Shown piece by piece: positions 1 through 64,000 of a stretch of 64,000 bases of DNA. The notes below the pieces were generated by a model. That model did not search any database, was not told where the DNA came from, and saw only the letters and a list, made by a program, of their open reading frames with translations. The position numbers and the translations under genes are program-made. How positions within the stretch are numbered: the stretch's first letter is position 1; the number at the start of each line of letters is the position of its first letter. Origin of the DNA: a virus (Duplodnaviria; Heunggongvirae; Uroviricota; Caudoviricetes); the IMG/VR virus record IMGVR_UViG_3300021387_001477, one strand, 5' to 3'.

Positions 1-937
1 TCCTAGCTATCTTTTCAATGTCATCTATGGTTATTCCTTTAGCTCCTGGTATTCTTCCTACAAAAAGCTTAGGACCAGACTCATCCGTAATATCTTCTAT
101 ATAAACCTTTCCGTCCTCCACCAATTTTTTAAACTGTTTCAGCTTTGGAGTAAATATTGCTGTATCTCCCTCGAAAAGTATGCCTTCAGATTTTCCATCA
201 TCTGACATTTTTCTTGAGATCTTATACGAATATATAACCCTGCCTTTACCGGTAGTCCAAAGTCGTTGAAGTTCAGAATTAGCTTTATCAATGAAGATAT
301 CAATATTTGGTTCAAGTAGAGAGGGGTCATTCTTTTTATAAGCAGCAAACATAGATTTTGGTGAGAAGTTCGGGTATTCACTCATAACACCAACACCCAA
401 ACCACTTACCAAACCTCCTTTAAGATACATACATAAAGGAAGTGGAAGAGGTATGTGTATTGGTTCTATTCCACCCTGAGGAGATTCAATCATAGGAACC
501 TCTTTTACAATATCTCCTATGATTCCCCAATATAAGTCACTAAGTCTGTTTTTTGTATACCTAGTTGCTGCATGGGGATTTTCTACTCCATCAATCTGTT
601 TATTTCCAAAGAATCCATGGCCACTAAATATTCCAGAATTAACCAGATTTGCATTAAGTCCCTCACATCCAGTGGTACCATGAGGATGCCACTTAGACAA
701 AGATGCAATCAGATTCATAGTTGGAATATCCTGACCTTTCGGATATTGGAGAGCTGCCCATATTAAGCGTTTATAGGATATTTTCATTCCATCAGCTATA
801 TTTGCAATGGCCCTGAAATTATTTACATATGCTCCAAAATAAGTATAACATTCCTCTGCTATTTGTCCAATTGGTTTTGTTAATTGTTCTGGAGTAGCTT
901 GAGGTAATTCTATTTGTTTTTTCTTCCTAGGCATTAT
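1..937 (-). CDS. DNA topoisomerase II DNA-cleavage subunit (GyrA/ParC/T4 gp52-like), N-terminal part; ORF runs off window start
   Basis: Hand translation of minus strand from ATG at 937-935 gives MPRKKKQIELPQ...RAIANIADGMKISYKRLIWAALQYP...WHPHGTTGCEG (GyrA active-site region and HPHG motif); no stop before position 1, so absent from the complete-ORF track. Confidence 0.8.
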   Translation of the reverse strand, partial: MMPRKKKQIELPQATPEQLTKPIGQIAEECYTYFGAYVNNFRAIANIADGMKISYKRLIWAALQYPKGQDIPTMNLIASLSKWHPHGTTGCEGLNANLVNSGIFSGHGFFGNKQIDGVENPHAATRYTKNRLSDLYWGIIGDIVKEVPMIESPQGGIEPIHIPLPLPLCMYLKGGLVSGLGVGVMSEYPNFSPKSMFAAYKKNDPSLLEPNIDIFIDKANSELQRLWTTGKGRVIYSYKISRKMSDDGKSEGILFEGDTAIFTPKLKQFKKLVEDGKVYIEDITDESGPKLFVGRIPGAKGITIDDIEKIAR

Positions 938-939
938 TA

Positions 940-1187
940 TAAATCTTTAAAATTATATGGATTGCTAAGAATTCCTTTGTCATATAATAGTTTCTTTCTG
1001 GCGTCGATATCTTCTACTAAGTTCATAGCGAAATCAATACCGTCTGTTGTAACTTGAAATAGTCTACGTTTTGATTTATCGTAGAATGCATTATAGACGT
1101 CCTCCCTATCAAGGGAGCCTACCTTGTTGTTTATCTTAGGTCGCCTAATCCTAAGACGAGTTTCCTCCTCATAGTTTCCCATGAGAG
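940..1187 (-). CDS. topoisomerase II large subunit (GyrB/T4 gp39+gp60-like), putative exon 3 (C-terminal tail); 5' boundary approximate
   Basis: ORF 937..1182 (...RRLFQVTTDGIDFAMNLVEDIDARKK) resembles GyrB C-terminal region; preceded by group I intron 3' S-element GAAAATATAGTCT. Confidence 0.45.
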
Positions 1188-1425
1188 CAGACTATATTTT
1201 CATCTTCAGCATTACCTGGTCAGATGTCCTACCTTTCGAACAGTCATTAAGACTTACTGTCCTACTCTCTTTCGAGATAGTCGTTGTAGTTATTTCTAAC
1301 TGCGGATTGTCCCTACTACTTTGCTTGTTACTATTGACTTTATAGTACAAAGTATTTAACAGGAGTTTCCCGCTTTCAATAGGATTATACGGTATATATT
1401 TCTATATACTAGGACTCGCTATGAA
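1188..1425 (-). mobile_element. group I intron 2 of topoisomerase II large-subunit gene (ORF-less); boundaries approximate
   Basis: 5' part GTCCTAGTATATAGAAATATATACCGTATAATCCTATTGAAAGCGGGAAACTCCTG shared with intron 1; 3' part CAACGACTATCTCGAAAGAGAGTAGG ... GAAGATGAAAATATAGTCT (R/S-like P7). Confidence 0.55.
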
Positions 1426-1638
1426 TCCTTTAAATCGTCTAAAATGCTTAGCCGGATTCAGACCTACCGGGAATTGAGTTCCTGGCTGTCTTGGATCGGA
1501 AGGGTAGAAGTATTGTCCACCTTGCTCAAAAATTGGTGATTCGGCTATATAAATTAACCCGAAATCAAGCATAAATCTGGCAAACTTACTGATAGCATAT
1601 AACAACCCGTTTTGGATTGCAAGACCATCTTCATCAGC
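1426..1638 (-). CDS. topoisomerase II large subunit exon 2 (ADEDGLAI...YIAESPIF = GyrB DADVDGSHI...YIAQPPLY block); 3' end approximate
   Basis: Exon1 ends ...IIATD and this exon starts ADEDG, reconstituting the IMTDADxDG motif; exon1 last nt is U and intron last nt is G. Confidence 0.7.
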
Positions 1639-3134
1639 CAATTATGTTTACTTTAGGCCGTCTACTCCTAAAGCGAGAGTATCTCTCCACCTAGTTTCCT
1701 AGCGTGTTCAGACTATATTTTCATCTTCAGCATTACCTGGTCAGATGTCCTATCTTTCGAGTGGCCATAAGACTTGCCGCCCTACTCTCTTTCGAGATAG
1801 TCGTTGAAAGCGCAGTATTATATAAATCTAAATTCTGGTTGAAATTTACTTTTTATTCTGTAGTTTATTGCCTGTCTTTTTAGTCCATAGAATTTTGCAC
1901 ATTCTGTTATAGATCCAAAAATTTTCCCTTCAGCATATACTTGTTTTCTTAGTTTTTTCCTAGTACTTGGGTTATTCATGTTATCAACTCTAGTACATAT
2001 TCTAAGATTTGTTACGCGATTGTTTAATGGGTCAGTGTCTATGTGGTCTACCTGAAGATCGCTGCTCAGAGGCTGATTGTTATTTAGGAATACTTCAGCC
2101 ACTAGTCTATGAACTGGTAGCTTAGAGAGATATTGTCTATATCCGTTTTTCTTGCTTCCAAGAGTTATTCCTCGTTTTCCATTAATTATTCCTAATGGAT
2201 GAACTGAGAAGTTTCCGGAATAGTGTTGTACCCACAGAGAGCTGTCAATAGTCTCACCATCTAGCAGGTAATTTTCTAGTTCAACATCTACTATTTTCCA
2301 ATATCTTCCTCTATACCTCTTCCCGGCCTTAGCTTGATCACATAATGGATGTTTCATTAAATCGCTATTATATAATTCTTCTTCCGTATACGAAACATCA
2401 AACTTTGTAAGTTCTTTATCAAAATATGCTTCATATCTGTGATTTTTTACATATTTTGGTATTGATTTGTTTGAATTGTTTTCCTTAACGGTTACCCACC
2501 TTAGATTACTTAAAGAATAATCTAAAATGTTTCTATTTATATGATCGATTGACGTTTTTGTTTCTGGACAGTCCACTGGGATAAATAACTTTGCTAACAT
2601 TCTATGAATCATCACTTTTTTATCCTTAGTATAAGATCCAGTCGGAATTGAATACATAGGATAACCAGATTTATTAAATAATATGGTTTTGTATTGTGTT
2701 CCTTGTTTCCCCTGCTTTATAAATTCTCCTTTTCGATTAATTAGAAAAGCATTTACAACATTCATCTCAGGGTACAGGTACTTTTTTATATCGAACCACT
2801 CTTGATTAATATCATCATAGAAATAGTCCATCACTTCTCCACTTGTGGTGTTCCAACATAAAACTTCGTTTTTTATTTTTATAACTTGATATCCTACTTG
2901 ATCAACTCCTTCTCTGAATGGGATTGAGTTTTCAATAAGGAATTCTCTAGTTATTGTTTTCATTATGTCATGTCTTATCATAAGTATACTTATTTTAAAT
3001 ACTGCGCTTGCGGATTGTCCTTACTATATGAGTTTTTACTGTCAACCCAGTATCATATATTTAACAGGAGTTCCCCGCTTTTAATAGGATTATACGGTAT
3101 ATATTTCTATATACTAGGACAACTGTTACATTTT
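1639..3134 (-). mobile_element. group I intron 1 of topoisomerase II large-subunit gene, carrying an HNH homing-endonuclease ORF
   Basis: Interrupts IMTDADVDG motif; conserved intron 5' module repeated at 3055-3120 and 1350-1420; 3' R/S-like elements at 1700-1810; splice junction gaU|...G|gct. Confidence 0.7.
1818..2981 (-). CDS. HNH homing endonuclease (intron-encoded), paralog of 10386..11894
   Basis: HNH motif (HRLVAEVF...; DHIDTD...N) plus second HNH-like block HINRNILDYSLSNLRWVTVKEN; lies inside intron. Confidence 0.7.
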   Translation of the reverse strand: MIRHDIMKTITREFLIENSIPFREGVDQVGYQVIKIKNEVLCWNTTSGEVMDYFYDDINQEWFDIKKYLYPEMNVVNAFLINRKGEFIKQGKQGTQYKTILFNKSGYPMYSIPTGSYTKDKKVMIHRMLAKLFIPVDCPETKTSIDHINRNILDYSLSNLRWVTVKENNSNKSIPKYVKNHRYEAYFDKELTKFDVSYTEEELYNSDLMKHPLCDQAKAGKRYRGRYWKIVDVELENYLLDGETIDSSLWVQHYSGNFSVHPLGIINGKRGITLGSKKNGYRQYLSKLPVHRLVAEVFLNNNQPLSSDLQVDHIDTDPLNNRVTNLRICTRVDNMNNPSTRKKLRKQVYAEGKIFGSITECAKFYGLKRQAINYRIKSKFQPEFRFI

Positions 3135-4799
3135 ATCCGTTGCTATAATCACTTTGCCAAATCTTGAATATCGTTTAATTTTTTCATATGCCTCTTCAGG
3201 ACTACTACACCCAGTGGTTACGTTGTTTACGTCAATTCCAAGTCCGATGACTCTGAATATAGTAAACAATTCTCTATTATCCATCATAGAATCAGCTGTA
3301 TCAGAAACTACATTCTTGACACGGCCTCTTAAAGGAATGACAGCCGTATACTTCGTACTCTTTCGTGCAGCCTTTAGAGAACCACCAGGAGATAGACCTT
3401 CAACTATAAATGCCTCACAGTCCCATCTTTCTCCAGGTCCGGCAGTTGCATCACTAAGTCCCTCAATCATCTCGGTCTTAGCTTTGTATACTCCACGACC
3501 AGCCGCTTCATCCATAATCCTCTGAGCTTTATCTGCAGCTCCTAAATTTTTCATAGAGTCCGCTAGATAGTTAAGTCTATCTACATGTGCATCCCAATAA
3601 TCTGGATTCTTCTTAAATATCTTCTGGAATTCTTTTACAATTGGATCAAAGTCTGACTGTTTAACTTTGGCGAAATTCTTTAGCTTCTCTTTTGTTTGGC
3701 TATTGAATACTGTTTCTGCCGCTAAAGCTACAACACACATCTTTAGTCCATTGGTTACGTACCTGTGTTTAATTCCATAGGTTTCACGAAGAGCCCTAAT
3801 GAAACAGTCCTCTACATAATTGATATGAACACCAGAGTCTACTACGAGCGAATTTACAGATCCACAATATTCCTTCGGGCTTAACTCTTCATCGACTCCA
3901 AAAGATACAAACAAGTCAATATATTCATTCATGCTAGTATCTTCTGGAATGATTCTCTTCATAAATTCAAACCCATAGCCAACAAACCCAGACCCCAAGA
4001 GCTCCTTTCCCTCAACTTCAATTCTTGCCTTTCTCTTATAAAATTTTTCTAAGATAAGTAAGAAATATTGAAGATTTTGAATAGGAACTGCCATCTTTTT
4101 GATAACAGCTGGTTCATAGATTTCGGGATCTGGTTTAAAAAGAATTATGGTTGACATACCACTAGGAAGCTGTTTTTCAAACTTTTTACCAAATGCTGCT
4201 TTTTCAAGATCAGCTTTCTTCATGGCTCCCTCATAGTATTTATATCCTTTCTTATACCAAACTATATAAAACAGATCTTTCTTACTCCTAGGTCCTGCAT
4301 TATTCCAGAGGTCATATACTGCTTTTGTAGATTTATCCCAGTTAAGAGGAGTAATTCTAGACATTAGTATATAATCTTCAGAAACTGCATTAACAGCACT
4401 AGAGCCAACACCATTCATTCCAACGGTTGCTACTTTACTGTCTGAAAATTTGGAACCAGAGTGAAGGGTACTTATAGATAGGTCCGCTTGAATAATTGGA
4501 GCTCCATCTTCCCCAATCTCTGATGAAGGGTATATTGGAATACCGCGCCCATCATCTGCAACCATAGCATAACCGTTCATATATCTATCAATGATTATAT
4601 TTTGGGCAGAATGATAGCACTCATCAACAGAGTTATCAATTATTTCTCTCAAAAGTGTATCACAGCTGTCAGTTCCCGAAAGATACATTCCGATACGCTG
4701 ACGTATAGCCTGTGGAAACTTTAAGAGTTTAATCTCATCTGGATTTTCTAAATTATTAAATTCATCATTCATATTATTATAAATTAAATTAATATTCAA
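3135..4799 (-). CDS. topoisomerase II large subunit exon 1: GHKL ATPase + TOPRIM (GyrB/T4 gp39-like)
   Basis: MNGVGSSAVNAVS (GyrB GLHGVG region), EGLSPGGS (TOPRIM EGDSAGGS), ends ...IIATD at splice site; in-frame stop 2 codons into intron. Confidence 0.85.
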
Positions 4800-4879
4800 A
4801 AATCTGAGAGAACACTTTTAATATTCCCTCAGATATAAGAAAATAACCTTCTTGGAAGAGCAAAAAAAAAGAATAGGGA

Positions 4880-5473
4880 TTATACTCCCCATTCTTCTGA
4901 TAATTCATATAAATCTACGACACTATCCCAACTCCCTCCGATTAGGCTTGGAGAGTGTGTTGCTATAATAACTTGGCCTGGATATTTACCTTCTGCCAAT
5001 ATCTTTTGAATGATATTTTGTACTCCTATATGTACATGAGTTTCTGGAAGATCAAAAAGCAATACTCCAGGAAAACAAGATAGATAATGAAGTACAAGAA
5101 GGGCATTATATTCACCAGGAGATGGAGGAAATCCCGTCTTCTTCTCAAGTGCTCCATTCTTTTCTATCCACTTATGCTCTAGGTAATCGTCATCAAAAGC
5201 CTCAGGAAATTTATTTAAAATATCTGAGGAAATTGGAACATTTTTATATGGATCTAAGAAATCACAGTAAAAGAATTTCTCTGGCTTATTATTTTTCCAT
5301 GTAAGCTCTAATTCCATTCCCTCGTCTGGACCATATGCTAAGGACCGAAGTAGGTGAGTTTTTCCATATCCATTCGGCCCAGTTACGAATGTCACTTTTC
5401 CTGGGAGCTTTATGTTTAGCTCTTTATCACCATAAATTAATGATTTCTTTATCTTTATCTTTTCTAGTTTCAT
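4880..5473 (-). CDS. small P-loop ATPase (ABC/RecF-like, AAA_21-type)
   Basis: Walker A GPNGYGKTHLL, Walker B LLFDLPE, ATHSP. Confidence 0.55.
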   Translation of the reverse strand: MKLEKIKIKKSLIYGDKELNIKLPGKVTFVTGPNGYGKTHLLRSLAYGPDEGMELELTWKNNKPEKFFYCDFLDPYKNVPISSDILNKFPEAFDDDYLEHKWIEKNGALEKKTGFPPSPGEYNALLVLHYLSCFPGVLLFDLPETHVHIGVQNIIQKILAEGKYPGQVIIATHSPSLIGGSWDSVVDLYELSEEWGV

Positions 5474-5480
5474 ATCTCGA

Positions 5481-5650
5481 AAAATAAAGGGAGGAACTTA
5501 ATCCTCCCTAAGGGTGCGGCAAATCCACTGGCGTACATCTGGGCCTGAATAGTACCGGCGTGGCTGCGGGCGGTGGTGTATAACCAGGGCCAAGCGTCTT
5601 CGGGTGCCGGTTTTGCGCAAAGGTTGGGGTAGGGCCACAACGCCATGTCG
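5481..5650 (-). ncRNA. candidate small RNA or structured attenuator leader: GC-rich ~170-nt promoter-to-terminator unit
   Basis: Promoter core CATATATAAGG (5657-5667, minus orientation) then atypically GC-rich segment, ending in hairpin GGGAGGAACTTAATCCTCCC + T-run immediately before ATG of 4880..5473; only R/P-rich spurious ORFs. Confidence 0.4.
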
Positions 5651-5670
5651 CATCCTCATATATAAGGATT

Positions 5671-6171
5671 TCAGGGGTTTTGAATTTCCTGGCACTCTTT
5701 ATATCCATATCCTTTTCTTAGAATATTGAGTGGGATTTGCTTTAAATATCCCACAAAATATATTATAGAAAATATTTCAAATATCTGAGGAATTTCTACT
5801 AGCGGTTTCCATTTTGAACCCTCCCCAAGCTTTGCAGAAAAATCTAAAAGGCTTCGTTCTATTCGTTCACAGTTGGTCCGAGTATTGTATATATACTTAC
5901 TATCGGTTGTTATATGTGGCACACTTTCCATTTCATATTCGAGTTTTATACACCGCTCTTCTACTAGTTCTGTAACTAAATAGAATTCTCCGGCTCCATT
6001 TTTAAAGTCTTCTAAAATATCTGGGCATATTTGGAGAATAGAGGGTAAGTACAGTAGATCAATTTCTATAAGATATCCCTCAGTATACTCTACTATCCCT
6101 AGAGAGATTTTAAATGCCCACATATCTACTTTGTTAGAGATTATTCTTAATGATCTTATTTTAATCATCAC
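5671..6171 (-). CDS. hypothetical protein
   Basis: 166-aa ORF, typical AT-rich codon usage. Confidence 0.5.
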   Translation of the reverse strand: MMIKIRSLRIISNKVDMWAFKISLGIVEYTEGYLIEIDLLYLPSILQICPDILEDFKNGAGEFYLVTELVEERCIKLEYEMESVPHITTDSKYIYNTRTNCERIERSLLDFSAKLGEGSKWKPLVEIPQIFEIFSIIYFVGYLKQIPLNILRKGYGYKECQEIQNP

Positions 6172-6192
6172 TTATAAGAAAAGAAAGGGGAC

Positions 6193-6402
6193 CTATAGTC
6201 CCCTGGTTATGTCATAGGTATTCCATGGAGTTCGAATTATTCTCCATGAGTCCCTATAACTATTAATAACACCGATAACAACACTTGATCTTTCTTTTCT
6301 TGGAATTAATAATACTCCAAGAAGCCCTATTGTATATTCCAGTAAAAAACATACCGGCCACATAATTATACAATAGGCAAGTTTAAAAATATTTTTTATC
6401 AT
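6193..6402 (-). CDS. small membrane protein (start corrected to internal Met; tracked ORF start overlaps promoter motif)
   Basis: ORF 6193..6432 begins ATGCCTTATATATG which is the promoter core; hydrophobic 69-aa product from MIKNIF. Confidence 0.45.
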   Translation of the reverse strand: MIKNIFKLAYCIIMWPVCFLLEYTIGLLGVLLIPRKERSSVVIGVINSYRDSWRIIRTPWNTYDITRGL

Positions 6403-6418
6403 AGCTTTGTTGTTTATA

Positions 6419-6429
6419 CATATATAAGG
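6419..6429 (-). promoter_or_regulatory. conserved phage promoter core CCTTATATATG (minus orientation)
   Basis: Motif plus upstream TTTTTTTTCCGTCTCATA element; preceded by hairpin terminator of upstream gene. Confidence 0.55.
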
Positions 6430-6638
6430 CAATGAAAAGATATGAGACGGAAAAAAAAATAAGAGGGCTTATATAATACCCTCCTCAAACATAAATAAAG
6501 CCTTTCATAGATAAAAAAAAAGACTTCTCGCTGGATCACTCGTTTATCACAGGCACTTCTCTCTTCATCATAATCTCTCTCCTCTGTCCTGCTTCGGTTC
6601 CATTCCACACGAAGTCTTATAATATTTATATTTCTTTA

Positions 6639-6649
6639 CATATATAAGG
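6639..6649 (-). promoter_or_regulatory. conserved promoter core (minus orientation)
   Basis: ACATATATAAGGG + GACGGAAAAAAAAA + hairpin AGGGCTAACGTAGCCCT (terminator-promoter cassette). Confidence 0.5.
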
Positions 6650-6692
6650 GTTTGAAGGAATTATAGACGGAAAAAAAAAGAAAGGGCTAACG

Positions 6693-6863
6693 TAGCCCTA
6701 ATCTTTTAAGCTCTAAATATAAATTCAAGCCCACTTCTAAATCTATCACTTGATCATAGTCAGGACAGGTACAACAACCGACCATTCCTTTATAGTCTGG
6801 CATCCCATCCTCAAAAATTTTTTCTGTAGGGTTTATTCTGCTTTTGTAATATCCACAGTCCAT
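6693..6863 (-). CDS. small Cys-rich protein (56 aa, below ORF-track cutoff)
   Basis: Hand translation MDCGYYKSRINPTEKIFEDGMPDYKGMVGCCTCPDYDQVIDLEV...; follows promoter at ~6945. Confidence 0.35.
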
Positions 6864-7249
6864 ACTATTTTGGTTTTAGTGTGTGTTAAACAAAAAACGT
6901 AAGAGTCTTAACCAAATTTTTCTCTCTAGGTATTCTCTTACAATAATAAGGGTTTGGGGGATTATGAGCGGTAAAAAATCTAGCACCATATAAATAATAA
7001 AAAATAGAAAAGATCGTAGTTGTCTTCTCTATTTCTTTCTTCGTAAAAAATAACCACCGCCTATACTTTTGGCAGTGGTTTAAGTTTCTACTCCTTATGG
7101 TACACTCACTTTTTCTTACGTATAAGATATTCCAGCATGTTAACTGGGATAAGCTGCTTGGCCAATAATACAGCTTTCTTATTATAAGGTGGTTCCATCT
7201 CTCAGGAAGTAGAGTTAGTTTTGTTAAATTTTCGAAAGATTTTTTATTA

Positions 7250-7260
7250 CATATATAAGG
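7250..7260 (-). promoter_or_regulatory. conserved promoter core (minus orientation) for 6886-7240 small gene(s)
   Basis: ACATATATAAGGG + GACGGAATAAAAAAA + hairpin. Confidence 0.45.
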
Positions 7261-7298
7261 GTTTAAAGGAATTATAGACGGAATAAAAAAAGAGGACA

Positions 7299-7850
7299 TC
7301 AATCCTCTTTCCTCTCAATTTTAAGACCCCAAGGAGATTCTTTACTTGGAACTAACAGAGACGTCTTCTTTTCAGAAAATTTAAGTCCCTTACTTGCAAG
7401 CTGATTCTTAAGGAATTCGAAGGTCTTCTTTCCAATTAAATAATAACCGCAGTTAGACCAGTTATCAACGAACATTTTATATTGTTCCTCTGTTAAGCTT
7501 AATAGGTCAGATACAGTACGAATCCCAGTATCCCCTCCTCTAAGAAAGTTTAACAATCTCGCTCTGGTATTCTTATCTCCTCTAGTTACTAGAGGCAAGT
7601 TGAGAAGAAAAACATCAACTCCCCTAGTCTTCCAATACTCTTGTTCTGCTTCAGATATATTTTCCGGATTCAAGATATCATTAAACTTATCACTTTGTTT
7701 CACTCTCTCCTCTATCTCAGATATCATTACAAGTTTGGTTTGTAGTTTTCTTAAGAACTCTTCGTCCAGCTTTTTTCTCTTATCCAAGAACCTATCTTCT
7801 AGCTCTTGTCTCTTTTTTAAATAGTCTTCTAAAATCTCTTTTTCGTTCAT
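7299..7850 (-). CDS. hypothetical coiled-coil protein
   Basis: 183-aa ORF with promoter CTATATATAAGG at 7872-7882. Confidence 0.5.
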   Translation of the reverse strand: MNEKEILEDYLKKRQELEDRFLDKRKKLDEEFLRKLQTKLVMISEIEERVKQSDKFNDILNPENISEAEQEYWKTRGVDVFLLNLPLVTRGDKNTRARLLNFLRGGDTGIRTVSDLLSLTEEQYKMFVDNWSNCGYYLIGKKTFEFLKNQLASKGLKFSEKKTSLLVPSKESPWGLKIERKED

Positions 7851-8028
7851 ATCATTTTGTTTTAATTGTTTCTATATATAAGGCAATAGGTAGATCTGGG
7901 ACGGTAAAGAGAGAGAGCCCACCAATTGACTCCCCCCTAGGCGAGGAGTCTATTCCACTGCCTAATCAAATCGGTAATGTGACTCTTTAGTAAAGACTCC
8001 CGGGCTTTGTTTTTTTTTTCTTAAAATT

Positions 8029-8039
8029 CTTATATATAG
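8029..8039 (+). promoter_or_regulatory. conserved promoter core (plus orientation)
   Basis: CTTATATATAG 21 nt upstream of ATG 8060, no SD. Confidence 0.5.
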
Positions 8040-8059
8040 AAACTAAAGTTAAAATAACA

Positions 8060-8674
8060 ATGATGACGCAGAAAGAAGCTATAGATGAATTGATCCTAAA
8101 GGTTGATTATCTCTTAGACGAAATCGAACAACATGAAAAATTTGAAGACGAAGAACAAGGAGAGTTTCAAATCATGGCCTACGAAGAAAACAAAAAGAGG
8201 GTTGAAGCTTATCTTGTAACTCTAGGTGCACTGGATCCATCCTTATCTACTATTGAAGGATTGCGAGCTAGATGTAGTCAGGTTAAAGAGGAGAGATATG
8301 GTTCTTCTGATGCCTTTAAACAACCGGAACCCAATGATATAGAGAAGGAGCTGGCTGAAATTCTAACTCCATGGTATAAGGAGGAGGTTAAGAATAATGG
8401 CGGCTACGGAACACAGTTGGATTTAGAGACTGATGAAAACGCAATCCTCGCCAAAATTTATATGGAGAAAGGAGAAAAGCAGGTGGTTATTGGTAATGAA
8501 CCGGATGACGTAGACGAGCCGTGCGATTCTGATACTTTTGCATTCTATCCGTATCGAGGGAGAGTCCAGGTGATCTATAATGAATATGCTGACGGAGACT
8601 TTTATAGCTATCCGATAGAGTTCCAAGAAAAGGCGCTTGAAATTATTAAGAAAAAATTAAAAGAGGGGAAATAA
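8060..8674 (+). CDS. hypothetical acidic protein
   Basis: 204-aa ORF. Confidence 0.5.
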   Translation: MMTQKEAIDELILKVDYLLDEIEQHEKFEDEEQGEFQIMAYEENKKRVEAYLVTLGALDPSLSTIEGLRARCSQVKEERYGSSDAFKQPEPNDIEKELAEILTPWYKEEVKNNGGYGTQLDLETDENAILAKIYMEKGEKQVVIGNEPDDVDEPCDSDTFAFYPYRGRVQVIYNEYADGDFYSYPIEFQEKALEIIKKKLKEGK

Positions 8675-8742
8675 TCCTCTCTTTCTTTTGTCTTCTGGTA
8701 AAAAAAAGAAGACTGTATGATTCAATCTTCTTTGTTTCTAAT

Positions 8743-9363
8743 TTACATCCAAGAGTAAGTTCCCGTTTCTCTACGTTTATAATTGTAGAAAGTCTGAGCA
8801 CATCTATCCATATCACCAGTTCTGTAATTATTTAATCTATTCCAATCCCATGCATTAGATTGAATAAAGTACATGATGGCGGCATTTCGTTTTATACCAA
8901 TATCATTGATGTCAGTGAATCTGTCGTCATACCATCTCCTTTCTAAGTAATGATATAAAAGACCTGATACACGATGTATTCCATGACCATATAGTGCTCC
9001 CTTTATAGACATATCAAATTCAGAGATATCCCATATACTTACTTCAGGATCTACCCGAAGTGGCCAATTATGCCTCAGCATGTTGAAATATTGATTATAA
9101 TGATAATTATATAAGTTCTCAAGACGCTGCTCTTCTTTTCTCTGCTCCTCTTGAATTGCTCTTTGTCGTTCGGCTTCTATTCTTTCAGCCTCTCTTCTCT
9201 TTCTCCTTTCTTCGCGCTCTTTTTCCTTCTTTTCCATCCATGCGCAAAGTTTTGGATTCTTTTTTAGTATTGATCTTCCTGATTTTGTTGCTCCAAGAAA
9301 AACCAAAGTCCCAGATACTAAAATAGTAGTACCAAGACTAATTATTTTTGTTGACGTTTTCAT
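8743..9363 (-). CDS. hypothetical membrane-anchored/secreted coiled-coil protein
   Basis: N-terminal hydrophobic segment, EKEREERRKRREAERIEAERQR coiled coil; promoter 9381-9391. Confidence 0.5.
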   Translation of the reverse strand: MKTSTKIISLGTTILVSGTLVFLGATKSGRSILKKNPKLCAWMEKKEKEREERRKRREAERIEAERQRAIQEEQRKEEQRLENLYNYHYNQYFNMLRHNWPLRVDPEVSIWDISEFDMSIKGALYGHGIHRVSGLLYHYLERRWYDDRFTDINDIGIKRNAAIMYFIQSNAWDWNRLNNYRTGDMDRCAQTFYNYKRRETGTYSWM

Positions 9364-9428
9364 AACTTTTTTTCTTTAATCATATATAAGGCAATGGAAA
9401 GATATAAGACGGAAAAAAGAGGTGGATT

Positions 9429-10055
9429 CTAAAGTTCCACCCCATCAAAGAATTTACGAATCTTTTTAGTCTCTAAAGTTCTAGTATCGATGTAGTACAT
9501 CTCTTTAAGTACACTACCAAAATCAATAGGACAATCATAATCATAGTTATTCTTCTCTACTAATAGAATAACCTCATGAGCTGAAACATCAATGTAAACT
9601 TTATGTCCACGATAACTCTTTCCAGTAAAAGAGATTGGATATATTGCAACTGGACAATAGGAGTTATCTGATGCCCTAGTTACTATGAGATTATCAACGA
9701 TCGTAAAGTTCGCATAAATGAGACGACTAACTTTGAGGTTGCCTCTTTCGTTTTTACATATATAAAAATGATACCCGAATACTGAGTCGTGTTCAAACAC
9801 AAATACGGATTCTGGAAATCTCTTTCTCAGAATCTTAAGGTTTTCCTGAGTAATCTTACCTTCAATTTTTAGATAAACTTCCTCTCTGGCATTAAAACTA
9901 ATAAGAGTTGATGCACTAAAGATTATTGATCTTTTATTAAACGACACTCCGCAACTTCTTTCTGATTTCTTTCCTTCTCTTGTCAAGGGAACTAGTTTTA
10001 CACCACCACAGTTATCCCTCTCTTCGACAAGTTTTTCTTTTTTATAAATTTCCAT
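9429..10055 (-). CDS. hypothetical protein
   Basis: 208-aa ORF; promoter CATATATAAGG at 10125-10135. Confidence 0.5.
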   Translation of the reverse strand: MEIYKKEKLVEERDNCGGVKLVPLTREGKKSERSCGVSFNKRSIIFSASTLISFNAREEVYLKIEGKITQENLKILRKRFPESVFVFEHDSVFGYHFYICKNERGNLKVSRLIYANFTIVDNLIVTRASDNSYCPVAIYPISFTGKSYRGHKVYIDVSAHEVILLVEKNNYDYDCPIDFGSVLKEMYYIDTRTLETKKIRKFFDGVEL

Positions 10056-10385
10056 ATTTTCTAAATTTTAATTAAATAAAAATGTAAGAGTCTTAACCAA
10101 ATTTTCTCTTTAGGTATTCTCTTACATATATAAGGCAATAAAGTCTTCTGAAACGGGTAATTTGCGCTTTTGAAGGAGGGAAAGTCTTATAGGTGAAGGA
10201 GAACAACGTAGGTGAGAGTTTATTGTTGTTTCTTCTTAAATCATTTCAAATCATATTCTTGGGAGGTGGAAAGGAAGTAGCTAGCCTCGAAACCTCCCCT
10301 TAAAAGAATATTGATATGGCGAGACAATAACAACTTAGATCCGGTTTGTGTGTTCCGGGATTAAAATGAAAAACACTAAGAAAAT

Positions 10386-11894
10386 ATGGTTTGTAATGAA
10401 CTAAAAGACAAATTACCTGAAGGATGGAGAGAAAAATTTGTACATAGAGACTGTGACCAAGCTAACTATGAATTCGCTATGTTTGAGATTGATGGGAAGA
10501 ATAAGATACTAGTCCGAAACCCAGATACCGACGACATAATGGAATACTACTATGATGATTTTGATGAATGGATTGAGATAGATAAAAAAGTTATGAGATC
10601 TCTAATAAATAAAGACACAGAGTCCAAAGTTTATATTAGTCCTGATGGAAAGTATATAAAACATATTGGAAGAAAGAAAAGAGAACTATCTTCAAAATTA
10701 GTAGATAGGTGCCCGTACCCAATAATATCCATATGTAGTTGTCAAGTAAAAACCCACAGACTTATAGCTTTTATATTTATTCCAAACCCATATCCAGAAA
10801 AATATAATATAGTTAATCATAAAGATCTAAGCAGAACAAACTTTAGCAAAGAGAACTTAGAATGGTGTGATGCTAAATGGAATGCAAAAAGAGAGAATCA
10901 AAAGAAATATATTCCTGGAACAGTTTATGAAAGACTATCAGATGGGAGAAGATTTTCTTCTGCTGATTTGGCCGAAGAGTATAAGAATAAGCAATCAAGC
11001 TCGGCAGTTTTGGGAGCAATTAGCCGCGGAAAAACTTATCATGGGAGTACATGGAGAGTAATAGACCTTTCATTAGAAGATTATTTATCACGACACCCGC
11101 TGACAGATAGTTGGATCCAACACCCTACACTAAAAGATGTTTATGTAAATAGCTGTGGAGTACTTAGGATAAAAGATAAAATAGTTGTTGGAAATAAACA
11201 CGAGTGTTTATATTATTCAATAAGTATTGAAGGGAAACTATATAAGACCCACAGAATAATAATGGAAGCCATTCTTAATAGAGAGCTCCTAAACACAGAG
11301 GTAGTTGATCATATTATTCCTGTTTCTAAAGATGACATAAACAATGAAATATCTAATCTTAGAGTAGGAACGCAAAAAGATAACCTAAATAATGAACATA
11401 CACGTATTAAGTGGATTAAGAAGGGATCGCTTAAAAAATTTTCATTATTTGGTGACTTTGTAGAAGAATATAAAACTATAGATGATGCGCTTAAGGCGAA
11501 TAGTGAGATAAAAAGTAAAGTCTTGCTTATTAGGGCAACTGAGCTAGGCGCTGGAGCACTTATTTCTGCTGGAAACTTTCTCTGGTGTTTTGAAGGAGAG
11601 GAGGATAGAGTAAAAGATAGACTAGATTTTATATACTACAAAACGCCAGTAAACTCCTTAACAATAAAACCAGAATCCGCCTCAATAAATCTCAAAGATC
11701 TATCCAAAGAAATCCCAATTAATAAACTCAACAAAGTACTGAACACAGGATTTCCCTTAAATGGATACGTTTACCAGCGGGGAAAACCTAATGATATCCT
11801 CATTGATAAATCTAATACAGCATTGGAGAAGAAACGAGATAATATATCATGGAGAGAGTTTACAGGAAGAAATAAAAATAGAGAAGACAACTAA
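10386..11894 (+). CDS. free-standing HNH homing-type endonuclease (paralog of 1818..2981)
   Basis: Shared N-terminal region (YYYDDFDEW vs YFYDDINQEW) and HNH blocks (THRLIAFIF...N; THRIIMEAIL...DHIIP...N). Confidence 0.65.
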   Translation: MVCNELKDKLPEGWREKFVHRDCDQANYEFAMFEIDGKNKILVRNPDTDDIMEYYYDDFDEWIEIDKKVMRSLINKDTESKVYISPDGKYIKHIGRKKRELSSKLVDRCPYPIISICSCQVKTHRLIAFIFIPNPYPEKYNIVNHKDLSRTNFSKENLEWCDAKWNAKRENQKKYIPGTVYERLSDGRRFSSADLAEEYKNKQSSSAVLGAISRGKTYHGSTWRVIDLSLEDYLSRHPLTDSWIQHPTLKDVYVNSCGVLRIKDKIVVGNKHECLYYSISIEGKLYKTHRIIMEAILNRELLNTEVVDHIIPVSKDDINNEISNLRVGTQKDNLNNEHTRIKWIKKGSLKKFSLFGDFVEEYKTIDDALKANSEIKSKVLLIRATELGAGALISAGNFLWCFEGEEDRVKDRLDFIYYKTPVNSLTIKPESASINLKDLSKEIPINKLNKVLNTGFPLNGYVYQRGKPNDILIDKSNTALEKKRDNISWREFTGRNKNREDN

Positions 11895-11912
11895 ATCTTC
11901 TCTATTTCTTTT

Positions 11913-12323
11913 TTATCTAATTCTTCTAAACCTAACTACGTACTTGCTTTCATCTCTCCTAACTTGGGCCCCTTTTTCTCGAATGAATCTAAGAATTGGA
12001 TGGGTAATCCAGTTAGGAACTAAATCCTCTCGTTTAGTATCACACTCTACTTTAAGATCTTTGCAATTCATAATCTTATCATACATTCTTGTCATTGCAT
12101 ATGCACTCCCCTCAAATTCGATTGTATTTTCATCAATCATTTTCATAGGCATAGCACATTCATATGCATCCCCAGCTAATAGATCAAATAATAACTTAAT
12201 CTTTGGCCCATAACTCGCACAATATGACGTGTAATACTGATCATAGAACTTTCTAATCTCAAATATCTTAGAAGTTGGTACATAGTTTGTATTTGAATCC
12301 GTTATTACTTTATGTTTCCACAA
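11913..12323 (-). CDS. DNA polymerase A, terminal exon (motif C region and C-terminus)
   Basis: CASYGPKIKLLFDLLAGDAYECAMPMKMIDE ~ T7 gp5 LQSAGALICKLW...AYMAWVHDE; ECDTKREDLVPNWITHP ~ T7 DTEGKMGPNWAICH; preceded by intron S-element and G. Confidence 0.65.
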   Translation of the reverse strand: MWKHKVITDSNTNYVPTSKIFEIRKFYDQYYTSYCASYGPKIKLLFDLLAGDAYECAMPMKMIDENTIEFEGSAYAMTRMYDKIMNCKDLKVECDTKREDLVPNWITHPILRFIREKGAQVRRDESKYVVRFRRIR

Positions 12324-12640
12324 AGACTAGACTATATCATTATCCATATTTCAGGATAGATCGCGCTTCGAGAGCAGGACTTTCACCTGATCTCTACTTC
12401 CTTTCAGAATAGTCGTTACACCTTCCATTTCTGGCTTGGCTCGGGATTAGCATGCATTTCTGTTTAGCTTTCCCCGATAGCAAGATTTCTCTCACACCCT
12501 ATATTTCTAGGTTCACGATCTTTTGCACTCTAGAATTACCCCTAGAGGCCACAATTTTACTTATGGACTACAATAATTGGTTGGAGTGGTTGTTTCCAGC
12601 CCTCTTGTATTGATTCACGTATATTATTAAAGAATCCTGA
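12324..12640 (-). mobile_element. group I intron in polA (canonical core); 5' boundary approximate
   Basis: CGGGGAAAGCTAAACAGAAATGCATGCTAATCCCGAGCCAAGCC ... GTGTAACGACTATTCTGAAAGG ... AATGATATAGTCTAGTC ... G| then exon. Confidence 0.55.
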
Positions 12641-12669
12641 GGCCATGATTGAGGCAGTGCCACCTTGTC

Positions 12670-12700
12670 GTTATTACTTTATGTTTCCACAAAGACTAGA
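12670..12700 (-). repeat. duplicate of the 31-nt intron-3'-tail/exon-start sequence CTAGTCTTTGTGGAAACATAAAGTAATAACG (other copy 12298-12328)
   Basis: Exact-looking repeat directly after a second intron S-element but not followed by coding sequence. Confidence 0.5.
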
Positions 12701-12925
12701 TCATATCATTATCCACATTCATGGATAGGCTGCGCTTCGGAATACAGAATTTCACTGTAAACCTACTCCTTTCGGATGATCGTTACACTTTCTCTATCTC
12801 TAGAGCTTAGCACGGGATTGGCATATTATTACTAACTTAGCTTTCCCCGTTAGCAAGATCTCTCACACCTAAGATTTCTTAGTTCACAGCCTGTTTCATA
12901 TAGGATTACTCCTATAAGCTACAAT
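12700..12925 (-). mobile_element. group I intron in polA (canonical core); boundaries approximate
   Basis: CGGGGAAAGCTAAGTTAGTAATAATATGCCAATCCCGTGCTAAGC ... GTGTAACGATCATCCGAAAGG ... AATGATATGATCTAGTC. Confidence 0.5.
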
Positions 12926-13209
12926 TTTATTTATAGGAAGATTCACGCCTAATCTTTCACACCTCGCCTTTAGATTATTCTTCTCTCTGGAATTTGCTTT
13001 TAGCCACAGATCATATTCTTTAATTTTTAATTTATCGCCCATTATTGAATTAATATATCCATCATGGCTAAATGGATACTGTTGTTGAGAGGCCACATAC
13101 TCTCTCAATTTAGGGAAACTTGTATAAAGTCCCTGTATAATATCATCAGCTTCCTCTTCTGAGCAAAATAGTCTTTCAGCCAATGATTTCTTTCCTAGAC
13201 CATAAAGAA
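12896..13209 (-). CDS. DNA polymerase A internal exon (palm: end of motif B to QG region); true 3' splice end near 12926
   Basis: SLAERLFCSEEEADDIIQGLYTSFPKLREYV ~ Klenow [31 protein letters not shown]; ...ARCERLGVNLPIN ~ AAERAAINAPMQG; naive join to micro-exon is out of frame by one nt (see findings). Confidence 0.6.
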
Positions 13210-13464
13210 CCGTTTTGTTATCCTAGAAGTTTTTTTATCTCCTAGCTCTAGTAATTCATTTCTTACTAGTCCAGCATATATTTTCAACTCATATTTTCGA
13301 GTTGGTGGGCTCTCTTGGAAGGATTATATTTATTCACCTTCTATGCGTTACACTAGATTAAAGCCTCTCGCAATCTTTAACCTTAGCACGGGGTTTGGAT
13401 TCTCACCATTCACCGTTTTAGTCCACTTATCATCTATAATATCACTACTATAGACGGCATTTCT
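13210..13464 (-). mobile_element. family-B small group I intron (copy 2), 255 nt
   Basis: GTCTATAGTAGTGATATTATAGATGATAA...ACGGTGAATGGTGAG...GTAACGCATAGAAGGTGAATAAATATAATCCTTCC...GGATAACAAAACG; >80% identical to copies at 13485, 14242, 26113, 29352, 55218. Confidence 0.65.
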
Positions 13465-13484
13465 ACCTAAGAAGACAGTTTTGA
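13465..13484 (-). CDS. polA micro-exon (~20 nt, TCAAAACTGTCTTCTTAGGT) encoding core of polymerase motif B (KTVFLG ~ T7 AKTFIYG)
   Basis: Sits between two tandem family-B introns; with upstream exon gives RKRSF|KTVFLG; exact splice points uncertain. Confidence 0.45.
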
Positions 13485-13739
13485 CGTCTGTTATCCTATA
13501 GGCTTTTTATCCTATAGCTCTATTAGTTCATTTCCTAATAGTCCAGCATATATTTTCATCATTTCTTTTATGATGTCGAGCTCTCGTGGAAGGATTATAT
13601 TCTATTTATAGTTTCACCTTCTATGCGTTACGCTGCTATAGACTCTTTATTTCTATAGTTAGCACGGTATTAGGAATCTCACCCTTCACCGTTTTAGCTC
13701 GATTATCATCTATAGTATCACTACTATAGACGGCCCAAA
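13485..13739 (-). mobile_element. family-B small group I intron (copy 1), 255 nt
   Basis: Same conserved 5' GTCTATAGT..TATAG module, core and 3' GGATAACAGACG. Confidence 0.65.
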
Positions 13740-13740
13740 A

Positions 13741-13830
13741 TGACCTTTTTCTCCACATCTTCTTGTCTTTCTTGTCTAGTTTATCAAATTTATCGCCTAG
13801 ATAGAGCTTGGCGGTATATATATAACAATG
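13741..13830 (-). CDS. polA exon fragment (...TAKLYLGDKFDKLDKKDKKMWRKRS); 5' boundary unknown
   Basis: Open frame upstream of intron B1 ending in R-x-x-x-(F)K that completes motif B with the micro-exon. Confidence 0.35.
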
Positions 13831-13849
13831 TGTTCAGAGAGTGTCGTTA

Positions 13850-14143
13850 CTTCTCTCTGGTTCTCTTATGAACTCCTGTATATTTCTATACAGATCAGAC
13901 TATATCTTCACCTCAATACCGAGGGCTTACCGTTTCCACTACACGAACTTTGTAGTGTACTCTCTTTCGAGATAGTCGTTGGGGTTTTGATACAGAGCTA
14001 GTTAGTCATACTAGCCTTAATTTTATAAATATTTATCAAAACCTGCTGATTGGCCTTATTCTTTGATTTCTTACGGAAGTGACTAAATCTTCTCGTACCA
14101 AAGACTTAACGGGCGTTTCCAGCATTTAGTAAGTTTATTTTTC
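13850..14143 (-). mobile_element. group I intron (family C-like) in polA; boundaries approximate
   Basis: CAACGACTATCTCGAAAGAGAGTACAC ... GAAGATATAGTCTGATCTGTATAGAAATATACAGGAGTTCATAAGAGAACC tail (tail duplicated at 14530-14570). Confidence 0.45.
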
Positions 14144-14144
14144 T

Positions 14145-14241
14145 TGGGATCACTCCCAAGCGATACTTAAATCTAATATCTTCGCCTTTATTAAACTTAT
14201 CAATCAAGTCGGGATCTCCGCTTGCGAAACCTGCAGCTTTT
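14145..14241 (-). CDS. polA exon fragment between motifs A and B (KAAGFASGDPDLIDKFNKGEDIRFKYRLGV...)
   Basis: Follows G of intron B3; resembles Klenow LLTAFAEGKDIH region; ends at 20-nt hairpin repeat CTTGGGAGTGATCCCAAG. Confidence 0.4.
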
Positions 14242-14498
14242 CAGTTATGTTATCCTAAGAGCTTTTTATCTCTTAGTTCTATAGATTCTTATTTATATTC
14301 TCTATAGCTCGGCGTACATTTTTAACTATCGCTAGTTATCGGACACTCTTGGAGATACTATATTTATTCAATCTCTACGCTCTACATTACTAGAGTGCCT
14401 TTCGAAATCACTCTAGTTAACTCGGTATTTAGATTCACACTATTTACCGATTTTGCCCGATTATACTCTATAGTGTTTCCACTATAGACGGCATTTCT
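14242..14498 (-). mobile_element. family-B small group I intron (copy 3)
   Basis: GTCTATAGTGGAAACACTATAGAGTATAATCG...CGGTAAATAGTGTGAATC...GTAGAGCGTAGAGATTGAATAAATATAGTATCTCC...GGATAACATAACTG. Confidence 0.6.
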
Positions 14499-14509
14499 AC
14501 CTCTGCACT

Positions 14510-14741
<232 letters not shown>

Positions 14742-17423
14742 TTAGTTTTTCTTGGGATCACTCCCAAGTGACACCAATAATTTATTTTCAATGTCAAAAT
14801 AAGTTTCAATAAAGTCTTCATCTACTATATTCCCATTCTCGTCAATATGATATGGCGTTCGAACACAATCTTTAAAATCTGCATGACTAACCAAGACATG
14901 GAACGCACTAGACCACCTCTTTGAACTCTTTGTGTTGACCTCATAATGACAAAAGCATTTATGTACTGCTCCTGGCTCATTAGGGTCAGCTTCACGAATA
15001 GGAATATGTTTTTCGTCCTCAATTACCCACTTTCCCTCTTTCAGCATTCCATCAATATAGGTCGATAGAACCTTTGAATATTTTTTGAAGAGCAGATAAT
15101 TGATGACCATTTTTCTCATAAAATAGAATCTGTTATCAAAGTCAGATTCATTGAAGATCTTTCCATAATCTTCATATTGATCAGAAACATACTTAAAGAA
15201 CTGTTCCTGAGCGATATATCCATTAAAGTTACTCCACACCTCTTTTACCTGATCACATCCTAAGTCATTATAGAATTGATCAAACAGGACATATACTTTT
15301 TCTGGATAACTGGTTTGCCCTACTGGAGTTCCTTGATAAAGTTTTGTATAGTTCTCTCCAAAATGAGCAAATCCATCTTCAACTGTTTTTATACCGAGTT
15401 GTTCATAATATTTTTCTGCGCCTGGAAGTTGCTGCGCACTTTCAAACATTGCAGCGAGATATGCAGACTCGGTAGGATACAGTTGAGCAAATTCCAAACA
15501 GATCTCATCATTTTCAATGGGGGACTTACACTTAAAGAAGTTATCCGATACATAATCTGAATAACTAATTAAATCCCATTTTTGTCCAAATGCATAGATC
15601 TCTTGAGGAATGTTTTGTATGTCATTAAGTTGATTCTTTGAGACTTTCATTAACTCATTGAACGCTCTTTCATAATATAGATACTTCTCAAGCTCTATGT
15701 GTTTGTCATTTATCTTTATTTTATCTAGTCCGATTATAGGAATTAGTTTATCTCCCAAGACCTGTTGGATCTTCTTCTTTCCGCCAATTCCTGAATCAAT
15801 CTTAGACTTCAATACTTTCTGACCTGTTTTCTTATAGAGTTTTATCATTCCTACCTCTTCCATTGCTTCTCTTAGGACTTTCATAAAATTGGTAGCAAAG
15901 TCTGGACCATACTTCATTAATAATTGGCCCTCGTTTATACCAAGTTCATAAGCATCCATAGTATCAACATTAGAAGTCAGAAGATACTTAGCTATTTCAG
16001 CCGGATTTCCATTAAAGAAGGTATTATCATGCAGCAGTTTCTTGGCAATATCAGAATAATTATCTATATTTGCCATCTTTTTCTTGTGCTTATCCATCTT
16101 TATTTTACACCTAGCTTCACTACAAAACGTAATGCTCCACGCAATCATCTCTTTCGACTTCTTTTCATACTCCAATCTAAATGGCTCGTCAATATATAGG
16201 CCACAATTATGAAGTCTGGCGCCCAATCTTGCATTATCCATAAAGGTTCTAATACAATCTTCAGAGAATTTATCTTTCTCTACCAGATGTATCATAAGAG
16301 TATAGAAAGCGTCAAGATTACAATAATACCCTAATATTTCTGATGGAACACACATAAATGAACTCTTGTCCCAGTATTCAAGTATTAAAGCTTCAAATTC
16401 ATTTATATAACTTGGGTATCTTGCGCATATCTCAGCCCATTCCGGAGTTGTTTTAAAATCAGAGGGAGTAATTTTTAGAACTTTCTTCTTATCTTTCTTA
16501 AGTTTCCCTACTTCTTCATAAAACATGCTTTCAACAAGATCTGAGATTCTGTCAAACTCGGTATCCCAGACAGTAGCCTGAAGTATCATTTGGGCTGACC
16601 ACTTTAAGGAATATTTCTTTAAGTGATTTCCCTCAATGACATTATAAACAGACGCATCTATAAGATTATATAGGTCTACTCCAAACATTCTATGAGATAC
16701 GGCCTGTTCATATTGCATATTATAAGTTACAAGATGACTCTGCCTATGATTCAAAAAATCTCCAAATCTTTTACATATCATTCCGTATTGTTCAGGACTA
16801 CATGTATGTCTAAGATCTGTAAAACTTATAAATCCTCCGAAGTTTTTTGTACACAGTGATGCCCCAGATATATCAAACCATACATCCAAAGCCATACCAG
16901 ATGCCTCGAAGTCAAAGCCTAGGTCCTCAGTCTCTGGAAGATTACAAAGCCAGTCTAAAAATTTCATTGCTCCAGTAAAATCATGAATAACTTTACTTTG
17001 GAACCAGGAAAAATCAACGGGCTGTGTAAATCCTGGAGACATAAAATCTCTAATTATGTCTGGAGAAGGAGGATCTAGAACTACCTTAACAAAAGCTCCG
17101 CCCTCTATACTTAACCTTCGAAGTTTGGACACATCGAAGTAATTCTCTGACCTAACCCCAAAGTGATAGAACTGGTTTAGATATCGATAAGGTTCTGCCC
17201 CCACCAACATAACAGCATCACTTGGGCCTAATGTCAGAAACTCTCTTTTTGCATCATCGGACATAGATTCAATATTCTCAACCGTAAAGATCTGAGATGA
17301 ATCCAGCCCTATTCCATAATAATCCACCACGTAATTTGGTGTTTCTTTAGCTGAAATTAATACAAATCGTTTGTTCATAAATCTAAATATTAATATACCT
17401 TTGAGCCGATATCTTACATACAC
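14742..17423 (-). CDS. DNA polymerase A exon 1 (N-terminal region incl. 3'-5' exonuclease-like domain, no polymerase motifs A/B/C)
   Basis: 893-aa ORF; GFDFEASGMALDVWFD exo-like block; last codons overlap the 20-nt hairpin repeat so true 5' splice site may lie slightly upstream of the stop. Confidence 0.65.
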   Translation of the reverse strand: MYVRYRLKGILIFRFMNKRFVLISAKETPNYVVDYYGIGLDSSQIFTVENIESMSDDAKREFLTLGPSDAVMLVGAEPYRYLNQFYHFGVRSENYFDVSKLRRLSIEGGAFVKVVLDPPSPDIIRDFMSPGFTQPVDFSWFQSKVIHDFTGAMKFLDWLCNLPETEDLGFDFEASGMALDVWFDISGASLCTKNFGGFISFTDLRHTCSPEQYGMICKRFGDFLNHRQSHLVTYNMQYEQAVSHRMFGVDLYNLIDASVYNVIEGNHLKKYSLKWSAQMILQATVWDTEFDRISDLVESMFYEEVGKLKKDKKKVLKITPSDFKTTPEWAEICARYPSYINEFEALILEYWDKSSFMCVPSEILGYYCNLDAFYTLMIHLVEKDKFSEDCIRTFMDNARLGARLHNCGLYIDEPFRLEYEKKSKEMIAWSITFCSEARCKIKMDKHKKKMANIDNYSDIAKKLLHDNTFFNGNPAEIAKYLLTSNVDTMDAYELGINEGQLLMKYGPDFATNFMKVLREAMEEVGMIKLYKKTGQKVLKSKIDSGIGGKKKIQQVLGDKLIPIIGLDKIKINDKHIELEKYLYYERAFNELMKVSKNQLNDIQNIPQEIYAFGQKWDLISYSDYVSDNFFKCKSPIENDEICLEFAQLYPTESAYLAAMFESAQQLPGAEKYYEQLGIKTVEDGFAHFGENYTKLYQGTPVGQTSYPEKVYVLFDQFYNDLGCDQVKEVWSNFNGYIAQEQFFKYVSDQYEDYGKIFNESDFDNRFYFMRKMVINYLLFKKYSKVLSTYIDGMLKEGKWVIEDEKHIPIREADPNEPGAVHKCFCHYEVNTKSSKRWSSAFHVLVSHADFKDCVRTPYHIDENGNIVDEDFIETYFDIENKLLVSLGSDPKKN

Positions 17424-17472
17424 GGCTCAGATATAAGGAAAAGAGAATATTGGGGAAGCAAAATTCTTATAA

Positions 17473-17937
17473 TTGAATGATATGAAAATCAAAAGTGTAG
17501 TAGACGTAATTACAAACTCAAGTACAGAGGTTTTTATAATGAAACTTTCTGACTATAATGAAATGAAGGCTGAAATTGGAGAACTTGAGCCGAAGATTTC
17601 TAAATTTAATATATTTGAAACCATAAATGATGTTCTTGATTATTCCGAAAGATATAGCAGGCCAGATTTTGGTTTAATACCAGGGAAGTATGAATTATCG
17701 GACAGAACGAGAAAAATTTTAAAGGATTTTGGCCATTCTGAAGAAGAAATCGATAATTATATAAACAAGAAGCAGAAGGAAAAAAGAGAACTCCTAAAGG
17801 GTAATGAAAAATATAAAAATCTGGTTGGTACTGCAGCATTGGCATCTGATCATTGTGGAGGCTTAGGAAGAAACAGTCTCGTCGATAAATGGATGGAAGA
17901 ACACGGGAAAACTTATATAAGACGAGAATATGACTAA
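17473..17937 (+). CDS. hypothetical protein
   Basis: 154-aa ORF. Confidence 0.5.
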   Translation: MNDMKIKSVVDVITNSSTEVFIMKLSDYNEMKAEIGELEPKISKFNIFETINDVLDYSERYSRPDFGLIPGKYELSDRTRKILKDFGHSEEEIDNYINKKQKEKRELLKGNEKYKNLVGTAALASDHCGGLGRNSLVDKWMEEHGKTYIRREYD

Positions 17938-18355
17938 CGAAGAGCTTAAACGATATCCTAAAACTCATCAGGAAGGAGATATTGTCTATTTCGTAATTCT
18001 ACTCTATGACTCTTTCCGCCCGTACAAAAAGCCTGGAGGAATATTAGAGCTACATTATAAATCATCCGGTGATAGTGGAATGATAGTTTCTGAGGATGTA
18101 GGTTCATTGATAAAAGAAACTATCTCAGGAAATTTTATATGGTATGGCAGTAAGAACAAAATATCAAATATATCAAGTTTATTTGGGACTAAAGAAGAGG
18201 CACAGAAATATTTCGATAAACTTAAAAGACGATATAAAGGAGAAATTAAGAGGTACCGAACTAGAGCCTTAAATAAAATCAAAATGTTGGAGAAAGAAAT
18301 AGAATCATTAAAAAAGGAGATTAAAATTTGTGATGATATATTGAAATGTATATAG
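17930..18355 (+). CDS. hypothetical protein
   Basis: 141-aa ORF, overlapping start/stop with neighbours. Confidence 0.5.
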   Translation: MTNEELKRYPKTHQEGDIVYFVILLYDSFRPYKKPGGILELHYKSSGDSGMIVSEDVGSLIKETISGNFIWYGSKNKISNISSLFGTKEEAQKYFDKLKRRYKGEIKRYRTRALNKIKMLEKEIESLKKEIKICDDILKCI

Positions 18356-18834
18356 TTATTAATAATATTCCAATCAAGGACAGTAGTATTAAGGAAATTT
18401 CTAAGATACAGAAGCTTGACTCAAAACTATATAAGAATTTGGTACATAATCTTTTCAAGTATCCGAAATTTGATGTAGACAGATGGCGAGAGGGTCAAAA
18501 TTATGACTGTTATCAAAATGATGTTCTTAGGTATCTGGATAATTTGATAAAAGCTAATCCAGATTATGTTTATGGAAGCTGTACTGATGGGATACTTACA
18601 GTTCGGGGTATAGATATGACGTTACCAAATTTATACAATAGGCCAGAAACAGCATTCATAGATTCGATTCGGATTAATTGGAAAAATATGCCAGAATTAT
18701 ATTTTTATACTCTACAAACTGAATCAACCACTTTCTTATCTCAAATATATTTTTCAAAGGAAGAGGCAGAAAATAGTCAGGATAAATTATTAAATATATT
18801 AAATGATGGTGTCTTATTTAAAATTTTGCTCTAA
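18346..18834 (+). CDS. hypothetical protein
   Basis: 162-aa ORF. Confidence 0.5.
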   Translation: MYIVINNIPIKDSSIKEISKIQKLDSKLYKNLVHNLFKYPKFDVDRWREGQNYDCYQNDVLRYLDNLIKANPDYVYGSCTDGILTVRGIDMTLPNLYNRPETAFIDSIRINWKNMPELYFYTLQTESTTFLSQIYFSKEEAENSQDKLLNILNDGVLFKILL

Positions 18835-18848
18835 TTTTGACATCATTT

Positions 18849-18859
18849 CCTTATATATG
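18849..18859 (+). promoter_or_regulatory. conserved promoter core CCTTATATATG, 2 nt before ATG (leaderless-type)
   Basis: TTCCTTATATATGTTATGAAA. Confidence 0.5.
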
Positions 18860-18861
18860 TT

Positions 18862-19194
18862 ATGAAAGAAAAATATAAACCAAAAAAGCCTTGGGAGAGA
18901 TTACAGGATGGTGAAACATTCGTAAACTCTGAACCAGGGAATTCAATGACACCTATTCTAAAGAGTAGGCAGAGAGTAGTATTAGCCCCGACAACATGGG
19001 AAGACGTTGAAATAGGGGATATTGTTTATGCTAAAGTTGCTGGTAGACATTATACTCACAAAGTAACTGGCAAAAATGAGAAAAGAGGTGTCCAGATATC
19101 AAATAATCATGGACACGTAAATGGGTGGACTAAAAATGTCTACGGAAAAGTTATTAAAATCCTAGATGATGATGAAGTCTGGGAAGGGGAATAG
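18862..19194 (+). CDS. hypothetical protein
   Basis: 110-aa ORF. Confidence 0.5.
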   Translation: MKEKYKPKKPWERLQDGETFVNSEPGNSMTPILKSRQRVVLAPTTWEDVEIGDIVYAKVAGRHYTHKVTGKNEKRGVQISNNHGHVNGWTKNVYGKVIKILDDDEVWEGE

Positions 19195-19224
19195 AAACCC
19201 CATTATTTTTTAGCCCTTGAAATT

Positions 19225-19388
19225 CTTATATATGAAAAGGAAGAATTAAAATGCGCTTCGAAACATCTATTTTGGGCTAGTTGTGCTAAGACATGGCTCG
19301 AGCCCGTCCGCGCTGGCATTCTCGGGGTCCAGCAAAAATGTCGAAGTTTCTTCCTGGGAGAGGTCTATAAAGTGGCCTCTCCTTTTTT
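19225..19388 (+). ncRNA. candidate small RNA: promoter-to-terminator unit without ORF
   Basis: Promoter CTTATATATG at 19225-19234; GC-rich body GGCTCGAGCCCGTCCGCGCTGG...; terminator hairpin GGGAGAGGTCTATAAAGTGGCCTCTCC + TTTTTT; longest ORF 9 codons. Confidence 0.4.
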
Positions 19389-19409
19389 CCGTCTATAATA
19401 ATTTAAATG

Positions 19410-19420
19410 CCTTATATATA
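19410..19420 (+). promoter_or_regulatory. conserved promoter with full upstream element
   Basis: TTTTTTCCGTCTATAATAATTTAAATGCCTTATATATAG, 20 nt before ATG 19441. Confidence 0.55.
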
Positions 19421-19440
19421 GAACAATAAAACACTATTAT

Positions 19441-19740
19441 ATGAAAGTAAAAATTAATAAAAAGGACACAGAAGATGAGCTGCTTGTCATTGATAATGTA
19501 GACAATATTTATCAATCAGACAACATGCTTCACATTGAGGTCCTAAAAGAGGGAACTAATGCTGAAGTACTGAAATTTCTGGAAATGCTTCAGAGCTTCG
19601 AATGCTTAGATGATGATGCTAAAGAAGACACGCCGTGGGAATTTGTATTATCTCCGGCCAAAGAAAAGTATAATCTTAGCATTATCGAGCTCAAACTTAA
19701 CCAAGAAATTTTTGAGCTCTTCAGTGTTAAAGAAAATTAA
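19441..19740 (+). CDS. hypothetical acidic protein
   Basis: 99-aa ORF. Confidence 0.5.
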   Translation: MKVKINKKDTEDELLVIDNVDNIYQSDNMLHIEVLKEGTNAEVLKFLEMLQSFECLDDDAKEDTPWEFVLSPAKEKYNLSIIELKLNQEIFELFSVKEN

Positions 19741-19767
19741 GAGAGGTTTAATCCTCTCTTTTTTTTA
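19741..19767 (+). terminator. intrinsic terminator (hairpin GAGAGGTTTAATCCTCTC + T8)
   Basis: Perfect stem with AATT-type loop followed by T-run. Confidence 0.6.
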
Positions 19768-19805
19768 TCATAAAAAAAGAAAGTTCTGATATTTCTCAGA
19801 ACTTA

Positions 19806-19879
19806 GTAGCGGGGATCAGGATCGAACTGATGACCTCAACGGGTTATGAGCCCGGAATGCTACCACTGCACTACCCCGC
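19806..19879 (-). tRNA. tRNA-Met (CAU); some non-canonical pairs (acceptor/anticodon stem), possibly initiator-like GGG/CCC anticodon stem
   Basis: Cloverleaf on minus strand: anticodon loop CUCAUAA, T-arm ATCAG/TTCGATC/CTGAT. Confidence 0.55.
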
Positions 19880-19883
19880 GATA

Positions 19884-19958
19884 TTGGTACTCGGAAGGGG
19901 AATTGAACCCCTATTGTGGGAATGAAAATCCCAAGTACTAGCCGTTATACGATCCGAG
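19884..19958 (-). tRNA. tRNA-Glu (UUC), CCA encoded
   Basis: Acceptor GCTCGGA/TCCGAGT, anticodon stem TGGGA/TCCCA loop UUUUCAU, T-arm AGGGG/TTCAATT/CCCCT. Confidence 0.75.
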
Positions 19959-19962
19959 CATT

Positions 19963-19972
19963 ACATATATAA
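19963..19972 (-). promoter_or_regulatory. promoter core (minus orientation) upstream of minus-strand tRNA-Glu/Met pair
   Basis: TTACATATATAAGAAT. Confidence 0.45.
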
Positions 19973-20027
19973 GAATTTGGTCCTTTCTAAGTCGCAAAAA
20001 AAGAAAACCTAGATTATATTTCTAGGT

Positions 20028-20771
20028 TTAATTTTCTCTGCCAATGAAAATTTTAGCTATTTTCCAGGCCTTGTCAGAGAGTTTAAATAGATACTTGTCA
20101 TCGTTATAATTAGGATCCATGATGTCTTTTATAATCTTGGTTCCTAGGATCTCTCTCACTTCTTCACATGCGTCGTGATAAGCTTGGAGATATAAACTCG
20201 ACTCTATTACTTCTCTTGGCGCGTTCTTATAGCATTCAAGATATTTCAATTCTTTTGGTTCGTTTATATCTTCTTCACTCTCCTCCAATACTCCTTCAAT
20301 TCGCCGGTAAAGAAATCCGAGTTTACCAGAATAATCATAAGGGCTGTAGTTATCTGGCACATATTCTAATGGACTAGAAAAAGTAGGTCTTGATACTTTC
20401 CATTGATTTCCACACCCCTTACACTCATTCACTCTAAAGGATTCTAGGTCTGGTTCTTCATCGGCCGAATATGAAAAGCTATTCTTAGAGAGTTTCTGGC
20501 CAAAGACGTATTTATTTATCACATCTTCGCAACCACACTTAGGACATTTAGAGTTTTTGGCTTCACACTCTTTTATATCTTTCCCCATACTCTCTTTCCC
20601 AAGCTTTTCTCTTTCGGCCGTATGTTTTTCCAGCCAAGAGTTAATTAAATTCTTTCTATACTCTTTTCTCTTTTCAACCTCCCACTTTGCTTTTTTCAAC
20701 TCAGCCTTTTTCTTCTCTTCCTTCTTAGCTTTTCTTCTTTTAATTCCAAACCAATCTATCATAACGAACAA
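20028..20771 (-). CDS. hypothetical zinc-ribbon protein
   Basis: CPKCGCED...CKGCGNQW; Lys/Glu-rich N-terminus. Confidence 0.5.
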   Translation of the reverse strand: MFVMIDWFGIKRRKAKKEEKKKAELKKAKWEVEKRKEYRKNLINSWLEKHTAEREKLGKESMGKDIKECEAKNSKCPKCGCEDVINKYVFGQKLSKNSFSYSADEEPDLESFRVNECKGCGNQWKVSRPTFSSPLEYVPDNYSPYDYSGKLGFLYRRIEGVLEESEEDINEPKELKYLECYKNAPREVIESSLYLQAYHDACEEVREILGTKIIKDIMDPNYNDDKYLFKLSDKAWKIAKIFIGREN

Positions 20772-21451
20772 TATTTTTGAAGATCTGAATATAATTGGTT
20801 GACAATCTGAAATAGATTGTAATCAAATACCCCAATATTAAAATCCAACAGCTCTCTTAGTGCTTTCATCTGTTCCTTGCTGGGCTTCCAATGAGACTGA
20901 AGATTAAACCTTTTAGGAAGATAATCAATCCATTCTAGGCATTCTTCTACGCATCCTACTCTATTTGGATCAATTATGTTTTCATTAACAAAATCACGAA
21001 TATTCTTAAGTATGAATTCATCTTTCTCACTCCACTCTGCTGACTTAGGATTCTCTTTTGCAAGTCTTTTAAGAATTACTTTAGCCTCATTGACATTATT
21101 ATAGGCATCCTCTACACCTTTTACATATCCGCGATTGTGAATATCCTCTAGAGACTCTGTGAGTTTTTGCTCTTTCTGCTTTTCGAGGTAGTCCGACATT
21201 TCTCTATATGACGTTTCAGAAATACGTTCAGAAATGGCAGCATCTCGTAAAGTGTTCTTAATCATTTGCCTTATCCTTTCATCTTCATTCTCCTTTAGTT
21301 CGGGGAAGAGAGATTCTAGGGCACGTTTTGTTTCATCACTAGCGGTTTCGTATATAACCCTAGCTTCTTCTAATTTTTCTTTCATATCATTTATAAGAAT
21401 TTGAAAGAAAAAAAACGGTCGGAGCATCATCACCCGGACCGTTCCAAACAT
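20759..21451 (-). CDS. hypothetical protein
   Basis: 230-aa ORF; promoter CCATATATAAGG at 21479-21490. Confidence 0.5.
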   Translation of the reverse strand: MFGTVRVMMLRPFFFFQILINDMKEKLEEARVIYETASDETKRALESLFPELKENEDERIRQMIKNTLRDAAISERISETSYREMSDYLEKQKEQKLTESLEDIHNRGYVKGVEDAYNNVNEAKVILKRLAKENPKSAEWSEKDEFILKNIRDFVNENIIDPNRVGCVEECLEWIDYLPKRFNLQSHWKPSKEQMKALRELLDFNIGVFDYNLFQIVNQLYSDLQKYCSL

Positions 21452-21492
21452 AGAAAGGCAGCTCTATGCTTATTAAGACCATATATAAGGAT

Positions 21493-21870
21493 TTAAGGTT
21501 CTTCAGGAAATATTGTCTTGTAATATCGTATGATCTCCTCCAACTCAATTTTTCTTCTCCTTACAAGATCTTTATATAAATTCTCTGCATCTTCCTTAGA
21601 GGTCCTACAGATTATAAGATCACCAAACTTAAATTCATCATATCCTTCACTATTGAGACAAGAGCAAGAATAATACCTACTATATATTATCATGTTTATC
21701 CTGTGTCTCTTATTAGTTTCGAGAACTGTATATTTGAATCGTAGATAGGTGGTTTCTTGAGAGGATTTTATATTAATAACTCTCTCCTCCTGAATGGCAT
21801 ATCCTATAGCATCACCTTTCTCGTTAAATTTAGGAACGAGCACCCAAATCTTTTCTATATTATTCCACAT
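21493..21870 (-). CDS. hypothetical protein
   Basis: 125-aa ORF. Confidence 0.5.
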   Translation of the reverse strand: MWNNIEKIWVLVPKFNEKGDAIGYAIQEERVINIKSSQETTYLRFKYTVLETNKRHRINMIIYSRYYSCSCLNSEGYDEFKFGDLIICRTSKEDAENLYKDLVRRRKIELEEIIRYYKTIFPEEP

Positions 21871-21927
21871 AGCATTTATAAGGGAAATAAATCCACCTGA
21901 AATCCTTATAGTTGACAGTAAATGTCT

Positions 21928-22225
21928 GGTCCATTAATTCAGTGGTTAGAATGGCTGACTCATGATTATTACGATTGTGTGCTTAGGAAGGAAACGCCTA
22001 AGTAGATTCCCCCAAATTCGGTGAAAGCTAAGGAGAAATCTATGCTAATACCGAGCCAAGCAGGTATATATAATAAATACTGGGCGTGTGTAGAGACTAG
22101 ATGGAGGAGGCCTAAGTAGAAATATATGGTCGTGGTATAGTCCAGTTCAGCAAACATGAAATTATGGCACGAAAGTGTAGTTGAAACGAATCAGTAAGTC
22201 GCAGGTTCAAATCCTGCATGGACCA
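21928..22225 (+). tRNA. tRNA-Met/Ile (CAU) interrupted by a 225-nt group I intron (21964..22188) between positions 36 and 37
   Basis: Exon1 GGTCCAT..GCTGA-CUCAU (ends in U); exon2 AA-TCAGT-AAGTC-GCAGGTTCAAATCCTGC-ATGGACC-A; intron ends in G. Confidence 0.7.
21964..22188 (+). mobile_element. group I intron (ORF-less) in tRNA-Met
   Basis: TTCGGTGAAAGCTAAGG...GCTAATACCGAGCCAAG...TGTAGAGACTAGATGGAGG (R element)...GGTATAGTCC (S element). Confidence 0.75.
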
Positions 22226-22296
22226 CAAATAAAAAATCTAATAGTCCGATAGCTAGAGATATCGTCTCTCGGACTATTTTCGAAACAATAACAGAC

Positions 22297-22596
22297 GGCC
22301 CGATAGTTCAGAGGATAGAACGACAGCCTTGAAGCGCTAAAAATGATATTAGCATTAGGAGTGCACTGAGGGAAACTTCAGATGTAGAACTCTTCAAATT
22401 CGGGGAAAGCGTAATAGCCAATCCCGAGCCAAGCCTAGAAAATCGTTCTAGGAAGGTGTAGAGACTAGACGGAGAGGGCCTAAAAGATTATTTGATAATC
22501 TCATGGTCAAGGGATAGTCCGAGATGAGAATTATTATTAATTATTCTCATTGAGCTAAGCTGTAAGTCCTGCGTTCGAATCGCAGTCGGGCCGCCA
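22297..22596 (+). tRNA. tRNA-Arg (UCU, inferred from splice rules) interrupted by a 224-nt group I intron (22331..22554); CCA encoded
   Basis: GGCCCGA-TA-GTTC-AGAGGATA-GAAC-G-ACAGC-CUU|intron|CUAA-GCTGT-AAGTC-CTGCG-TTCGAAT-CGCAG-TCGGGCC-G-CCA; anticodon assignment depends on exact junction. Confidence 0.6.
22331..22554 (+). mobile_element. group I intron (ORF-less) in tRNA-Arg
   Basis: GAGTGCACTGAGGGAAACTTCAGATGTAGAAC...TTCGGGGAAAGCG...CCCGAGCCAAGCC...GGTGTAGAGACTAGACGGAGAGGGCCTAA...GGGATAGTCCGAG. Confidence 0.75.
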
Positions 22597-22737
22597 ATAA
22601 AAACCATTTGGAGTTAACATTCAATAAGATTCGTAAAGAGTGAGAATGTGAATAGCAGAAAACGCTAGCTCCTCAACATAAAATTAACAAATCCAGATAT
22701 AGATCTTCTGCTTATACAGAATTCTAATCTGGACAGA

Positions 22738-22808
22738 AGCAGGATTGGTGTAATGGTAGCATTTGACACCTCCAATGTCACGGTAGGATTTCGAATATCC
22801 TATCCTGC
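22738..22808 (+). tRNA. tRNA-Gly (UCC)
   Basis: Acceptor GCAGGAT/ATCCTGC perfectly paired, anticodon stem TGACA/TGTCA loop CCUCCAA, T-arm AGGAT/TTCGAAT/ATCCT. Confidence 0.75.
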
Positions 22809-22894
22809 TCGAATCCGACAAAGGATAACTTAGTCATATCTCCTTAAAGGAGATGTTTCTTTTTTATTTATCCGGGAAGCGGTAAAGTTAAGTT

Positions 22895-24136
22895 ATGACA
22901 TTAGACGAGTTTAAAAATCTAAGCGATGAAGAACTAATTGGTCTATTTAAAGATTTTGGGTATAGTGCTAAGAATATAAACAACGCTTTTGGTTTTTCCA
23001 GAAATACAACGGAAAGGCTATTCAACAAAAGAGGAATTGATCGTAATAAACTAATAGAAGGCCACGATAATGAAGCAAAAGAAGAATATGAAAAGAATCC
23101 AAAGATTTGTAAATACTGTGGTAACCCAATGCCTTGGGAAAAGCGAAGAAATATGTATTGTAATAGTTCCTGCGCTGCTTCTGAAAACAATAAAGGAGTG
23201 GTCAGAAATGTGGAAGGAAATATTGTTAATCTTAAGAAAGCAAATCCTAATATAGGAAATGCAAAATATCCTGGGGAGCTAAGCGAAGCAAGAAGAAGAC
23301 AAGTCGAGCACAATAATATTATAAAGAATCATGAAGATTTAGATATTCCTGAAATAGGCTTGGGGTGTTGCTTTATTTGTGGACAAAAAGAGTGTTCTAG
23401 TGAATTTTGTAAAGAACATAACTTTAGCCAGCTTATTGGTTTATCGTATCGTTATGGACTAGATTCAAAATTAATAGGAACTGTTAATATATTTAATGAG
23501 TTTACAAGAATCAGAGAGTTAGTATATGACCTATATTGGAATCAGGGACTCTCAGGACGAGACTTGTCAGAACGATTTGGGGTTCCAGAATCTACTATAA
23601 TATCACAAGATTTTGATGTTTTAGATATTCCAAGACGATCAGCAGAAGAGTCAGTAAGAAACTCGCTACTTCAAGGAAAACGGCTTCCACCTCTAAACTC
23701 AAAGATTGGAATACAGGAATGGCATACTACTTGGACAGGAGAACGCGTATTCCTTAGAAGCTCTTATGAGACAGACTATGCAAATTGGCTTGATGAAAAC
23801 CAAATATCATATTCAGTTGAAGAGCTTAGAATAGAATATTATGATACTCAACAAAATAAAACTAGAATAGCTATACCAGACTTTTACTTATCCAGCACTA
23901 ATGAGATAGTTGAAATCAAATCAGATTTTACACTAGACATACAAGAAATGCTAGATAAGTTTAATGCATATAAAGAGAATGGCTATATTCCAAAATTAGT
24001 TCTTGAAGGAAAAGAGGTAGATATCTATAGAATTGAGGAAGAGATTGATGAAAAAAGAATTAATAAGATAAAAACAAAAAATATTAATTCATTCAGAAAC
24101 AATGGAAACTCAGATATAGATCGAGATAAGACTTAA
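22895..24136 (+). CDS. hypothetical nuclease-like protein: N-terminal HTH-like, Cys4 zinc ribbon, C-terminal putative PD-(D/E)xK motif
   Basis: CKYCGNPMPW...CNSSC; IPDFYL...EIVEIKSD pattern. Confidence 0.4.
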   Translation: MTLDEFKNLSDEELIGLFKDFGYSAKNINNAFGFSRNTTERLFNKRGIDRNKLIEGHDNEAKEEYEKNPKICKYCGNPMPWEKRRNMYCNSSCAASENNKGVVRNVEGNIVNLKKANPNIGNAKYPGELSEARRRQVEHNNIIKNHEDLDIPEIGLGCCFICGQKECSSEFCKEHNFSQLIGLSYRYGLDSKLIGTVNIFNEFTRIRELVYDLYWNQGLSGRDLSERFGVPESTIISQDFDVLDIPRRSAEESVRNSLLQGKRLPPLNSKIGIQEWHTTWTGERVFLRSSYETDYANWLDENQISYSVEELRIEYYDTQQNKTRIAIPDFYLSSTNEIVEIKSDFTLDIQEMLDKFNAYKENGYIPKLVLEGKEVDIYRIEEEIDEKRINKIKTKNINSFRNNGNSDIDRDKT

Positions 24137-24232
24137 ACTGCTTATCTCCCTCTTTTCTTTTTTTTTGCGGAAATAAACCTCCCAAATTCTTATATTTGTT
24201 AATGAGACTAATTCTCGTTAACAAGGAATAAT

Positions 24233-24469
24233 ATGAATGAAAACAATAAGAAAACATTAATGCAATTCTTAAAGGTCCTGAGTGTATTTCTCTTAGGATT
24301 TATAGCATTGATTCCTAACGTGGAAATTTTCAATATGGCTGCAAAGCACTATACTGACGGTTTTCACGTGGTAGTCGCTATCTTAAATCTTATTGCTGAA
24401 GGTTTTGGTATTTACTTCTACCAGAAAGCAATTGGAGCATTTAGCGAGTTTAAGGGAGGCAGTAAATAA
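24233..24469 (+). CDS. small membrane protein
   Basis: 78-aa ORF with two hydrophobic helices; followed by hairpin GGCCTGG...CCAGGCC. Confidence 0.45.
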   Translation: MNENNKKTLMQFLKVLSVFLLGFIALIPNVEIFNMAAKHYTDGFHVVVAILNLIAEGFGIYFYQKAIGAFSEFKGGSK

Positions 24470-24544
24470 GACTTCCTCCCCATAAACCAAAAGGCCTGGT
24501 AATTGTTTGAACTCTCCCAGGCCGCGACACATATTATAACAAAA

Positions 24545-24617
24545 GTCCCAGTAGGCAAGTGATTAAGCCAAGAATCTGCAAAATTCTTAATCGTTGGTTT
24601 GAATCCAGCCTGGGACT
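24545..24617 (+). tRNA. tRNA-Cys (GCA)
   Basis: Acceptor GTCCCAG/CTGGGAC, anticodon stem AGAAT/ATTCT loop CUGCAAA, T-arm GTTGG/TTTGAAT/CCAGC. Confidence 0.7.
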
Positions 24618-24762
24618 CTTTCAAAATAAATGACAACAAACACATTATCGACAACATATGAAAAGAATTTATTTTTTCGGCTAGGTACTAGGTATCGAAG
24701 CCGTGTGTGTCGAGATTAGTTTTACGCCTCCATAATTTTAGATTTAGTAAACTTTCAAAATC

Positions 24763-25278
24763 ATGGAACTAATTAAATCGAAAAATAACTTTAAAATATT
24801 TGTAATTATGGAAACTAGAATAAATCTTGACTCAGCTATCAATCTCAGCATTATCAACACCAAAGATTTCGTACTTTGGTTAAAACAAGAAATCAAAAGT
24901 CTCGTAGAGGATCAAAAAATATCCAAACGAGATAGAAAAGATGTCAATCATCCTTGTCCAGAAAAGAGAAAGTATCGTTGCTACGAAGCTATGTTCAGAG
25001 TAATTAATAATAGAAGCACTTTGAGATACTACTACGCTCTATACTATGCTCTTAGACACTGCAAGGACATCGATTGGAGTAGCTTTTCTTATACAAACAA
25101 TAAGTGGAGCAGTTGGGAGGGTGGATTTGTTGCTGCTATAATGAATGCAACTAAATCCATTGATGAAAACCTTAACAACTACTACTATTCGTTTGCTAAA
25201 GAAATTGGAGATCTTGTTTATAGATATGCAGAGAAAATCGTTAGAGAAGGGACAGAGAAGGCTTTATGTAATTGTTGA
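24763..25278 (+). CDS. hypothetical protein
   Basis: 171-aa ORF; 3' end overlaps next gene in another frame. Confidence 0.45.
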   Translation: MELIKSKNNFKIFVIMETRINLDSAINLSIINTKDFVLWLKQEIKSLVEDQKISKRDRKDVNHPCPEKRKYRCYEAMFRVINNRSTLRYYYALYYALRHCKDIDWSSFSYTNNKWSSWEGGFVAAIMNATKSIDENLNNYYYSFAKEIGDLVYRYAEKIVREGTEKALCNC

Positions 25279-25537
25279 CGAAAGCCTTGACCCAATTTAT
25301 GGCTGTGTTCAAGGAGGTCATGCTTTAGCGCAATATCTACTTGACTATGGCTATGAAAATTGGGAAAACGAATATCTGATCTACTTATACGGAAATACAG
25401 AATACTGGAAAGACGTATTAACTATGAGAGGAATGAAGTTTGCAGAATTTCATGAACCTGATCTTAACGATAAACTCACGGCTCTAGCAGTCGTTAATGA
25501 TGGGGGCATGTTTAGGAAATTGAAAATAGTCTCCTAA
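25226..25537 (+). CDS. putative peptidyl-tRNA hydrolase PTH2-like protein (start inferred at internal Met)
   Basis: YVIVDESLDPIYGCVQGGHALAQYLL resembles PTH2 signature (VxVVRxDLxMGxGKxxAQxxHA); adjacent to tRNA cluster. Confidence 0.35.
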   Translation: MQRKSLEKGQRRLYVIVDESLDPIYGCVQGGHALAQYLLDYGYENWENEYLIYLYGNTEYWKDVLTMRGMKFAEFHEPDLNDKLTALAVVNDGGMFRKLKIVS

Positions 25538-25593
25538 CGCCCTGAACACCCTTTCCTTGGTTGTGGGGACCTAGAGTCAAACAACCAGGCTAT

Positions 25594-25665
25594 GATCCAT
25601 TAGTTCAACGATAGAACAACTGTCCCTAAAACAGCACGTTGTCGGTTTGAATCCGACATGGATCA
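25594..25665 (+). tRNA. tRNA with anticodon CUA (amber-suppressor-like; anticodon loop CCCUAAA with C33 and a 27-43 mismatch)
   Basis: GATCCAT-TA-GTTC-AACGATA-GAAC-A-ACTGT-CCCUAAA-ACAGC-ACGTT-GTCGG-TTTGAAT-CCGAC-ATGGATC-A; otherwise canonical 72-nt cloverleaf. Confidence 0.5.
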
Positions 25666-25702
25666 CAAAGGACCTAAAATCCTTATAAAAGAAAATAAAT
25701 AA

Positions 25703-25775
25703 GCCTCAGTAGATCAATTGGTAGATCAAATCACTTGTAATGATTAGGTTGCGGGATCATACCCTGCCTGAGGCT
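25703..25775 (+). tRNA. tRNA-Thr (UGU)
   Basis: Acceptor GCCTCAG/CTGAGGC, anticodon stem AATCA/TGATT loop CUUGUAA, T-arm GCGGG/ATCATAC/CCTGC. Confidence 0.75.
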
Positions 25776-25783
25776 CAGAAAAT

Positions 25784-25857
25784 GGGCTCGTAGTTCAATT
25801 GGTAGAATTCCTGATTTGCATTCAGGGGGTTTGGGGAATCGTGCTCCCCCGGGTCCA
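25784..25857 (+). tRNA. tRNA-Ala (UGC) with G3:U70
   Basis: Acceptor GGGCTCG/CGGGTCC (G3-U70 wobble), anticodon stem CCTGA/TCAGG loop UUUGCAU. Confidence 0.65.
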
Positions 25858-25878
25858 CAATCGAAACAAAATAACAAC

Positions 25879-25938
25879 GGAAAGTAGTGCTAACGGCGAC
25901 TTTTAATAGGGTATGTAGTTCGATGCCACTGCTTTCCG
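25879..25938 (+). pseudogene. 60-nt truncated tRNA-like element (acceptor GGAAAGT/GCTTTCC paired, too short for a cloverleaf)
   Basis: Acceptor-like pairing and TTCGATG T-loop-like block but missing arm(s); same acceptor design as following tRNA-Ser. Confidence 0.3.
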
Positions 25939-25950
25939 CAAAAACTATAT

Positions 25951-26038
25951 GGAAGGTTATTTCACCCGGCGGTGGACCTAGTCTTGAAAATTAGTGGTAC
26001 GTAAGCATTCGTATGGGGATCGACACCTCAGCCTTCCG
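25951..26038 (+). tRNA. tRNA-Ser (UGA), type II with long variable arm
   Basis: Acceptor GGAAGGT/GCCTTCC, anticodon stem CTAGT/ATTAG loop CUUGAAA, variable stem TACG/CGTA, 88 nt. Confidence 0.5.
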
Positions 26039-26057
26039 CTCAAAACAAAATAACAAT

Positions 26058-26390
26058 CGGGATGTAGCGCAGTTGGTAGCGCATGTGGTTTGGGACCACA
26101 GGGTCGCAGGTTTATTTTTACAATGGACGTCTATAGTGGAAACATTATAGAGAATAATTGGGCAAAAACGGTGAAGGCTGAGATTGCTAACGCCGTGCTA
26201 ACTAGATATATTGCGAAAGGATATCTAGCAGCGTAACGCATAGGAAGTGAATAAATATAATCTTCCCACGAGTGTCCAACAGCCACAGTAGATGTGGTTG
26301 AAAACGTATGCTGGACTAATACAAAATGAAGTATTAGAACATAGAGATAAAAAGCTTTATGGTTAACATTCGCGAGTCCTGTCATCCCGA
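26058..26390 (+). tRNA. tRNA-Pro (UGG) interrupted in the T-loop by a 260-nt family-B group I intron (26113..26372)
   Basis: Exon1 CGGGATG-TA-GCGC-AGTTGGTA-GCGC-A-TGTGG-UUUGGGA-CCACA-GGGTC-GCAGG-TT (ends U); exon2 CGAGT-CCTGT-CATCCCG-A restores T-loop TTCGAGT and acceptor; intron ends ...AACATTCG. Confidence 0.7.
26113..26372 (+). mobile_element. family-B small group I intron in tRNA-Pro T-loop
   Basis: GACGTCTATAGTGGAAACATTATAGAG...ACGGTGAAGGCTGAGATTGCTAACGCCGTGCTAACTAG...GCGTAACGCATAGGAAGTGAATAAATATAATCTTCC. Confidence 0.65.
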
Positions 26391-26411
26391 CTAAAAGAAA
26401 ATAGGTAGAAA

Positions 26412-26990
26412 TTGAATCTACCTATTATTTTCCTTATTTATGTTATGAAGAGTATAATTGAAAAACTAGAATTACCTAATCTTAATAAGAAGAGAGATTG
26501 GAAAGCTGAAGAAATCAAAGAACTTCATGAGAAAGTCGAGACCTATGTGAGAGAACTGGAGAACTATACTGACAAACTGCACGGTTTAGTAGTTAAAGTA
26601 GTTAACATTCCAAAGATGAAGGAACTCTTGGGTGAATTTTTTAACAGTCATCCAGAAATCAAGTTTATAGGGTTTGTTAATCGTGTTTGTGGAGATGACG
26701 ACTCTGGAAATTGTTCTTGGGAAGACTCTGAATGGGATCAAATCTTCATAGACAATAACGATGAAGTAGTTGAGATATCCAAAGAGCAACTTTCAGAACA
26801 TATCAGAGAGCAGGCAAGTGATCTGTTTACTGAATCTTTCCCAGGGCTTTCTTTTGATGGTGGAGACAATGCATCTTGGGATTCGAGAGCTGATCAATGG
26901 TATGGCATAACTCGTGATATGAAGCCAGCATTTTGGGCAGATTATGACGAAGATGAAGATAATGATACTCCAGTTTTTGAAATTATTTGA
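26412..26990 (+). CDS. hypothetical acidic protein
   Basis: 192-aa ORF. Confidence 0.5.
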   Translation: MNLPIIFLIYVMKSIIEKLELPNLNKKRDWKAEEIKELHEKVETYVRELENYTDKLHGLVVKVVNIPKMKELLGEFFNSHPEIKFIGFVNRVCGDDDSGNCSWEDSEWDQIFIDNNDEVVEISKEQLSEHIREQASDLFTESFPGLSFDGGDNASWDSRADQWYGITRDMKPAFWADYDEDEDNDTPVFEII

Positions 26991-27387
26991 TATGTTTTAT
27001 AAAGTAAGAGGATATCATAATAATCTTACTCCAAGTGAATTAGATTTTGATGAGGACGAGTATGGTGATGTTATTCCTAAGACTGTACTTGCAAATAGTA
27101 TAGAAGAAGCAAGAGAGAAGATACTACTAAGCGTAATTCAAAATATACAGCTTGAGTTCCCGGAATTAAACACATCACACCTTAAAAGATATGTAGACTC
27201 GGCCGGTAAGAAGGAGTGGATGCTTAATGGATATAGGTACATTTGTTTTGAAATTGTAGTGGGCCCAGATGATATAGACCCAGACGGCTTAATAGATGAA
27301 GATGTTGATAGTTATGAGGATTTCTTAGACGGGAAGTATATTCATATCCTAGTTGATGAAAACCCGATAAAACTCGACGTAAATTAA
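26944..27387 (+). CDS. hypothetical acidic protein
   Basis: 147-aa ORF (true start may be internal). Confidence 0.45.
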   Translation: MTKMKIMILQFLKLFDMFYKVRGYHNNLTPSELDFDEDEYGDVIPKTVLANSIEEAREKILLSVIQNIQLEFPELNTSHLKRYVDSAGKKEWMLNGYRYICFEIVVGPDDIDPDGLIDEDVDSYEDFLDGKYIHILVDENPIKLDVN

Positions 27388-27394
27388 AATAAAA

Positions 27395-27428
27395 AGAGTA
27401 GATTTTAATTTCTACTCTTTCTTTTTAT
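27395..27428 (+). terminator. bidirectional intrinsic terminator (AGAGTAGATTTTAATTTCTACTCT + T-run) between convergent genes
   Basis: Perfect hairpin flanked by A-run and T-run. Confidence 0.55.
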
Positions 27429-27762
27429 TCTTTCTTATATCCTTTCTTAACTCTTCCCATTCCGCTTCTCCTCCAGGCATATCCCATAATCCCATCTTTC
27501 GTCCAGCATAAGCAATAAACATAAGGTGAGGTGCATATTGTGGGTCAGCTTTCCAGAGATAATAATGAAGAGTGCAATGATCTATAAAATTTACATACAG
27601 CCAATTATTACGATCATTCTTTAGGCTCGGATCTATTTTCTTAGGTATTATATGATGAACACCTATCGACTGAGGAGACCACGAGCCAGGATCTTGATCG
27701 TTTCTTTTTGGCTGTGTTTTCATAAAAATTTTATTTTCTTGTTCGTGTTTTTCTACCTCCAA
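27412..27762 (-). CDS. small HNH nuclease domain protein
   Basis: GVHHIIPKKIDPSLKNDRNNWLYVNFIDHCTLH (H-N-H). Confidence 0.5.
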   Translation of the reverse strand: MEVEKHEQENKIFMKTQPKRNDQDPGSWSPQSIGVHHIIPKKIDPSLKNDRNNWLYVNFIDHCTLHYYLWKADPQYAPHLMFIAYAGRKMGLWDMPGGEAEWEELRKDIRKNKKKE

Positions 27763-27863
27763 AACAAGATTATTATATTTGTCTATCCAAGAATTATTTT
27801 GTGGATTTGGAAATAAATATCTATAAGAAAGTAAAACTCTTATACATGTAAAGAAAAAAAATT

Positions 27864-28784
27864 ATGTGTTTATATACTGGAAATAAAGAAGGTTTTATAG
27901 CAACCGTAGATATTAAATGCTATAAGAGATTAATTAAAGTTGAGGATAATAACTGGCGAACTCCTTGTCAAAATTGGCCAGTTAAATTGGGGACTACTCT
28001 AATTCCAGATAGCCCTCAGCCCGATATTAGTGAGTTAGGATATAAATGGAAAATAGACGGTGGGGTAATACATTGTTATTCTGGCCTGATTCTAAAAGAA
28101 GATTCTGATCTATTTGAAGCAACAATTCCGGCAGGGACTAGACTTTGGATACAGGACGATCTTAGAGAGTTTGCGGCAGAAAAACTAGTTCTCTCTGATA
28201 AAGTTGCGAAGAATATTGATATAGACATAAAATCTCTCTTCTATCTTGGGGCTGATGTTCTATTAAAGGACGGAAGTAGAAAAAGTGTATTAGATTCCTA
28301 TGACAAAAATGACGTTATCGGAATATATGCATACGACGATCAGGCTATATCAGTAGATGTAAATCTATCTGGAATTAAATTTTCCGAAGATCCTCTCACT
28401 GGATTAGAGAAAAGTAAGAAACTTTGCTATGAGGAAGAAGCTGAGAAGGATAAAGATGGAGAGAAAAATACAGAATACTTAGAGAAGAATTCTTCTAAGG
28501 CTCAATTGAATGCTATAGACTGGTGTAGACAACGAGGAGGATTTTTGCCTTCCGTTGATCAGTTAGTAAGGGCATTTAAGAACTTGATATCAATAAATCT
28601 AACACGAAGATATCTTGGCCTCGAAAAAATTCCATTTTCCTGGTTCTGGTCCTCTACTGTGAAAGATGAGAGTTCAGTGTGGTACGTTGACTCTGGCAAT
28701 TATTACAACTACTGGGGTTGGTACTCGTCTGATATTTGCTGGGATGATCTCTACGTTATTGCGTTTCTCAGTTCTCACAAATAA
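27864..28784 (+). CDS. hypothetical protein with DUF1566-like C-terminal domain
   Basis: GGFLPSVDQLVRAF...FSWFWSSTVKDESSVWYVD pattern. Confidence 0.35.
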   Translation: MCLYTGNKEGFIATVDIKCYKRLIKVEDNNWRTPCQNWPVKLGTTLIPDSPQPDISELGYKWKIDGGVIHCYSGLILKEDSDLFEATIPAGTRLWIQDDLREFAAEKLVLSDKVAKNIDIDIKSLFYLGADVLLKDGSRKSVLDSYDKNDVIGIYAYDDQAISVDVNLSGIKFSEDPLTGLEKSKKLCYEEEAEKDKDGEKNTEYLEKNSSKAQLNAIDWCRQRGGFLPSVDQLVRAFKNLISINLTRRYLGLEKIPFSWFWSSTVKDESSVWYVDSGNYYNYWGWYSSDICWDDLYVIAFLSSHK

Positions 28785-28840
28785 TAAAAGGGTAAATTTA
28801 CCCTTTTATTTTTTTTATCCGTAATTTAGGGAGACCGAAA

Positions 28841-28852
28841 TCCTTATACATG
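28841..28852 (+). promoter_or_regulatory. promoter variant TCCTTATACATG with TTTTTTTTATCCGTAAT upstream element, driving tRNA-Leu(UAA)
   Basis: 9 nt upstream of tRNA 5' end. Confidence 0.45.
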
Positions 28853-28900
28853 AAAATTGTAGACTCGGCTTGGTGGTGGAATGGTAGACACGAGGGACTT

Positions 28901-29319
28901 TAACGTTACTTAAAGGGAAATTATTTCCAACTTATTAAGTATAATTTGAGTGCACTGAAGGAAACTTTAGATGTAGAACCTCCCTAATTCGGTGAAAGCT
29001 AAGCGCAACGCTGCAAAACGCTCCCTGAAATACGGTTAGCGCCTATAGGATAAAGATGCGTATAAATTGCGTATGCTAATACCGAGCCAATGTTTAAAGA
29101 CAGTGTGTAGAGACGAGATACGGGAGGGACCTAAGTTGAAATTTATAAACGTAGTGGGTGGGAATTACCACGTTAAATCCAAAACCTGAGATAAAAGGCA
29201 TTTATAATCTTGCAAGATTTCAATATGGTTAAGATACAGTCCAGACCACAAACAGATTAAGAGCAGAACCAACCTGTATATCAAAGATTTAATCTGGTAG
29301 CGAAAGCTATAGTGGTAAG
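28901..29319 (+). mobile_element. group I intron at the classical tRNA-Leu(UAA) U34/A35 site
   Basis: GAGTGCACTGAAGGAAACTTTAGATGTAGAAC...TTCGGTGAAAGCTAAGC...ACCGAGCCAATG...GTGTAGAGACGAGATACGGGAGGGACCTAA...GATACAGTCC. Confidence 0.65.
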
Positions 29320-29351
29320 AAAATCCCTTGGGCAGAAGTGCCCGTGTGGGT

Positions 29352-29605
29352 TCTCAATCGAGCCGTCTATAGTGGAAACATTATAGATTATAACTGAGCA
29401 AAATCGGTGAAAGCTGAGATGCCAATACCGAGGTAACTATGGGAATATCGAAAGGTCCTATAGCACCGTAGAGCATAGAAGGTGAATAAATATAATCCTT
29501 CCAAGAGTGTTCAGCATCATGGAAGAAGTGATGAAGATATATGCCGAACTATTAGGAAATGAACTAATAGAGCACAGAGATAAAAAACTCTGTGGATAAC
29601 AAATT
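29352..29605 (+). mobile_element. family-B small group I intron in tRNA-Leu T-loop
   Basis: Near-identical to 26113..26372 and 55218..55455 copies; ends GGATAACAAATTG. Confidence 0.6.
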
Positions 29606-29697
29606 GTCGAATCCCATCCGAGCTACAATATAGCCCTGAAATAGTAAAAACGCTATTTTCAGGGTTTCTTTTCCTTATTAATGAAAGGATATCAATT

Positions 29698-29708
29698 CCT
29701 TATATATG
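29698..29708 (+). promoter_or_regulatory. promoter core TTCCTTATATATG for tRNA-Leu(UAG)
   Basis: 4 nt upstream of tRNA start. Confidence 0.45.
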
Positions 29709-29711
29709 TGA

Positions 29712-29795
29712 TCCCCCATTGGAGAAATCGGTATACTCGTATCATTTAGAATGATATCTGGAAACAGTTCCGCGTTCGAGCCGCGGATGGGGGAC
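29712..29795 (+). tRNA. tRNA-Leu (UAG), type II
   Basis: Acceptor TCCCCCA/TGGGGGA, anticodon stem TATCA/TGATA loop UUUAGAA, variable stem CTG/CAG, T-arm CCGCG/TTCGAGC/CGCGG. Confidence 0.55.
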
Positions 29796-29944
29796 TTTTT
29801 AAATTTAACAAAAAAACTATTCAAAAACAACTAGCGCCAGGCCGAGTACGTACAACACTAACCTGGAAGTGCGGTTGTTTTTTTTTTCTTTACCCCTTTA
29901 AGGCCTTATTAATGTAATGAAAACAATAAATAATTTTAGACAAT

Positions 29945-30466
29945 ATGGATATTAATACTTTTTGGGGTTGGTTGTTTATAATCACTGCAGCATTGGTGTT
30001 GATTCAGTTGATTATGAGTATTATTAACGGGACGGACTTGGACATTGATCTAGACGGCGATGGTTTTGGAGACTTTGATCTTGGTACTATTGTCTCTCCG
30101 AAGGGTATTTTACATTTTATCTTCGGTGGGTCTGGATATCTTACTCTAATTGGTCCTGAAAAATGGAATGTCTGGGGTTATCTGATCGCAGTCTTGGTTG
30201 GTATCTTGGTGGCTGGTATCTTATTCTTAGTATATTGGGGGATGAGCAAGCTGGCGGACGAGAAGAAACAAGAGCCAGTGGAAAGTTTGGTTGGTAGATC
30301 TGGAAGCGTCTATCTTCCTATTTCCGGTGATAAGTATGAAATAACTATCACTAGGAATGGAAGACAGCAAAACATCACGGCGGTATCTAAATCAGGGAAG
30401 ACATATTCTACTGGCGATATTGTTACGGTGATTGAGGTTTCTGGAACAATTATTTATATTGACTAA
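29945..30466 (+). CDS. NfeD-like membrane protein (YqiJ-like): TM helices + C-terminal OB-fold
   Basis: Hydrophobic N-terminal half; C-terminal VGRSGSVYLPISGDKYEITITRNGRQQNITAVS; immediately upstream of SPFH gene. Confidence 0.5.
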   Translation: MDINTFWGWLFIITAALVLIQLIMSIINGTDLDIDLDGDGFGDFDLGTIVSPKGILHFIFGGSGYLTLIGPEKWNVWGYLIAVLVGILVAGILFLVYWGMSKLADEKKQEPVESLVGRSGSVYLPISGDKYEITITRNGRQQNITAVSKSGKTYSTGDIVTVIEVSGTIIYID

Positions 30467-30468
30467 AG

Positions 30469-31020
30469 ATGAAACAGTCACAATTTATAGGTTGGGTTAA
30501 AAAAGCATACCCAGATATAACAATTCAGAGACGAGATAATGGTGATTTCTGGCTTTCGGATTCTAGATATCTTCAGGTAATTGCAAGAACTGATAATATA
30601 ATTGAGTTCAGGAAGAATAAAAATAATAAACTTCCTGAACCTATGCTTGTTGAAGATGATGTCGAGATAGTAAATAATATTAGAGGTTTGTGGGGAGATC
30701 CTGGCGTTGCTTTCTCTCTTCCTCAACCACATAAAGCAGAAGTTGAGAAGAGAGAAGAGAGTAAATCAGAGCCGAGACATAAACAGCCTGAAAATAAAGA
30801 GGCACAAGATAGAGATTCGATTATACAGCTTCTTAAGGATACATTTCCAGGGCCGATCGAAGTAATTAAAGTGCCAGGAGGAAAGGCTGTGAAAGTTGGC
30901 GGCTCTAAATTAACTCTTTATGATTATGGCATTTCTTCAAAACCTAGTGAGTTTATTCCTTGGGCCAGAACAGAAGAGGTGAAACAATGTGTAACCAAAT
31001 TTATCTCCTTAAATAAATAA
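30469..31020 (+). CDS. hypothetical protein in NfeD-SPFH operon
   Basis: 183-aa ORF, 2-nt gaps to both neighbours. Confidence 0.45.
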   Translation: MKQSQFIGWVKKAYPDITIQRRDNGDFWLSDSRYLQVIARTDNIIEFRKNKNNKLPEPMLVEDDVEIVNNIRGLWGDPGVAFSLPQPHKAEVEKREESKSEPRHKQPENKEAQDRDSIIQLLKDTFPGPIEVIKVPGGKAVKVGGSKLTLYDYGISSKPSEFIPWARTEEVKQCVTKFISLNK

Positions 31021-31024
31021 CATT

Positions 31025-32992
31025 ATGAACAGTTTAACTACTATGCTGATCATTATTGCAGCAATTGTTGTAATGGTGATTCTGACTGTCTGGGGAATTC
31101 TCAGTCGGTACAAAAAGGTGAAGTCTGATGAGATCCTTGTGGTCTACGGTAAGACGAAAGGCAATTCTTCGGCAAAGTGCCTGCACGGAGGTAGTTCCTT
31201 CATATGGCCTATTATCCAGGGGGCTACCGTGATGTCAACTAAGCCAGTGACGATTCAGTGCAATCTTCAGGGAGCAATTTCTAGCCAAAAGATTAAGGTA
31301 AATGTTAACACAACAATTACCGCGGCGATATCTACTGTTCCTGAGATTATGCAGAATGCGGCTGTTCGTCTTTTAACGATGTCGCCGTCTGAGATTGAAG
31401 GACAAATTAAGGATGTTGCGTATGGACAGCTTCGTCTTATCATCGCTACACTAACTATTGAAGAGTTAGTGAATGACAGGGAAAAGTTCCTTCAGGCATG
31501 TAAGACTGGTATTGACGAAGAGCTGAAGAAATTTGGTCTGACTGTGCTCAATGTAAACTTGTCTGAGGTTTCCGACGAAGGGAACTATCTGGAGAATCTC
31601 TCTAGAGACGAGATCGCAAAAGCTGCCGCAGTAGCTGAGGCAAGTATTGCTGCCCGCGAAAAAGAGGGCGCCACAAGGACGGCAGATCAGAAAAAGCAGA
31701 AGGAGGTACAGCTCGCTCAGATTGAGAAGGACAAGCAGATTCAGGTTGCTGAAAACCAGTCTGAGCAGGCTACGCGCACTGCTGAGATCTCCAAAGAGAA
31801 GAATACTAAGGTCTCTGAGCAAAAGAAAGAGGAGACCGTAAGAATCCGTGAGATCCAGAAGGAGCAGAGCGTTGAGACTGCTAATCAGGAGCAGGAAGAG
31901 GCAATTAAGCTGGCCGAAATCGAGAAGATCAGAGAGGTTGAGATCGCAACCAAAGAGTCTGAACAAAAACAGGCAGTTGCAGAGCAGAACCGTCTTCGCG
32001 ATACTGTTATTGCTGAAAAGAAGGCTGCTACTGTATCTAGCGTAGCAAAAGCAGAAAATGATGCAGAAGCTACGAAGGCAGAAGCTGAAAAGGCTAAAGA
32101 GGCTCGTATTGTCGCTGCCGGACACCTGGCTGAACAGAATAAGAAGAAGGCAGAACAGGAGAGAGAAGCCGCTGAGTCTGAGTTTGAAAGTTCTCGTCGT
32201 CAAAGAGCGGCTGATGCTGAAAAGCAGGCAAAGATCAGCGAGAATAAAGCAGGTATTGAAGTAGCTAAGTCTGATGCTGTTCTTGGTAAGGAGAAAGCTG
32301 AGGCAGAGAAGGTCATTGGTGAATCTGAAGCCGCTGCTGAGAAGGCTATTGGTATCGCCAAGGCTCAGAAAGACAAAGAAGTTGCTCTTGCCCGCGCTGA
32401 AGCTAAGAGAGCAGAACTCGAAGCTGATCTGATCTCTGGCGCTGAGAAGGAAGCCGAGAGAAAGAAAGTGGAGGCTGAGGGTATCAAGAACAAGATCACG
32501 ATCGAGGCTGAGGCTGAGGCTGAGAAGATCCTGGCCATCGCAAAAGCAGAAGCAGAGAAGATTCGTCTCACTAAACTTGCTGAGGCTGAGGGTGAACTGA
32601 GAATGGCCGAAGTTAAGAAGGCTCTCGGTCAGGCAGAAACTGAGAATATCGCCAACATGGTCCGCGCCGGGCTTGGCGAAGCTGCTGCCATCTCCTTCAT
32701 TCTCAGAGATAAGTATGAGGGAATCATCGGTGCAGAGCAGGCCAAGTTCGAGCACATCAATCTCGGCGAAGTTAAGGTTGTCGGTGATGCTTCACAAGCC
32801 TCCAGTTTCCTTACCAAGATCGTCGACGGTGTTCAGAAGTCTAGTGTTCTTGGAGACCTGATTCCCGGACTTACTGGTCTTCTTGCTGCTGGTACAAAAT
32901 TCGACCAAAAGCAGTTGAACGGCACAAAGCCCGAAGATCCAAAACCGGACGATAAAGGCCCGAAAAACAACCCTAATTCTGAAGAAGAATAA
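31025..32992 (+). CDS. SPFH/band-7 flotillin-like protein (YqiK-like) with long Ala/Glu/Lys coiled coil
   Basis: N-terminal TM, SPFH block VVYGKTKGNS...IWPIIQGATVM...IKVNVNTTIT, then ~400 aa AEAEAEKI-type coiled coil. Confidence 0.7.
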   Translation: MNSLTTMLIIIAAIVVMVILTVWGILSRYKKVKSDEILVVYGKTKGNSSAKCLHGGSSFIWPIIQGATVMSTKPVTIQCNLQGAISSQKIKVNVNTTITAAISTVPEIMQNAAVRLLTMSPSEIEGQIKDVAYGQLRLIIATLTIEELVNDREKFLQACKTGIDEELKKFGLTVLNVNLSEVSDEGNYLENLSRDEIAKAAAVAEASIAAREKEGATRTADQKKQKEVQLAQIEKDKQIQVAENQSEQATRTAEISKEKNTKVSEQKKEETVRIREIQKEQSVETANQEQEEAIKLAEIEKIREVEIATKESEQKQAVAEQNRLRDTVIAEKKAATVSSVAKAENDAEATKAEAEKAKEARIVAAGHLAEQNKKKAEQEREAAESEFESSRRQRAADAEKQAKISENKAGIEVAKSDAVLGKEKAEAEKVIGESEAAAEKAIGIAKAQKDKEVALARAEAKRAELEADLISGAEKEAERKKVEAEGIKNKITIEAEAEAEKILAIAKAEAEKIRLTKLAEAEGELRMAEVKKALGQAETENIANMVRAGLGEAAAISFILRDKYEGIIGAEQAKFEHINLGEVKVVGDASQASSFLTKIVDGVQKSSVLGDLIPGLTGLLAAGTKFDQKQLNGTKPEDPKPDDKGPKNNPNSEEE

Positions 32993-33004
32993 AAAAAACA
33001 CGAT

Positions 33005-33035
33005 AAACAGAGGAGATTTACCTCTGTTTATTTTT
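33005..33035 (+). terminator. intrinsic terminator (AAACAGAGGAGATTTACCTCTGTTT + T-run)
   Basis: Hairpin plus TTTTT immediately after SPFH stop; next promoter follows. Confidence 0.6.
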
Positions 33036-33053
33036 CCGCCTATAAAGATTTTA

Positions 33054-33239
33054 TTGCCTTATATATGTAATAAAATAAACGAAACAATGAAAGAGAAATT
33101 TAAATTTATTGGTAGTATTATTAGTGATACTGCTGCCCTTGCTCTTATTGTAGCTGGGATTACCTTAGGAGTTCGACTTGGTGTTAAGCTCGGGAATACA
33201 ATTTCGGATACAATTGATAAGATCGGGAAGAAGCAGTAA
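33054..33239 (+). CDS. small membrane protein
   Basis: 61-aa ORF with one TM segment; promoter GCCTTATATATG 6 nt upstream region. Confidence 0.4.
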   Translation: MPYICNKINETMKEKFKFIGSIISDTAALALIVAGITLGVRLGVKLGNTISDTIDKIGKKQ

Positions 33240-33322
33240 ATCTATCTACCAGAACTAGAGAGAATATTCACTTTACGTGTGGGTATTCTCTTATTTTTCG
33301 AAACTATTAAAATAACAAAATC

Positions 33323-33841
33323 ATGGAAGAAAACAAAACAGCAACAATCATTATACTATCTATGGTGGTAATAATGATGATTTTGGGTATTAGAAATGAG
33401 CCCAAAGCGGAAATAGACCCAGATGCAAAATTCTGGATGGAAAACGAAATAGCGCTAAGAGATATGCGCACCTATATGGAAGAACATCCTGAAGAATTTA
33501 TGGATGAAGAAAACGTTACTTCCTATACGGTTACGGCAACAGTATACAATCCGGTGTCTAAACAGTGTGACTCTACTCCTCTTATTACGGCAGACTCAAG
33601 TAAAATTGACCTTACCAAATTAGAAAATGGTGAGATTAGGTGGATTGCAGTATCAAGAGACCTACTTGAGCACTTTAGTTATGGGGAGAAAGTCATGATA
33701 TCCGGACATGATGATATTTCAGGAATATATGAAATACACGACACAATGAATAGGCGGTACAGCAAATGTATAGATATTCTTATGCCTAGTTCAAAAACAA
33801 CCGGAAAATGGAAAAATGTAACGATTGAAAAAATAAATTAA
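33323..33841 (+). CDS. 3D-domain protein (MltA/RlpA-like cell-wall binding/hydrolase fold) with N-terminal TM anchor
   Basis: TATVYNPVSKQCDSTPLITADSS...IAVSRDLL...SGIYEIHDTMNRRYSKCIDILM (three conserved Asp pattern). Confidence 0.55.
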   Translation: MEENKTATIIILSMVVIMMILGIRNEPKAEIDPDAKFWMENEIALRDMRTYMEEHPEEFMDEENVTSYTVTATVYNPVSKQCDSTPLITADSSKIDLTKLENGEIRWIAVSRDLLEHFSYGEKVMISGHDDISGIYEIHDTMNRRYSKCIDILMPSSKTTGKWKNVTIEKIN

Positions 33842-33858
33842 AGGGGAGATTATCCTCT

Positions 33859-34320
33859 TTAATTTTTCTTCCATTCCTCTATATCTATTCCGTTTTCTCT
33901 AAAATATCTAAGAAGCTCTATTCTTTCACTACATGGATTGTCAGGAACCTCATACACCATCAATATTATCTCTGGCTCCTCTTGAAATCCCTCCGTCTGT
34001 TGTATAAAATCTGCCACCTTCTGTAAATAATCCATTATGTCAGAAAATTTCCAAGACCTAAGTCCCTTTGCATATGATCTCAGAAACCAACATTCTTCAG
34101 GATTTTTTACTTTACATGGACATCCTCCGGCATTACATCCTTCTGGGTTAAGTGCCTCAAACCTTATTCCATTCCATACATTATTTTGATCTTTCCACAC
34201 ATGATCTTTCCCTTTTCCGTCGTGAAACCACTTAGGATCCCACACGGCAGTTGATACAGGAATTTGCCAAGGCTTAAAGAAACGTATATTATAAAAATAG
34301 GAAGTATATATTTTCATCAA
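33859..34320 (-). CDS. hypothetical Cys/Trp-rich protein
   Basis: 153-aa ORF. Confidence 0.45.
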   Translation of the reverse strand: MMKIYTSYFYNIRFFKPWQIPVSTAVWDPKWFHDGKGKDHVWKDQNNVWNGIRFEALNPEGCNAGGCPCKVKNPEECWFLRSYAKGLRSWKFSDIMDYLQKVADFIQQTEGFQEEPEIILMVYEVPDNPCSERIELLRYFRENGIDIEEWKKN

Positions 34321-34349
34321 TTATTAGAGTCTTAGGCCCTTATTTATGT

Positions 34350-34769
34350 ATGATAGAACTATATTGTCTTAGTATAGAAAATTGGATAAAGTATAAAGAA
34401 GAAATTATAAAAGTAAACTCCATTTCTGGTCCAGGAGTAATAAATGGAGATATAAAACCTGAAGATGTAGAGGGAATTCCAATATCAATCGGGTTTGTAA
34501 ATACTCTTCTTAACCTTGGATTTGAGAAAGACATGGATATTGAGTCCTATTATGATGAAGAGCATTATAGAGATAAGAGCCACAGGATTACTCTAACGAA
34601 AACAGAGTATATGGTAAATCGTGGTGGTAGTCTTCCGGCCTGGAGAATTCACGTAGACAATAACTGTTTTGATACCATTGGCTCTGGTGATGTAGTTTTT
34701 ATACATGAGATTCAAAACTTTATACATTCAGTAGGAGTATGCTTGAAAGAATTATTAGTGAAGGAATAG
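34350..34769 (+). CDS. hypothetical protein
   Basis: 139-aa ORF. Confidence 0.45.
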   Translation: MIELYCLSIENWIKYKEEIIKVNSISGPGVINGDIKPEDVEGIPISIGFVNTLLNLGFEKDMDIESYYDEEHYRDKSHRITLTKTEYMVNRGGSLPAWRIHVDNNCFDTIGSGDVVFIHEIQNFIHSVGVCLKELLVKE

Positions 34770-34948
34770 AAACCATACGAGAAGATCAACCGGGAGTATA
34801 TACAGTAATAACAAAGAAATCTTGGGAAAAGCTTAAAGAAAATAGTTATTATTTTGGTTGGCCTGAGTGGATAAAAGAAATTAATCGAAAGCACGTAGAT
34901 GAAATTAGGAAATATAATCCAAACATCGACAAAATGATAAAAGAGTAG
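34739..34948 (+). CDS. hypothetical protein
   Basis: 69-aa ORF. Confidence 0.35.
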   Translation: MLERIISEGIETIREDQPGVYTVITKKSWEKLKENSYYFGWPEWIKEINRKHVDEIRKYNPNIDKMIKE

Positions 34949-34965
34949 AAATTTAATCTACTCTT

Positions 34966-35316
34966 TTAATTTTTCTCAAATAGAAGAAAATCATTGTCAT
35001 AATCATACCCCACCAAATAACAACCAGACTTACATATTCTCCTAACCATACTATAAAGCCCGGTTGTTCTAAAGTTCACGGCTAATTTTGAATATCCCTT
35101 ATCTAGCATAAAAGCCAGAGTATTTTTTACAAACTTTTCTTCTAAGAAATATTTTGGAACATATAAGACATCATCTGGCAATTCTCTATTGTCTTTATCC
35201 CAAGGGTGGTAGAAGCACAGATAATAACATATATACTCTTCGATATTTGATGTTCCCGGCTCTTTTTCTGGTCTACCATCCGGATAATACTCTTTTCTTA
35301 ATTTATTGTTTAGCAT
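34966..35316 (-). CDS. hypothetical protein
   Basis: 116-aa ORF. Confidence 0.45.
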   Translation of the reverse strand: MLNNKLRKEYYPDGRPEKEPGTSNIEEYICYYLCFYHPWDKDNRELPDDVLYVPKYFLEEKFVKNTLAFMLDKGYSKLAVNFRTTGLYSMVRRICKSGCYLVGYDYDNDFLLFEKN

Positions 35317-36268
35317 CTTCGTCTAATTTGCCTATAGCTCCTTCTCCCAGGATCTCTACAATCTTATCAAGGGTCATGTCACAGTATTCATCAACCCAGG
35401 AGTCAATATAGTATAATTTATCTGAACCACATATTACACCAAAAAGAATCGGATCTCTTCTTCTCTCTTCCTCCTTCTTTTTCTGCGTCTCTGTCTTTTC
35501 TGTGGCTTTATTTTCTGGATCATAATGAAGAATAACGTAATTATCAAATACTCCTAATTGATCTGCCCTATCTTTTTTATCGGCAACAGAATCAGGAATT
35601 ATATGCACATAATTTTCTATATAATCCAAACTAAGGTCTCTAGAACATTTAGATTGAAGAGACTTTAAAGTACCAAGTGCTATATATCTGTTATAACCAC
35701 TAACACTAAGAATACTTTCGTATATATGAACTACAAGCCTCTTAAGTAACGACTCCTCATTGGCCTTCTGATGTAATCTTTGACTCTTTCTGATAAGGGA
35801 TAGGTATTCTTTTACCCTATTAATAAATTCTTGTTCTTTTCCAACCAGAACCTTTATCGTAGAGAAGACATCAGTGACATCAAGAATATAATTTTTTCTA
35901 AGCTTTCTTTCAGAAAAATATGATTTTATTTTTGAAATTACAGTCTTTATTCTTGACCTTTCTCTTCTTCCTCCTGAGTCAGAAATTAAAGGCTCTTCTC
36001 CCCACCAGTTATTATCTTTAGATAGTTTCCTTAGATAGTTGGAAATCACAACGTTAAATGTCCCAGCATCCTCACTTCTTACATAACTGTCGAAATCAAT
36101 TGTAGTAAGGTCTGGGAAATCAACTTTACCTACTGTATTTTCATATACAAGATCATCAGGATAACTATTTTCAGCAGGGGCACTTTTCTTTAAACTAAGT
36201 CTTTTGTATTTAAGCAGTTCTTTATCAGTCACCCACCTAAGCTCTTCATTTATATTTCTTACTTTCAT
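35303..36268 (-). CDS. hypothetical protein
   Basis: 321-aa ORF; promoter CATATATAAG at 36271-36280. Confidence 0.5.
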   Translation of the reverse strand: MKVRNINEELRWVTDKELLKYKRLSLKKSAPAENSYPDDLVYENTVGKVDFPDLTTIDFDSYVRSEDAGTFNVVISNYLRKLSKDNNWWGEEPLISDSGGRRERSRIKTVISKIKSYFSERKLRKNYILDVTDVFSTIKVLVGKEQEFINRVKEYLSLIRKSQRLHQKANEESLLKRLVVHIYESILSVSGYNRYIALGTLKSLQSKCSRDLSLDYIENYVHIIPDSVADKKDRADQLGVFDNYVILHYDPENKATEKTETQKKKEEERRRDPILFGVICGSDKLYYIDSWVDEYCDMTLDKIVEILGEGAIGKLDEDAKQ

Positions 36269-36336
36269 AACATATATAAGAAATTGCGCTTCAGGAGTTT
36301 CTATTTCTTTATTTATGAATTAAATTAAAACAAACA

Positions 36337-37887
36337 ATGCTAAAAGAAAAAGTATTATATTCATTGCGGGATATTTCTATAATTCCCGCAGTATCGACTA
36401 GTATTAGATCAAGAAAAGAATGTGACCCCTATAGAAAAAGTATAGAGGGAGAACCCGGATGGTACCCTTTGATTGCCTCTCCTATGGACTCTGTTATGGA
36501 TGATACGAATTGGAAATATTACTGGGATAATAAAATATCCTGTGTTATTCCAAGATCTATCCCACAGAGTTACCAAGAAAAAGGGTATGAGGATGGAGGA
36601 TATGAGGCTTGGTTTGAAGAAAGGAGAAAATTATGCTCTAAGGTATTTTGTGCATTTAGTTTGAAGGAAGCTAAGTGGTTCCTGGATAACTCTTATGACT
36701 ATAGTGATAAAAGCTTTAGTGATGGCCTGAGGATTTATGTCTTAATTGATATAGCCAATGGTAGTATGCAAGAGGAGATAGACCTTGGAAAAGAACTAAA
36801 GAGGAAGTATGGAGAAGGAATAATATTAATGGGAGGAAATATTGGAAATCCCCAGACGTACCTTCTTTATGATCAAGCCGGGTTTGATTTTCTTAGAGTG
36901 GGAATCGGAAGCGGACAGGGGTGTTTAGCCGGAAATACTAAAATTCCCATGTCTGATGGAACTACAAAGAATATAAAGGACTTAGTTGTTGGCGATCATA
37001 TTAAGACTATTACAGGAGACCAAAGAGTCAATGAGATTATACAAAATACCTCTGATCAGTTAGTAACAATAAATAAAGAACTGACATGTACACCAAATCA
37101 TAAATTATTTGTAATTGACAAAGACAACGGGGATCTAGTGACTAAAGAAAATATAATTTCCTTAGGACATTATGTAGAGGCTGGAGACCTAGATAAGGGG
37201 AAACATTTATTAGTCAAATTAAAGACGGAAAATTTAAAGGAAAAACTTAATAACAATATAGGATTTAATAACCCCTATAAAGCAATGGATTTTAGGCTTG
37301 AAGAAATAACCTCAATAGAAAAGATTGAAAAAGCCGTATCTACGTTTGATATAGTAGTTTCCGGAGAAGAGCACTCATTTATTACAGAGGATGGATATAT
37401 CGTTCACAACTGCCTAACTTCCACCTCAACGGCAATCCACTATCCTTACGCATCTCTGATAAGTGAAATATCTGAAATGAAGGATAGATATCATAGTCAC
37501 TGTAAAATTATAGCCGATGGAGGAATGGCATGGTATAGCGATATAATTAAGTCTCTTGCCCTTGGTGCTGATTATGTTATGTGTGGAAAAATATTCTCAC
37601 AGGCAGCAAAGACACCAGAAGAAGTAGGCCAGACATTGGTATATCGAGGAATGTCTACTAAAGCTGCTCAGGCTGGGATGGGGAATACAGGAACTCTTAA
37701 GACCGCCGAAGGAAAGAGTATGGAAGTCGTGAAGGAATATACTCTCTCGGGGTGGACGGAAAACTTTGATTCTTATCTCAGAAGTGCTATGTCCTATTGT
37801 GACTCTAGATCATTGAAAGAATTTAGGGAAAAGGCCATATGTCAGGTTATCTCTCCGAACGCCTCTTCACAAATAAATAATAAATAA
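36337..37887 (+). CDS. GMP reductase/IMP dehydrogenase-family (GuaC-like) protein interrupted by a mini-intein
   Basis: VGIGSGQG-C[intein]-LTSTSTAIHYPYASLISEI and IIADGGMAWYSDIIKSLALGADYVMCG match IMPDH/GuaC active-site loop and ADGG/ALGA motifs; extein ~353 aa. Confidence 0.6.
   Translation: MLKEKVLYSLRDISIIPAVSTSIRSRKECDPYRKSIEGEPGWYPLIASPMDSVMDDTNWKYYWDNKISCVIPRSIPQSYQEKGYEDGGYEAWFEERRKLCSKVFCAFSLKEAKWFLDNSYDYSDKSFSDGLRIYVLIDIANGSMQEEIDLGKELKRKYGEGIILMGGNIGNPQTYLLYDQAGFDFLRVGIGSGQGCLAGNTKIPMSDGTTKNIKDLVVGDHIKTITGDQRVNEIIQNTSDQLVTINKELTCTPNHKLFVIDKDNGDLVTKENIISLGHYVEAGDLDKGKHLLVKLKTENLKEKLNNNIGFNNPYKAMDFRLEEITSIEKIEKAVSTFDIVVSGEEHSFITEDGYIVHNCLTSTSTAIHYPYASLISEISEMKDRYHSHCKIIADGGMAWYSDIIKSLALGADYVMCGKIFSQAAKTPEEVGQTLVYRGMSTKAAQAGMGNTGTLKTAEGKSMEVVKEYTLSGWTENFDSYLRSAMSYCDSRSLKEFREKAICQVISPNASSQINNK
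36922..37410 (+). mobile_element. mini-intein (163 aa, no homing-endonuclease domain) in the catalytic Cys loop of GuaC-like protein
   Basis: Begins CLAGNTKIPMSDGTTKNIKDLVVGDHI (Hint block A), ends ...FITEDGYIVHN followed by extein Cys. Confidence 0.6.
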
Positions 37888-38177
37888 TGGAAATAACGCC
37901 AGAATTACTAAAACTCTTTCCAAAATATATGAGATGGAAAGATGAGATCACACTAAAAGAATCTGGATTTCATTTCTTTGATCCAGAGACATTAGTTATA
38001 CTTAGAATTAATGTAGAGAAAGATGGCAGAATAAGAGTATGCCTTGTTCCTGGGAGCGATAACACAATACGATATGCTACTCCTGAAGAAAAAGAAAAAT
38101 TTTATAGCCAGTCTAATGTTGTATATCTAGATAAAGACGAAATATCTGATTTTTATAGACATGAACACGCTAACTGA
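37887..38177 (+). CDS. hypothetical protein
   Basis: 96-aa ORF. Confidence 0.45.
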   Translation: MEITPELLKLFPKYMRWKDEITLKESGFHFFDPETLVILRINVEKDGRIRVCLVPGSDNTIRYATPEEKEKFYSQSNVVYLDKDEISDFYRHEHAN

Positions 38178-38646
38178 TTTACTTAGAGAATTATCAAAAA
38201 TATCAAAAGTAGAGGGATTACGACTAAGGTCTTGGGCACATGGTGAAGTTTTTCTATCTTCGTACACCAAAGATAAAATTGTATGTAAGAATTTGGGAGG
38301 GGAAGTTTTTGAATATGATGAAAATGGAAAAATACACCCCGCCGGAATGACAGTACTATATCCTTGGGAAGGAGATTGGCAGAAATTCCTTAAGAAAGCC
38401 TATGAAGACTGGGACATGCAAAATCTAAAAGATGGAGAAATATGTTTGGTTAAGAGAGAATATTTAGCTCCGTGGATTTTGGCAGTCTATTCATATCGAC
38501 TTGATGGAAAGATTTATGCCAAGACGGGAAAAGAAAATGAAACTTTTGAGTGGTGTATATCTTGGTTAGGAAATAAAGACTACCTTGGAAGAGAAAGTTT
38601 CCCGGATTGGATAGATCCTGGAGTTGAAGAAATGAAGGAGAGTTAA
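38161..38646 (+). CDS. hypothetical protein
   Basis: 161-aa ORF. Confidence 0.45.
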   Translation: MNTLTDLLRELSKISKVEGLRLRSWAHGEVFLSSYTKDKIVCKNLGGEVFEYDENGKIHPAGMTVLYPWEGDWQKFLKKAYEDWDMQNLKDGEICLVKREYLAPWILAVYSYRLDGKIYAKTGKENETFEWCISWLGNKDYLGRESFPDWIDPGVEEMKES

Positions 38647-38736
38647 TTTCTCCTTCTTTTTTTTATCGTCGAAAAAAAAAATAAAGAGCCTGAGACTTTT
38701 AAAATCCCAGACTCAAACACATAATAATAAACAACG

Positions 38737-39468
38737 TTATTCTACAACTCTAGCACCGTGATACTCGACAGCCTCCTTGAAAATCTTAAGACTTTCTGCA
38801 GATTCGTCTATAGTAGCCATGCAAGAATCGAGGAAAACAAGTTTATTTTCATACATCGAAGAGAATACCATATCTCTTACGGTTCTAGCCACGCAAACAT
38901 CCTTAGCTACCCCAGCCACATAGATTTCATCATACTCATTGAAGAGATTTACAGGATAATCGTTTGTGAACATTGAGAAGCATTCAACATATGGATTCAA
39001 ACCTTTCTGGAGAATTCCATAAGATTTCTGAAGTCCATAATCAATCTGACGGTCATTCAGTGCTTTAATCAAGGAGTCGGGGAATGCCCAACCCCAAGAA
39101 CCGAGGATACAGTGTTCTGGCCAAATTGTAATTCCACCATTAGATTTTGCCTGATTGATGAGAAGCTCAGTGCGGCCTGAATCGGAATTGTTTCCAAAAC
39201 AGGGAACACAACGTCCTTTTTCAATGTCCTCAGCCATAATCTTCTGGAACTCCTGTAGTTTGTCTTCGGTTTTCCAAAAACAGGCATGGCCAAGGTTATA
39301 TCTATAGTGAGAATCCTGTGTGAGAATAATATCAATATCTTCTTTTATATTCTTAACGAAGCTAATGATATTCTCAACAGCCTTATCCCCTCCGTTTACA
39401 TAGAGACTTCCTTTAGGGTCTACGAAATCGTTTTGGGGATCTACGATGAGAAGCAGTTTCTTAGGCAT
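38737..39468 (-). CDS. pncA: isochorismatase-family hydrolase, nicotinamidase (PncA)-like
   Basis: LLLIVDPQNDF...; catalytic Cys context VAGVAKDVCVARTVRD; adjacent to pncB-like gene. Confidence 0.5.
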   Translation of the reverse strand: MPKKLLLIVDPQNDFVDPKGSLYVNGGDKAVENIISFVKNIKEDIDIILTQDSHYRYNLGHACFWKTEDKLQEFQKIMAEDIEKGRCVPCFGNNSDSGRTELLINQAKSNGGITIWPEHCILGSWGWAFPDSLIKALNDRQIDYGLQKSYGILQKGLNPYVECFSMFTNDYPVNLFNEYDEIYVAGVAKDVCVARTVRDMVFSSMYENKLVFLDSCMATIDESAESLKIFKEAVEYHGARVVE

Positions 39469-39859
39469 TCTTAAGAACCTTCTTGCGATATTCGCTGTTT
39501 CTCTTTCTCACCCCGGCTGTCTTATCCTCCATAAATTTGGAGAGATTTTCGAGGATCTCGCTGAAGTGTTCAGCCTTCTCCTTTACCGTGTTGTAGAAAC
39601 AGGTATAGGCTGCGTCCTTGGCCCGGGATCTTGCCAGCTTTTTACCAACCTTAACGTCGTAGGTATCATTGGGGTCACACACAGCAACTCCAACTGCCCG
39701 GCGATACTTCGAGGACAGACCGATTCCCTTTACGAAATCAACTCCACCGGCGCATTCAATTCCTTTCGGTCGGTAAACTAGAATACACGTAACTTTTTTC
39801 AGACCATCTTCGGTCGTTTCTTCCTGATAAACAGGCTCTCTAAATGATAATTTGAACAT
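39461..39859 (-). CDS. hypothetical protein in NAD-salvage operon
   Basis: 132-aa ORF between pncA- and pncB-like genes. Confidence 0.4.
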   Translation of the reverse strand: MFKLSFREPVYQEETTEDGLKKVTCILVYRPKGIECAGGVDFVKGIGLSSKYRRAVGVAVCDPNDTYDVKVGKKLARSRAKDAAYTCFYNTVKEKAEHFSEILENLSKFMEDKTAGVRKRNSEYRKKVLKNA

Positions 39860-39881
39860 AATTTATAAACGTTTATAAAGG

Positions 39882-41111
39882 TTATAGAGATATTCCAAGT
39901 TCAGTAGCTGCTCTCTGGAGTTCCGCTTCGTCTCCCATATGTTTCCCCAGATCGTCGGAGAGCTTTATACATTTTCTCCAATCCTCTCTTTCGCTAATTC
40001 TAACACTATCAAGTTTCATGACAATATTAGACGGCTTGAATTGTTCAATATTTCCGCAAAGATTTGTTCCAATACCAAACGAACACCTAATTCCCTTTCC
40101 GTCACAATATTGTTTTACTGTAACTGCTTTAGGAAAATCTAGTGCATTAGAGAATACTATAGTCTTTGTTCTGGGATCTATTCCAAGCTCACGATATCTT
40201 GCTATAGCTTTATCTACGAACTCAAATTCGTCTCCACTATCCTGTCGTATGGAATTGAAGAGGTTTGCATGTTTCTTTGAGAAATTCTTGAAGAATATAT
40301 CACTTCCAAATGTATCAGTGAGCATACACCCTAAATCACCATGATATACATCTGACCAACCCTCCATAACGATATAATTGGCCATTCGATATCCAAAGAA
40401 AGATGCAACTGCCATAACGACCTCATGTGCTAATGTTCCGATGGGCTTGAGACCATATTTCATAGCAAGATAGCAATTACTAGTTCCAGTACAATTATTT
40501 TTCCCTGAACCAGTTGCTAAAGTCTTCATAACATAATCCTGAACCTTAAAGCTTGATCTTCTCCTAGTTGAGAAATCTGCAACCTTAAGCTCATTGTCAT
40601 TCATTATAGTAATCTTCCGATCTAAGTTTTTCTTTACAATATCTAAATCATCAGACTCCCCTTGAACTTCATGATAAAGCTCTGAGACTAAAGCTAGGAT
40701 TGGTACCTCATAGAATGTCACCTTATATAGAAGATCACATACTGTAATATTAAGGTGTCCAGAATCATCCAGTTTTGCGCTAACCTTCTTTGGATCAAAT
40801 CTAAATCCTTTAAGCCACTCCCAATAGAATTGAGGAATATACTTAATAGTTTTCTTAGCCCACTCAAATTCTTCATCCTTCAGGGCCAGTTTTTCTAGAT
40901 TCTGTATCTCTTCGTTTAAACGCTCGATAAACTCTTCACTGTATACTCTATTATCTCTATCTTTAAATTTGAAAACACCTTCCGCCTCCGGATAGGTCTT
41001 CATATAAAAATAGCTCATAGAGAACTTATATAAATCATTATCTAAAATAGATACTATAAATTTATATTCTTTCATCTTATTTATAAGGATTTTAGTATGC
41101 TTCAAACTCAA
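39882..41111 (-). CDS. pncB: nicotinate phosphoribosyltransferase (PncB)-like
   Basis: N-terminal LDNDLYKFSMSYFYMKTYPEA ~ NAPRTase TDLYKxTM motif; ~400 aa as expected. Confidence 0.55.
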   Translation of the reverse strand: MSLKHTKILINKMKEYKFIVSILDNDLYKFSMSYFYMKTYPEAEGVFKFKDRDNRVYSEEFIERLNEEIQNLEKLALKDEEFEWAKKTIKYIPQFYWEWLKGFRFDPKKVSAKLDDSGHLNITVCDLLYKVTFYEVPILALVSELYHEVQGESDDLDIVKKNLDRKITIMNDNELKVADFSTRRRSSFKVQDYVMKTLATGSGKNNCTGTSNCYLAMKYGLKPIGTLAHEVVMAVASFFGYRMANYIVMEGWSDVYHGDLGCMLTDTFGSDIFFKNFSKKHANLFNSIRQDSGDEFEFVDKAIARYRELGIDPRTKTIVFSNALDFPKAVTVKQYCDGKGIRCSFGIGTNLCGNIEQFKPSNIVMKLDSVRISEREDWRKCIKLSDDLGKHMGDEAELQRAATELGISL

Positions 41112-41583
41112 GTCCGATTTCCCTCATCCGCTTTTCTATAAGATTGCACAAAACCGAATCTTTTCCTATATCCTGAAAGAAATAAACTACAGAGATCCCG
41201 TCTATAATTTTATCTTTGTCCAAGATAGGATAAATTTCCATAGTTCCAATATGATTTTCCCCATATATATTACTTGCTTGAGCCCTATGACTAACCACTG
41301 TTGTTTCACGCTTAATTGTTGGGGTATCGAAGGCATTTCCATCCATTTTTCTTGGCTCCTTAAAAGAGATTTTTCTTCGTTTATAGTAACTATTCTGTGT
41401 AGAGAGATAATAAAATGGAAGGCTAGAGTCATCAGGAACAATAATTCCAAACTTATATTTTTCAACCCCAGAAGGATATCCATGAATAAAGTAAAACCTC
41501 ATATTCTTCTCCTTAGCCATATCTACAAATTCATTTTTCATGGCCTTATCGACCTTCATCCAATCTGTTTCTATTAATTTCAT
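41092..41583 (-). CDS. hypothetical protein, first gene of NAD-salvage operon
   Basis: 163-aa ORF overlapping pncB start. Confidence 0.4.
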   Translation of the reverse strand: MKLIETDWMKVDKAMKNEFVDMAKEKNMRFYFIHGYPSGVEKYKFGIIVPDDSSLPFYYLSTQNSYYKRRKISFKEPRKMDGNAFDTPTIKRETTVVSHRAQASNIYGENHIGTMEIYPILDKDKIIDGISVVYFFQDIGKDSVLCNLIEKRMREIGLEFEAY

Positions 41584-41792
41584 TACATAAATAAGAAAAA
41601 GGCGGCGTGGATAGAGAAAATTCCTTATATCTGTGAAAAAGAAAAAGAAGAAAAAGTATGATCCTGTAAAATTAGCAGCAGGAGTACGACGAGAATTAGA
41701 AATAAAGGAACACGGAAAACAAATATCCTTTAGATCTGGTTCCGTATTTAAGTCAAAGAAAAATTATAAAAGATTAAAGAAGGTTGACCTAA

Positions 41793-42440
41793 ATGAAGCT
41801 GAAGAATAAGATCATAGATTCTGGGAATGTATACTTTATGTCTGATCTTCACTATAACCATGAAAATGTTTTAAAGATGAATAATAGAAATTTTAGTGGG
41901 ATTAGTGAGATGAATGAATATATTGTAGATACTCTCAAGAATACGATAAAGCCTGGAGATGTTATATTTGAACTTGGGGATCTCTTCTGGAGAACAGATA
42001 CAAAAGAATGTCAAAGCGTTCTTGAGTCTATTCCAACAAAAGAAATATATAAAATCATTGGCAATCACGATAAAATAAAGCTCTATGATAATGGAGAAAA
42101 TGAAGCTCCATTAAAGAAATATTTTAAAGTGATAACCGATATGCTTGATATTACCATTGAAAGCGGCGGGAAAAGTTATATGGTAACCCTAATGCATTAT
42201 CCGAGTATAGATTGGAATGGAATGTATCATGGCTCTCTTCATATTCACGGACATACTCACGGGCACTTGGATGAATTTGAAAAGAATCAGCCAAGACTTA
42301 TGGTTGATGTTGGTTTTGACGCTCAGATATGTAAGAATTATGGAAATTTTTTAATTCCATTTTCTGAAATCCTACGATATATGAACGAAAAGACCGGCGG
42401 AAAGGACTTTTATAAATGGGCAAAAGAAAATTATGGTTAA
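41793..42440 (+). CDS. calcineurin-like metallophosphoesterase
   Basis: DLHYNHEN, GDLFWR, GNHD, GHTHGH motifs. Confidence 0.6.
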   Translation: MKLKNKIIDSGNVYFMSDLHYNHENVLKMNNRNFSGISEMNEYIVDTLKNTIKPGDVIFELGDLFWRTDTKECQSVLESIPTKEIYKIIGNHDKIKLYDNGENEAPLKKYFKVITDMLDITIESGGKSYMVTLMHYPSIDWNGMYHGSLHIHGHTHGHLDEFEKNQPRLMVDVGFDAQICKNYGNFLIPFSEILRYMNEKTGGKDFYKWAKENYG

Positions 42441-42783
42441 CAAGAAAGAAGACTTAGTTCCAGGTAAAACATATTACTACTACTTAATTGTGCTTAATGA
42501 ACCCTATGTAAACCTGGAATACCCAAATCGAAATGCTAAAATTACTAACGTAATGGATATTTTTAGTAGTTTTGTACCTCCATGTCCAGTTGTATATAGT
42601 AGATCATACTATTTTACAAAAGAGGATGGTAATGATGTCTGGTGTAGCAATCTTTCCAGGATATATGAAAATTTGGAAGACTGCATAAAAGACTATAATG
42701 ACAGAATAGACCTTGTATTAGATTACGTTAGGGGATTTAAAGAAGAGATCGTTAAAATATCAAAAGCTGAAGTATTATTATGA
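42433..42783 (+). CDS. hypothetical protein
   Basis: 116-aa ORF. Confidence 0.45.
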   Translation: MVNKKEDLVPGKTYYYYLIVLNEPYVNLEYPNRNAKITNVMDIFSSFVPPCPVVYSRSYYFTKEDGNDVWCSNLSRIYENLEDCIKDYNDRIDLVLDYVRGFKEEIVKISKAEVLL

Positions 42784-43115
42784 TAGATAGTTCACAATTA
42801 CGTAAACTTTTAGAGTCTGGCGAAGCAAAGAATAAAGTTCTTTACTATGCTAAGGTAACTTTCTCATGGTCTCGGTCGGAATTTAAATCAATATCCATTA
42901 GAAAAGTGAGTATTAATGAAACATCACTTTGGTGGGGAAAGCCGAGAATGAAAAATCTAGACACCGGCACAATATTTAAGGCCAACTACAGTGAATTGTT
43001 CTTTACGATAGAAGAAGCCATAGAAAAAATAAAAGAACATCTTGGGCTTTTAAGGAATATGCTATCTGAATATTCTAATCTGTTGCCAGAGATAGAGGCC
43101 CTTAAGATAAAATAA
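42780..43115 (+). CDS. hypothetical protein
   Basis: 111-aa ORF. Confidence 0.45.
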   Translation: MIDSSQLRKLLESGEAKNKVLYYAKVTFSWSRSEFKSISIRKVSINETSLWWGKPRMKNLDTGTIFKANYSELFFTIEEAIEKIKEHLGLLRNMLSEYSNLLPEIEALKIK

Positions 43116-43150
43116 AGAGAGGATTAAATTTCCTCTCTTATCTTTTTTAT
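43116..43150 (+). terminator. bidirectional intrinsic terminator (AGAGAGGATTAAATTTCCTCTCT + T-run)
   Basis: Hairpin between convergent genes. Confidence 0.55.
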
Positions 43151-43873
43151 TGTAGTTTCTTTATCTAATTTCTCTCCATCTTTATTATATTCCATTGAGA
43201 ATACAATAGAGTCACCAATTTTTATAAATTGATTATATGTCCACTCATCTGTAGACAAGGCTAGGAGTAAAAATCCTTTTAAACTATCACAAACAATTCC
43301 TTTTTCTTCTTTGGAAAACTCTATGGCATTAGCTTCTCTAGACAATACAATATATCCACTATTATCCTTTGAATTATACCACGGCCTTACATCTAGTTCT
43401 CCAAATATATTCCGTATCTCATGAACTATGGCTATTCCTTTCTCTCTATTATCAAATTTTATAGATACTTGATTAAATAGGTAGTTATGTGGCACTTTAA
43501 ATCTCTCTTTAATTTCATAAAGCGTAATGACATGATCAGACCCGTCCTGAACCTGCCCAAAAGGAACGCTAACATATTTTCCTTCTCTAAGATCTCTGTT
43601 CTTAACTTTTGTCTGAAAAGAACTGCCAATCTTAGCTAATTCCAAGAAGTACTCTATATTCTTTACCGATAGAATGTAATTATCCAATTCTCCACCTAAT
43701 CTAAGAATATTATATTCTCGATCGGTGTAACATGAATAAGTTCCACTCTCTCCATTTGTTATTATAAAATTTCCAGTCGTATCTCCAACTTTCTGATATC
43801 CAATACATTCAAGGGTATTTCTAACCTCTTCTGTATTAATACCTGCCAAAATACAATTATAATTAAATTTCAT
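43124..43873 (-). CDS. hypothetical protein
   Basis: 249-aa ORF. Confidence 0.5.
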   Translation of the reverse strand: MKFNYNCILAGINTEEVRNTLECIGYQKVGDTTGNFIITNGESGTYSCYTDREYNILRLGGELDNYILSVKNIEYFLELAKIGSSFQTKVKNRDLREGKYVSVPFGQVQDGSDHVITLYEIKERFKVPHNYLFNQVSIKFDNREKGIAIVHEIRNIFGELDVRPWYNSKDNSGYIVLSREANAIEFSKEEKGIVCDSLKGFLLLALSTDEWTYNQFIKIGDSIVFSMEYNKDGEKLDKETTIKKIREEI

Positions 43874-44234
43874 ATCGTCTAAGAATGTTTTGTGCTGTTC
43901 CTGATGTCCACTTTCCTTTAGTTATAAATGCAATATCGAAATCACTATTCATGGTCATGGCCGAATCCCTCTCTATATCACTTTTATATCCTCCTGAGAG
44001 ATTAAAGTCCTGGCTGTATAAATGTCTAGGAGAATCAAACATATGATATACAGTTACTTTGGAATGATCATAGTTATTTCCGAGATATTCCTGTGCCATA
44101 TAATCGACGCCCTCGTAATCTCCTATAACAAAAGATGCGCCCTCAGACATAGCCTCATTTATTTTCGGAACATAATATTTGTCAAAGTCCTCTTTACTTA
44201 GATTTCTATGACCTGATATAAAATAAACTTTCAT
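43863..44234 (-). CDS. hypothetical Rossmann-like (SLOG/DprA-like?) protein
   Basis: MKVYFISGHRNL...SFVIGDYEGVDYMAQEYL. Confidence 0.35.
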   Translation of the reverse strand: MKVYFISGHRNLSKEDFDKYYVPKINEAMSEGASFVIGDYEGVDYMAQEYLGNNYDHSKVTVYHMFDSPRHLYSQDFNLSGGYKSDIERDSAMTMNSDFDIAFITKGKWTSGTAQNILRRYEI

Positions 44235-44236
44235 TC

Positions 44237-44270
44237 TATATATAAGAAAATCGAATTCCTTATATATAGA
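44237..44270 (+). promoter_or_regulatory. divergent back-to-back promoter pair (CTATATATAAG minus-oriented, TTCCTTATATATAG plus-oriented)
   Basis: Two opposed copies of the promoter core 10 nt apart. Confidence 0.5.
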
Positions 44271-44290
44271 TAAAACAAACTAATAACAAA

Positions 44291-44410
44291 ATGAACAACA
44301 GCAGTGATTATGTACGGTTTGATGCCGTAGAAGACGAACTTAAAGTAGAAAAAGAGGAGAAAAAGGCGGATACTTCCCTTATTAATGAGGAGGTTATCCA
44401 CTTTGGTTAA
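44291..44410 (+). CDS. small acidic ORF (39 aa) downstream of plus promoter
   Basis: Hand translation MNNSSDYVRFDAVEDELKVEKEEKKADTSLINEEVIHFG. Confidence 0.3.
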   Translation: MNNSSDYVRFDAVEDELKVEKEEKKADTSLINEEVIHFG

Positions 44411-44461
44411 ATTAAGAGTGGAGACTAATTCCACTCTTTTAATTTTTTAAAATATATTATT

Positions 44462-45031
44462 ATGGAGATTAAACCGTATATAGATTACTTACTTAATTCT
44501 AAAATTCAAAAGGATAAAGGTTTGGAGTTACTGAGAGGGGACGATAAACTTTCGGCTGATGAGAAAAACCTAATCTATGCATATTGTTATCCCCGTCAAT
44601 TATTGGATCGAGAGCTGCCGCAAAGATTTAAAGACTATAGATCTAAACATGATACAGCTCTTTCTATAATTGACTCCGGAGAAACAACCTTAATTGTAGA
44701 GGCTGGAAGAACACAACAGTATGGAAGATTCATTAAACACCTTATGCATGCTTTCGGAGATCCTAGAAAGATATTTCCAATCGAAGGAGTAGAAACTGAT
44801 GAATGCTCTATCTGTGGAAATATTCTTATGGAAAAAGACTTATGGACTGACAGAAAAGGGAGCGAATTAGAATTAGCCTATGGAAGTACAGAGTCTGGGA
44901 TTATACTATGTAAAAAATGTCTGCTAAATCTAATGAAGGCTAAGGAAATATTTGACTCCATAGATCCAGGATTCTTAGATTGGACAAAACGAGGGGCATG
45001 GGATAAATTAAACCCATTAAAACGCGCTTAA
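44462..45031 (+). CDS. hypothetical protein with CxxC...CxxC
   Basis: 189-aa ORF, CSICGN...CKKC. Confidence 0.45.
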   Translation: MEIKPYIDYLLNSKIQKDKGLELLRGDDKLSADEKNLIYAYCYPRQLLDRELPQRFKDYRSKHDTALSIIDSGETTLIVEAGRTQQYGRFIKHLMHAFGDPRKIFPIEGVETDECSICGNILMEKDLWTDRKGSELELAYGSTESGIILCKKCLLNLMKAKEIFDSIDPGFLDWTKRGAWDKLNPLKRA

Positions 45032-45135
45032 GAGGGGCTAAAAACATTATATGTAGAGAGGAGAGAAGATGAGAAATTAAATTTTACCATTTTCTCTCTT
45101 GATTTTAATTTTAACTAAATTTTACGTAAAGTTTT

Positions 45136-45798
45136 ATGCCTAATGATGTTATTTTAAATTCCAACGGTGTTGTAGTTGAAAACATCGGTTGGAACAAAAG
45201 ATCTGCAGATTTCTTAATTCAGAAGTTTATTAATGTGATCGATCAAGATCCTGAGTATAAACTTTCTGACGAGGAAATTGCATCAAATCCTGCTACCGCT
45301 ATTAGCAATGCAACTCCCGAGGTACTTTTTGTCGGAGAGTGGGGTAAACTGGCTGTTAAAGTTGTGCCATTTATCGCTGGAACTCCGAACCTTGTCTGGG
45401 AAAGTTCTAACCCTGCCGTCTTAGTTATTACTTCTGATGGTCATTTCAGAGCTCTTGCTACCGGAACTGCTACCATCACTGCCACGGATATTAATAATCC
45501 TGAAGTAACTATGGAAGCCAGTATCGAAGTTATTGCTGCTCTGACTAAGGCCACCGTAACTCTCGACAAAGAAGAGGCTAGTGTTGTAGTTGAAGCAACT
45601 GCACAACTTACCGCCGAGACTAACTCTACCGCCACTATTATTTTTGAATCTAGTGATGAAGAGGTAGCTACTGTAAGTGAGGAGGGTCTGATTACTGGTG
45701 TTGCTGCTGGTACTGCTGTTATCACTGCCAAGGTAGAGGCTGAAGGTAAATATACTTCTGCCGAAGCAACTTGTGCTGTGACCGTAACTGCAGAGTAG
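45136..45798 (+). CDS. Big_2 (bacterial Ig-like) domain protein, probable virion surface/structural protein
   Basis: Two repeats of ...VITSDGHFRALATGTATITATD / ...EGLITGVAAGTAVITAKV type. Confidence 0.55.
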   Translation: MPNDVILNSNGVVVENIGWNKRSADFLIQKFINVIDQDPEYKLSDEEIASNPATAISNATPEVLFVGEWGKLAVKVVPFIAGTPNLVWESSNPAVLVITSDGHFRALATGTATITATDINNPEVTMEASIEVIAALTKATVTLDKEEASVVVEATAQLTAETNSTATIIFESSDEEVATVSEEGLITGVAAGTAVITAKVEAEGKYTSAEATCAVTVTAE

Positions 45799-45849
45799 TT
45801 TTAAGTGGAGGAGGAAACCTAAACCTTCTTCCTCCACATCTATTTTATT

Positions 45850-46410
45850 ATGGAAGAAGAAAAATACTTAGAAACATTTACATTTCCAGATATACCTTGG
45901 CAGAAATATCCAGTCTTTAGCGTTTCTGATAAAGGGAATACATATAATCTTAAAAGTATCATATTCCCCTCTCCAAAATCAGCTAAAAAATTCACACGAA
46001 GGAAACAACTTGTATATAGATCACTACAAGCTAAAATATTTGATTCAATAATAAATATTGGATATTTTGATCCACTTCTTGTTGTACCAGAATTTCCAAT
46101 TATAATCCAGAATCACCTTCGTCTACCTGGTCTTAAGGGAGGATATTTCTTAATTGACTATTATTTTCCAACTCTTCGATTGGCGGTAGAACTTGATTCA
46201 GACCTTCATTCTGAGATAAAGGATGAGATCAGAGACGACTATTTGAAACAATTGGGAATAAATGTCTTTAGAATAAAGGATTTACAAAAACCGACTGTAC
46301 AAAAAACAAAATTTAAAGATTTAACAAAACTTATGAGGTCAATTAATCCTATTGAAAATCCGACGCCATTTTCTTTTACGGATAACGTACGATTGAAATA
46401 TAAGATATAG
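45850..46410 (+). CDS. DUF559-like PD-(D/E)xK endonuclease domain protein
   Basis: YFLIDYYFPTLRLAVELDSDLHSE...RDDYLKQLGINVFRI. Confidence 0.45.
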   Translation: MEEEKYLETFTFPDIPWQKYPVFSVSDKGNTYNLKSIIFPSPKSAKKFTRRKQLVYRSLQAKIFDSIINIGYFDPLLVVPEFPIIIQNHLRLPGLKGGYFLIDYYFPTLRLAVELDSDLHSEIKDEIRDDYLKQLGINVFRIKDLQKPTVQKTKFKDLTKLMRSINPIENPTPFSFTDNVRLKYKI

Positions 46411-46453
46411 GATAGACCTACAATTCCTTATACTTGAAAATACTAAATAAACG

Positions 46454-47038
46454 ATGAATATAACACCTAATTATAATCCGGTAGAAAGTAGAATGGAGTT
46501 TACTTTTACATGTAATCTCCTAAAAAAATATTTTTCTAATTTCTATGGCCTAGTAACAAAATATCCAGGTGTCCCAGAAGGCACTAATGTTACTCCCGGT
46601 CAAAATTCATCGCAAGCTGTTATAAGCTTCCCCGTAGATCAATCAATGGTAAAAGAAGACCCAAATAGAGATGGTGTTGGGGTATCTATAAGAAGAGATG
46701 AAATCGAGAAATTGAATGCAGCCATTAATGTATTTATAAATGGCGCACTAAAGAAAGAACTTAAAACAACAGAGTTCATTCCGCTCAAAGGATACGACAT
46801 TTCACTCTTGCAGGTTGATATAAAAGCAGCCATTGAAAACAAACGATCATACTGTATTATAAAGGATTTTGATGAATATCTCGAGTCCGGAAAAACTAGA
46901 ACCTATAACTTTAATCAGGTAATGGTTGAATATGGTACTCCGGAATGGGCAGATATATCAATTCTTATAGAAGAGGGAAATCTGGCAGCTTTAAAGAAAA
47001 AATATACTCCAAAACTTCAGTTTGTGGAGTGGGTTTAA
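46454..47038 (+). CDS. hypothetical protein
   Basis: 194-aa ORF. Confidence 0.5.
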   Translation: MNITPNYNPVESRMEFTFTCNLLKKYFSNFYGLVTKYPGVPEGTNVTPGQNSSQAVISFPVDQSMVKEDPNRDGVGVSIRRDEIEKLNAAINVFINGALKKELKTTEFIPLKGYDISLLQVDIKAAIENKRSYCIIKDFDEYLESGKTRTYNFNQVMVEYGTPEWADISILIEEGNLAALKKKYTPKLQFVEWV

Positions 47039-47091
47039 TGAGTAAAGATAGGAATTAAGTTTCCTGTCTTTTTTAATTTTAATATTTATTT

Positions 47092-47661
47092 ATGCTACAA
47101 ATAAATGAAAGAATTCTAGTATTATCCCCAGGTGATCAAATTCCCCAAGTTTCTGGAGATTCTATTAAATTATACTTAGCCGGAACTACAGATTTTGGCT
47201 CTGCCGAGAATGATTGGCAAGGTAAGTTTATAGACGGTCTTGTAAAACTGTCTGATCCACTGAAAGGATTACTTCTCATAAAGAACGTAAATTGGATTAT
47301 CTTCAACCCTAAGGCTCTTCCTACTAATGATATGGGTCCTTCTCTTGAAAATCCAGAGTTTGTAAATAATATCAGGTGGAGATTAATGGCACAAGATCAG
47401 GCAGATATGATTTTCTTGAATATCTTGAAAAAGTCTGTATCACCAATTCCAGTCTTAGAGTTTGGTTCTATGGTAACTTCCGGAAAGCTAGTTGTTCGGT
47501 GCAGTGAAGAGTATCAAATCTATCCACAAATTAGACTATATTGTGAAAAATTCCAGGTACCTCTTCTCACAGGAAAGACTAGTGTAAAGGATGTTATCTT
47601 AAGTGGAGGAAACTATATACAAAAATTCAGAGATCTTCAACAATATAATCTTCCTGAGTAA
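47092..47661 (+). CDS. hypothetical protein
   Basis: 189-aa ORF. Confidence 0.5.
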   Translation: MLQINERILVLSPGDQIPQVSGDSIKLYLAGTTDFGSAENDWQGKFIDGLVKLSDPLKGLLLIKNVNWIIFNPKALPTNDMGPSLENPEFVNNIRWRLMAQDQADMIFLNILKKSVSPIPVLEFGSMVTSGKLVVRCSEEYQIYPQIRLYCEKFQVPLLTGKTSVKDVILSGGNYIQKFRDLQQYNLPE

Positions 47662-48878
47662 TGAGGTCGATTATAATTCTGAAAGGTCTCGTGAAGGAAG
47701 ATAAAAAGAGGTGGGTCAGAGAAGAAAGACTAGAGAATTATTTTCTTGATATGGAAGTAGTTCGAAAGCTTTACTCCATGCCAGATCTTGTATCGCCGGA
47801 ACGTGGAGAAATATTATCAAGAGCTTTCGGAGATACTGTATATTCTAGGTTCATGGAAATCATAGTCTATAAGATGTCAAAGGGCTGTCTCTTGGTGGTA
47901 GATATGGATACAGAGCCAACAGAGGTCATAGAAAACTTGGCCATAATATTTGGATATACAGTGTTCTATGTGGTTCAAACAATTCCACAGGACTATCTCT
48001 CCTCCCCCAAAAAATATACCTTAAGCTATCAACTAACGAAGAAGAGGTCAGAACTGGAGAAAAATGTACAATGGTTTCTAAATATTCAATTTCAAGATAA
48101 GAAAAAGATATCAACTTTTCAGGATATTCTTGATTATTGGAAGAAAGAAGTTAAGCCATTATATATCGACGAAGATACAAAGATTCTTAATGTATCAGAT
48201 CTTCATTCAAACTGTGATCTCTATAAAAAACTTCCTAAAGATGGGTTTGATTATACCATATTTTACGGAGATTACATAGATGGGCCGGTACAAGGAGGAT
48301 CAAGAAGACTTACAGATCTTATTCTTAAAAATAAAGATCAAAATACAATCTTCTTAGAGGGAAATCATGAGATAAGATTAAGAAAATATCTTGGTTGGTT
48401 ATGGCTTAGTGGTGTAGGAAAGAAAGAATTACCAGACATCCTATATTCAACACTCCCCGATGATTTCTTAGCTACAACCTCTAAGGAATATAAAAATCTA
48501 AGTCCACAGGAGGCTAGAGATTATCTTCTAGGCCTTAATGAAAAGCTAAGGATGTTTCAAAGGATAGAGGATAAGGATGGAAATATTTTTATATCTACAC
48601 ATGCCGGATTTAAATATCTGGAACAACTAGACCCAAGATATATAGGTGGAGTTGTGTATGGAAATAGAGATATGAATAGATATGATAGAGAATTTTCAGA
48701 ATCCGGGAAAAAGCTTGGATTATGGTCTGTTCATGCTCATTGTAAATATCCTGATTCATGGGAAGTATTAAGATATGAAAACGTTGTAAATCTAGATCCT
48801 CCTTCCGAATCTTCTATCGTATATGGAATAATGAAAAATAAAAATTGGGATATATGTCTATTAGAAAAGCAACAATAA
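47661..48878 (+). CDS. two-domain protein with C-terminal calcineurin-like metallophosphoesterase
   Basis: LNVSDLHSN, FYGDYIDGP, LEGNHE, HAGF motifs in C-terminal half. Confidence 0.5.
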   Translation: MRSIIILKGLVKEDKKRWVREERLENYFLDMEVVRKLYSMPDLVSPERGEILSRAFGDTVYSRFMEIIVYKMSKGCLLVVDMDTEPTEVIENLAIIFGYTVFYVVQTIPQDYLSSPKKYTLSYQLTKKRSELEKNVQWFLNIQFQDKKKISTFQDILDYWKKEVKPLYIDEDTKILNVSDLHSNCDLYKKLPKDGFDYTIFYGDYIDGPVQGGSRRLTDLILKNKDQNTIFLEGNHEIRLRKYLGWLWLSGVGKKELPDILYSTLPDDFLATTSKEYKNLSPQEARDYLLGLNEKLRMFQRIEDKDGNIFISTHAGFKYLEQLDPRYIGGVVYGNRDMNRYDREFSESGKKLGLWSVHAHCKYPDSWEVLRYENVVNLDPPSESSIVYGIMKNKNWDICLLEKQQ

Positions 48879-49330
48879 AAAACGTAAATTCAATACTTGA
48901 GGCTGGAAAGATCATTGACTCTCTGAAATCTGCCGAATTTGAGTCTTTGGTGGGGAATGAATTATCTTTATCCTTTGAAGACACTGAGGATAATATGAAG
49001 TTCCTAGAGAATTATGACGTAACCATGGAAGACTCAGATCCATTTCGCATCTTATCTTTTGACAATTTATCTACTTATATTTATGTTATGTGGCAAGGAT
49101 CTAGGAATAACTTAGATATCCCCGATCTTATTTCAATGTATGTAGAAAAATCAGAAGAAACTCCAGATATAAACAAGACATTACTTAGAATGATTCTTCG
49201 AGCCTATTATTCTGAAGATCTTGACGCTGCTATTGAAGATGTAAAAAGAAAAATAAAGAAATATCATGACGAAATAGGAAAGCTGGAAACCCTTACTAGT
49301 GTATCTGATTATTTATTTAGGAGGATATGA
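48845..49330 (+). CDS. hypothetical protein
   Basis: 161-aa ORF. Confidence 0.45.
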   Translation: MGYMSIRKATIKNVNSILEAGKIIDSLKSAEFESLVGNELSLSFEDTEDNMKFLENYDVTMEDSDPFRILSFDNLSTYIYVMWQGSRNNLDIPDLISMYVEKSEETPDINKTLLRMILRAYYSEDLDAAIEDVKRKIKKYHDEIGKLETLTSVSDYLFRRI

Positions 49331-49790
49331 TATGGATGATTTTAGTATACCAAAAGAAGCATCAAGATATGCAAGTGATGGAGGAGATGGCAGTGGTGGA
49401 AAACTTACAAAAGAGATTAGAAAGAAATTACATTCCGGAAGAAGAATCTTGAATAGTTCCCTTGGCCTATTTCAATCTGGCGACCTGGTTTATGTAAAGA
49501 ATAGAAAAGAACATGGAATTATTCTTGGTCAGATGCCAGGAAGTGATGAGGAAAAGTATTTAGTCCTTACAGTATGGAGAGAGGATCAAAAAGATGAAAA
49601 CCCTCTTGAATATAGGATTAGATATTGTTATCCAAAACAAATAGATCTCATTGAATCCTCCGGAGAAAATAGGGAACCGCTGTATAATGTATTGGAATAT
49701 TGTGAAAATCAATGTATATTCCATCCAAACTGTGATGAATCTTGCGTTTTAAAAAAGATATATGAAAAATTAAAGAGAGAAAAGGGGTAG
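49299..49790 (+). CDS. hypothetical protein
   Basis: 163-aa ORF. Confidence 0.45.
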   Translation: MYLIIYLGGYDMDDFSIPKEASRYASDGGDGSGGKLTKEIRKKLHSGRRILNSSLGLFQSGDLVYVKNRKEHGIILGQMPGSDEEKYLVLTVWREDQKDENPLEYRIRYCYPKQIDLIESSGENREPLYNVLEYCENQCIFHPNCDESCVLKKIYEKLKREKG

Positions 49791-49819
49791 AAATACTCCT
49801 TTCTTTTCTTATAGATGAT

Positions 49820-50473
49820 ATGAAAAGTACAGTATATGTAGAAAATCAGCCAAAGAAGTCGCTGATGTCTATAATAATAATTAATAAAAATATAATTTCA
49901 CAGGAAGAACACGACTCTATTTCAAAACTAGGAGAAATATCAGATCTATTCTTCATATTTGGGAAAAACTCTAAAGGCATTAATCCGGAAAAATTTACAT
50001 CTCTTTGTGAGGGTTGTGCATGGATTAAAGAAAATAATTTAGTGTCTGGATTCCTAACAGCCCACTCCTATTCCTCAAATATATTTCAATGTCATCTTGG
50101 GTATCTTCTTTCTGATATAAATGATCTGGGAAGAGATATAAATACTGATGAGATATTAAGAATTCACGCCTTAGGTAATACTCTTCCTATAGTGAGGATA
50201 GAAAGAAAAACGGCTGAAGAACTTAGGGAGATATATGAGGAGAAAAAGAGTCTGTGGAAAAGAGATACAAAAATTGGAAAATACTCAACCTATAAGACAG
50301 ATTCATGGACAATATTTTTCAGAAAACTCCCAGAATCTTGCTTAGATAAAGAGTGGGTTTCTACATTTTCTCCGGAAGACCCTAAATCATTCTATATCAA
50401 TTCCCTAAGAAGAAGCGGAATTGGAAATATAAACGAAACTTGTGATGAAAGCAAAGCAAAGGGGGAAGAATAA
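49820..50473 (+). CDS. hypothetical protein
   Basis: 217-aa ORF. Confidence 0.45.
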   Translation: MKSTVYVENQPKKSLMSIIIINKNIISQEEHDSISKLGEISDLFFIFGKNSKGINPEKFTSLCEGCAWIKENNLVSGFLTAHSYSSNIFQCHLGYLLSDINDLGRDINTDEILRIHALGNTLPIVRIERKTAEELREIYEEKKSLWKRDTKIGKYSTYKTDSWTIFFRKLPESCLDKEWVSTFSPEDPKSFYINSLRRSGIGNINETCDESKAKGEE

Positions 50474-50744
50474 TAAGTTCCCATATATAATCGAGGTTTG
50501 GAAAAAGGGAGATCCAGTTCCAGAATGGCTTTCCGACAGAGCAAAGGTAAGCAGTATAGATAATTCCGGGCAACCAAATATTCAAACCAATAATATCGTA
50601 GGCGGTAGTGGTTATGAAATTATTGGGTCTGATGGAAAAAGCCTCATAATAACCAAGAATATTGATGATTATGTATGTCTTGGAGATAAGGGAATATTTG
50701 CATTAACTAAAATTCAATTTGACTTAATGTATGATAGTATTTAA
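50442..50744 (+). CDS. hypothetical protein
   Basis: 100-aa ORF. Confidence 0.4.
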   Translation: MMKAKQRGKNNKFPYIIEVWKKGDPVPEWLSDRAKVSSIDNSGQPNIQTNNIVGGSGYEIIGSDGKSLIITKNIDDYVCLGDKGIFALTKIQFDLMYDSI

Positions 50745-50988
50745 GACAAAATTCATAATAGAAGAAATTTTACCACACCGGCCAAAAGTAGGAAAATGGA
50801 GTGAAATAAAGGAGGGAAGTCTGGTAAAATTACAGACAGTACTAGGAGATAGGGGATGGAACGGAATTAGGCCAGCAATGATTCTAGTGGAAATTACAGA
50901 CCCCGATGGAAATATTATGGGATTCGAAATATCTCAATCATTTCTTAGTAGATTTGAGAAATATTTTAAAATTAAGGGAGAGGATTAA
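50731..50988 (+). CDS. hypothetical protein
   Basis: 85-aa ORF. Confidence 0.4.
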   Translation: MIVFKTKFIIEEILPHRPKVGKWSEIKEGSLVKLQTVLGDRGWNGIRPAMILVEITDPDGNIMGFEISQSFLSRFEKYFKIKGED

Positions 50989-51750
50989 ATGTGCCTCTCC
51001 TTTTTTTTGCGGGCCCGATCTTACTAAAACCAAAGAGTAGAACAATAGAGAATTTATCTGGAACGAAACCGGGCTGAGCGTAAGCGAAGGCCTGGTTGAG
51101 TGGAGGAATAGAATAAAAGAAAATAGAAGAAAATAATAATCAATATTCTTTCTGGGAAAACGCGAAGCGTTTTTTAGTTGATGTGACCTGGAGTGAATTC
51201 AACGAACTGAATGAGGAGACGTAGTCGACGAATGAAGGAGTTGAAGAGAGGGAGGTTTGGGGTCACATCTTTATTTAATTAAAAGAAAAGAACTTCGCTT
51301 TCACTAACGTTCAAGCGAAGTCCCAAATAAAAAGAAAAAATTGAATAAAATATATTAAAGTAAATAAAGAAGAATTCTTTATTCGGAGCCGGCCGAAACG
51401 TTAGTGTAGGCCGGGTTCTGTTGTTTTTTTTTGTTTATGGTAAAATGTTTTATGAGGCTTTGTAGGATACAAAGCCTCCAGTTAAAATAATTATTTGGTA
51501 AAATTATTTTCTATAAATGTAGGATATTGACGAGCCCGGAAACGGAGCGATAGCGGAGTGGAGGGCGAGGAAATTTAACATTTTTTCCAGAATTATATAT
51601 ATTATAAGTCAGTCATTGATTTTCTTAATAAATGTTAACTTTTTGCGTTTATTTTAAACTGAAATTCTTATCTATGAACAAACGAGGGCTACGCTTTTCC
51701 AACTTATTTTTAGCCCTCGTGAAAATGTAAACTATAAAAAATATTATATT
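50989..51750. other. 760-bp noncoding, locally GC-richer region with long inverted repeats and repeated GAGCG..GAGTGGAGG blocks (candidate replication origin or structured ncRNA)
   Basis: No ORF on either strand; GATGTGACC...GGTCACATC long-range inverted repeat, hairpins GAGGCTTTGTAGGATACAAAGCCTC and GAGGGCTACGC..TAGCCCTCG. Confidence 0.4.
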
Positions 51751-53832
51751 ATGGAAGTTAATAAATTAGAGGAACTGATTGGGTTAAAAGATACCCAACA
51801 GAAAATGAATGTTATAGAAATTCCAGTTCCGAGAGATGTAAACTTTATCTCGGAGTGGAAGGACTATTCATATCCACAAGGCCATTGTATAGTAGATAAA
51901 ACTATATGTGGCTGTGGATATACAGAATTTTGCTTAAGAAATGACATACCTACGATTCTTCTCTCCCCTAGAAAAGCACTTCTTGAGAATAAAGAGAGAC
52001 AACATAATCGGCCTGATGAGAATGGCCAAATTCTTTATCCTGTCTATTATTTCAGGAATGAGAAAGAGGCCCTGGTAGATTTTGATAATTCTCTTGTTCC
52101 AGATAAAGGCGAAGAGAAAAACGTTACCTCTCTTAGTTTCACGGTTATAGATAAAAACGCTATGGCCATAAGTCAAGAAGAGAAGGCACAGTATCTCATG
52201 AATCTTAAGATGCAACTTTCAAACTATCTACAAACAACCCAAACAACACCAAAAATCCTAGTTACTTATGATTCTCTCCCACATGTCCTTGATGTAATTG
52301 GTGATAAGGTTGGAATGTTTTCTGTGGTTGTAGACGAGTTCCAGAGCCTGTTTTCAGATTCTGTATTTAAGCCTGATGTAGAAATGACAACCATAGATTA
52401 CCTTAAGGATCTTCCAAATGTTCTTTATCTCTCTGCTACTCCCATGATGGATAGATATCTTGGAATGATAGATTATTTCAAGTCTCTTCCAATGTATAAA
52501 TTGATCTGGGATAATTCTAGAACTGAGAATATACGAATTGATCGGAGGGTTGTTAAATCTATTATAACGGAATGCACAGATATAATTCAATCCTATAAAA
52601 ATGGTATATTTCCTGAGAAAGTAGTTAAGGGAAAGATATATAAATCTAAAGAGGCAGTATTCTTTGTCAATTCGGTAAAGACTATATGTGATCTTATTAG
52701 GAAAAATAAACTTAACCCTTCTGAGGTTAATATTCTTTGCTCTCACTCTCCGAAGAATTTACAACGAATAAAGAAGCTTGGAAAAGGATTCGATTATGGA
52801 ACAATACCGCTAAAGGGAGAATATCATAAAATGTTTACCTTTTGTACTAGGACAACTTATCTTGGTGCAGATTTTTATTCTACTAATGCTATAACAATTA
52901 TCTGTTCTGACATAAATATAGATACACTTAACCTTGATATTGCTTTAGATCTTCCTCAAATTGTAGGTAGACAAAGACTTCCTGAGAATGTGTTTAGAAA
53001 CGAGATCATTTATATCTTCAGAGGAGCTAATAAAGGAGCTCTTGTGATAACCAAAGATCAATTTTTAGACCATATGAAGGAGAAGATGGACAGAACCTCA
53101 GATCTATTATATATTTATGATACTTCAGAGGGTCGAGTTAGAGATAGTTATGTTTATACGATTCGAGAAAACACAGAAACACATAAATATAAAAGTAATT
53201 TCGTCGGAATTCAGGGAGGAAATGGGTTGACAGAGAATTACCTTGTTATCCTTTCTGAGTGTAGGGCATATGAAATATCTAGGCCGGAATATCAGGACAA
53301 AGTTATAATTAAGAAGGAGCTTGATGCTAATGATGGTTTTATATACTCCGATTCAAAGAGTGTTGCCCAGGAAATAAATGATCTTGAGGCAGAGTTTAGA
53401 AAGGATAATAATTTTGAGAGAAGAATGAGGCTACTATGTGATTTTATAGATCATCGGCCAGAAACATATAAACAATATTCTGGTTATATGTCTTCGTTTA
53501 TTCCAATTGAGTATCAGAATTATCTCGAACTTTTAAGTACTTCTGAAATCAGGGCTGTTTCTTACCGTGAAGTTAATCTTAAGGAAAAGGTGGAAACTTT
53601 AAAAACACAAGACAACAGAAAATTAATCATTGTAGATAAATTTCCTATTGGGTCTAGGTGGCTACTCTCAACTATAAAAAATATATTAAGAGACGTGTAC
53701 GCTAGTCTTAATATATCTAAGTCGCCAAAGGCTAGTGATATTACTGAGTATCTGGAGGTGAAGGATGTAATTATGAATGACCCTTCTACTAATAAGAAGG
53801 CTCGAGGTTATGAAATTTTAAAGGTAAAGTAA
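51751..53832 (+). CDS. SF2 helicase-like protein with C-terminal ~150-aa module duplicated in next gene
   Basis: VVDEFQSL (DExx), LYLSATPM (SAT); C-terminus NNFERRMRLLCDFID...SEIRAVSYREVNLK...GYEILKVK. Confidence 0.5.
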   Translation: MEVNKLEELIGLKDTQQKMNVIEIPVPRDVNFISEWKDYSYPQGHCIVDKTICGCGYTEFCLRNDIPTILLSPRKALLENKERQHNRPDENGQILYPVYYFRNEKEALVDFDNSLVPDKGEEKNVTSLSFTVIDKNAMAISQEEKAQYLMNLKMQLSNYLQTTQTTPKILVTYDSLPHVLDVIGDKVGMFSVVVDEFQSLFSDSVFKPDVEMTTIDYLKDLPNVLYLSATPMMDRYLGMIDYFKSLPMYKLIWDNSRTENIRIDRRVVKSIITECTDIIQSYKNGIFPEKVVKGKIYKSKEAVFFVNSVKTICDLIRKNKLNPSEVNILCSHSPKNLQRIKKLGKGFDYGTIPLKGEYHKMFTFCTRTTYLGADFYSTNAITIICSDINIDTLNLDIALDLPQIVGRQRLPENVFRNEIIYIFRGANKGALVITKDQFLDHMKEKMDRTSDLLYIYDTSEGRVRDSYVYTIRENTETHKYKSNFVGIQGGNGLTENYLVILSECRAYEISRPEYQDKVIIKKELDANDGFIYSDSKSVAQEINDLEAEFRKDNNFERRMRLLCDFIDHRPETYKQYSGYMSSFIPIEYQNYLELLSTSEIRAVSYREVNLKEKVETLKTQDNRKLIIVDKFPIGSRWLLSTIKNILRDVYASLNISKSPKASDITEYLEVKDVIMNDPSTNKKARGYEILKVK

Positions 53833-53835
53833 ATT

Positions 53836-54807
53836 ATGCTGTATCTATTAAGATCTTTTGGAAGGAAGAAATCTATATTAAAGGTCGGATATGCCAGTGA
53901 TATAGATAGGAGAGTGAATACTTATTTTACGTATGCTCCCTATACAGAACTTATTAATACAAAAGAAGGGGATTTTACGGATGAGACTATGCTACATATT
54001 TATCTTCATTATCTTGGTTTTGGAAAATTGGGTAATGAATGGTATGAAGATTGTCAAGAGGTTATAGACGTATTTAATTCAGACCTTAATGATGTTTTAA
54101 AGGAGGTCTGGGATAAAAGGGATTCTATATTTTCCTTGATAGATTTAGACCAAGTATGTAAAGCAGAGGTATATAGAAGAGCACTGGAAAGATATAAACC
54201 GGCGGATTTTATTCCGGTAGATAGATTTTCATACGATGCAGATTCAGACAAGATACTTCGAATAAATAAGACAGGAGAAGCTATTGATGAAGCCTATCAG
54301 TTGAGATTGGATCAAGAAACTCTATTAAATAACCAAAACTTAAATCAAGAGGTTTCGAGCCTATATTCAGAATATTCGATAGACAGTAATTTTGAGAGAA
54401 GGATGAGATTATTGTGTGATTTTATAGACAATAATTCTGAATTCTATAAAAGTAATATCGATACCATTTCTGTATTAATGTATAGGCAGGTTCAATTTGC
54501 TGAATCATTAAGTACTTCTGAAATTAGAGCAGTTTCTTATCGAGAGGTTAATCTTAAGAAGATAATAGAAGTGCAGAAGACACAGGATAACAGAAAATCA
54601 ATCATCGTAGGTAAATTTTCTGTTGGGTCTAGGTATTCTCTTTCGTCAATTAAAGATACCCTAAGGGAGTCATATGCGCAACTCGGAATACTTAAGTCGC
54701 CGAAGGCTAGTGATATCTTAGAATTTCTTGAAGTAAAGAAAGTAAAAATCATTGACCCTAGTACAAAGGAGAAGATAAATGGTTATGAAATTTTAAAAGT
54801 GAAGTAA
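53836..54807 (+). CDS. putative GIY-YIG/T5orf172-like N-terminal domain protein sharing C-terminal module with upstream helicase
   Basis: KSILKVGYASDIDRRVNTYF...; C-terminus SNFERRMRLLCDFID...SEIRAVSYREVNLK...GYEILKVK. Confidence 0.4.
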   Translation: MLYLLRSFGRKKSILKVGYASDIDRRVNTYFTYAPYTELINTKEGDFTDETMLHIYLHYLGFGKLGNEWYEDCQEVIDVFNSDLNDVLKEVWDKRDSIFSLIDLDQVCKAEVYRRALERYKPADFIPVDRFSYDADSDKILRINKTGEAIDEAYQLRLDQETLLNNQNLNQEVSSLYSEYSIDSNFERRMRLLCDFIDNNSEFYKSNIDTISVLMYRQVQFAESLSTSEIRAVSYREVNLKKIIEVQKTQDNRKSIIVGKFSVGSRYSLSSIKDTLRESYAQLGILKSPKASDILEFLEVKKVKIIDPSTKEKINGYEILKVK

Positions 54808-55217
54808 TGTTAAATATTTACGTAGATAAGAATATAGGGAAAATAGTTCTAAAGACAGATGATTCTTCTGCTAGGTACCTTCTTGAAAAAACAGAGAAGG
54901 AAACTAAATTTATACCAAGGCTTAGGAAGTATGGAACTATAACCAGAACAACTAAGATTTATGATAATACAAGAGTGAGGCCGGATAAGGATGGTGTATG
55001 GACGTTTTATCTTGGTCTTGGTTGGGCTGGATATCTTGCAAGTGTGTTTTTTAAGTTTATGACAAAGGCAGAATATGACCAACTTCTTCTTGATGCCGTC
55101 TATTCTGATAACGTAAGAACAGTACCATTTCCAAATTTGCGAGATTACCAAAATTCCGATGCTCTCCACCTTTTAAAATATAAAATTGGTCTATTCAGTT
55201 GTTATACAAGTTACGGT
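54807..55217 (+). CDS. SF2 DNA helicase exon 1 (Q-motif LRDYQ and first part of Walker A ...GLFSCYTSYG)
   Basis: Exon ends TACGGT (U); tracked ORF terminates 2 codons later at TGA inside intron. Confidence 0.65.
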
Positions 55218-55455
55218 AAATGATTTGCCGCATTATATAATGATACTTCGGGTAAAAACGGTGAAGGGTGAGATTCCTAATACCGTGCTAACTACTGTAA
55301 TTACGAAAGGTATAGTAGTAGTGTAGAGCATAGAGGTTGAATAAATATAATACCTCCAAGAGTATCCGACATAGAGATATGAAAATATATGCCGAACTAA
55401 TACGAAATGAAGTATTAGAACTATAGGATAAAAAGCTTATAGGATAACAAAATTG
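55218..55455 (+). mobile_element. family-B small group I intron splitting the helicase Walker A motif; begins AAATGA (in-frame stop)
   Basis: ACGGTGAAGGGTGAGATTCCTAATACCGTGCTAACTAC...GTGTAGAGCATAGAGGTTGAATAAATATAATACCTCC...GGATAACAAAATTG; join gives TSYG|KTELIA = GxxxxGKT. Confidence 0.65.
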
Positions 55456-56550
55456 AAAACTGAATTAATAGCAACATTAGCCAATTATTTTTATGGTATT
55501 GGTAAGAAGGTTTTAATTGTTACACCAGGCCAAAAACCGAGACAAGAGGTGGAGAAAAGAATAAAAGAAAGATTTGGTATAGACGTCAAAAATTCTGGTG
55601 GTAGGATTATGTCTATTATAACATCTGGTCTTTTAAAGAGAAATGATATAAAAGACCCTGATCAATTAAAGAAGTTTGAAAATGAGCTTGCTTCCGTTGA
55701 CTGTCTCTTGGTTGATGAGGTTGAGTATACTATAAATGATTCGGGGATGTTTATATATGATAGGGTTATTCATGCAGATCATTTCTATGGATTTTCAGGA
55801 ACTGCCGATAAGAAAAAAGGCGAAATGATATCCTTTGTTAATGGTCTGGATGATTCAATTATACGAAATAAAGACCTTATAAAATACTTCGGCCCGTCTC
55901 TCGTATATAGAATGCCACTTGATCTTAAGGTCGATTATATCCGGGTTAAGACAAGTACATTGAATAGAGTTAAATTTTTACCGGAAGATTTTGCAGATAA
56001 TACTAATGTTTATAATAATGTGATATGCAGAATTTTCACGGATCCAGATGTATGTCGACTTGTTGTGAAGATAGCAAAGAGATATCCAAAAATCTATCTT
56101 CCAATGTATAACTTAACCTCCGTGATTAGTGAGTGGCTTAGCTATTTCTCTGCCGCTAAATTAAGGGTACTTCTCATATGTGGTGAGGGATTTCTTTATT
56201 ATGACGAGAATGGAGTGAAGACTAAACTCAAAGATCTAGCCGAAGCCTGTGAATATGTTAAAAATAATAGGGTAGATGTAATTCCTTCAACGTCAGCCGG
56301 TTTTCGTGCCCTTGATCTCCCTGGACTTGAAACTACACTCCTAACTATTGGAAAGATGGCAGGTGTTGTACTTCAGAGTGTGGGAAGAACGGCAAGAGGA
56401 AGCCATATGAACTTGATTACTCTTGAGCCCTTCCCTAAAAAGAAAATTCCAGTATATACAAGTGGAATGAAGGAAAGGGATGAGATGATTTTGCAATATT
56501 ATAAGTATTGTGATATAGTAGAAAGTGAAATTTTTGATAAGAACTTATGA
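55456..56550 (+). CDS. SF2 DNA helicase exon 2 (motifs Ia, II DEVE, III, VI QSVGRTARG)
   Basis: LLVDEVEY, FSGTA, VLQSVGRTARG; no in-window ATG start, begins right after intron G. Confidence 0.65.
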   Translation, partial: KTELIATLANYFYGIGKKVLIVTPGQKPRQEVEKRIKERFGIDVKNSGGRIMSIITSGLLKRNDIKDPDQLKKFENELASVDCLLVDEVEYTINDSGMFIYDRVIHADHFYGFSGTADKKKGEMISFVNGLDDSIIRNKDLIKYFGPSLVYRMPLDLKVDYIRVKTSTLNRVKFLPEDFADNTNVYNNVICRIFTDPDVCRLVVKIAKRYPKIYLPMYNLTSVISEWLSYFSAAKLRVLLICGEGFLYYDENGVKTKLKDLAEACEYVKNNRVDVIPSTSAGFRALDLPGLETTLLTIGKMAGVVLQSVGRTARGSHMNLITLEPFPKKKIPVYTSGMKERDEMILQYYKYCDIVESEIFDKNL

Positions 56551-56870
56551 AATACAAGAAAGGAGATGTAGTTTATATAGCTCAATTAATACCTGGAAAA
56601 ACATTGAGCAGATTAAATACAAAGATTTTACCAAAGAAGGTAGTTGTACAAGGGCCTTATGATACTGACTGTTATATGCTTTCTTATATTCCAGAGGGAG
56701 AAAAATATACATCCCGTGCATATAATTATGAAGGAAGTCTAATTGTCTCTTCTTCTATAGAGGAATGTATAGAAAAATTTAATGATCAGGTAGATAAGAT
56801 CATTAAGGAAAAGGAAGAGGCATTGGAGAAATGGAAGGAGAAAATGAAAAAATTAAAAATATTACTATGA
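56547..56870 (+). CDS. hypothetical protein
   Basis: 107-aa ORF. Confidence 0.45.
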   Translation: MKYKKGDVVYIAQLIPGKTLSRLNTKILPKKVVVQGPYDTDCYMLSYIPEGEKYTSRAYNYEGSLIVSSSIEECIEKFNDQVDKIIKEKEEALEKWKEKMKKLKILL

Positions 56871-57172
56871 AAAAGAAAGTTTGGATCACGACTCTTGAAT
56901 TAAATAAGGCTGGGAATAGAGTTTTACATAATATTCCACCGACCCTGGCAGAATGCGAAGGGGATAGGTATTGTCGATATACTCCTCTTGAAGGAAAGTA
57001 TAAAGGAAAGACGCTGTCCGAATATTCTTATGTTATAGATAGTTTTGATACTGTCGAAGAGGCGATAGATAATTACAATAATCTTATAAATGATTGTCTG
57101 GAGGAAATTCAGGACAGGAAGGAGGCATTAGAAGAAGCATATAAAAAATTGGAGAGTTTACGAATAAAATAA
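56831..57172 (+). CDS. hypothetical protein
   Basis: 113-aa ORF. Confidence 0.45.
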   Translation: MEGENEKIKNITMKKKVWITTLELNKAGNRVLHNIPPTLAECEGDRYCRYTPLEGKYKGKTLSEYSYVIDSFDTVEEAIDNYNNLINDCLEEIQDRKEALEEAYKKLESLRIK

Positions 57173-57173
57173 A

Positions 57174-57206
57174 AGAGGGATTTAATTTCCCTCTTTCTTC
57201 TTTTTA
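57174..57206 (+). terminator. bidirectional intrinsic terminator (AGAGGGATTTAATTTCCCTCT + T-run)
   Basis: Hairpin between convergent genes. Confidence 0.55.
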
Positions 57207-58615
57207 GTCTCTATTACAAATTTTTTCCAGGTTTTTAAGAAATTATTTGTTTTTATGTCTGTTATTATTTGGTTTCCCTTAAGATATGCTTGTTGAATTC
57301 TTATATCATATGTGAGTTCTACTGTTACATAAGATTTTTCCGGATTAGATTTTCTCCTCATAAAGAATATCATAGTTTCCCCTCTTGATACTCTACTCCA
57401 GTATGAAGCTACACAATTATGTTGCTGCAATGCCTCATCCGTGATATCATTCCGGTTCTCTACAGATCTTATAAAGAACTCATCATCTTCAAAGTTATAT
57501 TTTTTACACTCACTTATGATCTTTAGTGCGTCCAGGTCTTCTCTTTTTCTCCTTTCTTCCTCTAACTTAATTTGATTTTCACGATATAATTCAGCCACCA
57601 TATCATGATTTTGAATAAGATATTCTGGAGACTTATCAAATTTTATACCAAGCTCATCACACATTCTTTTATAATCCATGATCGTGTGAATGCTTATAAA
57701 TATATTACTGCCAAAAGTCTTTTTTAGATATTCTATGCACTTAGTGAACCAGATATATGGAGTTTTTAAATCATTTCCAAAATGCATTATTAGATAATGA
57801 TCTTTACTAAATGCGTCTCCTTTAATATTGAAATATCCTAAGTCTTTTCTCGTAAGTCCAGATTCAGCATACCACTTATATTCCTTCTCTGATATATTGT
57901 GAAGTTGAGAGATAAGACGAAGAAAATGACACCGCTCCAAGTCTGCGTCTTTGAGGTCTGGGAGAGCATAATTGGGAACCTTTAGAATAGACCTTGGATT
58001 TGTTCCCTTCATATTGCACAACCCTCTGATAGTTTTTATATTAAAGTCTTTCCCAGAGTCAATTATATCTTTTGCTAGCTTATATCCAGCTTTATAGAGA
58101 ATTTCTATCTTAGGAAAGCATATTCCAAGGAGCATATTCTGTTTATGCTCTTTAAGAAATTTATAAAGATATGGTTCATGTTCCTTAACCAAGTCCTCCA
58201 AGTCCTTCTTATCTTGGATAAAATCACTTTTTAGTAAGAATTTTTTATAACTCCCAGAAAAACTCGTGGGGGATTTATAACACCATACCTCATAGTCCGA
58301 CCAGCCATCGGGATTGCGGTAATGTTTTGCTATATTAATGCACGTTTCGTTCAGACAAAAGCTTGATTTAGCCTTGTCCCATGATATAGAGAAGCCCCTT
58401 AGCCATAGATTAGTATTGCATTCAAAGTTCTCGGAATATGGATTAATATATAAATTATCGTCGCTGATATAAAACTCCCCCACTCTTGGGGTTTTCCCCT
58501 TTCCTCTTGTATACTTCTGGAGACTATAGTTGTCTTTAAAGACCCTAATTTTTGATAAATCTATGTCCTCAGATACACTTGCTGTAACATCAAGTTTATA
58601 TTTTCTCACGCTCAT
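57182..58615 (-). CDS. hypothetical protein, paralog A (C-terminal domain possibly PcfJ-like)
   Basis: C-terminus HNCVASYWSRVSRGETMIFFMRRKSNPEKSYVTVE shared with next gene. Confidence 0.45.
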   Translation of the reverse strand: MSVRKYKLDVTASVSEDIDLSKIRVFKDNYSLQKYTRGKGKTPRVGEFYISDDNLYINPYSENFECNTNLWLRGFSISWDKAKSSFCLNETCINIAKHYRNPDGWSDYEVWCYKSPTSFSGSYKKFLLKSDFIQDKKDLEDLVKEHEPYLYKFLKEHKQNMLLGICFPKIEILYKAGYKLAKDIIDSGKDFNIKTIRGLCNMKGTNPRSILKVPNYALPDLKDADLERCHFLRLISQLHNISEKEYKWYAESGLTRKDLGYFNIKGDAFSKDHYLIMHFGNDLKTPYIWFTKCIEYLKKTFGSNIFISIHTIMDYKRMCDELGIKFDKSPEYLIQNHDMVAELYRENQIKLEEERRKREDLDALKIISECKKYNFEDDEFFIRSVENRNDITDEALQQHNCVASYWSRVSRGETMIFFMRRKSNPEKSYVTVELTYDIRIQQAYLKGNQIITDIKTNNFLKTWKKFVIETKKKKEGN

Positions 58616-60038
58616 ATCTCTCTATCTTTCTTTCAATTTTATCCCGATAGTTTATATAGCATTTCCACTCTTTAAGGAAATCTTGCGCAGGTTTGTTGTC
58701 TATTGATCTATTCCCGTGCATTAAGGCCTGGCGGATAGAGCCGGACTGATATTCTATGGTTATATATGATTTCTCAGGGGCAGTTATTTTTCGCATAAAG
58801 AAAATCATAGTCTCTCCCCTTGATACTCTATTCCAATATGAAGCTACACAGTTACTTTGTTGCTGCCCTTCATCTATGATATCCGGCTGACTTCTTACAC
58901 AACGGATGAAGAAATCACAGCCATCATACTCATACCTCTTCATGGCATCAATCCTGGCCTTAGCCTTCCTGTCCTCTTCGATCTTCATGTTATTTCTCTT
59001 TATTTCTGACACTCTTGTATGCTCTTCCCAGAAATATTTCGGATTTTCACCAACTTTGACATTGAGGTTATCACAGTCCTTGAGATAGTCTGCCAGTTGT
59101 CTATGCATTGTTGAGAGGTTATCTATACCGTGTGATTTAAAATCAATCTTAGAGAAGTACTTAAAATACCATAGATAAGGAGTTTTAGTTACTCTTCTCA
59201 TAGCGGTATAGAAATTTTGAGATTCATTTTGGTTATCTCCTCCATCGGGATTCCAGAATTCCTGTATCACCGGAGTAACTTTTAGTCCCAAGTCCCATAT
59301 ATAATTTACCTCAGCCTCTTGGATTCGATAATATCTAGTTAATGTTCGATATTTATATACTTCCTCCAATGGTAAAGATTTTATTTTCTTTAGTGCATAG
59401 TATGGAAGATCTATTATGGTTCTGGGGCTAGTTCCTTTTCCTTTAGATCCACTACATAATCCCCTCACTTCTTTTATTCTGAAATCATCACCTTCCACTA
59501 TTCTTTCGGCAAATTTATATCCTGCCTTATAAAGAATCTCCACCTTAGAAAATAGAAGTGCTTTTCTGAGATCAAAATTATTATCTACACAGAATTGATA
59601 GAGATATGGACTAATACTCTTAACCATATCACCAAGGACCTCATTACTTTGAAGACACGTAAAAGGTTCAAGCTCAGACCATAAGAAATTTCCGTTTCCA
59701 AAGGATAAGTATGTCGGAGCTTTCATTATATCAACGGAGTAATAATATTCTGTTCCTTCCTTGTGTTTAGATATCTTATAGAATAGCCTATTAATACTTC
59801 CGTCTTTGGATATAAGATACTGTCTCGGCGCTTGTTCTAAATCTGACAACGAGTCGTAAAATTCCTTCTCATCCTTCACTGAAATACAGCCATCTTTTAT
59901 TTTTCCTGGCTTATATTTACCACCCGAATAGATCACTAAGATGTCTTCTAGAAGTAAGTCTAAGGAAATATCTTTAGCACCTGGAATTTTTTCTAGAGCT
60001 TTATTAGTAAAATTTAATTTTATTTTTGCATCTATCAT
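58596..60038 (-). CDS. hypothetical protein, paralog B (C-terminal domain possibly PcfJ-like)
   Basis: C-terminus SNCVASYWNRVSRGETMIFFMRKITAPEKSYITIE; also shared internal KAGYK.A..I blocks. Confidence 0.45.
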   Translation of the reverse strand: MIDAKIKLNFTNKALEKIPGAKDISLDLLLEDILVIYSGGKYKPGKIKDGCISVKDEKEFYDSLSDLEQAPRQYLISKDGSINRLFYKISKHKEGTEYYYSVDIMKAPTYLSFGNGNFLWSELEPFTCLQSNEVLGDMVKSISPYLYQFCVDNNFDLRKALLFSKVEILYKAGYKFAERIVEGDDFRIKEVRGLCSGSKGKGTSPRTIIDLPYYALKKIKSLPLEEVYKYRTLTRYYRIQEAEVNYIWDLGLKVTPVIQEFWNPDGGDNQNESQNFYTAMRRVTKTPYLWYFKYFSKIDFKSHGIDNLSTMHRQLADYLKDCDNLNVKVGENPKYFWEEHTRVSEIKRNNMKIEEDRKAKARIDAMKRYEYDGCDFFIRCVRSQPDIIDEGQQQSNCVASYWNRVSRGETMIFFMRKITAPEKSYITIEYQSGSIRQALMHGNRSIDNKPAQDFLKEWKCYINYRDKIERKIERYEREKI

Positions 60039-60058
60039 ATCAAGTATAAGGAAAATAA

Positions 60059-60090
60059 AGAGGGAAATTAAATCCCTCTTAATATTTTTT
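60059..60090 (+). terminator. intrinsic terminator hairpin AAGAGGGAAATTAAATCCCTCTT + T-run
   Basis: Perfect hairpin between 60038 and 60068 gene ends. Confidence 0.5.
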
Positions 60091-62212
60091 CAGAATTTTT
60101 GAGAACATCAAGCTCTCCTCTACGTTCTTCCAAGTACGAAGATTTGAAATCCCCAAACTTATCTAAGTAGTCTTTGAACATCTCTTTTTCCATTTCTCCA
60201 TGTTCTCCAATCCATAAAGCACACTCGGCAATGAGTTTTTTATTCTTTTCTAGAACTTTAACTACCTCTTTACCTAAGTCATCGAGTTCTTTCTTTATGA
60301 GATTCTGGAGTTCTTTGTCCTCTAGGCCATCAGGAACACCACGTCCTGCTTGGATTTGATAGTTACTGTAAAGGCTTGGTGCGAAATATCCCGAATAATA
60401 GGCTACATCACTAAAGCTGTACCATACTCCCTCTAAGTCAGACCCAGAACCAAGGAGATTTAATCTAGGTGTATCGCCGAACATAACTTTTTCAGCATAA
60501 TACCCACCAAGACCTATCATAATATCATTTCTAATGTCTTCCTTGGTGGGTATTTCTCCAGTCCGATCTGAATCATAAGTAATACAGAATCCACCACCCT
60601 CTGCAGCTACACCAACAATTTTATCTGGTAATTTTCCAGTACACCAGGCCATCATAATTGCGTGCCCAGTTTCATGAACCCCATTTATAAATCTCGTCTT
60701 TATCCGTTTTGGAGATCGTAATTCACCAAGTTCAAGATGTATATTCTTCTCAATACACTCCTCTTTCTCATCTCCCTTTATTAGAAGAGTCGCATCAGGA
60801 ACTTTATATGTACTCCCTTCTGGTGACTTTACATCAATTATAATATCTTTACTATTCTTAAAGTGAAGTAAGATATCTGAGAATATAGGAGATAAGATGG
60901 TACCTATTGTTGTAAAAACTGGTCTAACACCTTGAACTGGAAATACAGACTCAAAATAGAGAAGATCATACATTCTATCACTCAGACTTACCTTTTTCTC
61001 AGAAATAGTCTCAAAACTGGTGCATAATCTCTCTACCTCTTTCCTAATTATTTTCTGGAAATGTTCTTTCTTGAGAGTAGGATATTTTATGAGGGAATTT
61101 CCAAATCTAGCTATTTGTTCTGCTCTAAATCTCTTCTTTAGTGCATTTTTGATATCTGATATGGTAACCTTTGACGTCTCATCATAAAATATATCTGCAT
61201 CTACGTCAGGATTTAAATCTCCCTCAACCTTAAAGGCTTCATCAAGATTTCCGACGATGAATACTAAAGCCTTCGAGCAATCAAGATATCTCGGTGCCAT
61301 AATCATAGTCTCATATTCCTGGAGTTTGTCAGAAAATTCTCTGGTAGTTGTACAGGAGTTTAGTTCGGCTACAATTTGTGATGCCTTATGGTCGGGAGAT
61401 ATCATTCCTAGTCTTCTGATAATGAATCGAAGTACATAGTCCTCAAGAATACTCAGAGGGCTTAATCTCTCTTCCTCAGTCATTTCTGCCTCATCAGATA
61501 CTCCAATGTATTTATTTCTTGGTTTCATTACATCTGGAACACCGCGATTATAATAGAAATATCCTAGAACACTGAGAGTCTTCTTTACGTCTTCAGGATC
61601 TTCTATTACCATGTTGTTTATCTTGATCTCAGGATATGTCTTAGCTAGTCCTGCAAAATCTTCAATAAAGTTTGTAGTTGAGGAAAGCTCATAGGTATTG
61701 TCGTTTATATCAAGGATTCCATTATCTATCATACTCCAGATTGGGCGAAGATTTGGTTTATCTACTTCACACCCTCCCTCATCTAAAGTTCTGGCGTATT
61801 GGAATTCATCAAGAATAAAGACAAGATCCTGAGAAAATTTATCTACGTTCTTCTCCGCTTCTTCTGTGCTAAGAAGATCACAAATTTTTCTGGATATTCC
61901 ACTAGAGGCTGCCGAATTATTTTCTAATCCACAGTCATAAAATAGACTTTTCCCAGACAGTCCAAGTTGTTCTACCAGTTCCCTAATTACGCTGGATTTC
62001 CCTGTTCCTGTCATTCCCCATAAAGAGATAACAACAGGTCTTTCGATAATTTCGGGGGTTACATACCAAGGAGTTATAGAAGAAATGATTTGATCGATGA
62101 TATTATCAAGGCCGACAAATTTTTCCTTTAGCCCGGCCCTGATTGTCTCAAGTCTTTGTATTCTTTCCTCCCTGTTTTTAGGTTTGTTATATTTATCTAC
62201 CATATTAAACAA
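60068..62212 (-). CDS. FtsH-like ATP-dependent zinc metalloprotease homolog without membrane anchor (divergent P-loop NTPase + M41-like peptidase)
   Basis: Walker A GMTGTGKSS; Walker B-like FILDEFQ; VHETGHAIM zinc motif followed by GGYYAEKVMFG...GSGSDLEGV resembling FtsH HEAGHA...GGRAAEE...GASND. Confidence 0.55.
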   Translation of the reverse strand: MFNMVDKYNKPKNREERIQRLETIRAGLKEKFVGLDNIIDQIISSITPWYVTPEIIERPVVISLWGMTGTGKSSVIRELVEQLGLSGKSLFYDCGLENNSAASSGISRKICDLLSTEEAEKNVDKFSQDLVFILDEFQYARTLDEGGCEVDKPNLRPIWSMIDNGILDINDNTYELSSTTNFIEDFAGLAKTYPEIKINNMVIEDPEDVKKTLSVLGYFYYNRGVPDVMKPRNKYIGVSDEAEMTEEERLSPLSILEDYVLRFIIRRLGMISPDHKASQIVAELNSCTTTREFSDKLQEYETMIMAPRYLDCSKALVFIVGNLDEAFKVEGDLNPDVDADIFYDETSKVTISDIKNALKKRFRAEQIARFGNSLIKYPTLKKEHFQKIIRKEVERLCTSFETISEKKVSLSDRMYDLLYFESVFPVQGVRPVFTTIGTILSPIFSDILLHFKNSKDIIIDVKSPEGSTYKVPDATLLIKGDEKEECIEKNIHLELGELRSPKRIKTRFINGVHETGHAIMMAWCTGKLPDKIVGVAAEGGGFCITYDSDRTGEIPTKEDIRNDIMIGLGGYYAEKVMFGDTPRLNLLGSGSDLEGVWYSFSDVAYYSGYFAPSLYSNYQIQAGRGVPDGLEDKELQNLIKKELDDLGKEVVKVLEKNKKLIAECALWIGEHGEMEKEMFKDYLDKFGDFKSSYLEERRGELDVLKNSEKILRGI

Positions 62213-62625
62213 GTATTGATGTACTCAAATGTTAATTCTTTTGCTTTATCTGGTCCGAAAGTTCCTAAGAAAAATGTTGCAACTCTTAACAGTTCTTCTA
62301 TTACAGAGTTTTCAATTTTCTTTTGATAAGCCAGAATGAGTGTGGTATCTGAATATTTTATAGGTTTCATAATATCCTCCGCGGCTGATTTTACAACTTC
62401 GAAGATTTCCCATAATAGATTATATCCAAGAGCATTATCAGTTGTATACGAAATTATTGTAAATTCCTTATCACCATATACTCTTTTTGTAAATACCATC
62501 CCCTTTTCTGCTTCAAACTCTTCCGGACTTCCAATTAAATTTAATGGATCTAGTTTTCCAAGTATTTCCCCAGAAGAATATTTATCCATCTCGGGTTTAA
62601 CTTTTAATATTATTCCTTTAACCAT
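62197..62625 (-). CDS. hypothetical protein (start may be internal: tracked start overlaps promoter core)
   Basis: 142-aa ORF; CATATATAAG at 62623-62632. Confidence 0.45.
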   Translation of the reverse strand: MVKGIILKVKPEMDKYSSGEILGKLDPLNLIGSPEEFEAEKGMVFTKRVYGDKEFTIISYTTDNALGYNLLWEIFEVVKSAAEDIMKPIKYSDTTLILAYQKKIENSVIEELLRVATFFLGTFGPDKAKELTFEYINTCLIW

Positions 62626-62641
62626 AAATCATATATAAGAA

Positions 62642-62653
62642 CTTAAAACCTTT
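62642..62653 (+). promoter_or_regulatory. promoter variant CCTTTATATGTG (plus) paired divergently with minus promoter at 62623-62632
   Basis: 8 nt upstream of ATG 62661. Confidence 0.4.
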
Positions 62654-62660
62654 ATATGTG

Positions 62661-64000
62661 ATGAAAAATGTACAAAAAATAGCGATAAAGAGAGGAAAAG
62701 TGTTTGTATCATTAAAAATCCCAGAGAAATTATCCGGAAAGCGACTTGATCTATATAAAAGGCTTCCAAAGAATACATGGGATTTTTGTGAATACTTAAG
62801 TTTGGAAGACCTTGAGGACCTTTTGCAGAATCCCCCTAAAGGACCTATAGATGGAACTATCCGGGAGGAAGATCTTAAGTATATTTTTGAAGATCTTTTA
62901 CGATTCTCAAGGTGTAATATGTCTGATGAAGAGGATATTATCTGGTTTCTTGAGAATTATCCTGATATTGAGATTAGGGAAAATATAATATCCTCACATA
63001 GGGTAAGATCATTAATATTCAAATATAGACCATCCCTGAAGATAGAAAATATAACAGATCTTCTCAGGTTTGGGATATATATGATAGGAGGAAATCCTGA
63101 CTTGCCTCACATAGAAAAGACGGTAATGGTAACAAGTGCATATGGAGAGACTGAAGAAATAGACAACCCTGAATATAAGTCCTTTCATAGTATATCAAGA
63201 GATTCTAGAAGAGATGTACTTTCCAGGATTGAGTCTTGGGGCGATAAATTATTTAGTCAATCTGTTTTATCTGAGATTAAAGAGTATCATCCAGCATGGA
63301 GGATATTTGTTAATAGATATCATCCTCGGGACTTTAAATCTCAGTTTCCACATGTATATAAACTATCTACTATCATTCTCAAAAAGAAATTTGATTCCGT
63401 AGAGACTTGGAGTTCTACATTAAATAATATTCAACGGGCCTGCGGAAAAGGGATAGAGTATGCAAAATTTATGTCATCAAGGCCGAAGGAGTTTCTTAAA
63501 AATTTAAAAGATTTATTAAGGTCTGATCTTGATGTCTTTGTAAAAACTGATATCGTAGATCTTATTTGGAACCTCAGAGGGGTAGATAATGTCAGTCTAT
63601 TTGAGTGTATGAATGACTTTGATAGGCTCTCCGCTGATGTCTTCATGAAGAATAAGACAGTAATAGATCCGGAGATTCTACAAATGGTACGTGATGCTCT
63701 GGGAGTTAAATTAAGAAATAATATTCGAGAAACCGTGGCTGGAGATAGATTTAAGAATAAGAAGGTATTTATTCCAGAAATACTCAGGAAAATGCCCATT
63801 GAAAAGACAGTATATTCCCCACGACCGACTATTAGGGTTGATGGTATAGAGAAAAGTACAGCCTTTGAAATAACCGGGAGCGATAATATAATTATAGATG
63901 GGGTTATGGGTGAATTACATCCTCATCAAATACTTGGAAAACATTTTTATGGAAATTTTATTAATACTTCGAAAGAGCTTGATAAAATATTCATTAGGTC
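62661..64000 (+). CDS. hypothetical large protein, 5' part; ORF runs off window end
   Basis: Hand translation MKNVQKIAIKRGKVFVSLKIPEKLSGKRLDLYKRLPKNTWDFCEYLS... with no in-frame stop to position 64000. Confidence 0.5.
   Translation, partial: MKNVQKIAIKRGKVFVSLKIPEKLSGKRLDLYKRLPKNTWDFCEYLSLEDLEDLLQNPPKGPIDGTIREEDLKYIFEDLLRFSRCNMSDEEDIIWFLENYPDIEIRENIISSHRVRSLIFKYRPSLKIENITDLLRFGIYMIGGNPDLPHIEKTVMVTSAYGETEEIDNPEYKSFHSISRDSRRDVLSRIESWGDKLFSQSVLSEIKEYHPAWRIFVNRYHPRDFKSQFPHVYKLSTIILKKKFDSVETWSSTLNNIQRACGKGIEYAKFMSSRPKEFLKNLKDLLRSDLDVFVKTDIVDLIWNLRGVDNVSLFECMNDFDRLSADVFMKNKTVIDPEILQMVRDALGVKLRNNIRETVAGDRFKNKKVFIPEILRKMPIEKTVYSPRPTIRVDGIEKSTAFEITGSDNIIIDGVMGELHPHQILGKHFYGNFINTSKELDKIFIR

Follow-up and report, generated by a model that had tools for sequence, protein, structure and literature searches.

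A family-A DNA polymerase gene from a jumbo-phage-sized genome very likely carries seven ORF-less group I introns, two of which flank a 20-nt exon in motif B

Introduction

Can a segment of only 20 nt, lodged between two intron-like elements in the catalytic core of a viral DNA polymerase, be a genuine exon, and is the reading frame lost just beyond it? The question is raised by a 64,000-nucleotide stretch of caudoviricete DNA (IMG/VR record IMGVR_UViG_3300021387_001477; hereafter the window), for which the original prediction described two near-identical self-splicing introns placed 20 nt apart inside polymerase motif B, together with a one-nucleotide frame discontinuity at the start of the following exon. 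We consider it highly probable that the gene encodes a family-A polymerase of a jumbo-phage-sized genome and is interrupted by seven ORF-less group I introns, that the two elements (B1 and B2) are diverged members of one intron family that invaded sequentially and now flank a real 20-nt exon, and that no frameshift, indel or recoding is involved.

Results

Gene structure and reading frame

A family-A DNA polymerase gene lies on the minus strand of the window and is interrupted by seven ORF-less group I introns, which fall into three families (A1 and A2; B0, B1 and B2; C1 and C2; Table 1). We set the splice sites from the P1 pairings in Rfam alignments (for exon 1 and intron A1, UGACAU with GUGUCA), from the rule that a U precedes the intron and a G ends it, and from homology between copies. 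All seven introns are preceded by U and have a terminal G, the A pair following GAYAU and the C pair CYAU, and the eight-exon model forms one open frame of 1195 codons without an internal stop. Exon 1, whose ATG start is likely at 17378, is contained in an 893-aa ORF (14742-17423, minus strand), and the motif-B elements sit in the 3' third of the gene. Rfam matches to group I introns above the gathering score were found at 14564-14800, 13876-14185, 12677-12942 and 12308-12572. A free-standing HNH endonuclease ORF adjoins the 3' end of the gene in convergent orientation, and could serve the ORF-less introns in trans.

Table 1. Exons, introns and neighboring endonuclease ORF of the polymerase locus (window coordinates).
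Feature	Position	Strand	Description
Exon 1	14791..17423	-	N-terminal ~878 aa; ends ...TTTGACAT; basis ORF and splice model
Intron A1	14514..14790	-	277 nt, group I; RF00028 78.9 bits
Micro-exon TAGTAGTGCAGAGGT	14499..14513	-	15 nt; codes (I)SSAE(V), motif A
Intron B0	14242..14498	-	257 nt, B-type group I; nhmmer E = 1.1e-48; in covariation alignment
Exon 3	14176..14241	-	66 nt; codes KAAGFASGDPDLIDKFNKGED(I)
Intron A2	13826..14175	-	350 nt, group I; RF00028 59.1 bits
Exon 4	13743..13825	-	83 nt; ends ...TGG AGA AAA AGG T; carries motif-B Arg
Intron B1	13485..13742	-	258 nt, B-type group I, upstream element; nhmmer E = 1.5e-58
Micro-exon TCAAAACTGTCTTCTTAGGT	13465..13484	-	20 nt; codes (F)KTVFLG; holds motif-B Lys and Phe
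Intron B2	13211..13464	-	254 nt, B-type group I, downstream element; nhmmer E = 4e-58
Exon 6	12933..13210	-	278 nt; starts GTTCTTTATGGTCTAGG; codes VLYGLGKKSLAERLF...NLP(I)
Intron C1	12669..12932	-	264 nt, group I; RF00028 53.6 bits
Exon 7	12563..12668	-	106 nt; codes QGGTASIMASGF...IIVVH
Intron C2	12300..12562	-	263 nt, group I; RF00028 66.5 bits
Exon 8 (last)	11913..12299	-	codes DSNTNYVP... to stop codon
HNH endonuclease ORF, free-standing	10386..11894	+	502 aa; PF13392 HNH_3 E = 9e-7

The two homologous elements of ~255 nt around the 20-nt segment can be read directly from the window, as had been described, although their limits needed adjustment. The tandem pair does stand around 13465-13484, but B1 ends at 13742 rather than 13739 (3 nt) and B2 starts at 13211 rather than 13210 (1 nt), the G at 13210 having been used twice, once in B2 and once as the first exon base. 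We place the B1 5' splice site after AGGT (13743) because RKRFK is then obtained and the motif-B Arg precedes the Lys by four residues; the boundary first proposed, 3 nt further on, would add a Ser. Taken literally the earlier coordinates break the frame, whereas the corrected ones keep the whole gene in frame.

The frame discontinuity itself proved to be an artefact. It was derived from a single-G string, GTTCTTTATGTCTAGG, that occurs nowhere in the 64-kb window; positions 13194-13210 read GTTCTTTATGGTCTAGG, with two G's, and four related contigs (L167-L170) share this GG, as does a 317-kb ENA contig (L236) that matches the window at 100% identity over 8.3 kb. The apparent break thus arose from a G dropped in transcription combined with the off-by-one intron boundary. 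A real one-nucleotide problem after the micro-exon, whether an indel in the GG run, a shifted junction or a programmed frameshift, has nothing in the sequence in its favor beyond that transcription, and against it the spliced gene is in frame and equals its relatives residue for residue, such that we give it practically no chance and all three explanations become moot. We found no frame break that splicing would leave in place, as a programmed frameshift or an assembly indel would. The continuation of motif B for which an extra G had been invoked, VLYGLGKKSLAERLF, was nonetheless the right one, and follows from the actual two-G sequence.

The spliced protein is a family-A polymerase

The spliced product matches PF00476 (DNA_pol_A; E = 2e-28, 99.6 bits, aa 876-1089) over a region that spans six of the seven junctions. 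The family-A motifs A (DxSxxE), B (RxxxKxxxFGxxYG) and C (HD) are present as DISSAE, RKRFKTVFLGVLYG and VVHDS, and align with those of Taq and the relatives. Through motifs A and B the Taq alignment is gapless (wrkrfktvflgvlyglgkk against mrraaktinfgvlygmsah), and it sets the Lys of the 20-nt micro-exon on Taq K663, in agreement with the proposal that this segment, read in the upstream exon's frame, codes (F)KTVFLG. Among 36 metagenome homologues, one (P0001) is continuous over all seven intron sites, and the spliced model is identical to the family consensus (...YFDISSAEVKAAGFASGDP...GEDIYIYTAKLYLG...KKMWRKRFKTVFLGVLYGLGKKSLAERL...VNLPIQGGT...IIVVHDSNTNY), reading WRKRFKTVFLGVLYGLG over the micro-exon region; the stretch of the 15-nt micro-exon is likewise uninterrupted in relatives, as YFDISSAEVKAAG (P0001 and the DNA of L230). 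The spliced frame, the Taq alignment and the contiguity of the segment in the DNA of relatives all bear out the view that the 20-nt piece is a true micro-exon holding the motif-B lysine. With the spliced protein as query, a search of GenBank phages returned nothing above 26% identity; a megablast search returned short intron matches only, and a scan of viral contigs with exon 1 found no relatives.

Other kinds of insertion were considered and rejected. An intein or translated insertion does not fit, as B1 read in frame meets a stop; translational bypass was likewise rejected as an alternative; and a twintron is incompatible with the need for the 20 nt in the conserved FKTVFLG.

B1 and B2 have the fold of group I ribozymes

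In a 3.2-kb scan B1 and B2 scored 28.7 bits (E = 1.2e-4) and 20.7 bits (E = 0.03) against RF00028 and B0 gave no match, so that B1 and B2 lie below the Rfam gathering score of 50 bits, in contrast to the four A and C introns of the gene (53.6-78.9 bits). These low scores are explained by P7, which is invariant in the B type (GCAUA with UAUGC) and departs from the Rfam consensus (GACUA with UAGUC) at two covarying pairs. We projected a hand-derived B2 structure (P1, P2, P3, P4, P5, P6, P7, P7.1, P8, P9 and P9.1, with a P3/P7 pseudoknot) on an alignment of 28 de-replicated family members that included B0, B1 and B2. Across these members 88.7% of the cells are paired, against 32-42% when the partners are slid by 1-3 columns; double-sided changes number 448 cells against 64-107 in the slid controls, the covariation score reaches 0.625, with no control above 0.116, and none of 500 shuffles matched the observed values. 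P3 is 98.8% paired and compensatory in 5/6 pairs, P7 is 100% paired, and P4/5, P6, P8, P9 and P9.1 are 88-95% paired with many compensatory pairs, while the poor alignment of P1 and P2 is as expected for the exon-dependent end. Directly 3' of P7 lies a hairpin, P7.1, that is 100% paired with 4/5 pairs compensatory. Subgroup IA was reportedly defined by Michel & Westhof in 1990 by an extra P7.1(/P7.2) between P7 and P3'.

Neither B1 nor B2 holds an endonuclease ORF; only chance ORFs of 40-47 aa were found, and 254-258 nt is too small for an endonuclease gene. The earlier description of the two elements as self-splicing introns accords with the covariation-backed fold, their U/G ends and their guide pairing, and sequence comparison strongly supports B1 and B2 as members of a widespread phage ribozyme family with a group I fold. 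Their matches to a profile of this family (E = 1.5e-58 for B1 and 4e-58 for B2) lie far outside chance expectation.

Guide sequences match the exons at each site

The guides of the individual introns pair with their own ligated exons (carets mark splice junctions). Complete pairing is predicted for A1 (guide UUAUUGGUGUCA, 12/12 with UGACAU^UAGUAG), for B1 (guide UUUUGGGCC, 9/9 across GGU^UCAAAA) and for C2 (guide AAUUGUGG, 8/8 with CCAU^GAUU), and near-complete pairing for A2 (10/11 with GAUAU^UUAUAU) and B2 (guide AGAAAUGCC, 8/9 across GGU^GUUCUU); the P10 of B0 is weak. The ends of B1 (...AGGU^CAUUUUGGGCC...GACG^) and of B2 (...AGGU^AGAAAUGCC...AACG^) both show the U.G wobble at the 5' site and the omega-G. 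The guide loop of B1 is AUUUUG as against GAAA in B0 and B2, a difference that falls exactly where B1 must match its own 3' exon. The 15-nt exon is contacted by the P10 of A1 and the P1 of B0. P1 is short (3-4 bp) and the recognized triplet, GGU, is common to B0, B1 and B2, which means that mis-pairing or exon skipping could reduce the amount of correct mRNA.

Occupied and empty sites in relatives

In a broader set of 80 metagenome loci we observe presence/absence polymorphism at at least nine sites of the polymerase gene, and each of the seven intron sites is empty in some relatives. Most informative are L167-L170, four contigs from different assemblies with 92-93% protein identity, which carry B2 and have an empty B1 site. 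They read ATGTGGAGAAAAAGGT.TCAAAACTATCTTCTTAGGT^252-nt intron^GTTCTTTATGGTCTAGGAAAG, with junctions AAAAAGGT.TCAAAACTATCTTCTTAGGT and GTTCTTTATGGTCTAGG, and their exact empty B1 site, AAAAAGGT.TCAAAACT, is identical to the predicted ligation product. Their B2 orthologue is 90.5% identical and sits at exactly the same position; 10 of 63 base pairs differ, all ten are still paired, eight by double substitution, and these compensatory changes provide direct evidence of selection on the fold. Since these contigs have B2 next to an empty B1 site, the gain of B2 preceded that of B1. In the B1-less allele the AGG Arg codon, and with it the GGU, is already in place; more distant relatives have AGA, CGA or CGT at this codon, without GGT at the B1 site. 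Relatives at 60-73% identity lack an intron at both motif-B sites, and one relative at 87% identity (L134) has no intron anywhere in the region. At the level of sequence, then, covariation demonstrates the ribozyme fold and the natural empty sites demonstrate the junctions and the order of gain; the actual splicing and the mechanism of spread we infer.

The remaining sites are similarly variable. A1 is present in L001, L128, L131 and L133 and its site is empty in L130 and L230; the B0 site also holds a B-type intron in L130, L194, L180 and L230; the A2 and C1 sites are unoccupied in most relatives, but L196 has an intron at the first and L194 one at the second. The full intron array was found in one other assembly contig only, L236, possibly the window's own source, and two Logan contigs end at intron repeats. 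The genome is represented in ENA ERZ12302816 and SRA SRR873601. No B1 orthologue was obtained because the metagenome peptide pattern spans the B1 site, such that B1-occupied alleles are not recoverable by it. A scan of viral contigs for the tandem pattern of intron end, micro-exon and intron start gave no match.

The B-type family and its insertion sites

The core signature of the family, GTAACGCATAGNNGGTGAA, was found in >120 IMG/VR contigs among the matches listed, and in 21 bacterial-genome contigs. Besides B0, B1 and B2 the window holds three further B-type copies, the six having pairwise identities of 67-78%. Contrary to their description as near-identical, B1 and B2 share 73-78% identity, and B0 is 65-70% identical to either. 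B1 is 78.2% identical to a copy in a tRNA-Leu gene and 76.6% to one in a helicase-like gene, both within this window, and equally similar to one from an unrelated viral contig.

Five of the six window copies follow GGU, and the sixth follows GUU with a compensating GAC guide. Within the polymerase lineage B-type introns are found at several different ...GGT^ sites. Across the family, GGT lies 4-14 nt upstream in 31 of the 55 distinct copies whose guide is GCC, whereas a control window gives 5 of 55 (Fisher p = 1.4e-7). This pattern agrees with sites being chosen by pairing with the guide, whether reverse splicing is the route or introns survive only where a P1 can form, and is at odds with an endonuclease that has a long target.

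B-type introns are also found in the T-loops of two tRNA genes, tRNA-Pro(UGG) and tRNA-Leu(UAA). One of the two genes has two introns, and the second T-loop host gene is recognizable only after both of two introns, not single ones, are excised. None of 109 B-type copies lay in any other tRNA that ARAGORN could call. In published surveys the anticodon loop is the sole location given for group I introns of bacterial tRNAs, and T-loop sites are confined to tmRNA. Although a side finding, the T-loop introns are more unusual than the polymerase tandem.

Discussion

Taken together these observations indicate how a 20-nt exon is very probably retained between two related ribozymes. B1 and B2 each fold into a group I core of P1-P9.1 with a P3/P7 pseudoknot and a P7.1 hairpin, and their splicing is expected to follow the standard two-step pathway initiated by guanosine. 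The 5' exon would be recognized through a 3-bp P1, in which exon GGU pairs with guide GCC and a U.G wobble lies at the splice site, and the 3' exon through P10. The P10 of B1 (UCAAAA with UUUUGG) would accordingly hold the 5' end of the 20-nt exon, and the P1 of B2 (GGU with GCC) its 3' end. Either order of splicing would give ...AGG T^TC AAA ACT GTC TTC TTA GGT^GTT CTT TAT GGT..., which would code for WRKRFKTVFLGVLYGLG and leave motif B intact, and spliced reads are predicted to run AGAAAAAGGT^TCAAAACTGTCTTCTTAGGT^GTTCTTTATGGTC at this exon and TTTGACAT^TAGTAGTGCAGAGGT^AAAAGCTGC at the 15-nt exon. Historically B2 invaded first, with B1 later entering the GGU made by the AGG Arg codon 20 nt upstream.

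Other readings of the same locus have to be weighed against this one. Seven interruptions are extreme for one essential gene, and with B-type elements that fall under the Rfam threshold one could suppose that the polymerase is a decaying pseudogene, its introns dead relics and its exon structure a fossil. However, the eight exons remain in frame without a stop, the catalytic residues are conserved, all three B copies retain intact ribozyme helices, 10/10 of the changed pairs between B2 and its orthologue are compensatory, and the pairings between guide and exon have been kept, including the site-specific P10 of B1; we therefore regard decay as highly improbable. It is also very unlikely that B1 and B2 stem from a recent in situ tandem duplication of one intron. 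They are of the same family, lie in the same orientation 20 nt apart and have the 5'-exon tetranucleotide AGGU in common, but their identity (73-78%) is well short of that between B2 and its orthologue (90.5%), B1 is equally close to the copies in the tRNA gene, the helicase-like gene and the unrelated viral contig, and relatives exist that have B2 alone, with the B1 site intact and empty. That B1 is no closer to B2 than to other copies, combined with these B2-only relatives, argues that the pair is not a recent duplication.

The tandem could in addition have acquired a regulatory use, in which some transcripts skip the 20-nt exon and shift frame, such that the level of active polymerase is set by splicing fidelity or by GTP; we think this unlikely. 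The P1 triplet is identical in the three B introns, and PMC11878797 reports exon skipping at adjacent group I introns of phages SIOphi and Twort. The skipped product, which would read AAAAAGGT^GTTCTTTATGG, finds no support here, and the 6-bp site-specific P10 of B1 favors correct ligation. Close relatives do well without B1, from which the tandem appears more parasitic than adaptive.

How the B-type introns reached their sites is a matter on which we can speculate. Their 3-nt guide (GCC, paired with GGU) may itself select new sites, the simplest route being that the intron reverse-splices into an RNA and is then fixed in DNA, in which case the polymerase gene would be a record of repeated guide-directed transposition and the universal T-loop GGUUCGA a further target. 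We hold this possibility only tentatively, and would sooner bet against it than for it; were it true, it would explain the T-loop introns in tRNA-Pro and tRNA-Leu, and a long-debated route of group I intron spread would become directly testable.

A frameshift would have been the surprising part of this locus, and it does not exist. What remains is a polymerase in eight pieces, with exons of 15 and 20 nt and ribozymes below threshold, which annotation will mistake for fragments or for a pseudogene, and short-read assemblies break at the repeated introns. Polymorphism at at least nine sites combined with the GGU-GCC guide rule makes for a clean natural system in which to study the spread of group I introns that have no endonuclease, and the presence of introns with the same guide in one transcript allows a test of mutual interference. 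In the part of the literature that we covered, neither exons this short nor so many introns in one phage gene are described.

Very short exons between group I introns are known from mitochondrial cox1 genes, fungal and other, where they are a recognized annotation problem. Those introns usually contain LAGLIDADG or GIY-YIG ORFs and rely on maturases. The cox1 case is thus organellar, whereas here a phage carries minimal, ORF-less ribozymes.

Among phages, self-splicing group I introns in family-A polymerases are classical, and likewise lie in conserved catalytic regions of those of SPO1, of Bastille and other Bastillevirinae, and of T7-like phages. Bastillevirinae polymerase genes have up to three group I introns, with a small exon between two of them and exon skipping (PMC11878797). 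Their introns average about 800 nt and mostly contain endonuclease genes, in contrast to the seven minimal ORF-less introns (254-350 nt) described here, and two exons of 15 and 20 nt in an uncultured phage whose genome is at least 317 kb long set the present gene further apart. As cited in PMC11878797, Twort orf142 has three related group I introns in one gene, with possible cross-talk and exon skipping, compared with seven introns here. Closer in density are the crAss-like Delta/Zeta phages, with up to 14 group I introns per genome, and the ‘Jug’ jumbo gut phages, with 18.5 on average, mostly of about 206 nt and ORF-less (PMC7886860, PMC12880540). Both likewise have intron-dense core genes that include polymerases; the contigs of the relatives (326-393 kb) are near the Jug size range, and the crAss-like phage cr128_1 has a B-type match in a gap of its capsid gene. 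Unlike the present locus, micro-exons and T-loop tRNA introns are undescribed in the crAss-like and Jug papers (PMC7886860, PMC12880540), and Jug phages are reported to be without alternative coding, whereas this window codes for a tRNA with a CUA anticodon. As intron-dense core genes have already been described in crAss-like and Jug phages, we view the polymerase locus as an extreme case of a known phenomenon.

A second micro-exon in the polymerase gene and its natural alleles

Besides the 20-nt segment of motif B, the family-A DNA polymerase gene contains a second, still smaller micro-exon of 15 nt in motif A, which is flanked on one side by intron A1 and on the other by intron B0 (features are collected in the table below). 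Each of these introns is also found alone in natural alleles at this position, with A1 only in the relatives L131 and L133 and B0 only in L130 and L230. Immediately 3' of the intron-laden polymerase gene, and convergent with it, lies a free-standing HNH endonuclease ORF, an arrangement that is also present in L236 and L237.

Features of the window beside and beyond the polymerase gene
Feature	Coordinates	Strand	Remarks
HNH endonuclease ORF, 502 aa	10386-11894	+	PF13392
15-nt micro-exon TAGTAGTGCAGAGGT	14499-14513	-	motif A of the polymerase; codes (I)SSAE(V)
tRNA gene, anticodon CAU (Met type)	21928-22226	+	anticodon-loop group I intron ~21964-22188
tRNA gene, most likely tRNA-Arg(UCU)	22297-22596	+	anticodon-loop group I intron ~22331-22554
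tRNA, anticodon CTA	25594-25666	+	ARAGORN label 'Pyl'; 56.8 bits against the Rfam tRNA model
tRNA-Pro(UGG) gene, intron-split	26058-26391	+	intron 26113-26372
tRNA-Leu(UAA) gene, two group I introns	28867-29626	+	introns 28901-29319 and 29352-29606
B-type intron, 238 nt	55218-55455	+	interrupts P-loop of helicase-like gene

Introns in assemblies and other genomes

The paralogous introns evidently break up assemblies of the polymerase gene, since two independent short-read Logan contigs of SRR873601 (L235 and L237), both 100% identical to the window, have alignments that end exactly in repeated intron segments, at 14567 and 12329, one on each side of the intron array. Several polymerase relatives lie on contigs of 326-393 kb. 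The 371-kb contig L230 (CASEGV010000001.1), labeled as a MAG of an 'uncultured Mycoplasmatota bacterium', carries the same phage polymerase with an empty A1 site and a B-type intron in the B0 site, and is probably a jumbo-phage genome that was mis-binned as a bacterium. Moreover, an exact 33-nt match to the 3' hairpin of B0 was found in the uncultured crAss-like phage cr128_1 (L003; MT774392.1 76982-77014), where it falls within a gap directly upstream of the 'major capsid protein' ORF, which is truncated; this match suggests that the capsid gene of cr128_1 holds an unannotated B-type intron.

B-type introns in a helicase-like gene and in tRNA T-loops

With all elements counted, the 64-kb window holds approximately 13 group I introns. 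The B-type intron of the helicase-like gene separates ORFs 54807-55223 and 55453-56550, whose spliced product reads ...SCYTSYG/KTELIATL..., and similar to other B-type copies it is inserted directly after GGT. With 48.3 and 49.7 bits, respectively, the anticodon-loop introns of the CAU and putative tRNA-Arg genes fall slightly short of the Rfam threshold, and their boundaries were picked among several options compatible with ARAGORN. The CTA-anticodon tRNA could serve for amber suppression, as in TAG-recoding phages; the spliced polymerase gene has no in-frame stop.

Two further tRNA genes carry B-type introns in their T-psi-C loops. In tRNA-Pro(UGG) the intron is 260 nt and lies between GCAGGTT and CGAGTCCTGT, and ARAGORN reports a perfect 74-nt tRNA only once it is excised in silico. 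The tRNA-Leu(UAA) gene combines a 419-nt intron at the classical anticodon-loop site, between U34 and A35, with a 255-nt B-type intron in the T-loop (between GTGGGT and TCGAATCCC), leaving a 32-nt internal exon, and yields a perfect 86-nt tRNA by ARAGORN only with both introns removed. The guide of this T-loop intron, UCGAGCC, forms 7/7 pairs with GGU/UCGA. In the literature searched, the group I introns described from bacterial tRNA genes lie in anticodon loops only, and T-loop sites are described in tmRNA only (PMC13011429, PMC11915505).

Follow-up and report, generated by a model that had tools for sequence, protein, structure and literature searches.

The phage group I introns of subgroup IA (T4 td, nrdB and nrdD, Twort orf142, SPO1 DNA polymerase) share a self-splicing P1–P10 architecture in which an additional hairpin separates P7 from P3′. 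Their insertion points fall in the best-conserved motifs of genes for DNA metabolism, one gene may hold several of them, and their occupancy varies among related phages. Short ORF-less introns also fragment essential genes in the gut jumbo "Jug" phages (PMC12880540) and in Zeta and Delta crAss-like phages (PMC7886860), in which stand-alone HNH genes are many. Hosts of tRNA type are not described in either paper, and tRNA is absent from the main text on the Jug phages (PMC12880540, PMC7886860). In bacteria and plastids, group I introns have been reported from the genes for tRNA-Leu UAA, fMet, Arg and Ile. These are mostly of subgroup IC3 and all lie in the anticodon loop, with none elsewhere in 4,934 complete bacterial genomes (PMC13011429). 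The T-loop is known as an insertion site in bacterial tmRNA, where the introns follow a U of the T-psi-C loop, are mostly endonuclease-free, measure about 290 nt and possess a P7.1 region; one subsite is restricted to Bacteroidia (PMC11915505). T-loop positions have been argued to be pre-adapted by supplying the U at −1 (PMC11915505).

The family described here occupies six sites in a 64,000-nt window (the whole stretch of phage DNA that was analysed). In common with the Jug phages it has a jumbo-phage context, here a 317-kb contig, in which numerous short ORF-less introns likewise break up essential genes and stand-alone HNH genes are many. The family resembles the subgroup IA introns in the respects listed above, a likeness to T4 and Twort that rests on a reading of the fold and not on direct sequence comparison or a subgroup model. 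Unlike them, it has no intron-encoded endonuclease in any of the six copies, one hairpin only (P7.1) between P7 and P3′, an exon-side P1 of 3–4 bp and scores below the threshold of Rfam RF00028. Its P7 reads GCAUA/UAUGC in place of the canonical GACUA/UAGUC, a variant already seen in an earlier note on this DNA and borne out across the family. Neither this P7 nor micro-exons of 15–20 nt are described for the Jug and crAss-like phages (PMC12880540, PMC7886860). Two copies share with the tmRNA introns, to which they are likened by description, a T-loop location after a U, between positions 55 and 56 of a tRNA-Pro and 54 and 55 of a tRNA-Leu (PMC11915505), but their hosts are true tRNAs of a phage. 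With the bacterial and plastid tRNA introns they share the self-splicing type and the general lack of endonuclease genes (PMC13011429), whereas those introns sit in the anticodon loop.

Copies and host genes

The homologous element is 238–260 nt long, and its six copies have a mean column identity of 73–74% in MAFFT alignments (A1–A3). A covariance model (R1) built from these alignments and scored over the window found exactly six places at 227–276 bits, the next best scoring 32 bits. Copy boundaries were fixed by exon reconstruction.

14242..14498, minus strand: family copy c1, 257 nt, in polA motif A; R1 246.5 bits
13485..13742, minus strand: family copy c2, 258 nt, in polA motif B, after AGG T; R1 255.7 bits
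13211..13464, minus strand: family copy c3, 254 nt, in polA motif B, 20 nt downstream of c2; R1 260.1 bits
26113..26372, plus strand: family copy, 260 nt, in the T-loop of tRNA-Pro(UGG); R1 272.2 bits
29352..29606, plus strand: family copy, 255 nt, in the T-loop of tRNA-Leu(UAA); R1 276.4 bits
55218..55455, plus strand: family copy, 238 nt, with a short P2, in the helicase Walker A motif; R1 227.5 bits

The positions given in the earlier note stood for c1, tRNA-Pro and helicase copies, while the 5′ end of c2 moved from 13739 to 13742, the 3′ end of c3 from 13210 to 13211 and the 3′ end of the tRNA-Leu copy from 29605 to 29606. For c2, position 13739 was dropped for the site directly after GGU; intron-less homologues, P0005 among them, support this junction and read MWRKRFKT, and the empty site in L348 reads AAAGGT-TCAAAAC (hyphens mark insertion points). 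The targets named earlier likewise held for the helicase, both tRNAs, c2 and c3, but c1 had been placed in motif B and lies in motif A. No ORF of any size fits into the six copies, so there is no intron-internal endonuclease, as the description of the elements as ORF-less had implied.

11913..17378, minus strand: polA gene with 8 exons and 7 group I introns; spliced product colinear with homologues
17378..14791, 14513..14499 (15 nt), 14241..14176, 13825..13743, 13484..13465 (20 nt), 13210..12933, 12668..12563, 12299..11913, minus strand: polA exons
26058..26391, plus strand: tRNA-Pro(UGG) gene, exons 26058..26112 and 26373..26391; from ARAGORN on the spliced sequence
28867..29626, plus strand: tRNA-Leu(UAA) gene with two introns, exons 28867..28900, 29320..29351 and 29607..29626; from ARAGORN on the spliced sequence
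54807..56550, plus strand: helicase gene, exons 54807..55217 and 55456..56550

Excision of all six copies in silico restores the exact reading frame or cloverleaf at each junction. The spliced polA product (1180 aa from the first Met) is predicted to be a family-A DNA polymerase (Pfam DNA_pol_A, 2e-29). It aligns unbroken with Taq polymerase and is colinear with the uninterrupted 1179–1180-aa homologues P0005, P0009 and P0011, which have no introns. Copy c1 splits polymerase motif A (DISSAEV-KAAG) between GAGGT and AAAAGC, within the Val codon GT-A, and c2 and c3 split motif B (RKR-FKTVFLG-VLYG); the 15-nt and 20-nt micro-exons encode invariant polymerase motifs. In the helicase, TSYG and KTE of the Walker A motif flank the copy, which is in frame. 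The 501-aa spliced helicase matches PHROG 16 "DNA helicase" (1.9e-12) across the junction.

Fold, covariation and class

Each copy folds into P2–P9.1 plus a P3/P7 pseudoknot. All four sequence modules noted earlier as common to the copies were found in the family and correspond to fold elements: the GTCTATAGTGG..TATAGA hairpin is P2, AAACGGTGAA..CCGTGCTAAC forms P4-P5-P4′-P6, GTAGAGCATAGA..GGTGAATAAATATAATCCTTCC comprises J6/7, the 5′ strand of P7 and P7.1, and GATAAAAAGC..GGATAACAAAATTG comprises L9.1, P9.1 and the 3′ tail. The P2 hairpin had been thought absent from the helicase copy, which carries a shorter hairpin in its place.

Compensatory base-pair conservation, named beforehand as the test of the intron reading, was overwhelming, with double changes at 60 of the 64 base pairs over 111 relatives. 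Across these 111 family members, 95.2% of cells were paired, against 63% in shuffled and 32–44% in slid alignments, percentages that are inflated by the fitting of the nested helices to the model, with P7 and the minimum free energy (MFE) fold unaffected. P7, which is absent from the model, was still 100% paired, with compensatory changes from GCAUA/UAUGC to GCGUA/UACGC. All 105 distinct sequences have G-C as the first P7 pair, which probably binds guanosine. An independent MFE fold of the tRNA-Leu copy recovered all helices P2–P9.1 (z = −5.2). The six elements are group I introns without ORFs and belong to one family, their splicing being predicted from sequence and fold.

The P7.1 hairpin between P7 and P3′ covaries, is 99% paired and has a conserved loop (UGAAUAAAUAUAAU); the second hairpin is absent. 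Together with the P9.1 hairpin, P7.1 suggests an IA-like lineage, the subgroup being read from the fold. None of the copies reaches the RF00028 threshold of 50 bits: c2 scores 28.7 bits (E = 1e-4) and c3 20.7 bits, both with P1–P9 aligned in register, and nothing is reported for the other four even at E ≤ 10.

Splice sites and proposed splicing

In all six copies, the base at −1 is a U, which forms a U.G wobble in P1 at the 5′ splice site, and the last intron base is a G (omega-G). P1 comprises 4–7 bp in total. In it, exon GGU faces guide GCC, with covariation to exon GUU and guide GAC in tRNA-Pro; in c1, the GGU/GCC pairing is closed by a GAAA loop. P10 differs in sequence with each 3′ exon and measures 6, 4, 3, 3, 2 and 1 bp over the six copies, the longest in c2 (UCAAAA/UUUUGG), the next in tRNA-Leu (UCGA/UCGA) and the shortest in c1. 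Among group I introns, an exon-side P1 of 3–4 bp counts as short and, with the single P10 pair of c1, speaks against the explanation preferred below.

That the copies catalyse their own removal is predicted from these features, and the reaction would take the following course. The final triplet of the exon (GGU, or GUU in tRNA-Pro) would pair with the guide (GCC, or GAC) directly upstream of P2, setting the U.G pair at the 5′ splice site, which an external guanosine would attack. P10 would next form between the bases directly 5′ of the guide and the beginning of the 3′ exon, and the terminal G of the intron would enter the G-site in P7, leading to exon ligation.

T-loop copies in tRNA genes

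In tRNA-Pro, the copy lies between U55 and C56, flanked by GCAGGTT and CGAGTCC. ARAGORN found nothing in the unspliced 26058..26391 and a 74-nt tRNA-Pro with a clean cloverleaf after intron removal. In tRNA-Leu, the family copy follows U54, between GTGGGT and TCGAATCC, and ARAGORN returned a clean 86-nt cloverleaf after removal of both introns. The first of these (28901..29319, 419 nt) belongs to another intron family and occupies the classic anticodon site between U34 and A35, as in bacterial and plastid tRNA-Leu. Introns conceal four tRNA genes in the window, and for two of these the T-loop copies of the family are responsible. Close to the tRNA-Leu gene, at 28842..28852, is a promoter-like CCTTATACATG motif.

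Three further tRNA genes from public contigs (L210, L362 and L364) carry family copies in the T-loop, making five cases in four contigs. Those of L362 and L364 are opal-suppressor-type tRNA(UCA) genes that were found only after in-silico splicing. By ARAGORN, the hosts of the T-loop copies are canonical tRNAs and not tmRNA (ssrA). The L210 tRNA-Leu also appears to have an insertion of about 80 nt in its anticodon loop. Candidate T-loop copies in tRNA-Arg of L165, L187 and L203 were rejected as artefacts, with an intact tRNA upstream.

No intron-less alleles of the tRNA-Pro and tRNA-Leu genes were found among IMG/VR sequence matches and related phages. A 24-mer of the tRNA-Pro 5′ exon had zero IMG/VR matches, and the tRNA-Leu 5′ half had 41 generic phage tRNA-Leu matches, several with anticodon-loop introns and none with a family copy. 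Around homologues of a neighbouring 306-aa ORF synteny was lost, and no tRNAs or family copies were present there. A scan of 596 Gb of contigs with a T-loop-specific pattern, aimed at a link to bacterial tmRNA and tRNA introns, gave 120 matches, nearly all by chance, the pattern being too degenerate.

The T-loop sequence G52-G53-U54-U55 is present in nearly every tRNA. The T-loop is a fitting site because the 3-nt guide of the family matches the near-universal G52-G53-U54. In the literature searched, group I introns are unreported from the T-loop of true tRNA genes, T-loop reports being confined to tmRNA, and the T-loop of a true tRNA appears to be a new insertion site for group I introns.

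Distribution and age of the copies

Beyond the window, more than 150 ORF-less relatives were found at IMG/VR loci in unrelated viral contigs, all family matches being at most 363 nt long, and the lineage is common in phage genomes. Members occur in crAss-like phages (in terL and MCP genes) and in Clostridioides, Staphylococcus and Leptolyngbya phages. Among 101 distinct members, the guide is GCC in 49 and the exon triplet GGU in 28.

The related polA genes came from a protein search and lie on 335–408-kb contigs. Intron presence and absence at the same polA site differ among these genomes: the window has introns A, c1, B, c2, c3, C and D, whereas L344 has c2 and c3, L348 has c3 and L346 has A only, its c1 site being empty (GAGGT-TAAAGC). 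The c2 orthologue in L344 is 88.8–90.3% identical, and the c3 orthologues are 84–86% (L344) and 90% (L348) identical. An IMG/VR locus search with the spliced polA C-terminal region returned no related loci, and neither tblastn with polA exon 1 nor megablast with a 24-kb stretch of the window matched deposited phages. The genome is apparently without a close relative among deposited phages.

High identity between the copies had been taken in the earlier note as a sign of recent intragenomic spread, an argument that did not survive comparison. The six copies are 67–76% identical to each other and copies in unrelated IMG/VR contigs are equally close (70–76%), against 85–90% for same-site polA orthologues, whose flanking exons are 75–91% identical. 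Because the same-site orthologues are 85–90% identical, like their flanking exons, the paralogues would predate the split of the phage lineages. The copies are probably old residents of particular sites, with no recent burst.

Origin and mobility

Very probably, all these features taken jointly are explained by an IA-like group I lineage that is spliced by way of its P1/P10 guide, has long resided at its sites and makes rare, GGU-limited jumps. The introns would most likely pass from phage to phage at cognate sites, through recombination during mixed infections, and the free-standing endonucleases of these genomes may help. Rare jumps to new sites would be restricted to places with GGU (or GUU) at which the intron is still able to splice.

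It is possible, though doubtful, that the introns are instead passengers of free-standing homing endonucleases, which cut intron-less alleles so that repair copies the intron in ("collaborative" or trans homing). The window encodes HNH endonucleases at 1818..2981, 10386..11894 and 22895..24136, the second directly adjoining the polA 3′ end, and a weak T5orf172-like ORF (53836..54807) abuts the start of the helicase gene. Yet none of the six sites is linked to an endonuclease, and several specificities would be required to serve six unrelated targets. Intron presence differs site by site among related phages, as trans homing would have it, but the introns have diverged as far as the exons, so a recent sweep is not visible. 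Elsewhere, a 206-bit family member in the cultured cyanophage Leptolyngbya phage Lbo-JY46 adjoins a LAGLIDADG ORF within the DNA polymerase gene, and Jug phages combine hundreds of stand-alone HNH genes with small introns (PMC12880540).

A recent burst within this genome, in which one intron of relaxed target specificity transposed by way of reverse splicing, is distinctly improbable. It would account for the absence of an endonuclease gene from every copy, for exon recognition through GGU/GCC with nothing else common to the unrelated targets, and for a guide triplet that is conserved family-wide instead of being re-tuned at each site. The 18-nt 5′ module AGAAAUGCCGUCUAUAGU is also identical in copies c1 and c3, both of which follow an exon ending in AGGU, and the 1-bp P10 of c1 is unadapted, as expected after a jump guided by P1 alone. 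Against a burst stand the P10 segments of the other five copies, which are tuned to their own 3′ exons, and the divergence described above: most helices have been wholly re-written by compensatory changes, copies in unrelated contigs are as close, and same-site orthologues in related phages point to paralogues older than those lineages. Recognition by GGU/GCC fits a guide-limited choice of sites, yet any insertion route leaves only splice-competent insertions, and the GGU bias is therefore not diagnostic. Minimal exon recognition (3–4 nt, GGU/GCC) is compatible with reverse splicing and would not prove it.

Highly improbable is the reading that the elements remain unspliced, as dead MITE-like insertions or non-splicing group I-like ribozymes in genes that are pseudogenes or expressed as fragments: although RF00028 scores are below threshold and splicing of the copies is predicted from sequence, each junction restores the exact frame or cloverleaf even at the 15-nt and 20-nt micro-exons, guide sequences are complementary to both exons, the catalytic core is under strong purifying selection with covariation over more than 100 relatives, and, in related phages, published RNA reads cross 37 of the 76 introns predicted.

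Implications

Small ORF-less introns are ordinary in jumbo gut phages, and that general picture is unchanged; what appears to be new is the T-loop site, which extends the range of group I intron positions in true tRNAs beyond the anticodon loop. A phage intron lineage that is common and has a swapped P7 escapes RF00028, and the new alignment and model could serve as a seed for it. The seven-intron polA gene, with its exons of 15 and 20 nt, offers a natural test bed for the order and accuracy of multiple self-splicing. Introns in the T-loop hide tRNA genes from standard finders of the ARAGORN type, which bears on tRNA counts, and the hidden tRNA(UCA) genes matter when suppressor tRNAs are sought in recoded phages. 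More speculatively, and on balance unlikely, the T-loop of ordinary tRNA genes could be a regular, overlooked landing site in large phages for a GGU-seeking, endonuclease-free group I lineage that spreads by reverse splicing into RNA. If so, a share of phage tRNAs, possibly including opal-suppressor-type tRNA(UCA), would be missing from annotations, a possible reason why certain recoded phages seemingly have no suppressor tRNA.

Structure of the six related elements

Shared blocks in six stretches of the window were detected by a repeat scan, and their MAFFT alignment has a mean column identity of 73–74% with long invariant runs. A covariance model (R1), for which the six copies and a structure worked out by hand were the input, matched the window at exactly six places with 227–276 bits, the next-best match being another kind of intron at 32 bits. 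The six-copy family proposed in the earlier note is thereby borne out, and its coordinates stand except that the start of c2 is 13742 rather than 13739 and the end of c3 is 13211 rather than 13210.

14498..14242 (-), c1, in polA
13742..13485 (-), c2, in polA
13464..13211 (-), c3, in polA
26113..26372 (+), Pro copy, in tRNA-Pro
29352..29606 (+), Leu copy, in tRNA-Leu
55218..55455 (+), helicase copy

The elements are ordinary in kind, being group I introns of a jumbo gut phage whose splicing we infer from their fold, splice-site pairings and exon restoration. All six are preceded by U and end in G. A guide triplet just 5′ of P2 pairs with the final three bases of the exon: five copies use GGU with GCC, and the Pro copy uses GUU with GAC, a compensatory change; with intron-side pairs, P1 reaches 4–7 bp, closed by a GAAA loop in c1 and c3. 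P10 forms between the bases just 5′ of the guide triplet and the beginning of the 3′ exon belonging to each copy (UCAAAA/UUUUGG in c2, UCGA/UCGA in the Leu copy); it measures 3 bp each in c3 and the helicase copy, 2 bp in the Pro copy and 1 bp in c1.

Elements of the fold
P2: GNRA loop
P3, P4, P5: present
P6/P6a/P6b: GAAA loop
P7: GCAUA/UAUGC
P7.1: hairpin with conserved UGAAUAAAUAUAAU loop
P8, P9: present
P9.1: GAUAAAAAGC loop
3′ tail: GAUAACA...

The Rfam group I model RF00028 aligns c2 and c3 in the P1–P9 register of this fold with low scores (28.7 and 20.7 bits) and reports none of the other four copies. In an alignment of 111 members (A6), 95.2% of cells pair, compared with 63% after shuffling and 32–44% with partners slid, and 60 of 64 pairs have changed on both sides, so that the compensatory covariation sought as a check is present. 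Alignment to the model favours the nested helices in these pairing figures; free of that bias are P7, which lies outside the model and is paired in every A6 sequence, and the energy-only (MFE) fold of the Leu copy, which gives the same helices (z = -5.2). The variant P7 noticed earlier is likewise confirmed, with GCAUA/UAUGC and GCGUA/UACGC (as in c1) as versions and a few family members carrying the canonical GACUA/UAGUC.

Host genes in the window

The polA gene contains seven introns, c1, c2, c3 and four canonical ones (A–D). The latter score 53–79 bits with RF00028 and fall by sequence into two pairs, A/B and C/D; they were found with Rfam and their boundaries set in this analysis.

17378 to 11913 (-), polA
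14790..14514 (-), canonical group I intron A
14513..14499 (-), mini-exon of 15 nt, part of motif A
14175..13826 (-), canonical group I intron B
13484..13465 (-), mini-exon of 20 nt, part of motif B
12932..12669 (-), canonical group I intron C
12562..12300 (-), canonical group I intron D

With all seven removed, a single frame stays open for 1180 aa, counted from its first Met; the C-terminal part of the product matches Pfam DNA_pol_A (2e-29) and aligns with Taq polymerase free of gaps over every junction. A protein search with polA exon 1 retrieved three uninterrupted homologues (P0005, P0009 and P0011; 1179–1180 aa, 74–77% identical), and their stretches ...YFDISSAEVKAAGFASGD...MWRKRFKTIFLGVLYGLGK...VVHDSNT... 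are exactly the sequence predicted on ligation. In this reconstruction c2 and c3 interrupt motif B, as previously claimed for the polymerase copies, but c1 interrupts motif A.

Joining 55217 to 55456 restores the helicase frame across Walker A (...CYTSYG|KTELI...), and the 501-aa product matches PHROG 16 'DNA helicase' (1.9e-12, residues 66–280, junction included). Neither spliced polA nor spliced helicase contains an in-frame stop. ARAGORN called neither tRNA-Pro nor the intron-bearing tRNA-Leu gene on the raw window. A 74-nt tRNA-Pro(UGG) is called once 26113..26372 is removed, and an 86-nt tRNA-Leu(UAA) once 28901..29319 and 29352..29606 are. Both copies sit in the T-loop, at GCAGGTT|CGAGTCC (55|56) in tRNA-Pro and GTGGGT|TCGAATCC (54|55, taking G as the last intron base) in tRNA-Leu; the Walker A and T-loop targets named in the earlier note are thus upheld.

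The other tRNA-Leu(UAA) intron, 28901..29319 (+), 419 nt long and at the classic U34|A35 site, drew no RF00028 report even at E <= 10. Interruptions at the same point were observed in tRNA-Leu genes of seven IMG/VR phages (L121, L137, L139, L144, L153, L157 and L160). Two further tRNA introns score just under the Rfam threshold (48.3 and 49.7 bits), and four tRNA genes in the window are hidden from ARAGORN by introns.

21926-22226 (+), tRNA-Met(CAU), anticodon-loop group I intron ~21964..22188
22298-22606 (+), probable tRNA-Arg(UCU), anticodon-loop group I intron ~22331..22554

Elsewhere in the window, the topoisomerase II large-subunit gene (ORF 3126..4799) appears to run on through two group I introns at 1168-3120 (-); counting this pair, the 64-kb window holds about 15.

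1168..1434 (-), first of these group I introns, 45 bits
1688..1920 (-), 3′ part of the other intron, which contains HNH endonuclease ORF 1818..2981

The tRNA cluster also includes a tRNA with a CUA anticodon (25594-25666 (+); amber suppressor type, ARAGORN 'Pyl'). The motif CCTTATATATG has 24 sites with at most one mismatch in the window against 2.4 expected (e.g., 17428-17438, 28842-28852 and 29698-29708). These sites usually precede a gene start by between a few and about 50 nt, as at polA and both tRNA-Leu genes, and the motif is a probable phage promoter element. Paralogous gene segments also occur in two sets, 53404-53832 with 54382-54807 and 57317-57499 with 58752-58934. ORFs 51751..53832 and 53836..54807 are 74–75% identical at their C-terminal ends. 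ORFs 57182..58615 and 58596..60038, neighbours of each other, have matches to shared PHROGs whose function is unknown.

Distribution and age of the family

Scanning IMG/VR with the J8/7-P7-J7/9 motif yielded at least 120 loci, with up to five members on single contigs. R1 finds more than 150 full-length members there, all ORF-less and at most 363 nt long; an endonuclease gene is absent from all six window copies, in agreement with the earlier statement that no copy encodes a protein. Unannotated members were also found in deposited phages by blastn and R1, and the family is a large lineage missed by RF00028.

crAss-like phages: members in terL and MCP genes
Clostridioides phage: member in one phage
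Staphylococcus phages: members
Leptolyngbya phage Lbo-JY46 (PP438436, L370 1274-2223): 206-bit member overlapping the end of a LAGLIDADG gene

In Lbo-JY46, a cultured cyanophage, the member and the annotated LAGLIDADG endonuclease gene lie inside a split DNA polymerase gene.

The recent intragenomic spread suggested in the earlier note is contradicted by two observations. The window copies are 66.7–76.3% identical to each other, and copies from unrelated contigs are equally close (70–76%). Moreover, related jumbo phages (contigs of 335–398 kb, polA exon 1 protein 76–78% identical) carry orthologues at the same sites or have such sites empty.

Introns of polA in the window and related phages
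Window: A, c1, B, c2, c3, C, D
L344: c2 and c3 only, 88.8% and 85.5% identical to those of the window
L348: c3 only (90%); c2 site is the exact predicted junction
L346: first canonical intron only, with a 225-aa ORF; c1 site empty
P0005-type genes: none

The flanking polA exons are 75–91% identical in DNA, about as the introns are, and the paralogues therefore split before these phage lineages. Each polA site appears to have its own intron lineage, gained or lost. The 225-aa ORF in L346 (7137-8010 of a 398-kb phage) has an N-terminal CxxC...CxxC motif; its window counterpart is ORF-less.

Possible routes of movement

Two routes may account for the movement. The copies may spread by reverse splicing at sites fitting the guide, which predicts a kept guide and fitting sites, as seen: GCC serves as the guide triplet in 49 of 101 distinct members, and a matching U-ending exon triplet, mostly GGU, lies 4–25 nt upstream in 56 of 85 cases compared with 20 of 85 in a shifted control. 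The guide is therefore retained in the lineage, and the sites occupied are ones that suit it, although selection for splicing after insertion of any kind would leave the same fit. At c1 and c3 the 5′ module is identical and the exon ends in AGGU in both; together with the unadapted P10 of c1, this hints at a P1-guided jump. Alternatively, free-standing endonucleases may act in trans in homing at cognate sites, which stands on an equal footing because free-standing HNH endonuclease genes are present in the genome, one of them immediately next to polA, together with a weak T5orf172-like ORF that abuts the helicase gene.

The tRNA T-loop as an insertion site

The G52-G53-U54-U55 of almost every tRNA supplies the GGU| or GUU| target of the family. 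Three further T-loop cases were recognised by a family 3′ end joined to a T-loop, and their tRNAs become visible to ARAGORN only when spliced in silico, that of L210 also needing removal of its D-loop interruption.

L210, 262-kb IMG/VR contig: tRNA-Leu-type gene, T-loop site ...ATCGGT|...|TCGAGTCC, 188-bit copy
L362, 392-631 (-): JGI metagenome tRNA, UCA anticodon, GGGT|TCGA site, 153-bit copy
L364, 2159-2405 (-): JGI metagenome tRNA, UCA anticodon, GGGT|TCGA site, 140-bit copy

Both tRNAs(UCA) are opal-suppressor or Sec-like with a long variable arm. The L210 gene (4597-5320) has three interruptions, in the D-loop, the anticodon loop and, as the family copy, the T-loop. Its D-loop intron is 285 nt long with a GGU|...GCC 5′ module and a GGAUA/UAUCC P7, and its anticodon-loop insertion, at about 80 nt, is smaller than a group I intron can be. 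Of the IMG/VR family members, 87 from the first 80 loci were tested and none lies in a tRNA or tmRNA gene; T-loop use is therefore rare.

For tmRNA genes, T-loop group I introns are on record in 883 sequences, which are spread over four subsites and for the most part lack an endonuclease gene (PMC11915505). A survey from 2026, covering 4,934 complete bacterial genomes, located tRNA group I introns nowhere but in the anticodon loop (PMC13011429). Short group I introns are dense in Jug phages (18.5 per genome, ~206 nt), where RNA reads show splicing for 37 of 76 (PMC12880540), and likewise in crAss-like phages (PMC7886860), but neither account treats tRNA genes as hosts. The literature searched yielded no true tRNA gene with a group I intron in its T-loop. 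What is notable in this family is its use of tRNA T-loops, with the practical result that such tRNAs stay unannotated.

Follow-up and report, generated by a model that had tools for sequence, protein, structure and literature searches.

Ile2.5Ug (position 36/37) is one of the four classical classes of bacterial tRNA intron, all of them marked IC3 (Williams). Small introns devoid of an endonuclease gene are the norm in bacterial tRNA genes, with 12 of 333 carrying such a gene, and in a bacterial survey it was found only in introns of more than 500 bp (PMC13011429). As to phages, a review of 2014 stated that all introns then known were located in protein genes, despite the many phage tRNA genes (PMC3984707), and we found no earlier report of group I introns within phage tRNA genes. 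Here we describe two adjacent tRNA genes on a 317-kb uncultured phage-like contig, which are most probably functional genes of a huge phage, each with a small, endonuclease-less, IC3-like group I ribozyme that is best viewed as a tolerated, independently acquired selfish element. The element itself is ordinary, being of a type that tRNA genes of bacteria have long been known to carry; what appears new is the phage setting. The window referred to below is the whole stretch of 64,000 nt that was analysed.

Two adjacent split tRNA genes

With introns allowed, ARAGORN called both split tRNA genes at the coordinates given in a preliminary description of this DNA, as tRNA-Met(cat) at 21928-22226, i(37,225), and as tRNA-Arg(tct) at 22297-22596, i(35,224); run without introns, it called neither. 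The spliced products, 74 nt for the CAU tRNA and 76 nt for tRNA-Arg, are both canonical cloverleaves, so the objection that the preliminary description had named against itself, a failure of the spliced products to fold in this way, does not apply. The features of the locus are as follows.

21928-21963, + strand: tRNA(CAU) 5′ exon with acceptor, D arm, anticodon stem and loop CUCAU, U(-1) at its end (ARAGORN, spliced cloverleaf)
21964-22188, + strand: intron 1, group I, 225 nt, IC3-like, without ORF, insertion at 36/37 (Rfam, R1, core pairing and covariation, P1/P10)
22189-22226, + strand: tRNA(CAU) 3′ exon with AA, anticodon stem, variable loop, T arm, acceptor and discriminator A (ARAGORN, cloverleaf)
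22240-22278, + strand: stable hairpin followed by UUUU, in the 70-nt spacer between both tRNAs (folding)
22297-22330, + strand: tRNA-Arg(UCU) 5′ exon ending in ..CCUU, U34 being U(-1) (ARAGORN, cloverleaf)
22331-22554, + strand: intron 2, group I, 224 nt, IC3-like, without ORF, insertion at 34/35 (Rfam, R1, junction shared with relatives)
22555-22596, + strand: tRNA-Arg(UCU) 3′ exon, CCA encoded (ARAGORN, cloverleaf)
22739-22810, + strand: tRNA-Gly(UCC), intron-less, downstream (ARAGORN and Rfam tRNA)
22836-22856, + strand: terminator-like hairpin and T-run after tRNA-Gly (consensus match only)

CCA is not encoded in the tRNA(CAU) gene. The spacer hairpin at 22240-22278 has a minimum free energy of -15.6 kcal/mol (z = -3.35), a stability equalled in none of 200 shuffles; it was not called in the terminator scan, and is possibly a processing or attenuating signal. 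The gene for tRNA-Gly(UCC) probably forms one transcription unit with the two split tRNAs, and the hairpin at 22836-22856 is a possible end of this tRNA operon. A sigma-70 promoter scan gave matches no better than chance.

Group I identity of both introns

Both introns matched the Rfam model Intron_gpI (RF00028) from end to end. The local scan gave 48.3 bits (E 4e-11) for intron 1 at 21951-22160 and 49.7 bits (E 2e-11) for intron 2 at 22340-22536, and E is about 1e-9 for both over the whole window. In this search, which the preliminary description had proposed as a check, both scores fall 0.3-1.7 bits short of the gathering threshold of 50 bits, and this small shortfall is the reason why neither was reported by the default Rfam scan; hits of at least 18-20 bits were accepted by Williams (2020) when nested in a split tRNA. 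With model R1, of which both introns are training members, the scores were 98.7 bits for intron 1 and 110 bits for intron 2. The R and S elements were both located where they had been placed before: there are just two copies of the R element, GTGTAGAGACTAGA.GG, in the window, one at 22088-22104 and one at 22456-22472 (expected number, 0.03), and the S element is GGTATAGTCC at 22134-22143 and GGGATAGTCC at 22511-22520, the frequency of the S-element 10-mer alone being not above chance. For the core, a hand-derived structure was applied to 13 related cores, in which P3, P4, P5, P6, P7 and P8 were paired in 95.8% of the cells, against 26-43% when the alignment was slid; P7 (GACUA/UAGUC), the helix that binds guanosine and forms a pseudoknot with P3, was 100% paired, and compensatory changes were observed at 13 pairs, a level reached in none of 500 shuffles.

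The splice sites were read directly from the sequence. The IGS of intron 1 is 5′-GAUU/GUG-3′ (21973-21979), in which GAUU forms P10 with AAUC of the 3′ exon and GUG forms P1 with exon CAU, with the G.U wobble at U(-1), while that of intron 2 is 5′-UUAG/GAG-3′ (22355-22361), in which UUAG forms P10 with CUAA of the 3′ exon and GAG forms P1 with exon CUU, again with a G.U wobble. Intron 1 ends in ..AAACG and intron 2 in ..UUGAG, the last G being omega-G in each case. In each gene U(-1) and omega-G occur together at only one of eight possible loop positions, and in both the guide sequence yields a contiguous P10 and P1 exactly at this sole junction, in good agreement with the earlier claim that both introns obey the rule of U before and G at the end. 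P1 consists of only 3 bp in both introns, as it does in the tRNA introns of Azoarcus and Anabaena. Taken together, ARAGORN, Rfam, P1/P10, covariation and the homologous loci described below support the original proposal that two adjacent tRNA genes each have their anticodon loop interrupted by a group I intron about 225 nt long. The Arg anticodon UCU, originally deduced from the splice rule, agrees with the tct call of ARAGORN and with the homologues at 34/35 of Arg(UCU) genes, found in loci of phages and of bacteria.

As to the subgroup, long exact strings are common to both introns and sequences labelled IC3 in Table S5 of Nakagawa et al. (2026). In global pairwise alignment, which discriminates weakly, IC3 references (141-197) outscored the IB2 reference (106-108) and mostly outscored IA1 (130-148), the margin being small. 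Judged by these sequence comparisons, both introns appear to be IC3-like tRNA introns of the bacterial type. Neither contains an endonuclease gene, for which 225 and 224 nt are too short.

Rfam scores under the gathering cutoff, one C.A mismatch in P3 of intron 1 and the want of an endonuclease gene, hence of ongoing homing that could renew the introns, might be taken to indicate that the introns are decayed, non-splicing relics and both genes pseudogenes. We consider this highly improbable, because all core helices are intact and take part in the family-wide covariation, U(-1), omega-G, P7, P1 and P10 are all in place, the exons make perfect cloverleaves for the Ile and Arg codons that the genome uses most, and the small size without endonuclease is the bacterial norm referred to above (PMC13011429).

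Identity of the CAU tRNA

The preliminary description had assigned the first gene to tRNA-Met(CAU). The literal anticodon CAU stands, whereas tRNA-Ile2 is a likelier assignment than elongator Met in view of the similarity to E. coli genes, the pairs C4-G69 and C5-G68, and the intron site. Among E. coli genes, those that match best over the full length are named tRNA-Ile by PGAP, and identity is 58/74 (78%) to Ile2 versus 51/76 (67%) to metT. The ileZ genes of Stx phages also match over the full length. Both C4-G69 and C5-G68 are present, which we take to be the TilS determinants in E. coli. Position 36/37, at which intron 1 is inserted, is the classical intron site of tRNA-Ile2, and a Bacteroidota Ile2(CAT) gene split at 36/37 has an anticodon arm identical to that of the window gene, GCTGACTCAT/AATCAGC. 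From its sequence, the CAU tRNA is therefore probably a tRNA-Ile2, carrying lysidine and reading AUA, rather than an elongator tRNA-Met. ATA accounts for 42% of Ile codons, and besides this tRNA no AUA reader was found in the window; among the scanned window ORFs, no TilS-like gene was detected.

That the gene encodes an elongator tRNA-Met, as first labelled, is doubtful on this evidence, even though the nearest homologues, from Klebsiella jumbo phages (80.6% identical), are mostly annotated as tRNA-Met in phage records, and ARAGORN also gives the name Met. The ARAGORN name is taken from the anticodon, and older tools label any CAU tRNA as Met by default. Initiator features are absent from the gene and reside instead in a separate initiator-type CAU tRNA at 19806-19880, the sole further CAU tRNA of the window, so that, with the split gene read as Ile2, no elongator tRNA-Met is seen in 64 kb, a point in favour of the original label.

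Codon usage and the tRNA array

The genome has a GC content of 35%, and across 27 long ORFs AGA accounts for 59% of the codons for Arg, in accordance with its description as the dominant Arg codon. About 14 tRNA or tRNA-like genes are present in the window, four of which (CAU, Arg, Pro and Leu-UAA) are intron-bearing. The number of five intron-containing genes stated previously is not borne out by our count, in which the four genes hold five introns, two of them in tRNA-Leu(UAA). Two of the five introns, in tRNA-Pro and tRNA-Leu, are inserted in the T-loop and not in the anticodon loop. The array also includes a CUA suppressor tRNA. Recoding of TAG, at which this tRNA hints, is not supported in the window: reading TAG as sense lengthened the ORFs no more than did reading TGA or TAA as sense.

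Probable phage nature of the host genome

PHROG matches included topoisomerase II, with subunits of the T4 type, HNH, RNA-ligase/phosphatase and NAPRTase, and an intein was also found. Of 42 small ORFs, 38 are without a Pfam match; such a density of ORFans is phage-like, as is the contig size of 317 kb. Ldh, PTH2 and a methyltransferase have their genes in the 8-kb flank, and genes of the RNA-repair type (RNA ligase/phosphoesterase) are present in both window and flank. A free-standing HNH-like ORF (22895-24136) is located 300 nt downstream of the tRNA pair. At least seven group I introns interrupt protein genes of the window, a polymerase-like and a helicase-like gene; the four strongest Rfam introns, at 12.3-14.8 kb, are inside a fragmented protein gene and not in tRNAs, and the 893-aa N-terminal ORF of this gene gave no match in Pfam, PHROG or tblastn against phages.

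Since no virion hallmark (capsid, portal, terminase or tail) was found in the window or the 8-kb flank, the designation as phage rests on gene content and relatives. This lack of virion genes, the presence of Ldh, PTH2 and methyltransferase in the flank, and the frequent occurrence of tRNA group I introns in Patescibacteria and Cyanobacteriota (PMC13011429) would fit a cellular contig, either a reduced bacterium such as a member of the Patescibacteria or a megaplasmid, in which case the introns would be ordinary bacterial tRNA introns. Such an origin is unlikely, however: about 72 kb are free of ribosomal or other housekeeping genes, around 90% of the small ORFs have no Pfam match, and T4-type topoisomerase II, NAPRTase, RNA ligase/phosphoesterase, many HNH genes and the intein are typical of jumbo phages, as are the intron-riddled polymerase-like gene, the 14-gene tRNA array and the CUA suppressor tRNA. 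Moreover, the nearest tRNA/intron arrays are on viral contigs of IMG/VR, and patescibacterial tRNA introns belong to subgroup IA at 35/36, not to the IC3-like type at 34/35 or 36/37.

Relatives and origin of the introns

Beyond this contig, a pattern scan detected the same intron family inside tRNA genes on no fewer than eight viral contigs, as well as in 34 tRNA genes of bacteria. Related tRNA arrays with introns were seen on IMG/VR contigs with lengths of 100-360 kb, and another belongs to LR756501, a phage of 735 kb, the tRNA-Leu intron of which was identified by ARAGORN and BLAST; Rfam at E <= 0.01 returned nothing for this locus, which looks like a limitation of the filter. In many viral loci, related IC3-like cores were also seen outside tRNA calls. 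Homologous Arg(UCU) introns with the identical junction, CCTT/...G/CTAAG, were found in two viral (L006, L027) and two bacterial loci (L057, L066), the latter being Arg(tct) genes split at 34/35 that share the core string of the window introns, and many published bacterial Arg(TCT) 34/35 IC3 introns carry a 'taggag' guide sequence like that of intron 2. Published lists of bacterial introns contain both Arg(TCT) 34/35 and Ile2(CAT) 36/37, so that tRNA species and insertion site match established classes. A perfect match to the 19-nt core string of the window introns was found in 36 bacterial genomes, in 31 of which it is located in tRNA-Leu(UAA) at 34/35; among Bacteroidota, Burkholderiales and other bacteria, the family was seen in genes for tRNA-Leu and tRNA-Arg.

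The cores of introns 1 and 2 are only 66% identical, pointing to independent acquisition; this, and the fact that either intron has closer matches elsewhere, led us to reject a recent duplication of one from the other. A second assembly, made independently (AUXO017503040.1), contains this locus with 100% identity. When alleles without introns, or polymorphic ones, were sought, the 24-nt 3′ exon of Ile2 retrieved only this identical assembly from metagenomes, exact-protein look-ups yielded the same phage only, and the adjacent protein of 230 aa, used to scan viral contigs, yielded only relatives at 30-41% identity without synteny.

Proposed splicing and role of the introns

The splicing chemistry proposed here is taken from the group I family, not from these two introns. 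The genes would be transcribed, probably together with tRNA-Gly. In each pre-tRNA, P1 would arise by pairing of the guide sequence to the final three nucleotides of the exon, CAU or CUU, the U.G wobble falling on the 5′ splice site, which exogenous guanosine bound in P7 is expected to attack. The terminal omega-G would next occupy the P7 pocket, with a P10 of 4 bp (AAUC or CUAA) aligning the 3′ exon, and exon ligation should then release the CAU tRNA and tRNA-Arg(UCU). The CAU tRNA, most likely tRNA-Ile2, would read AUA after lysidine modification by the TilS of the host, and the two mature tRNAs would serve codons, AUA and AGA, that are very common in this genome. With no endonuclease gene of their own, the introns, if they spread at all, would need the help of the many free-standing HNH endonucleases nearby.

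An adaptive role may be imagined, in which the introns make the tRNA supply dependent on GTP/Mg2+ or shield it against host anticodon nucleases or endonucleases that cut tRNA genes. The location in tRNAs for the dominant AUA and AGA codons of the phage, the RNA ligase/phosphoesterase genes of window and flank, and the HNH-like ORF downstream are circumstantial evidence of this kind. We nevertheless hold it very unlikely, because once spliced the tRNAs do not differ from intron-less ones and gain no protection, intron-less tRNA-Arg(UCU) is common in related viral arrays (L021, L026, L029), and the saturation of protein genes with group I introns indicates a general permissiveness of this genome rather than a tRNA-specific function. 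The preferred view thus remains that of tolerated selfish elements in functional tRNA genes.

Together with the at least eight other viral contigs, this locus indicates that the statement of the 2014 review (PMC3984707) fails for uncultured large phages. As ARAGORN without introns and Rfam at its default threshold miss such split genes, the tRNA repertoires of huge phages are undercounted, and the genes missed here are tRNAs for the Ile and Arg codons that the phage uses most. Since the intron family is common to bacterial tRNA-Leu and tRNA-Arg genes, phage tRNA genes are a plausible route for its patchy horizontal distribution. Tentatively, phage tRNA arrays might even be an unrecognised habitat and shuttle, in which introns actively colonise tRNA genes, are mobilised in trans by the free-standing HNH endonucleases around them and are carried by huge phages between bacterial phyla; if so, the colonised sites would include the T-loop of tRNA-Pro and that of tRNA-Leu, for which no tRNA intron is known to have been described.

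Comparison with known systems

Like intron 1, the Azoarcus tRNA intron is small and interrupts a CAU tRNA in its anticodon loop (PMC13168695). Unlike the Azoarcus intron, intron 1 is 225 nt long and AT-rich, with other P2, P6 and P9, and its host is a phage-like genome instead of a betaproteobacterium. P1 of the Azoarcus intron is CAU:GUG, as in intron 1, and its core strings CAAAUUCGG.GAAA, CCGAGCCAAGC and AAGGUGUAGAGACUAGACGG are presumably near-identical to those of intron 1.

For intron 2, the closest counterparts are the bacterial tRNA-Arg(UCU) introns at 34/35, here represented by those of Bacillota and Bacteroidota (Nakagawa et al. 2026, Table S5) and by Paludibacteraceae and Bdellovibrionota MAGs (L057, L066). 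These introns, of 213-340 nt and mostly labelled IC3, share with intron 2 the identical site and junction (..CCTT/intron..G/CTAAG..) and the guide sequence UAGGAG, which gives P10 and P1. Most of the published Bacillota and Bacteroidota Arg introns have the core wording CCGTAGAGACTAC and CCGAGGAAAC, from which intron 2 differs; its core (GGTGTAGAGACTAGACGG, CCCGAGCCAAGC) is tRNA-Leu(UAA)-like, as are those of L057 and L066. Intron 2 is further set apart by its phage host and the absence of an endonuclease gene.

The IC3 introns at 34/35 of tRNA-Leu(UAA) in cyanobacteria, plastids and other bacteria have a core of the same family as the window introns, and this type is also present in the tRNA-Leu(UAA) of the window itself and in LR756501. 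The host tRNAs of introns 1 and 2 (Ile2/Met and Arg) are different, and for this reason so are the guide sequences. Finally, the group I introns in protein genes of phages (T4 td/nrdB/nrdD, the DNA polymerases of SPO1 and Bastille, Twort, and the Zeta group of crAss-like phages) often carry homing-endonuclease ORFs, whereas introns 1 and 2 are ORF-less and lie in tRNA genes; what those systems have in common with this window is their occurrence in phages and the many introns that burden core genes.

Two adjacent tRNA genes with group I introns in the anticodon loop

Both genes were invisible to an ARAGORN search of the whole window without introns, and were called as split genes, with a 70-nt spacer between them, when introns were allowed:

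21928-22226, + strand: tRNA(CAU), labelled tRNA-Met(cat) by ARAGORN; exons 21928-21963 and 22189-22226, 225-nt intron (intron 1) after tRNA position 36
22297-22596, + strand: tRNA-Arg(tct); exons 22297-22330 and 22555-22596, 224-nt intron (intron 2) after position 34

Spliced at the ARAGORN junctions, the 74-nt tRNA(CAU) and the 76-nt tRNA-Arg, the gene of which encodes its CCA end, both folded into canonical cloverleaves, so that the two neighbouring genes each split in the anticodon loop stand as claimed in the preliminary description. The R motif named there as a group I element has only two copies in the window, at 22088 and 22456 (0.03 expected), and the S motifs lie at 22134 and 22511.

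In the default Rfam gathering scan, four group I introns were detected elsewhere in the window and none at 21928-22596. The Infernal check with Intron_gpI (RF00028), run as a permissive scan of this region, gave full-length matches for both introns, at 21951-22160 (48.3 bits, E 4e-11) and 22340-22536 (49.7 bits, E 2e-11), just below the curated cutoff of 50 bits, and the E-values are still about 1e-9 across the whole window. A preceding U and a terminal G, the junction rule claimed for both introns, are indeed found at CUCAU/...G/AA of tRNA(CAU) and CUU/...G/CUAA of tRNA-Arg (slashes mark the junctions); none of the other seven potential insertion points in either loop shows both. In intron 1, the guide sequence 5'-GAUU/GUG-3', read directly at 21973-21979, forms P1 between GUG and exon CAU with a G.U wobble at U-1, and P10 between GAUU and the AAUC that opens the 3' exon; in intron 2, the guide 5'-UUAG/GAG-3' at 22355-22361 pairs GAG with CUU and UUAG with CUAA. 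The splice sites are thus fixed in two independent ways, by the unique U/G junction in each loop and by a guide sequence fitting exactly there. Both elements are group I introns.

A stable hairpin lies between the two genes (22240-22278, z = -3.35), and at 22836, past tRNA-Gly, there is a terminator-like site; together they suggest a single transcript spanning tRNA(CAU), tRNA-Arg and tRNA-Gly.

Core structure and kinship of the introns

When IMG/VR was scanned for the 19-nt string GTGTAGAGACTAGAYGGAG of the core, 29 viral loci were recovered, and 11 short cores from these loci were aligned with the two window introns (alignment A2, 13 cores), on which P3, P4, P5, P6, P7 and P8 were assigned by hand. 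Standard pairs fill 95.8% of the cells, against 26-43% with the partners slid by 1-3 columns, and compensatory changes occur in 13 of the 30 pairs; the observed values were reached by none of 500 shuffles. This covariation supports the core structure. The covariance model R1, built from these 13 cores with both window introns among its members, also picks up the anticodon-loop intron of tRNA-Leu(UAA) in the window (45.7 bits) and two introns of a polymerase-like gene.

The cores of introns 1 and 2 are only 66% identical, and the closest relatives of the two are a viral tRNA-Asn intron (74%) and the introns of viral loci L007 and L030 (77%). Since each core is nearer to other sequences, a recent duplication of one intron from the other is ruled out.

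Identity of the CAU tRNA

The anticodon CAU named in the preliminary description is correct, whereas its assignment to Met followed from the anticodon alone, and the evidence favours Ile2. The best full-length matches among all complete E. coli genomes are PGAP tRNA-Ile genes, the CAU-anticodon Ile2 genes, with identity of 58/74 to an Ile2 gene against 51/76 to the elongator gene metT; ileZ (Ile2) genes of Stx phages also match full-length. C4-G69 and C5-G68, the pairs by which E. coli TilS separates tRNA-Ile2 from tRNA-Met, are present in its acceptor stem. The other CAU tRNA of the window (19806-19880, - strand) has the marks of an initiator: positions 1 and 72 are mismatched, and the anticodon stem carries GGG/CCC. 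Judged from these sequence features, the split gene probably encodes tRNA-Ile2. ATA, at 34 per 1000, accounts for 42% of the Ile codons, and AGA, rightly described as the dominant Arg codon, for 59% of the Arg codons; an Ile2 and Arg(UCU) pair would serve the commonest 'rare' codons of this genome.

A second intron family in tRNA T-loops

Two more genes of the tRNA array are split, both in the T-loop and one of them also at 34/35:

26058-26390, + strand: tRNA-Pro(UGG), split after U55 by a 260-nt element (26113-26372)
about 28867-29625, + strand: tRNA-Leu(UAA) with two introns
28901-29319, + strand: its first intron, IC3-like, 419 nt, at 34/35
29352-29606, + strand: its second intron, 255 nt, in the T-loop after U54

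Removal of the element leaves a clean tRNA-Pro, and removal of both introns a clean 86-nt tRNA-Leu(taa) (ARAGORN). The spliced Pro T-arm (GCAGG-TTCGAGT-CCTGT) shares its T-loop sequence with viral locus L027, where tRNA-Pro has no intron (GTACG-TTCGAGT-CGTAT). Two group I introns in a single tRNA gene are unusual. The preliminary count of five intron-containing genes among 14 becomes five introns carried by four genes; with this amendment and the probable Ile2 label, the first description holds in both observation and interpretation.

The T-loop elements belong to a paralogous family of six copies in the window (mean identity 72%):

13212-13462, 13472-13735 and 14243-14500, - strand: second-family copies
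55222-55452, 26113-26372 and 29352-29606, + strand: second-family copies

The family carries the signature ..CCGTCTATAGTGGAAAC.., GTAACGCATAG, ATATGCTGGACTA, GGATAACA. Its Intron_gpI matches are weak (26.1 bits, E 7e-5, for the tRNA-Pro element; 28.7 bits), as are its R1 scores (19-32 bits; tRNA-Pro element 26 bits), and we regard it as divergent and group I-like. It also interrupts a protein gene in two viral loci (L017 and L022). The presence of copies in both protein genes and tRNA T-loops within the window suggests that it spread recently inside this genome. T-loop group I introns have been described for tmRNA; in the literature we found no report of them in tRNA.

The genome carrying the introns

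The window is part of a 317,399-bp contig (ENA ERZ12302816, NODE_16), and a 2.5-kb contig of another assembly (AUXO017503040.1) is 100% identical over tRNA(CAU), intron 1 and part of the Arg gene. Window and flank encode T4-type topoisomerase II subunits, NAPRTase, an RNA-ligase/phosphoesterase and an SPFH protein, and the same genome holds several free-standing HNH endonucleases and an intein:

1818-2981, - strand: free-standing HNH-type endonuclease ORF
10386-11894, + strand: free-standing HNH-type endonuclease ORF
22895-24136, + strand: free-standing HNH-type endonuclease ORF, about 300 nt 3' of the split tRNA-Arg, just past tRNA-Gly
about 12200-17423, - strand: polymerase-like gene interrupted by seven or more group I introns
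12308-12572, 12677-12942, 13876-14185 and 14564-14800, - strand: its introns above the Rfam threshold
25594-25666, + strand: amber suppressor tRNA, anticodon CUA (ARAGORN label 'Pyl')
25878-25938, + strand: 61-nt tRNA-like element, a hairpin or mini-tRNA (z = -2.7) whose acceptor-like stem has 7 bp, called by neither ARAGORN nor Rfam
25951-26040, + strand: 90-nt tRNA-like cloverleaf with Ser-like anticodon UGA, long variable arm and atypical T-loop AUCGACA, called by neither ARAGORN nor Rfam
36337-37887, + strand: IMPDH/GMP-reductase-like gene holding the intein (Hint and Intein_splicing domains)
47661-48878, + strand: RNA-ligase/phosphoesterase-type gene

The other three introns of the polymerase-like gene belong to the second family, which R1 detects more weakly. 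The name of this gene is a guess from an exon motif, and its 893-aa N-terminal ORF (14742-17423) gave no Pfam, PHROG or phage tblastn match. Just outside the window (contig flank, L084 20044-20736) lie genes for an RNA ligase and for the peptidyl-tRNA hydrolase PTH2; together with the RNA-ligase/phosphoesterase they form a tRNA-repair and translation toolkit beside the tRNA array of 14 genes, CUA suppressor included. Reading TAG as sense lengthens the window ORFs no more than TGA or TAA does, and TAG recoding, if any, would therefore lie elsewhere in the genome. A homing endonuclease gene cannot fit in either intron of about 225 nt, and among surveyed bacterial introns such genes occurred only in those above 500 bp (PMC13011429); the free-standing HNH ORFs are candidates for mobilisation of the ORF-less introns in trans.

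The closest topoisomerase from a cultured phage shares only about 27% identity, and 38 of 42 small ORFs lack a Pfam match. The gene content fits a huge phage; we consider the genome very probably that of a phage, short of certainty because neither capsid nor terminase genes were found within the window and the visible flank.

tRNA introns in other viral contigs

At least 8 of the 29 viral loci have the core inside a split tRNA gene (ARAGORN), among them:

L006, 250-kb contig: Arg(tct) intron at 34/35
L027, 108-kb contig: Arg(tct) intron at 34/35, 554 nt
L011 and L025: Leu(taa) intron
L013: Asn(gtt) intron at 35/36
L002, L026 and L027: further split tRNA genes

In the 735-kb phage LR756501, too, tRNA-Leu(UAA) is split by an intron, of 205 nt. 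An adaptive role of the introns, in timing tRNA supply or evading defence, is possible, but nothing here speaks for it, while intron-less tRNA-Arg(UCU) genes exist in related viral arrays and introns saturate this genome generally. The best-supported reading is that both are functional phage tRNA precursors that would undergo ordinary group I self-splicing, the introns being, on this reading, tolerated selfish elements that would have been acquired independently.

Comparison with bacterial tRNA introns

According to a 2014 review (PMC3984707), every phage intron known at that time lay in a protein gene, numerous as phage tRNA genes are. A literature search of incomplete coverage turned up no later description of phage tRNA genes with group I introns, which is absence of evidence only.

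The core strings CAAAUUCGG.GAAA, CCGAGCCAAGC, GGUGUAGAGACUAGAYGG and GGKAUAGUCC are presumably also those of the Azoarcus tRNA-Ile intron. They are common to the window introns and the IC3-labelled bacterial tRNA introns (Table S5 of Nakagawa et al. 2026, PMC13011429), and pairwise alignment scores favour IC3, weakly. The 19-nt string is present in 36 bacterial genomes, in 34 of them within an anticodon-loop intron, namely of tRNA-Leu(UAA) at 34/35 (31 genomes), tRNA-Arg(UCU) at 34/35 (2, a Paludibacteraceae and a Bdellovibrionota MAG) and tRNA-Thr (1). The Paludibacteraceae locus (L057, horse faeces) holds at 629-1164 a tRNA-Arg(tct) split at 34/35 by an intron of 294 nt, directly followed by a second intron-core match before the locus sequence is cut off at 1164; this match may mark a further split tRNA next to the first, a parallel to the tandem of the window.

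Many more bacterial Arg(TCT) 34/35 introns are contained in Table S5 (PMC13011429), and they have the junction (CCTT/...G/CTAAG) and guide ('taggag') of intron 2. The same table includes an Ile2(CAT) 36/37 intron in Bacteroidota, and Ile2 at 36/37 is one of four classical classes, all marked IC3 (Williams, bioRxiv 10.1101/2020.01.27.920355). Both insertion sites in the window are thus established bacterial classes: elements of this type are well known; their phage setting is new, and so is how densely introns occur in the tRNA genes of this genome.
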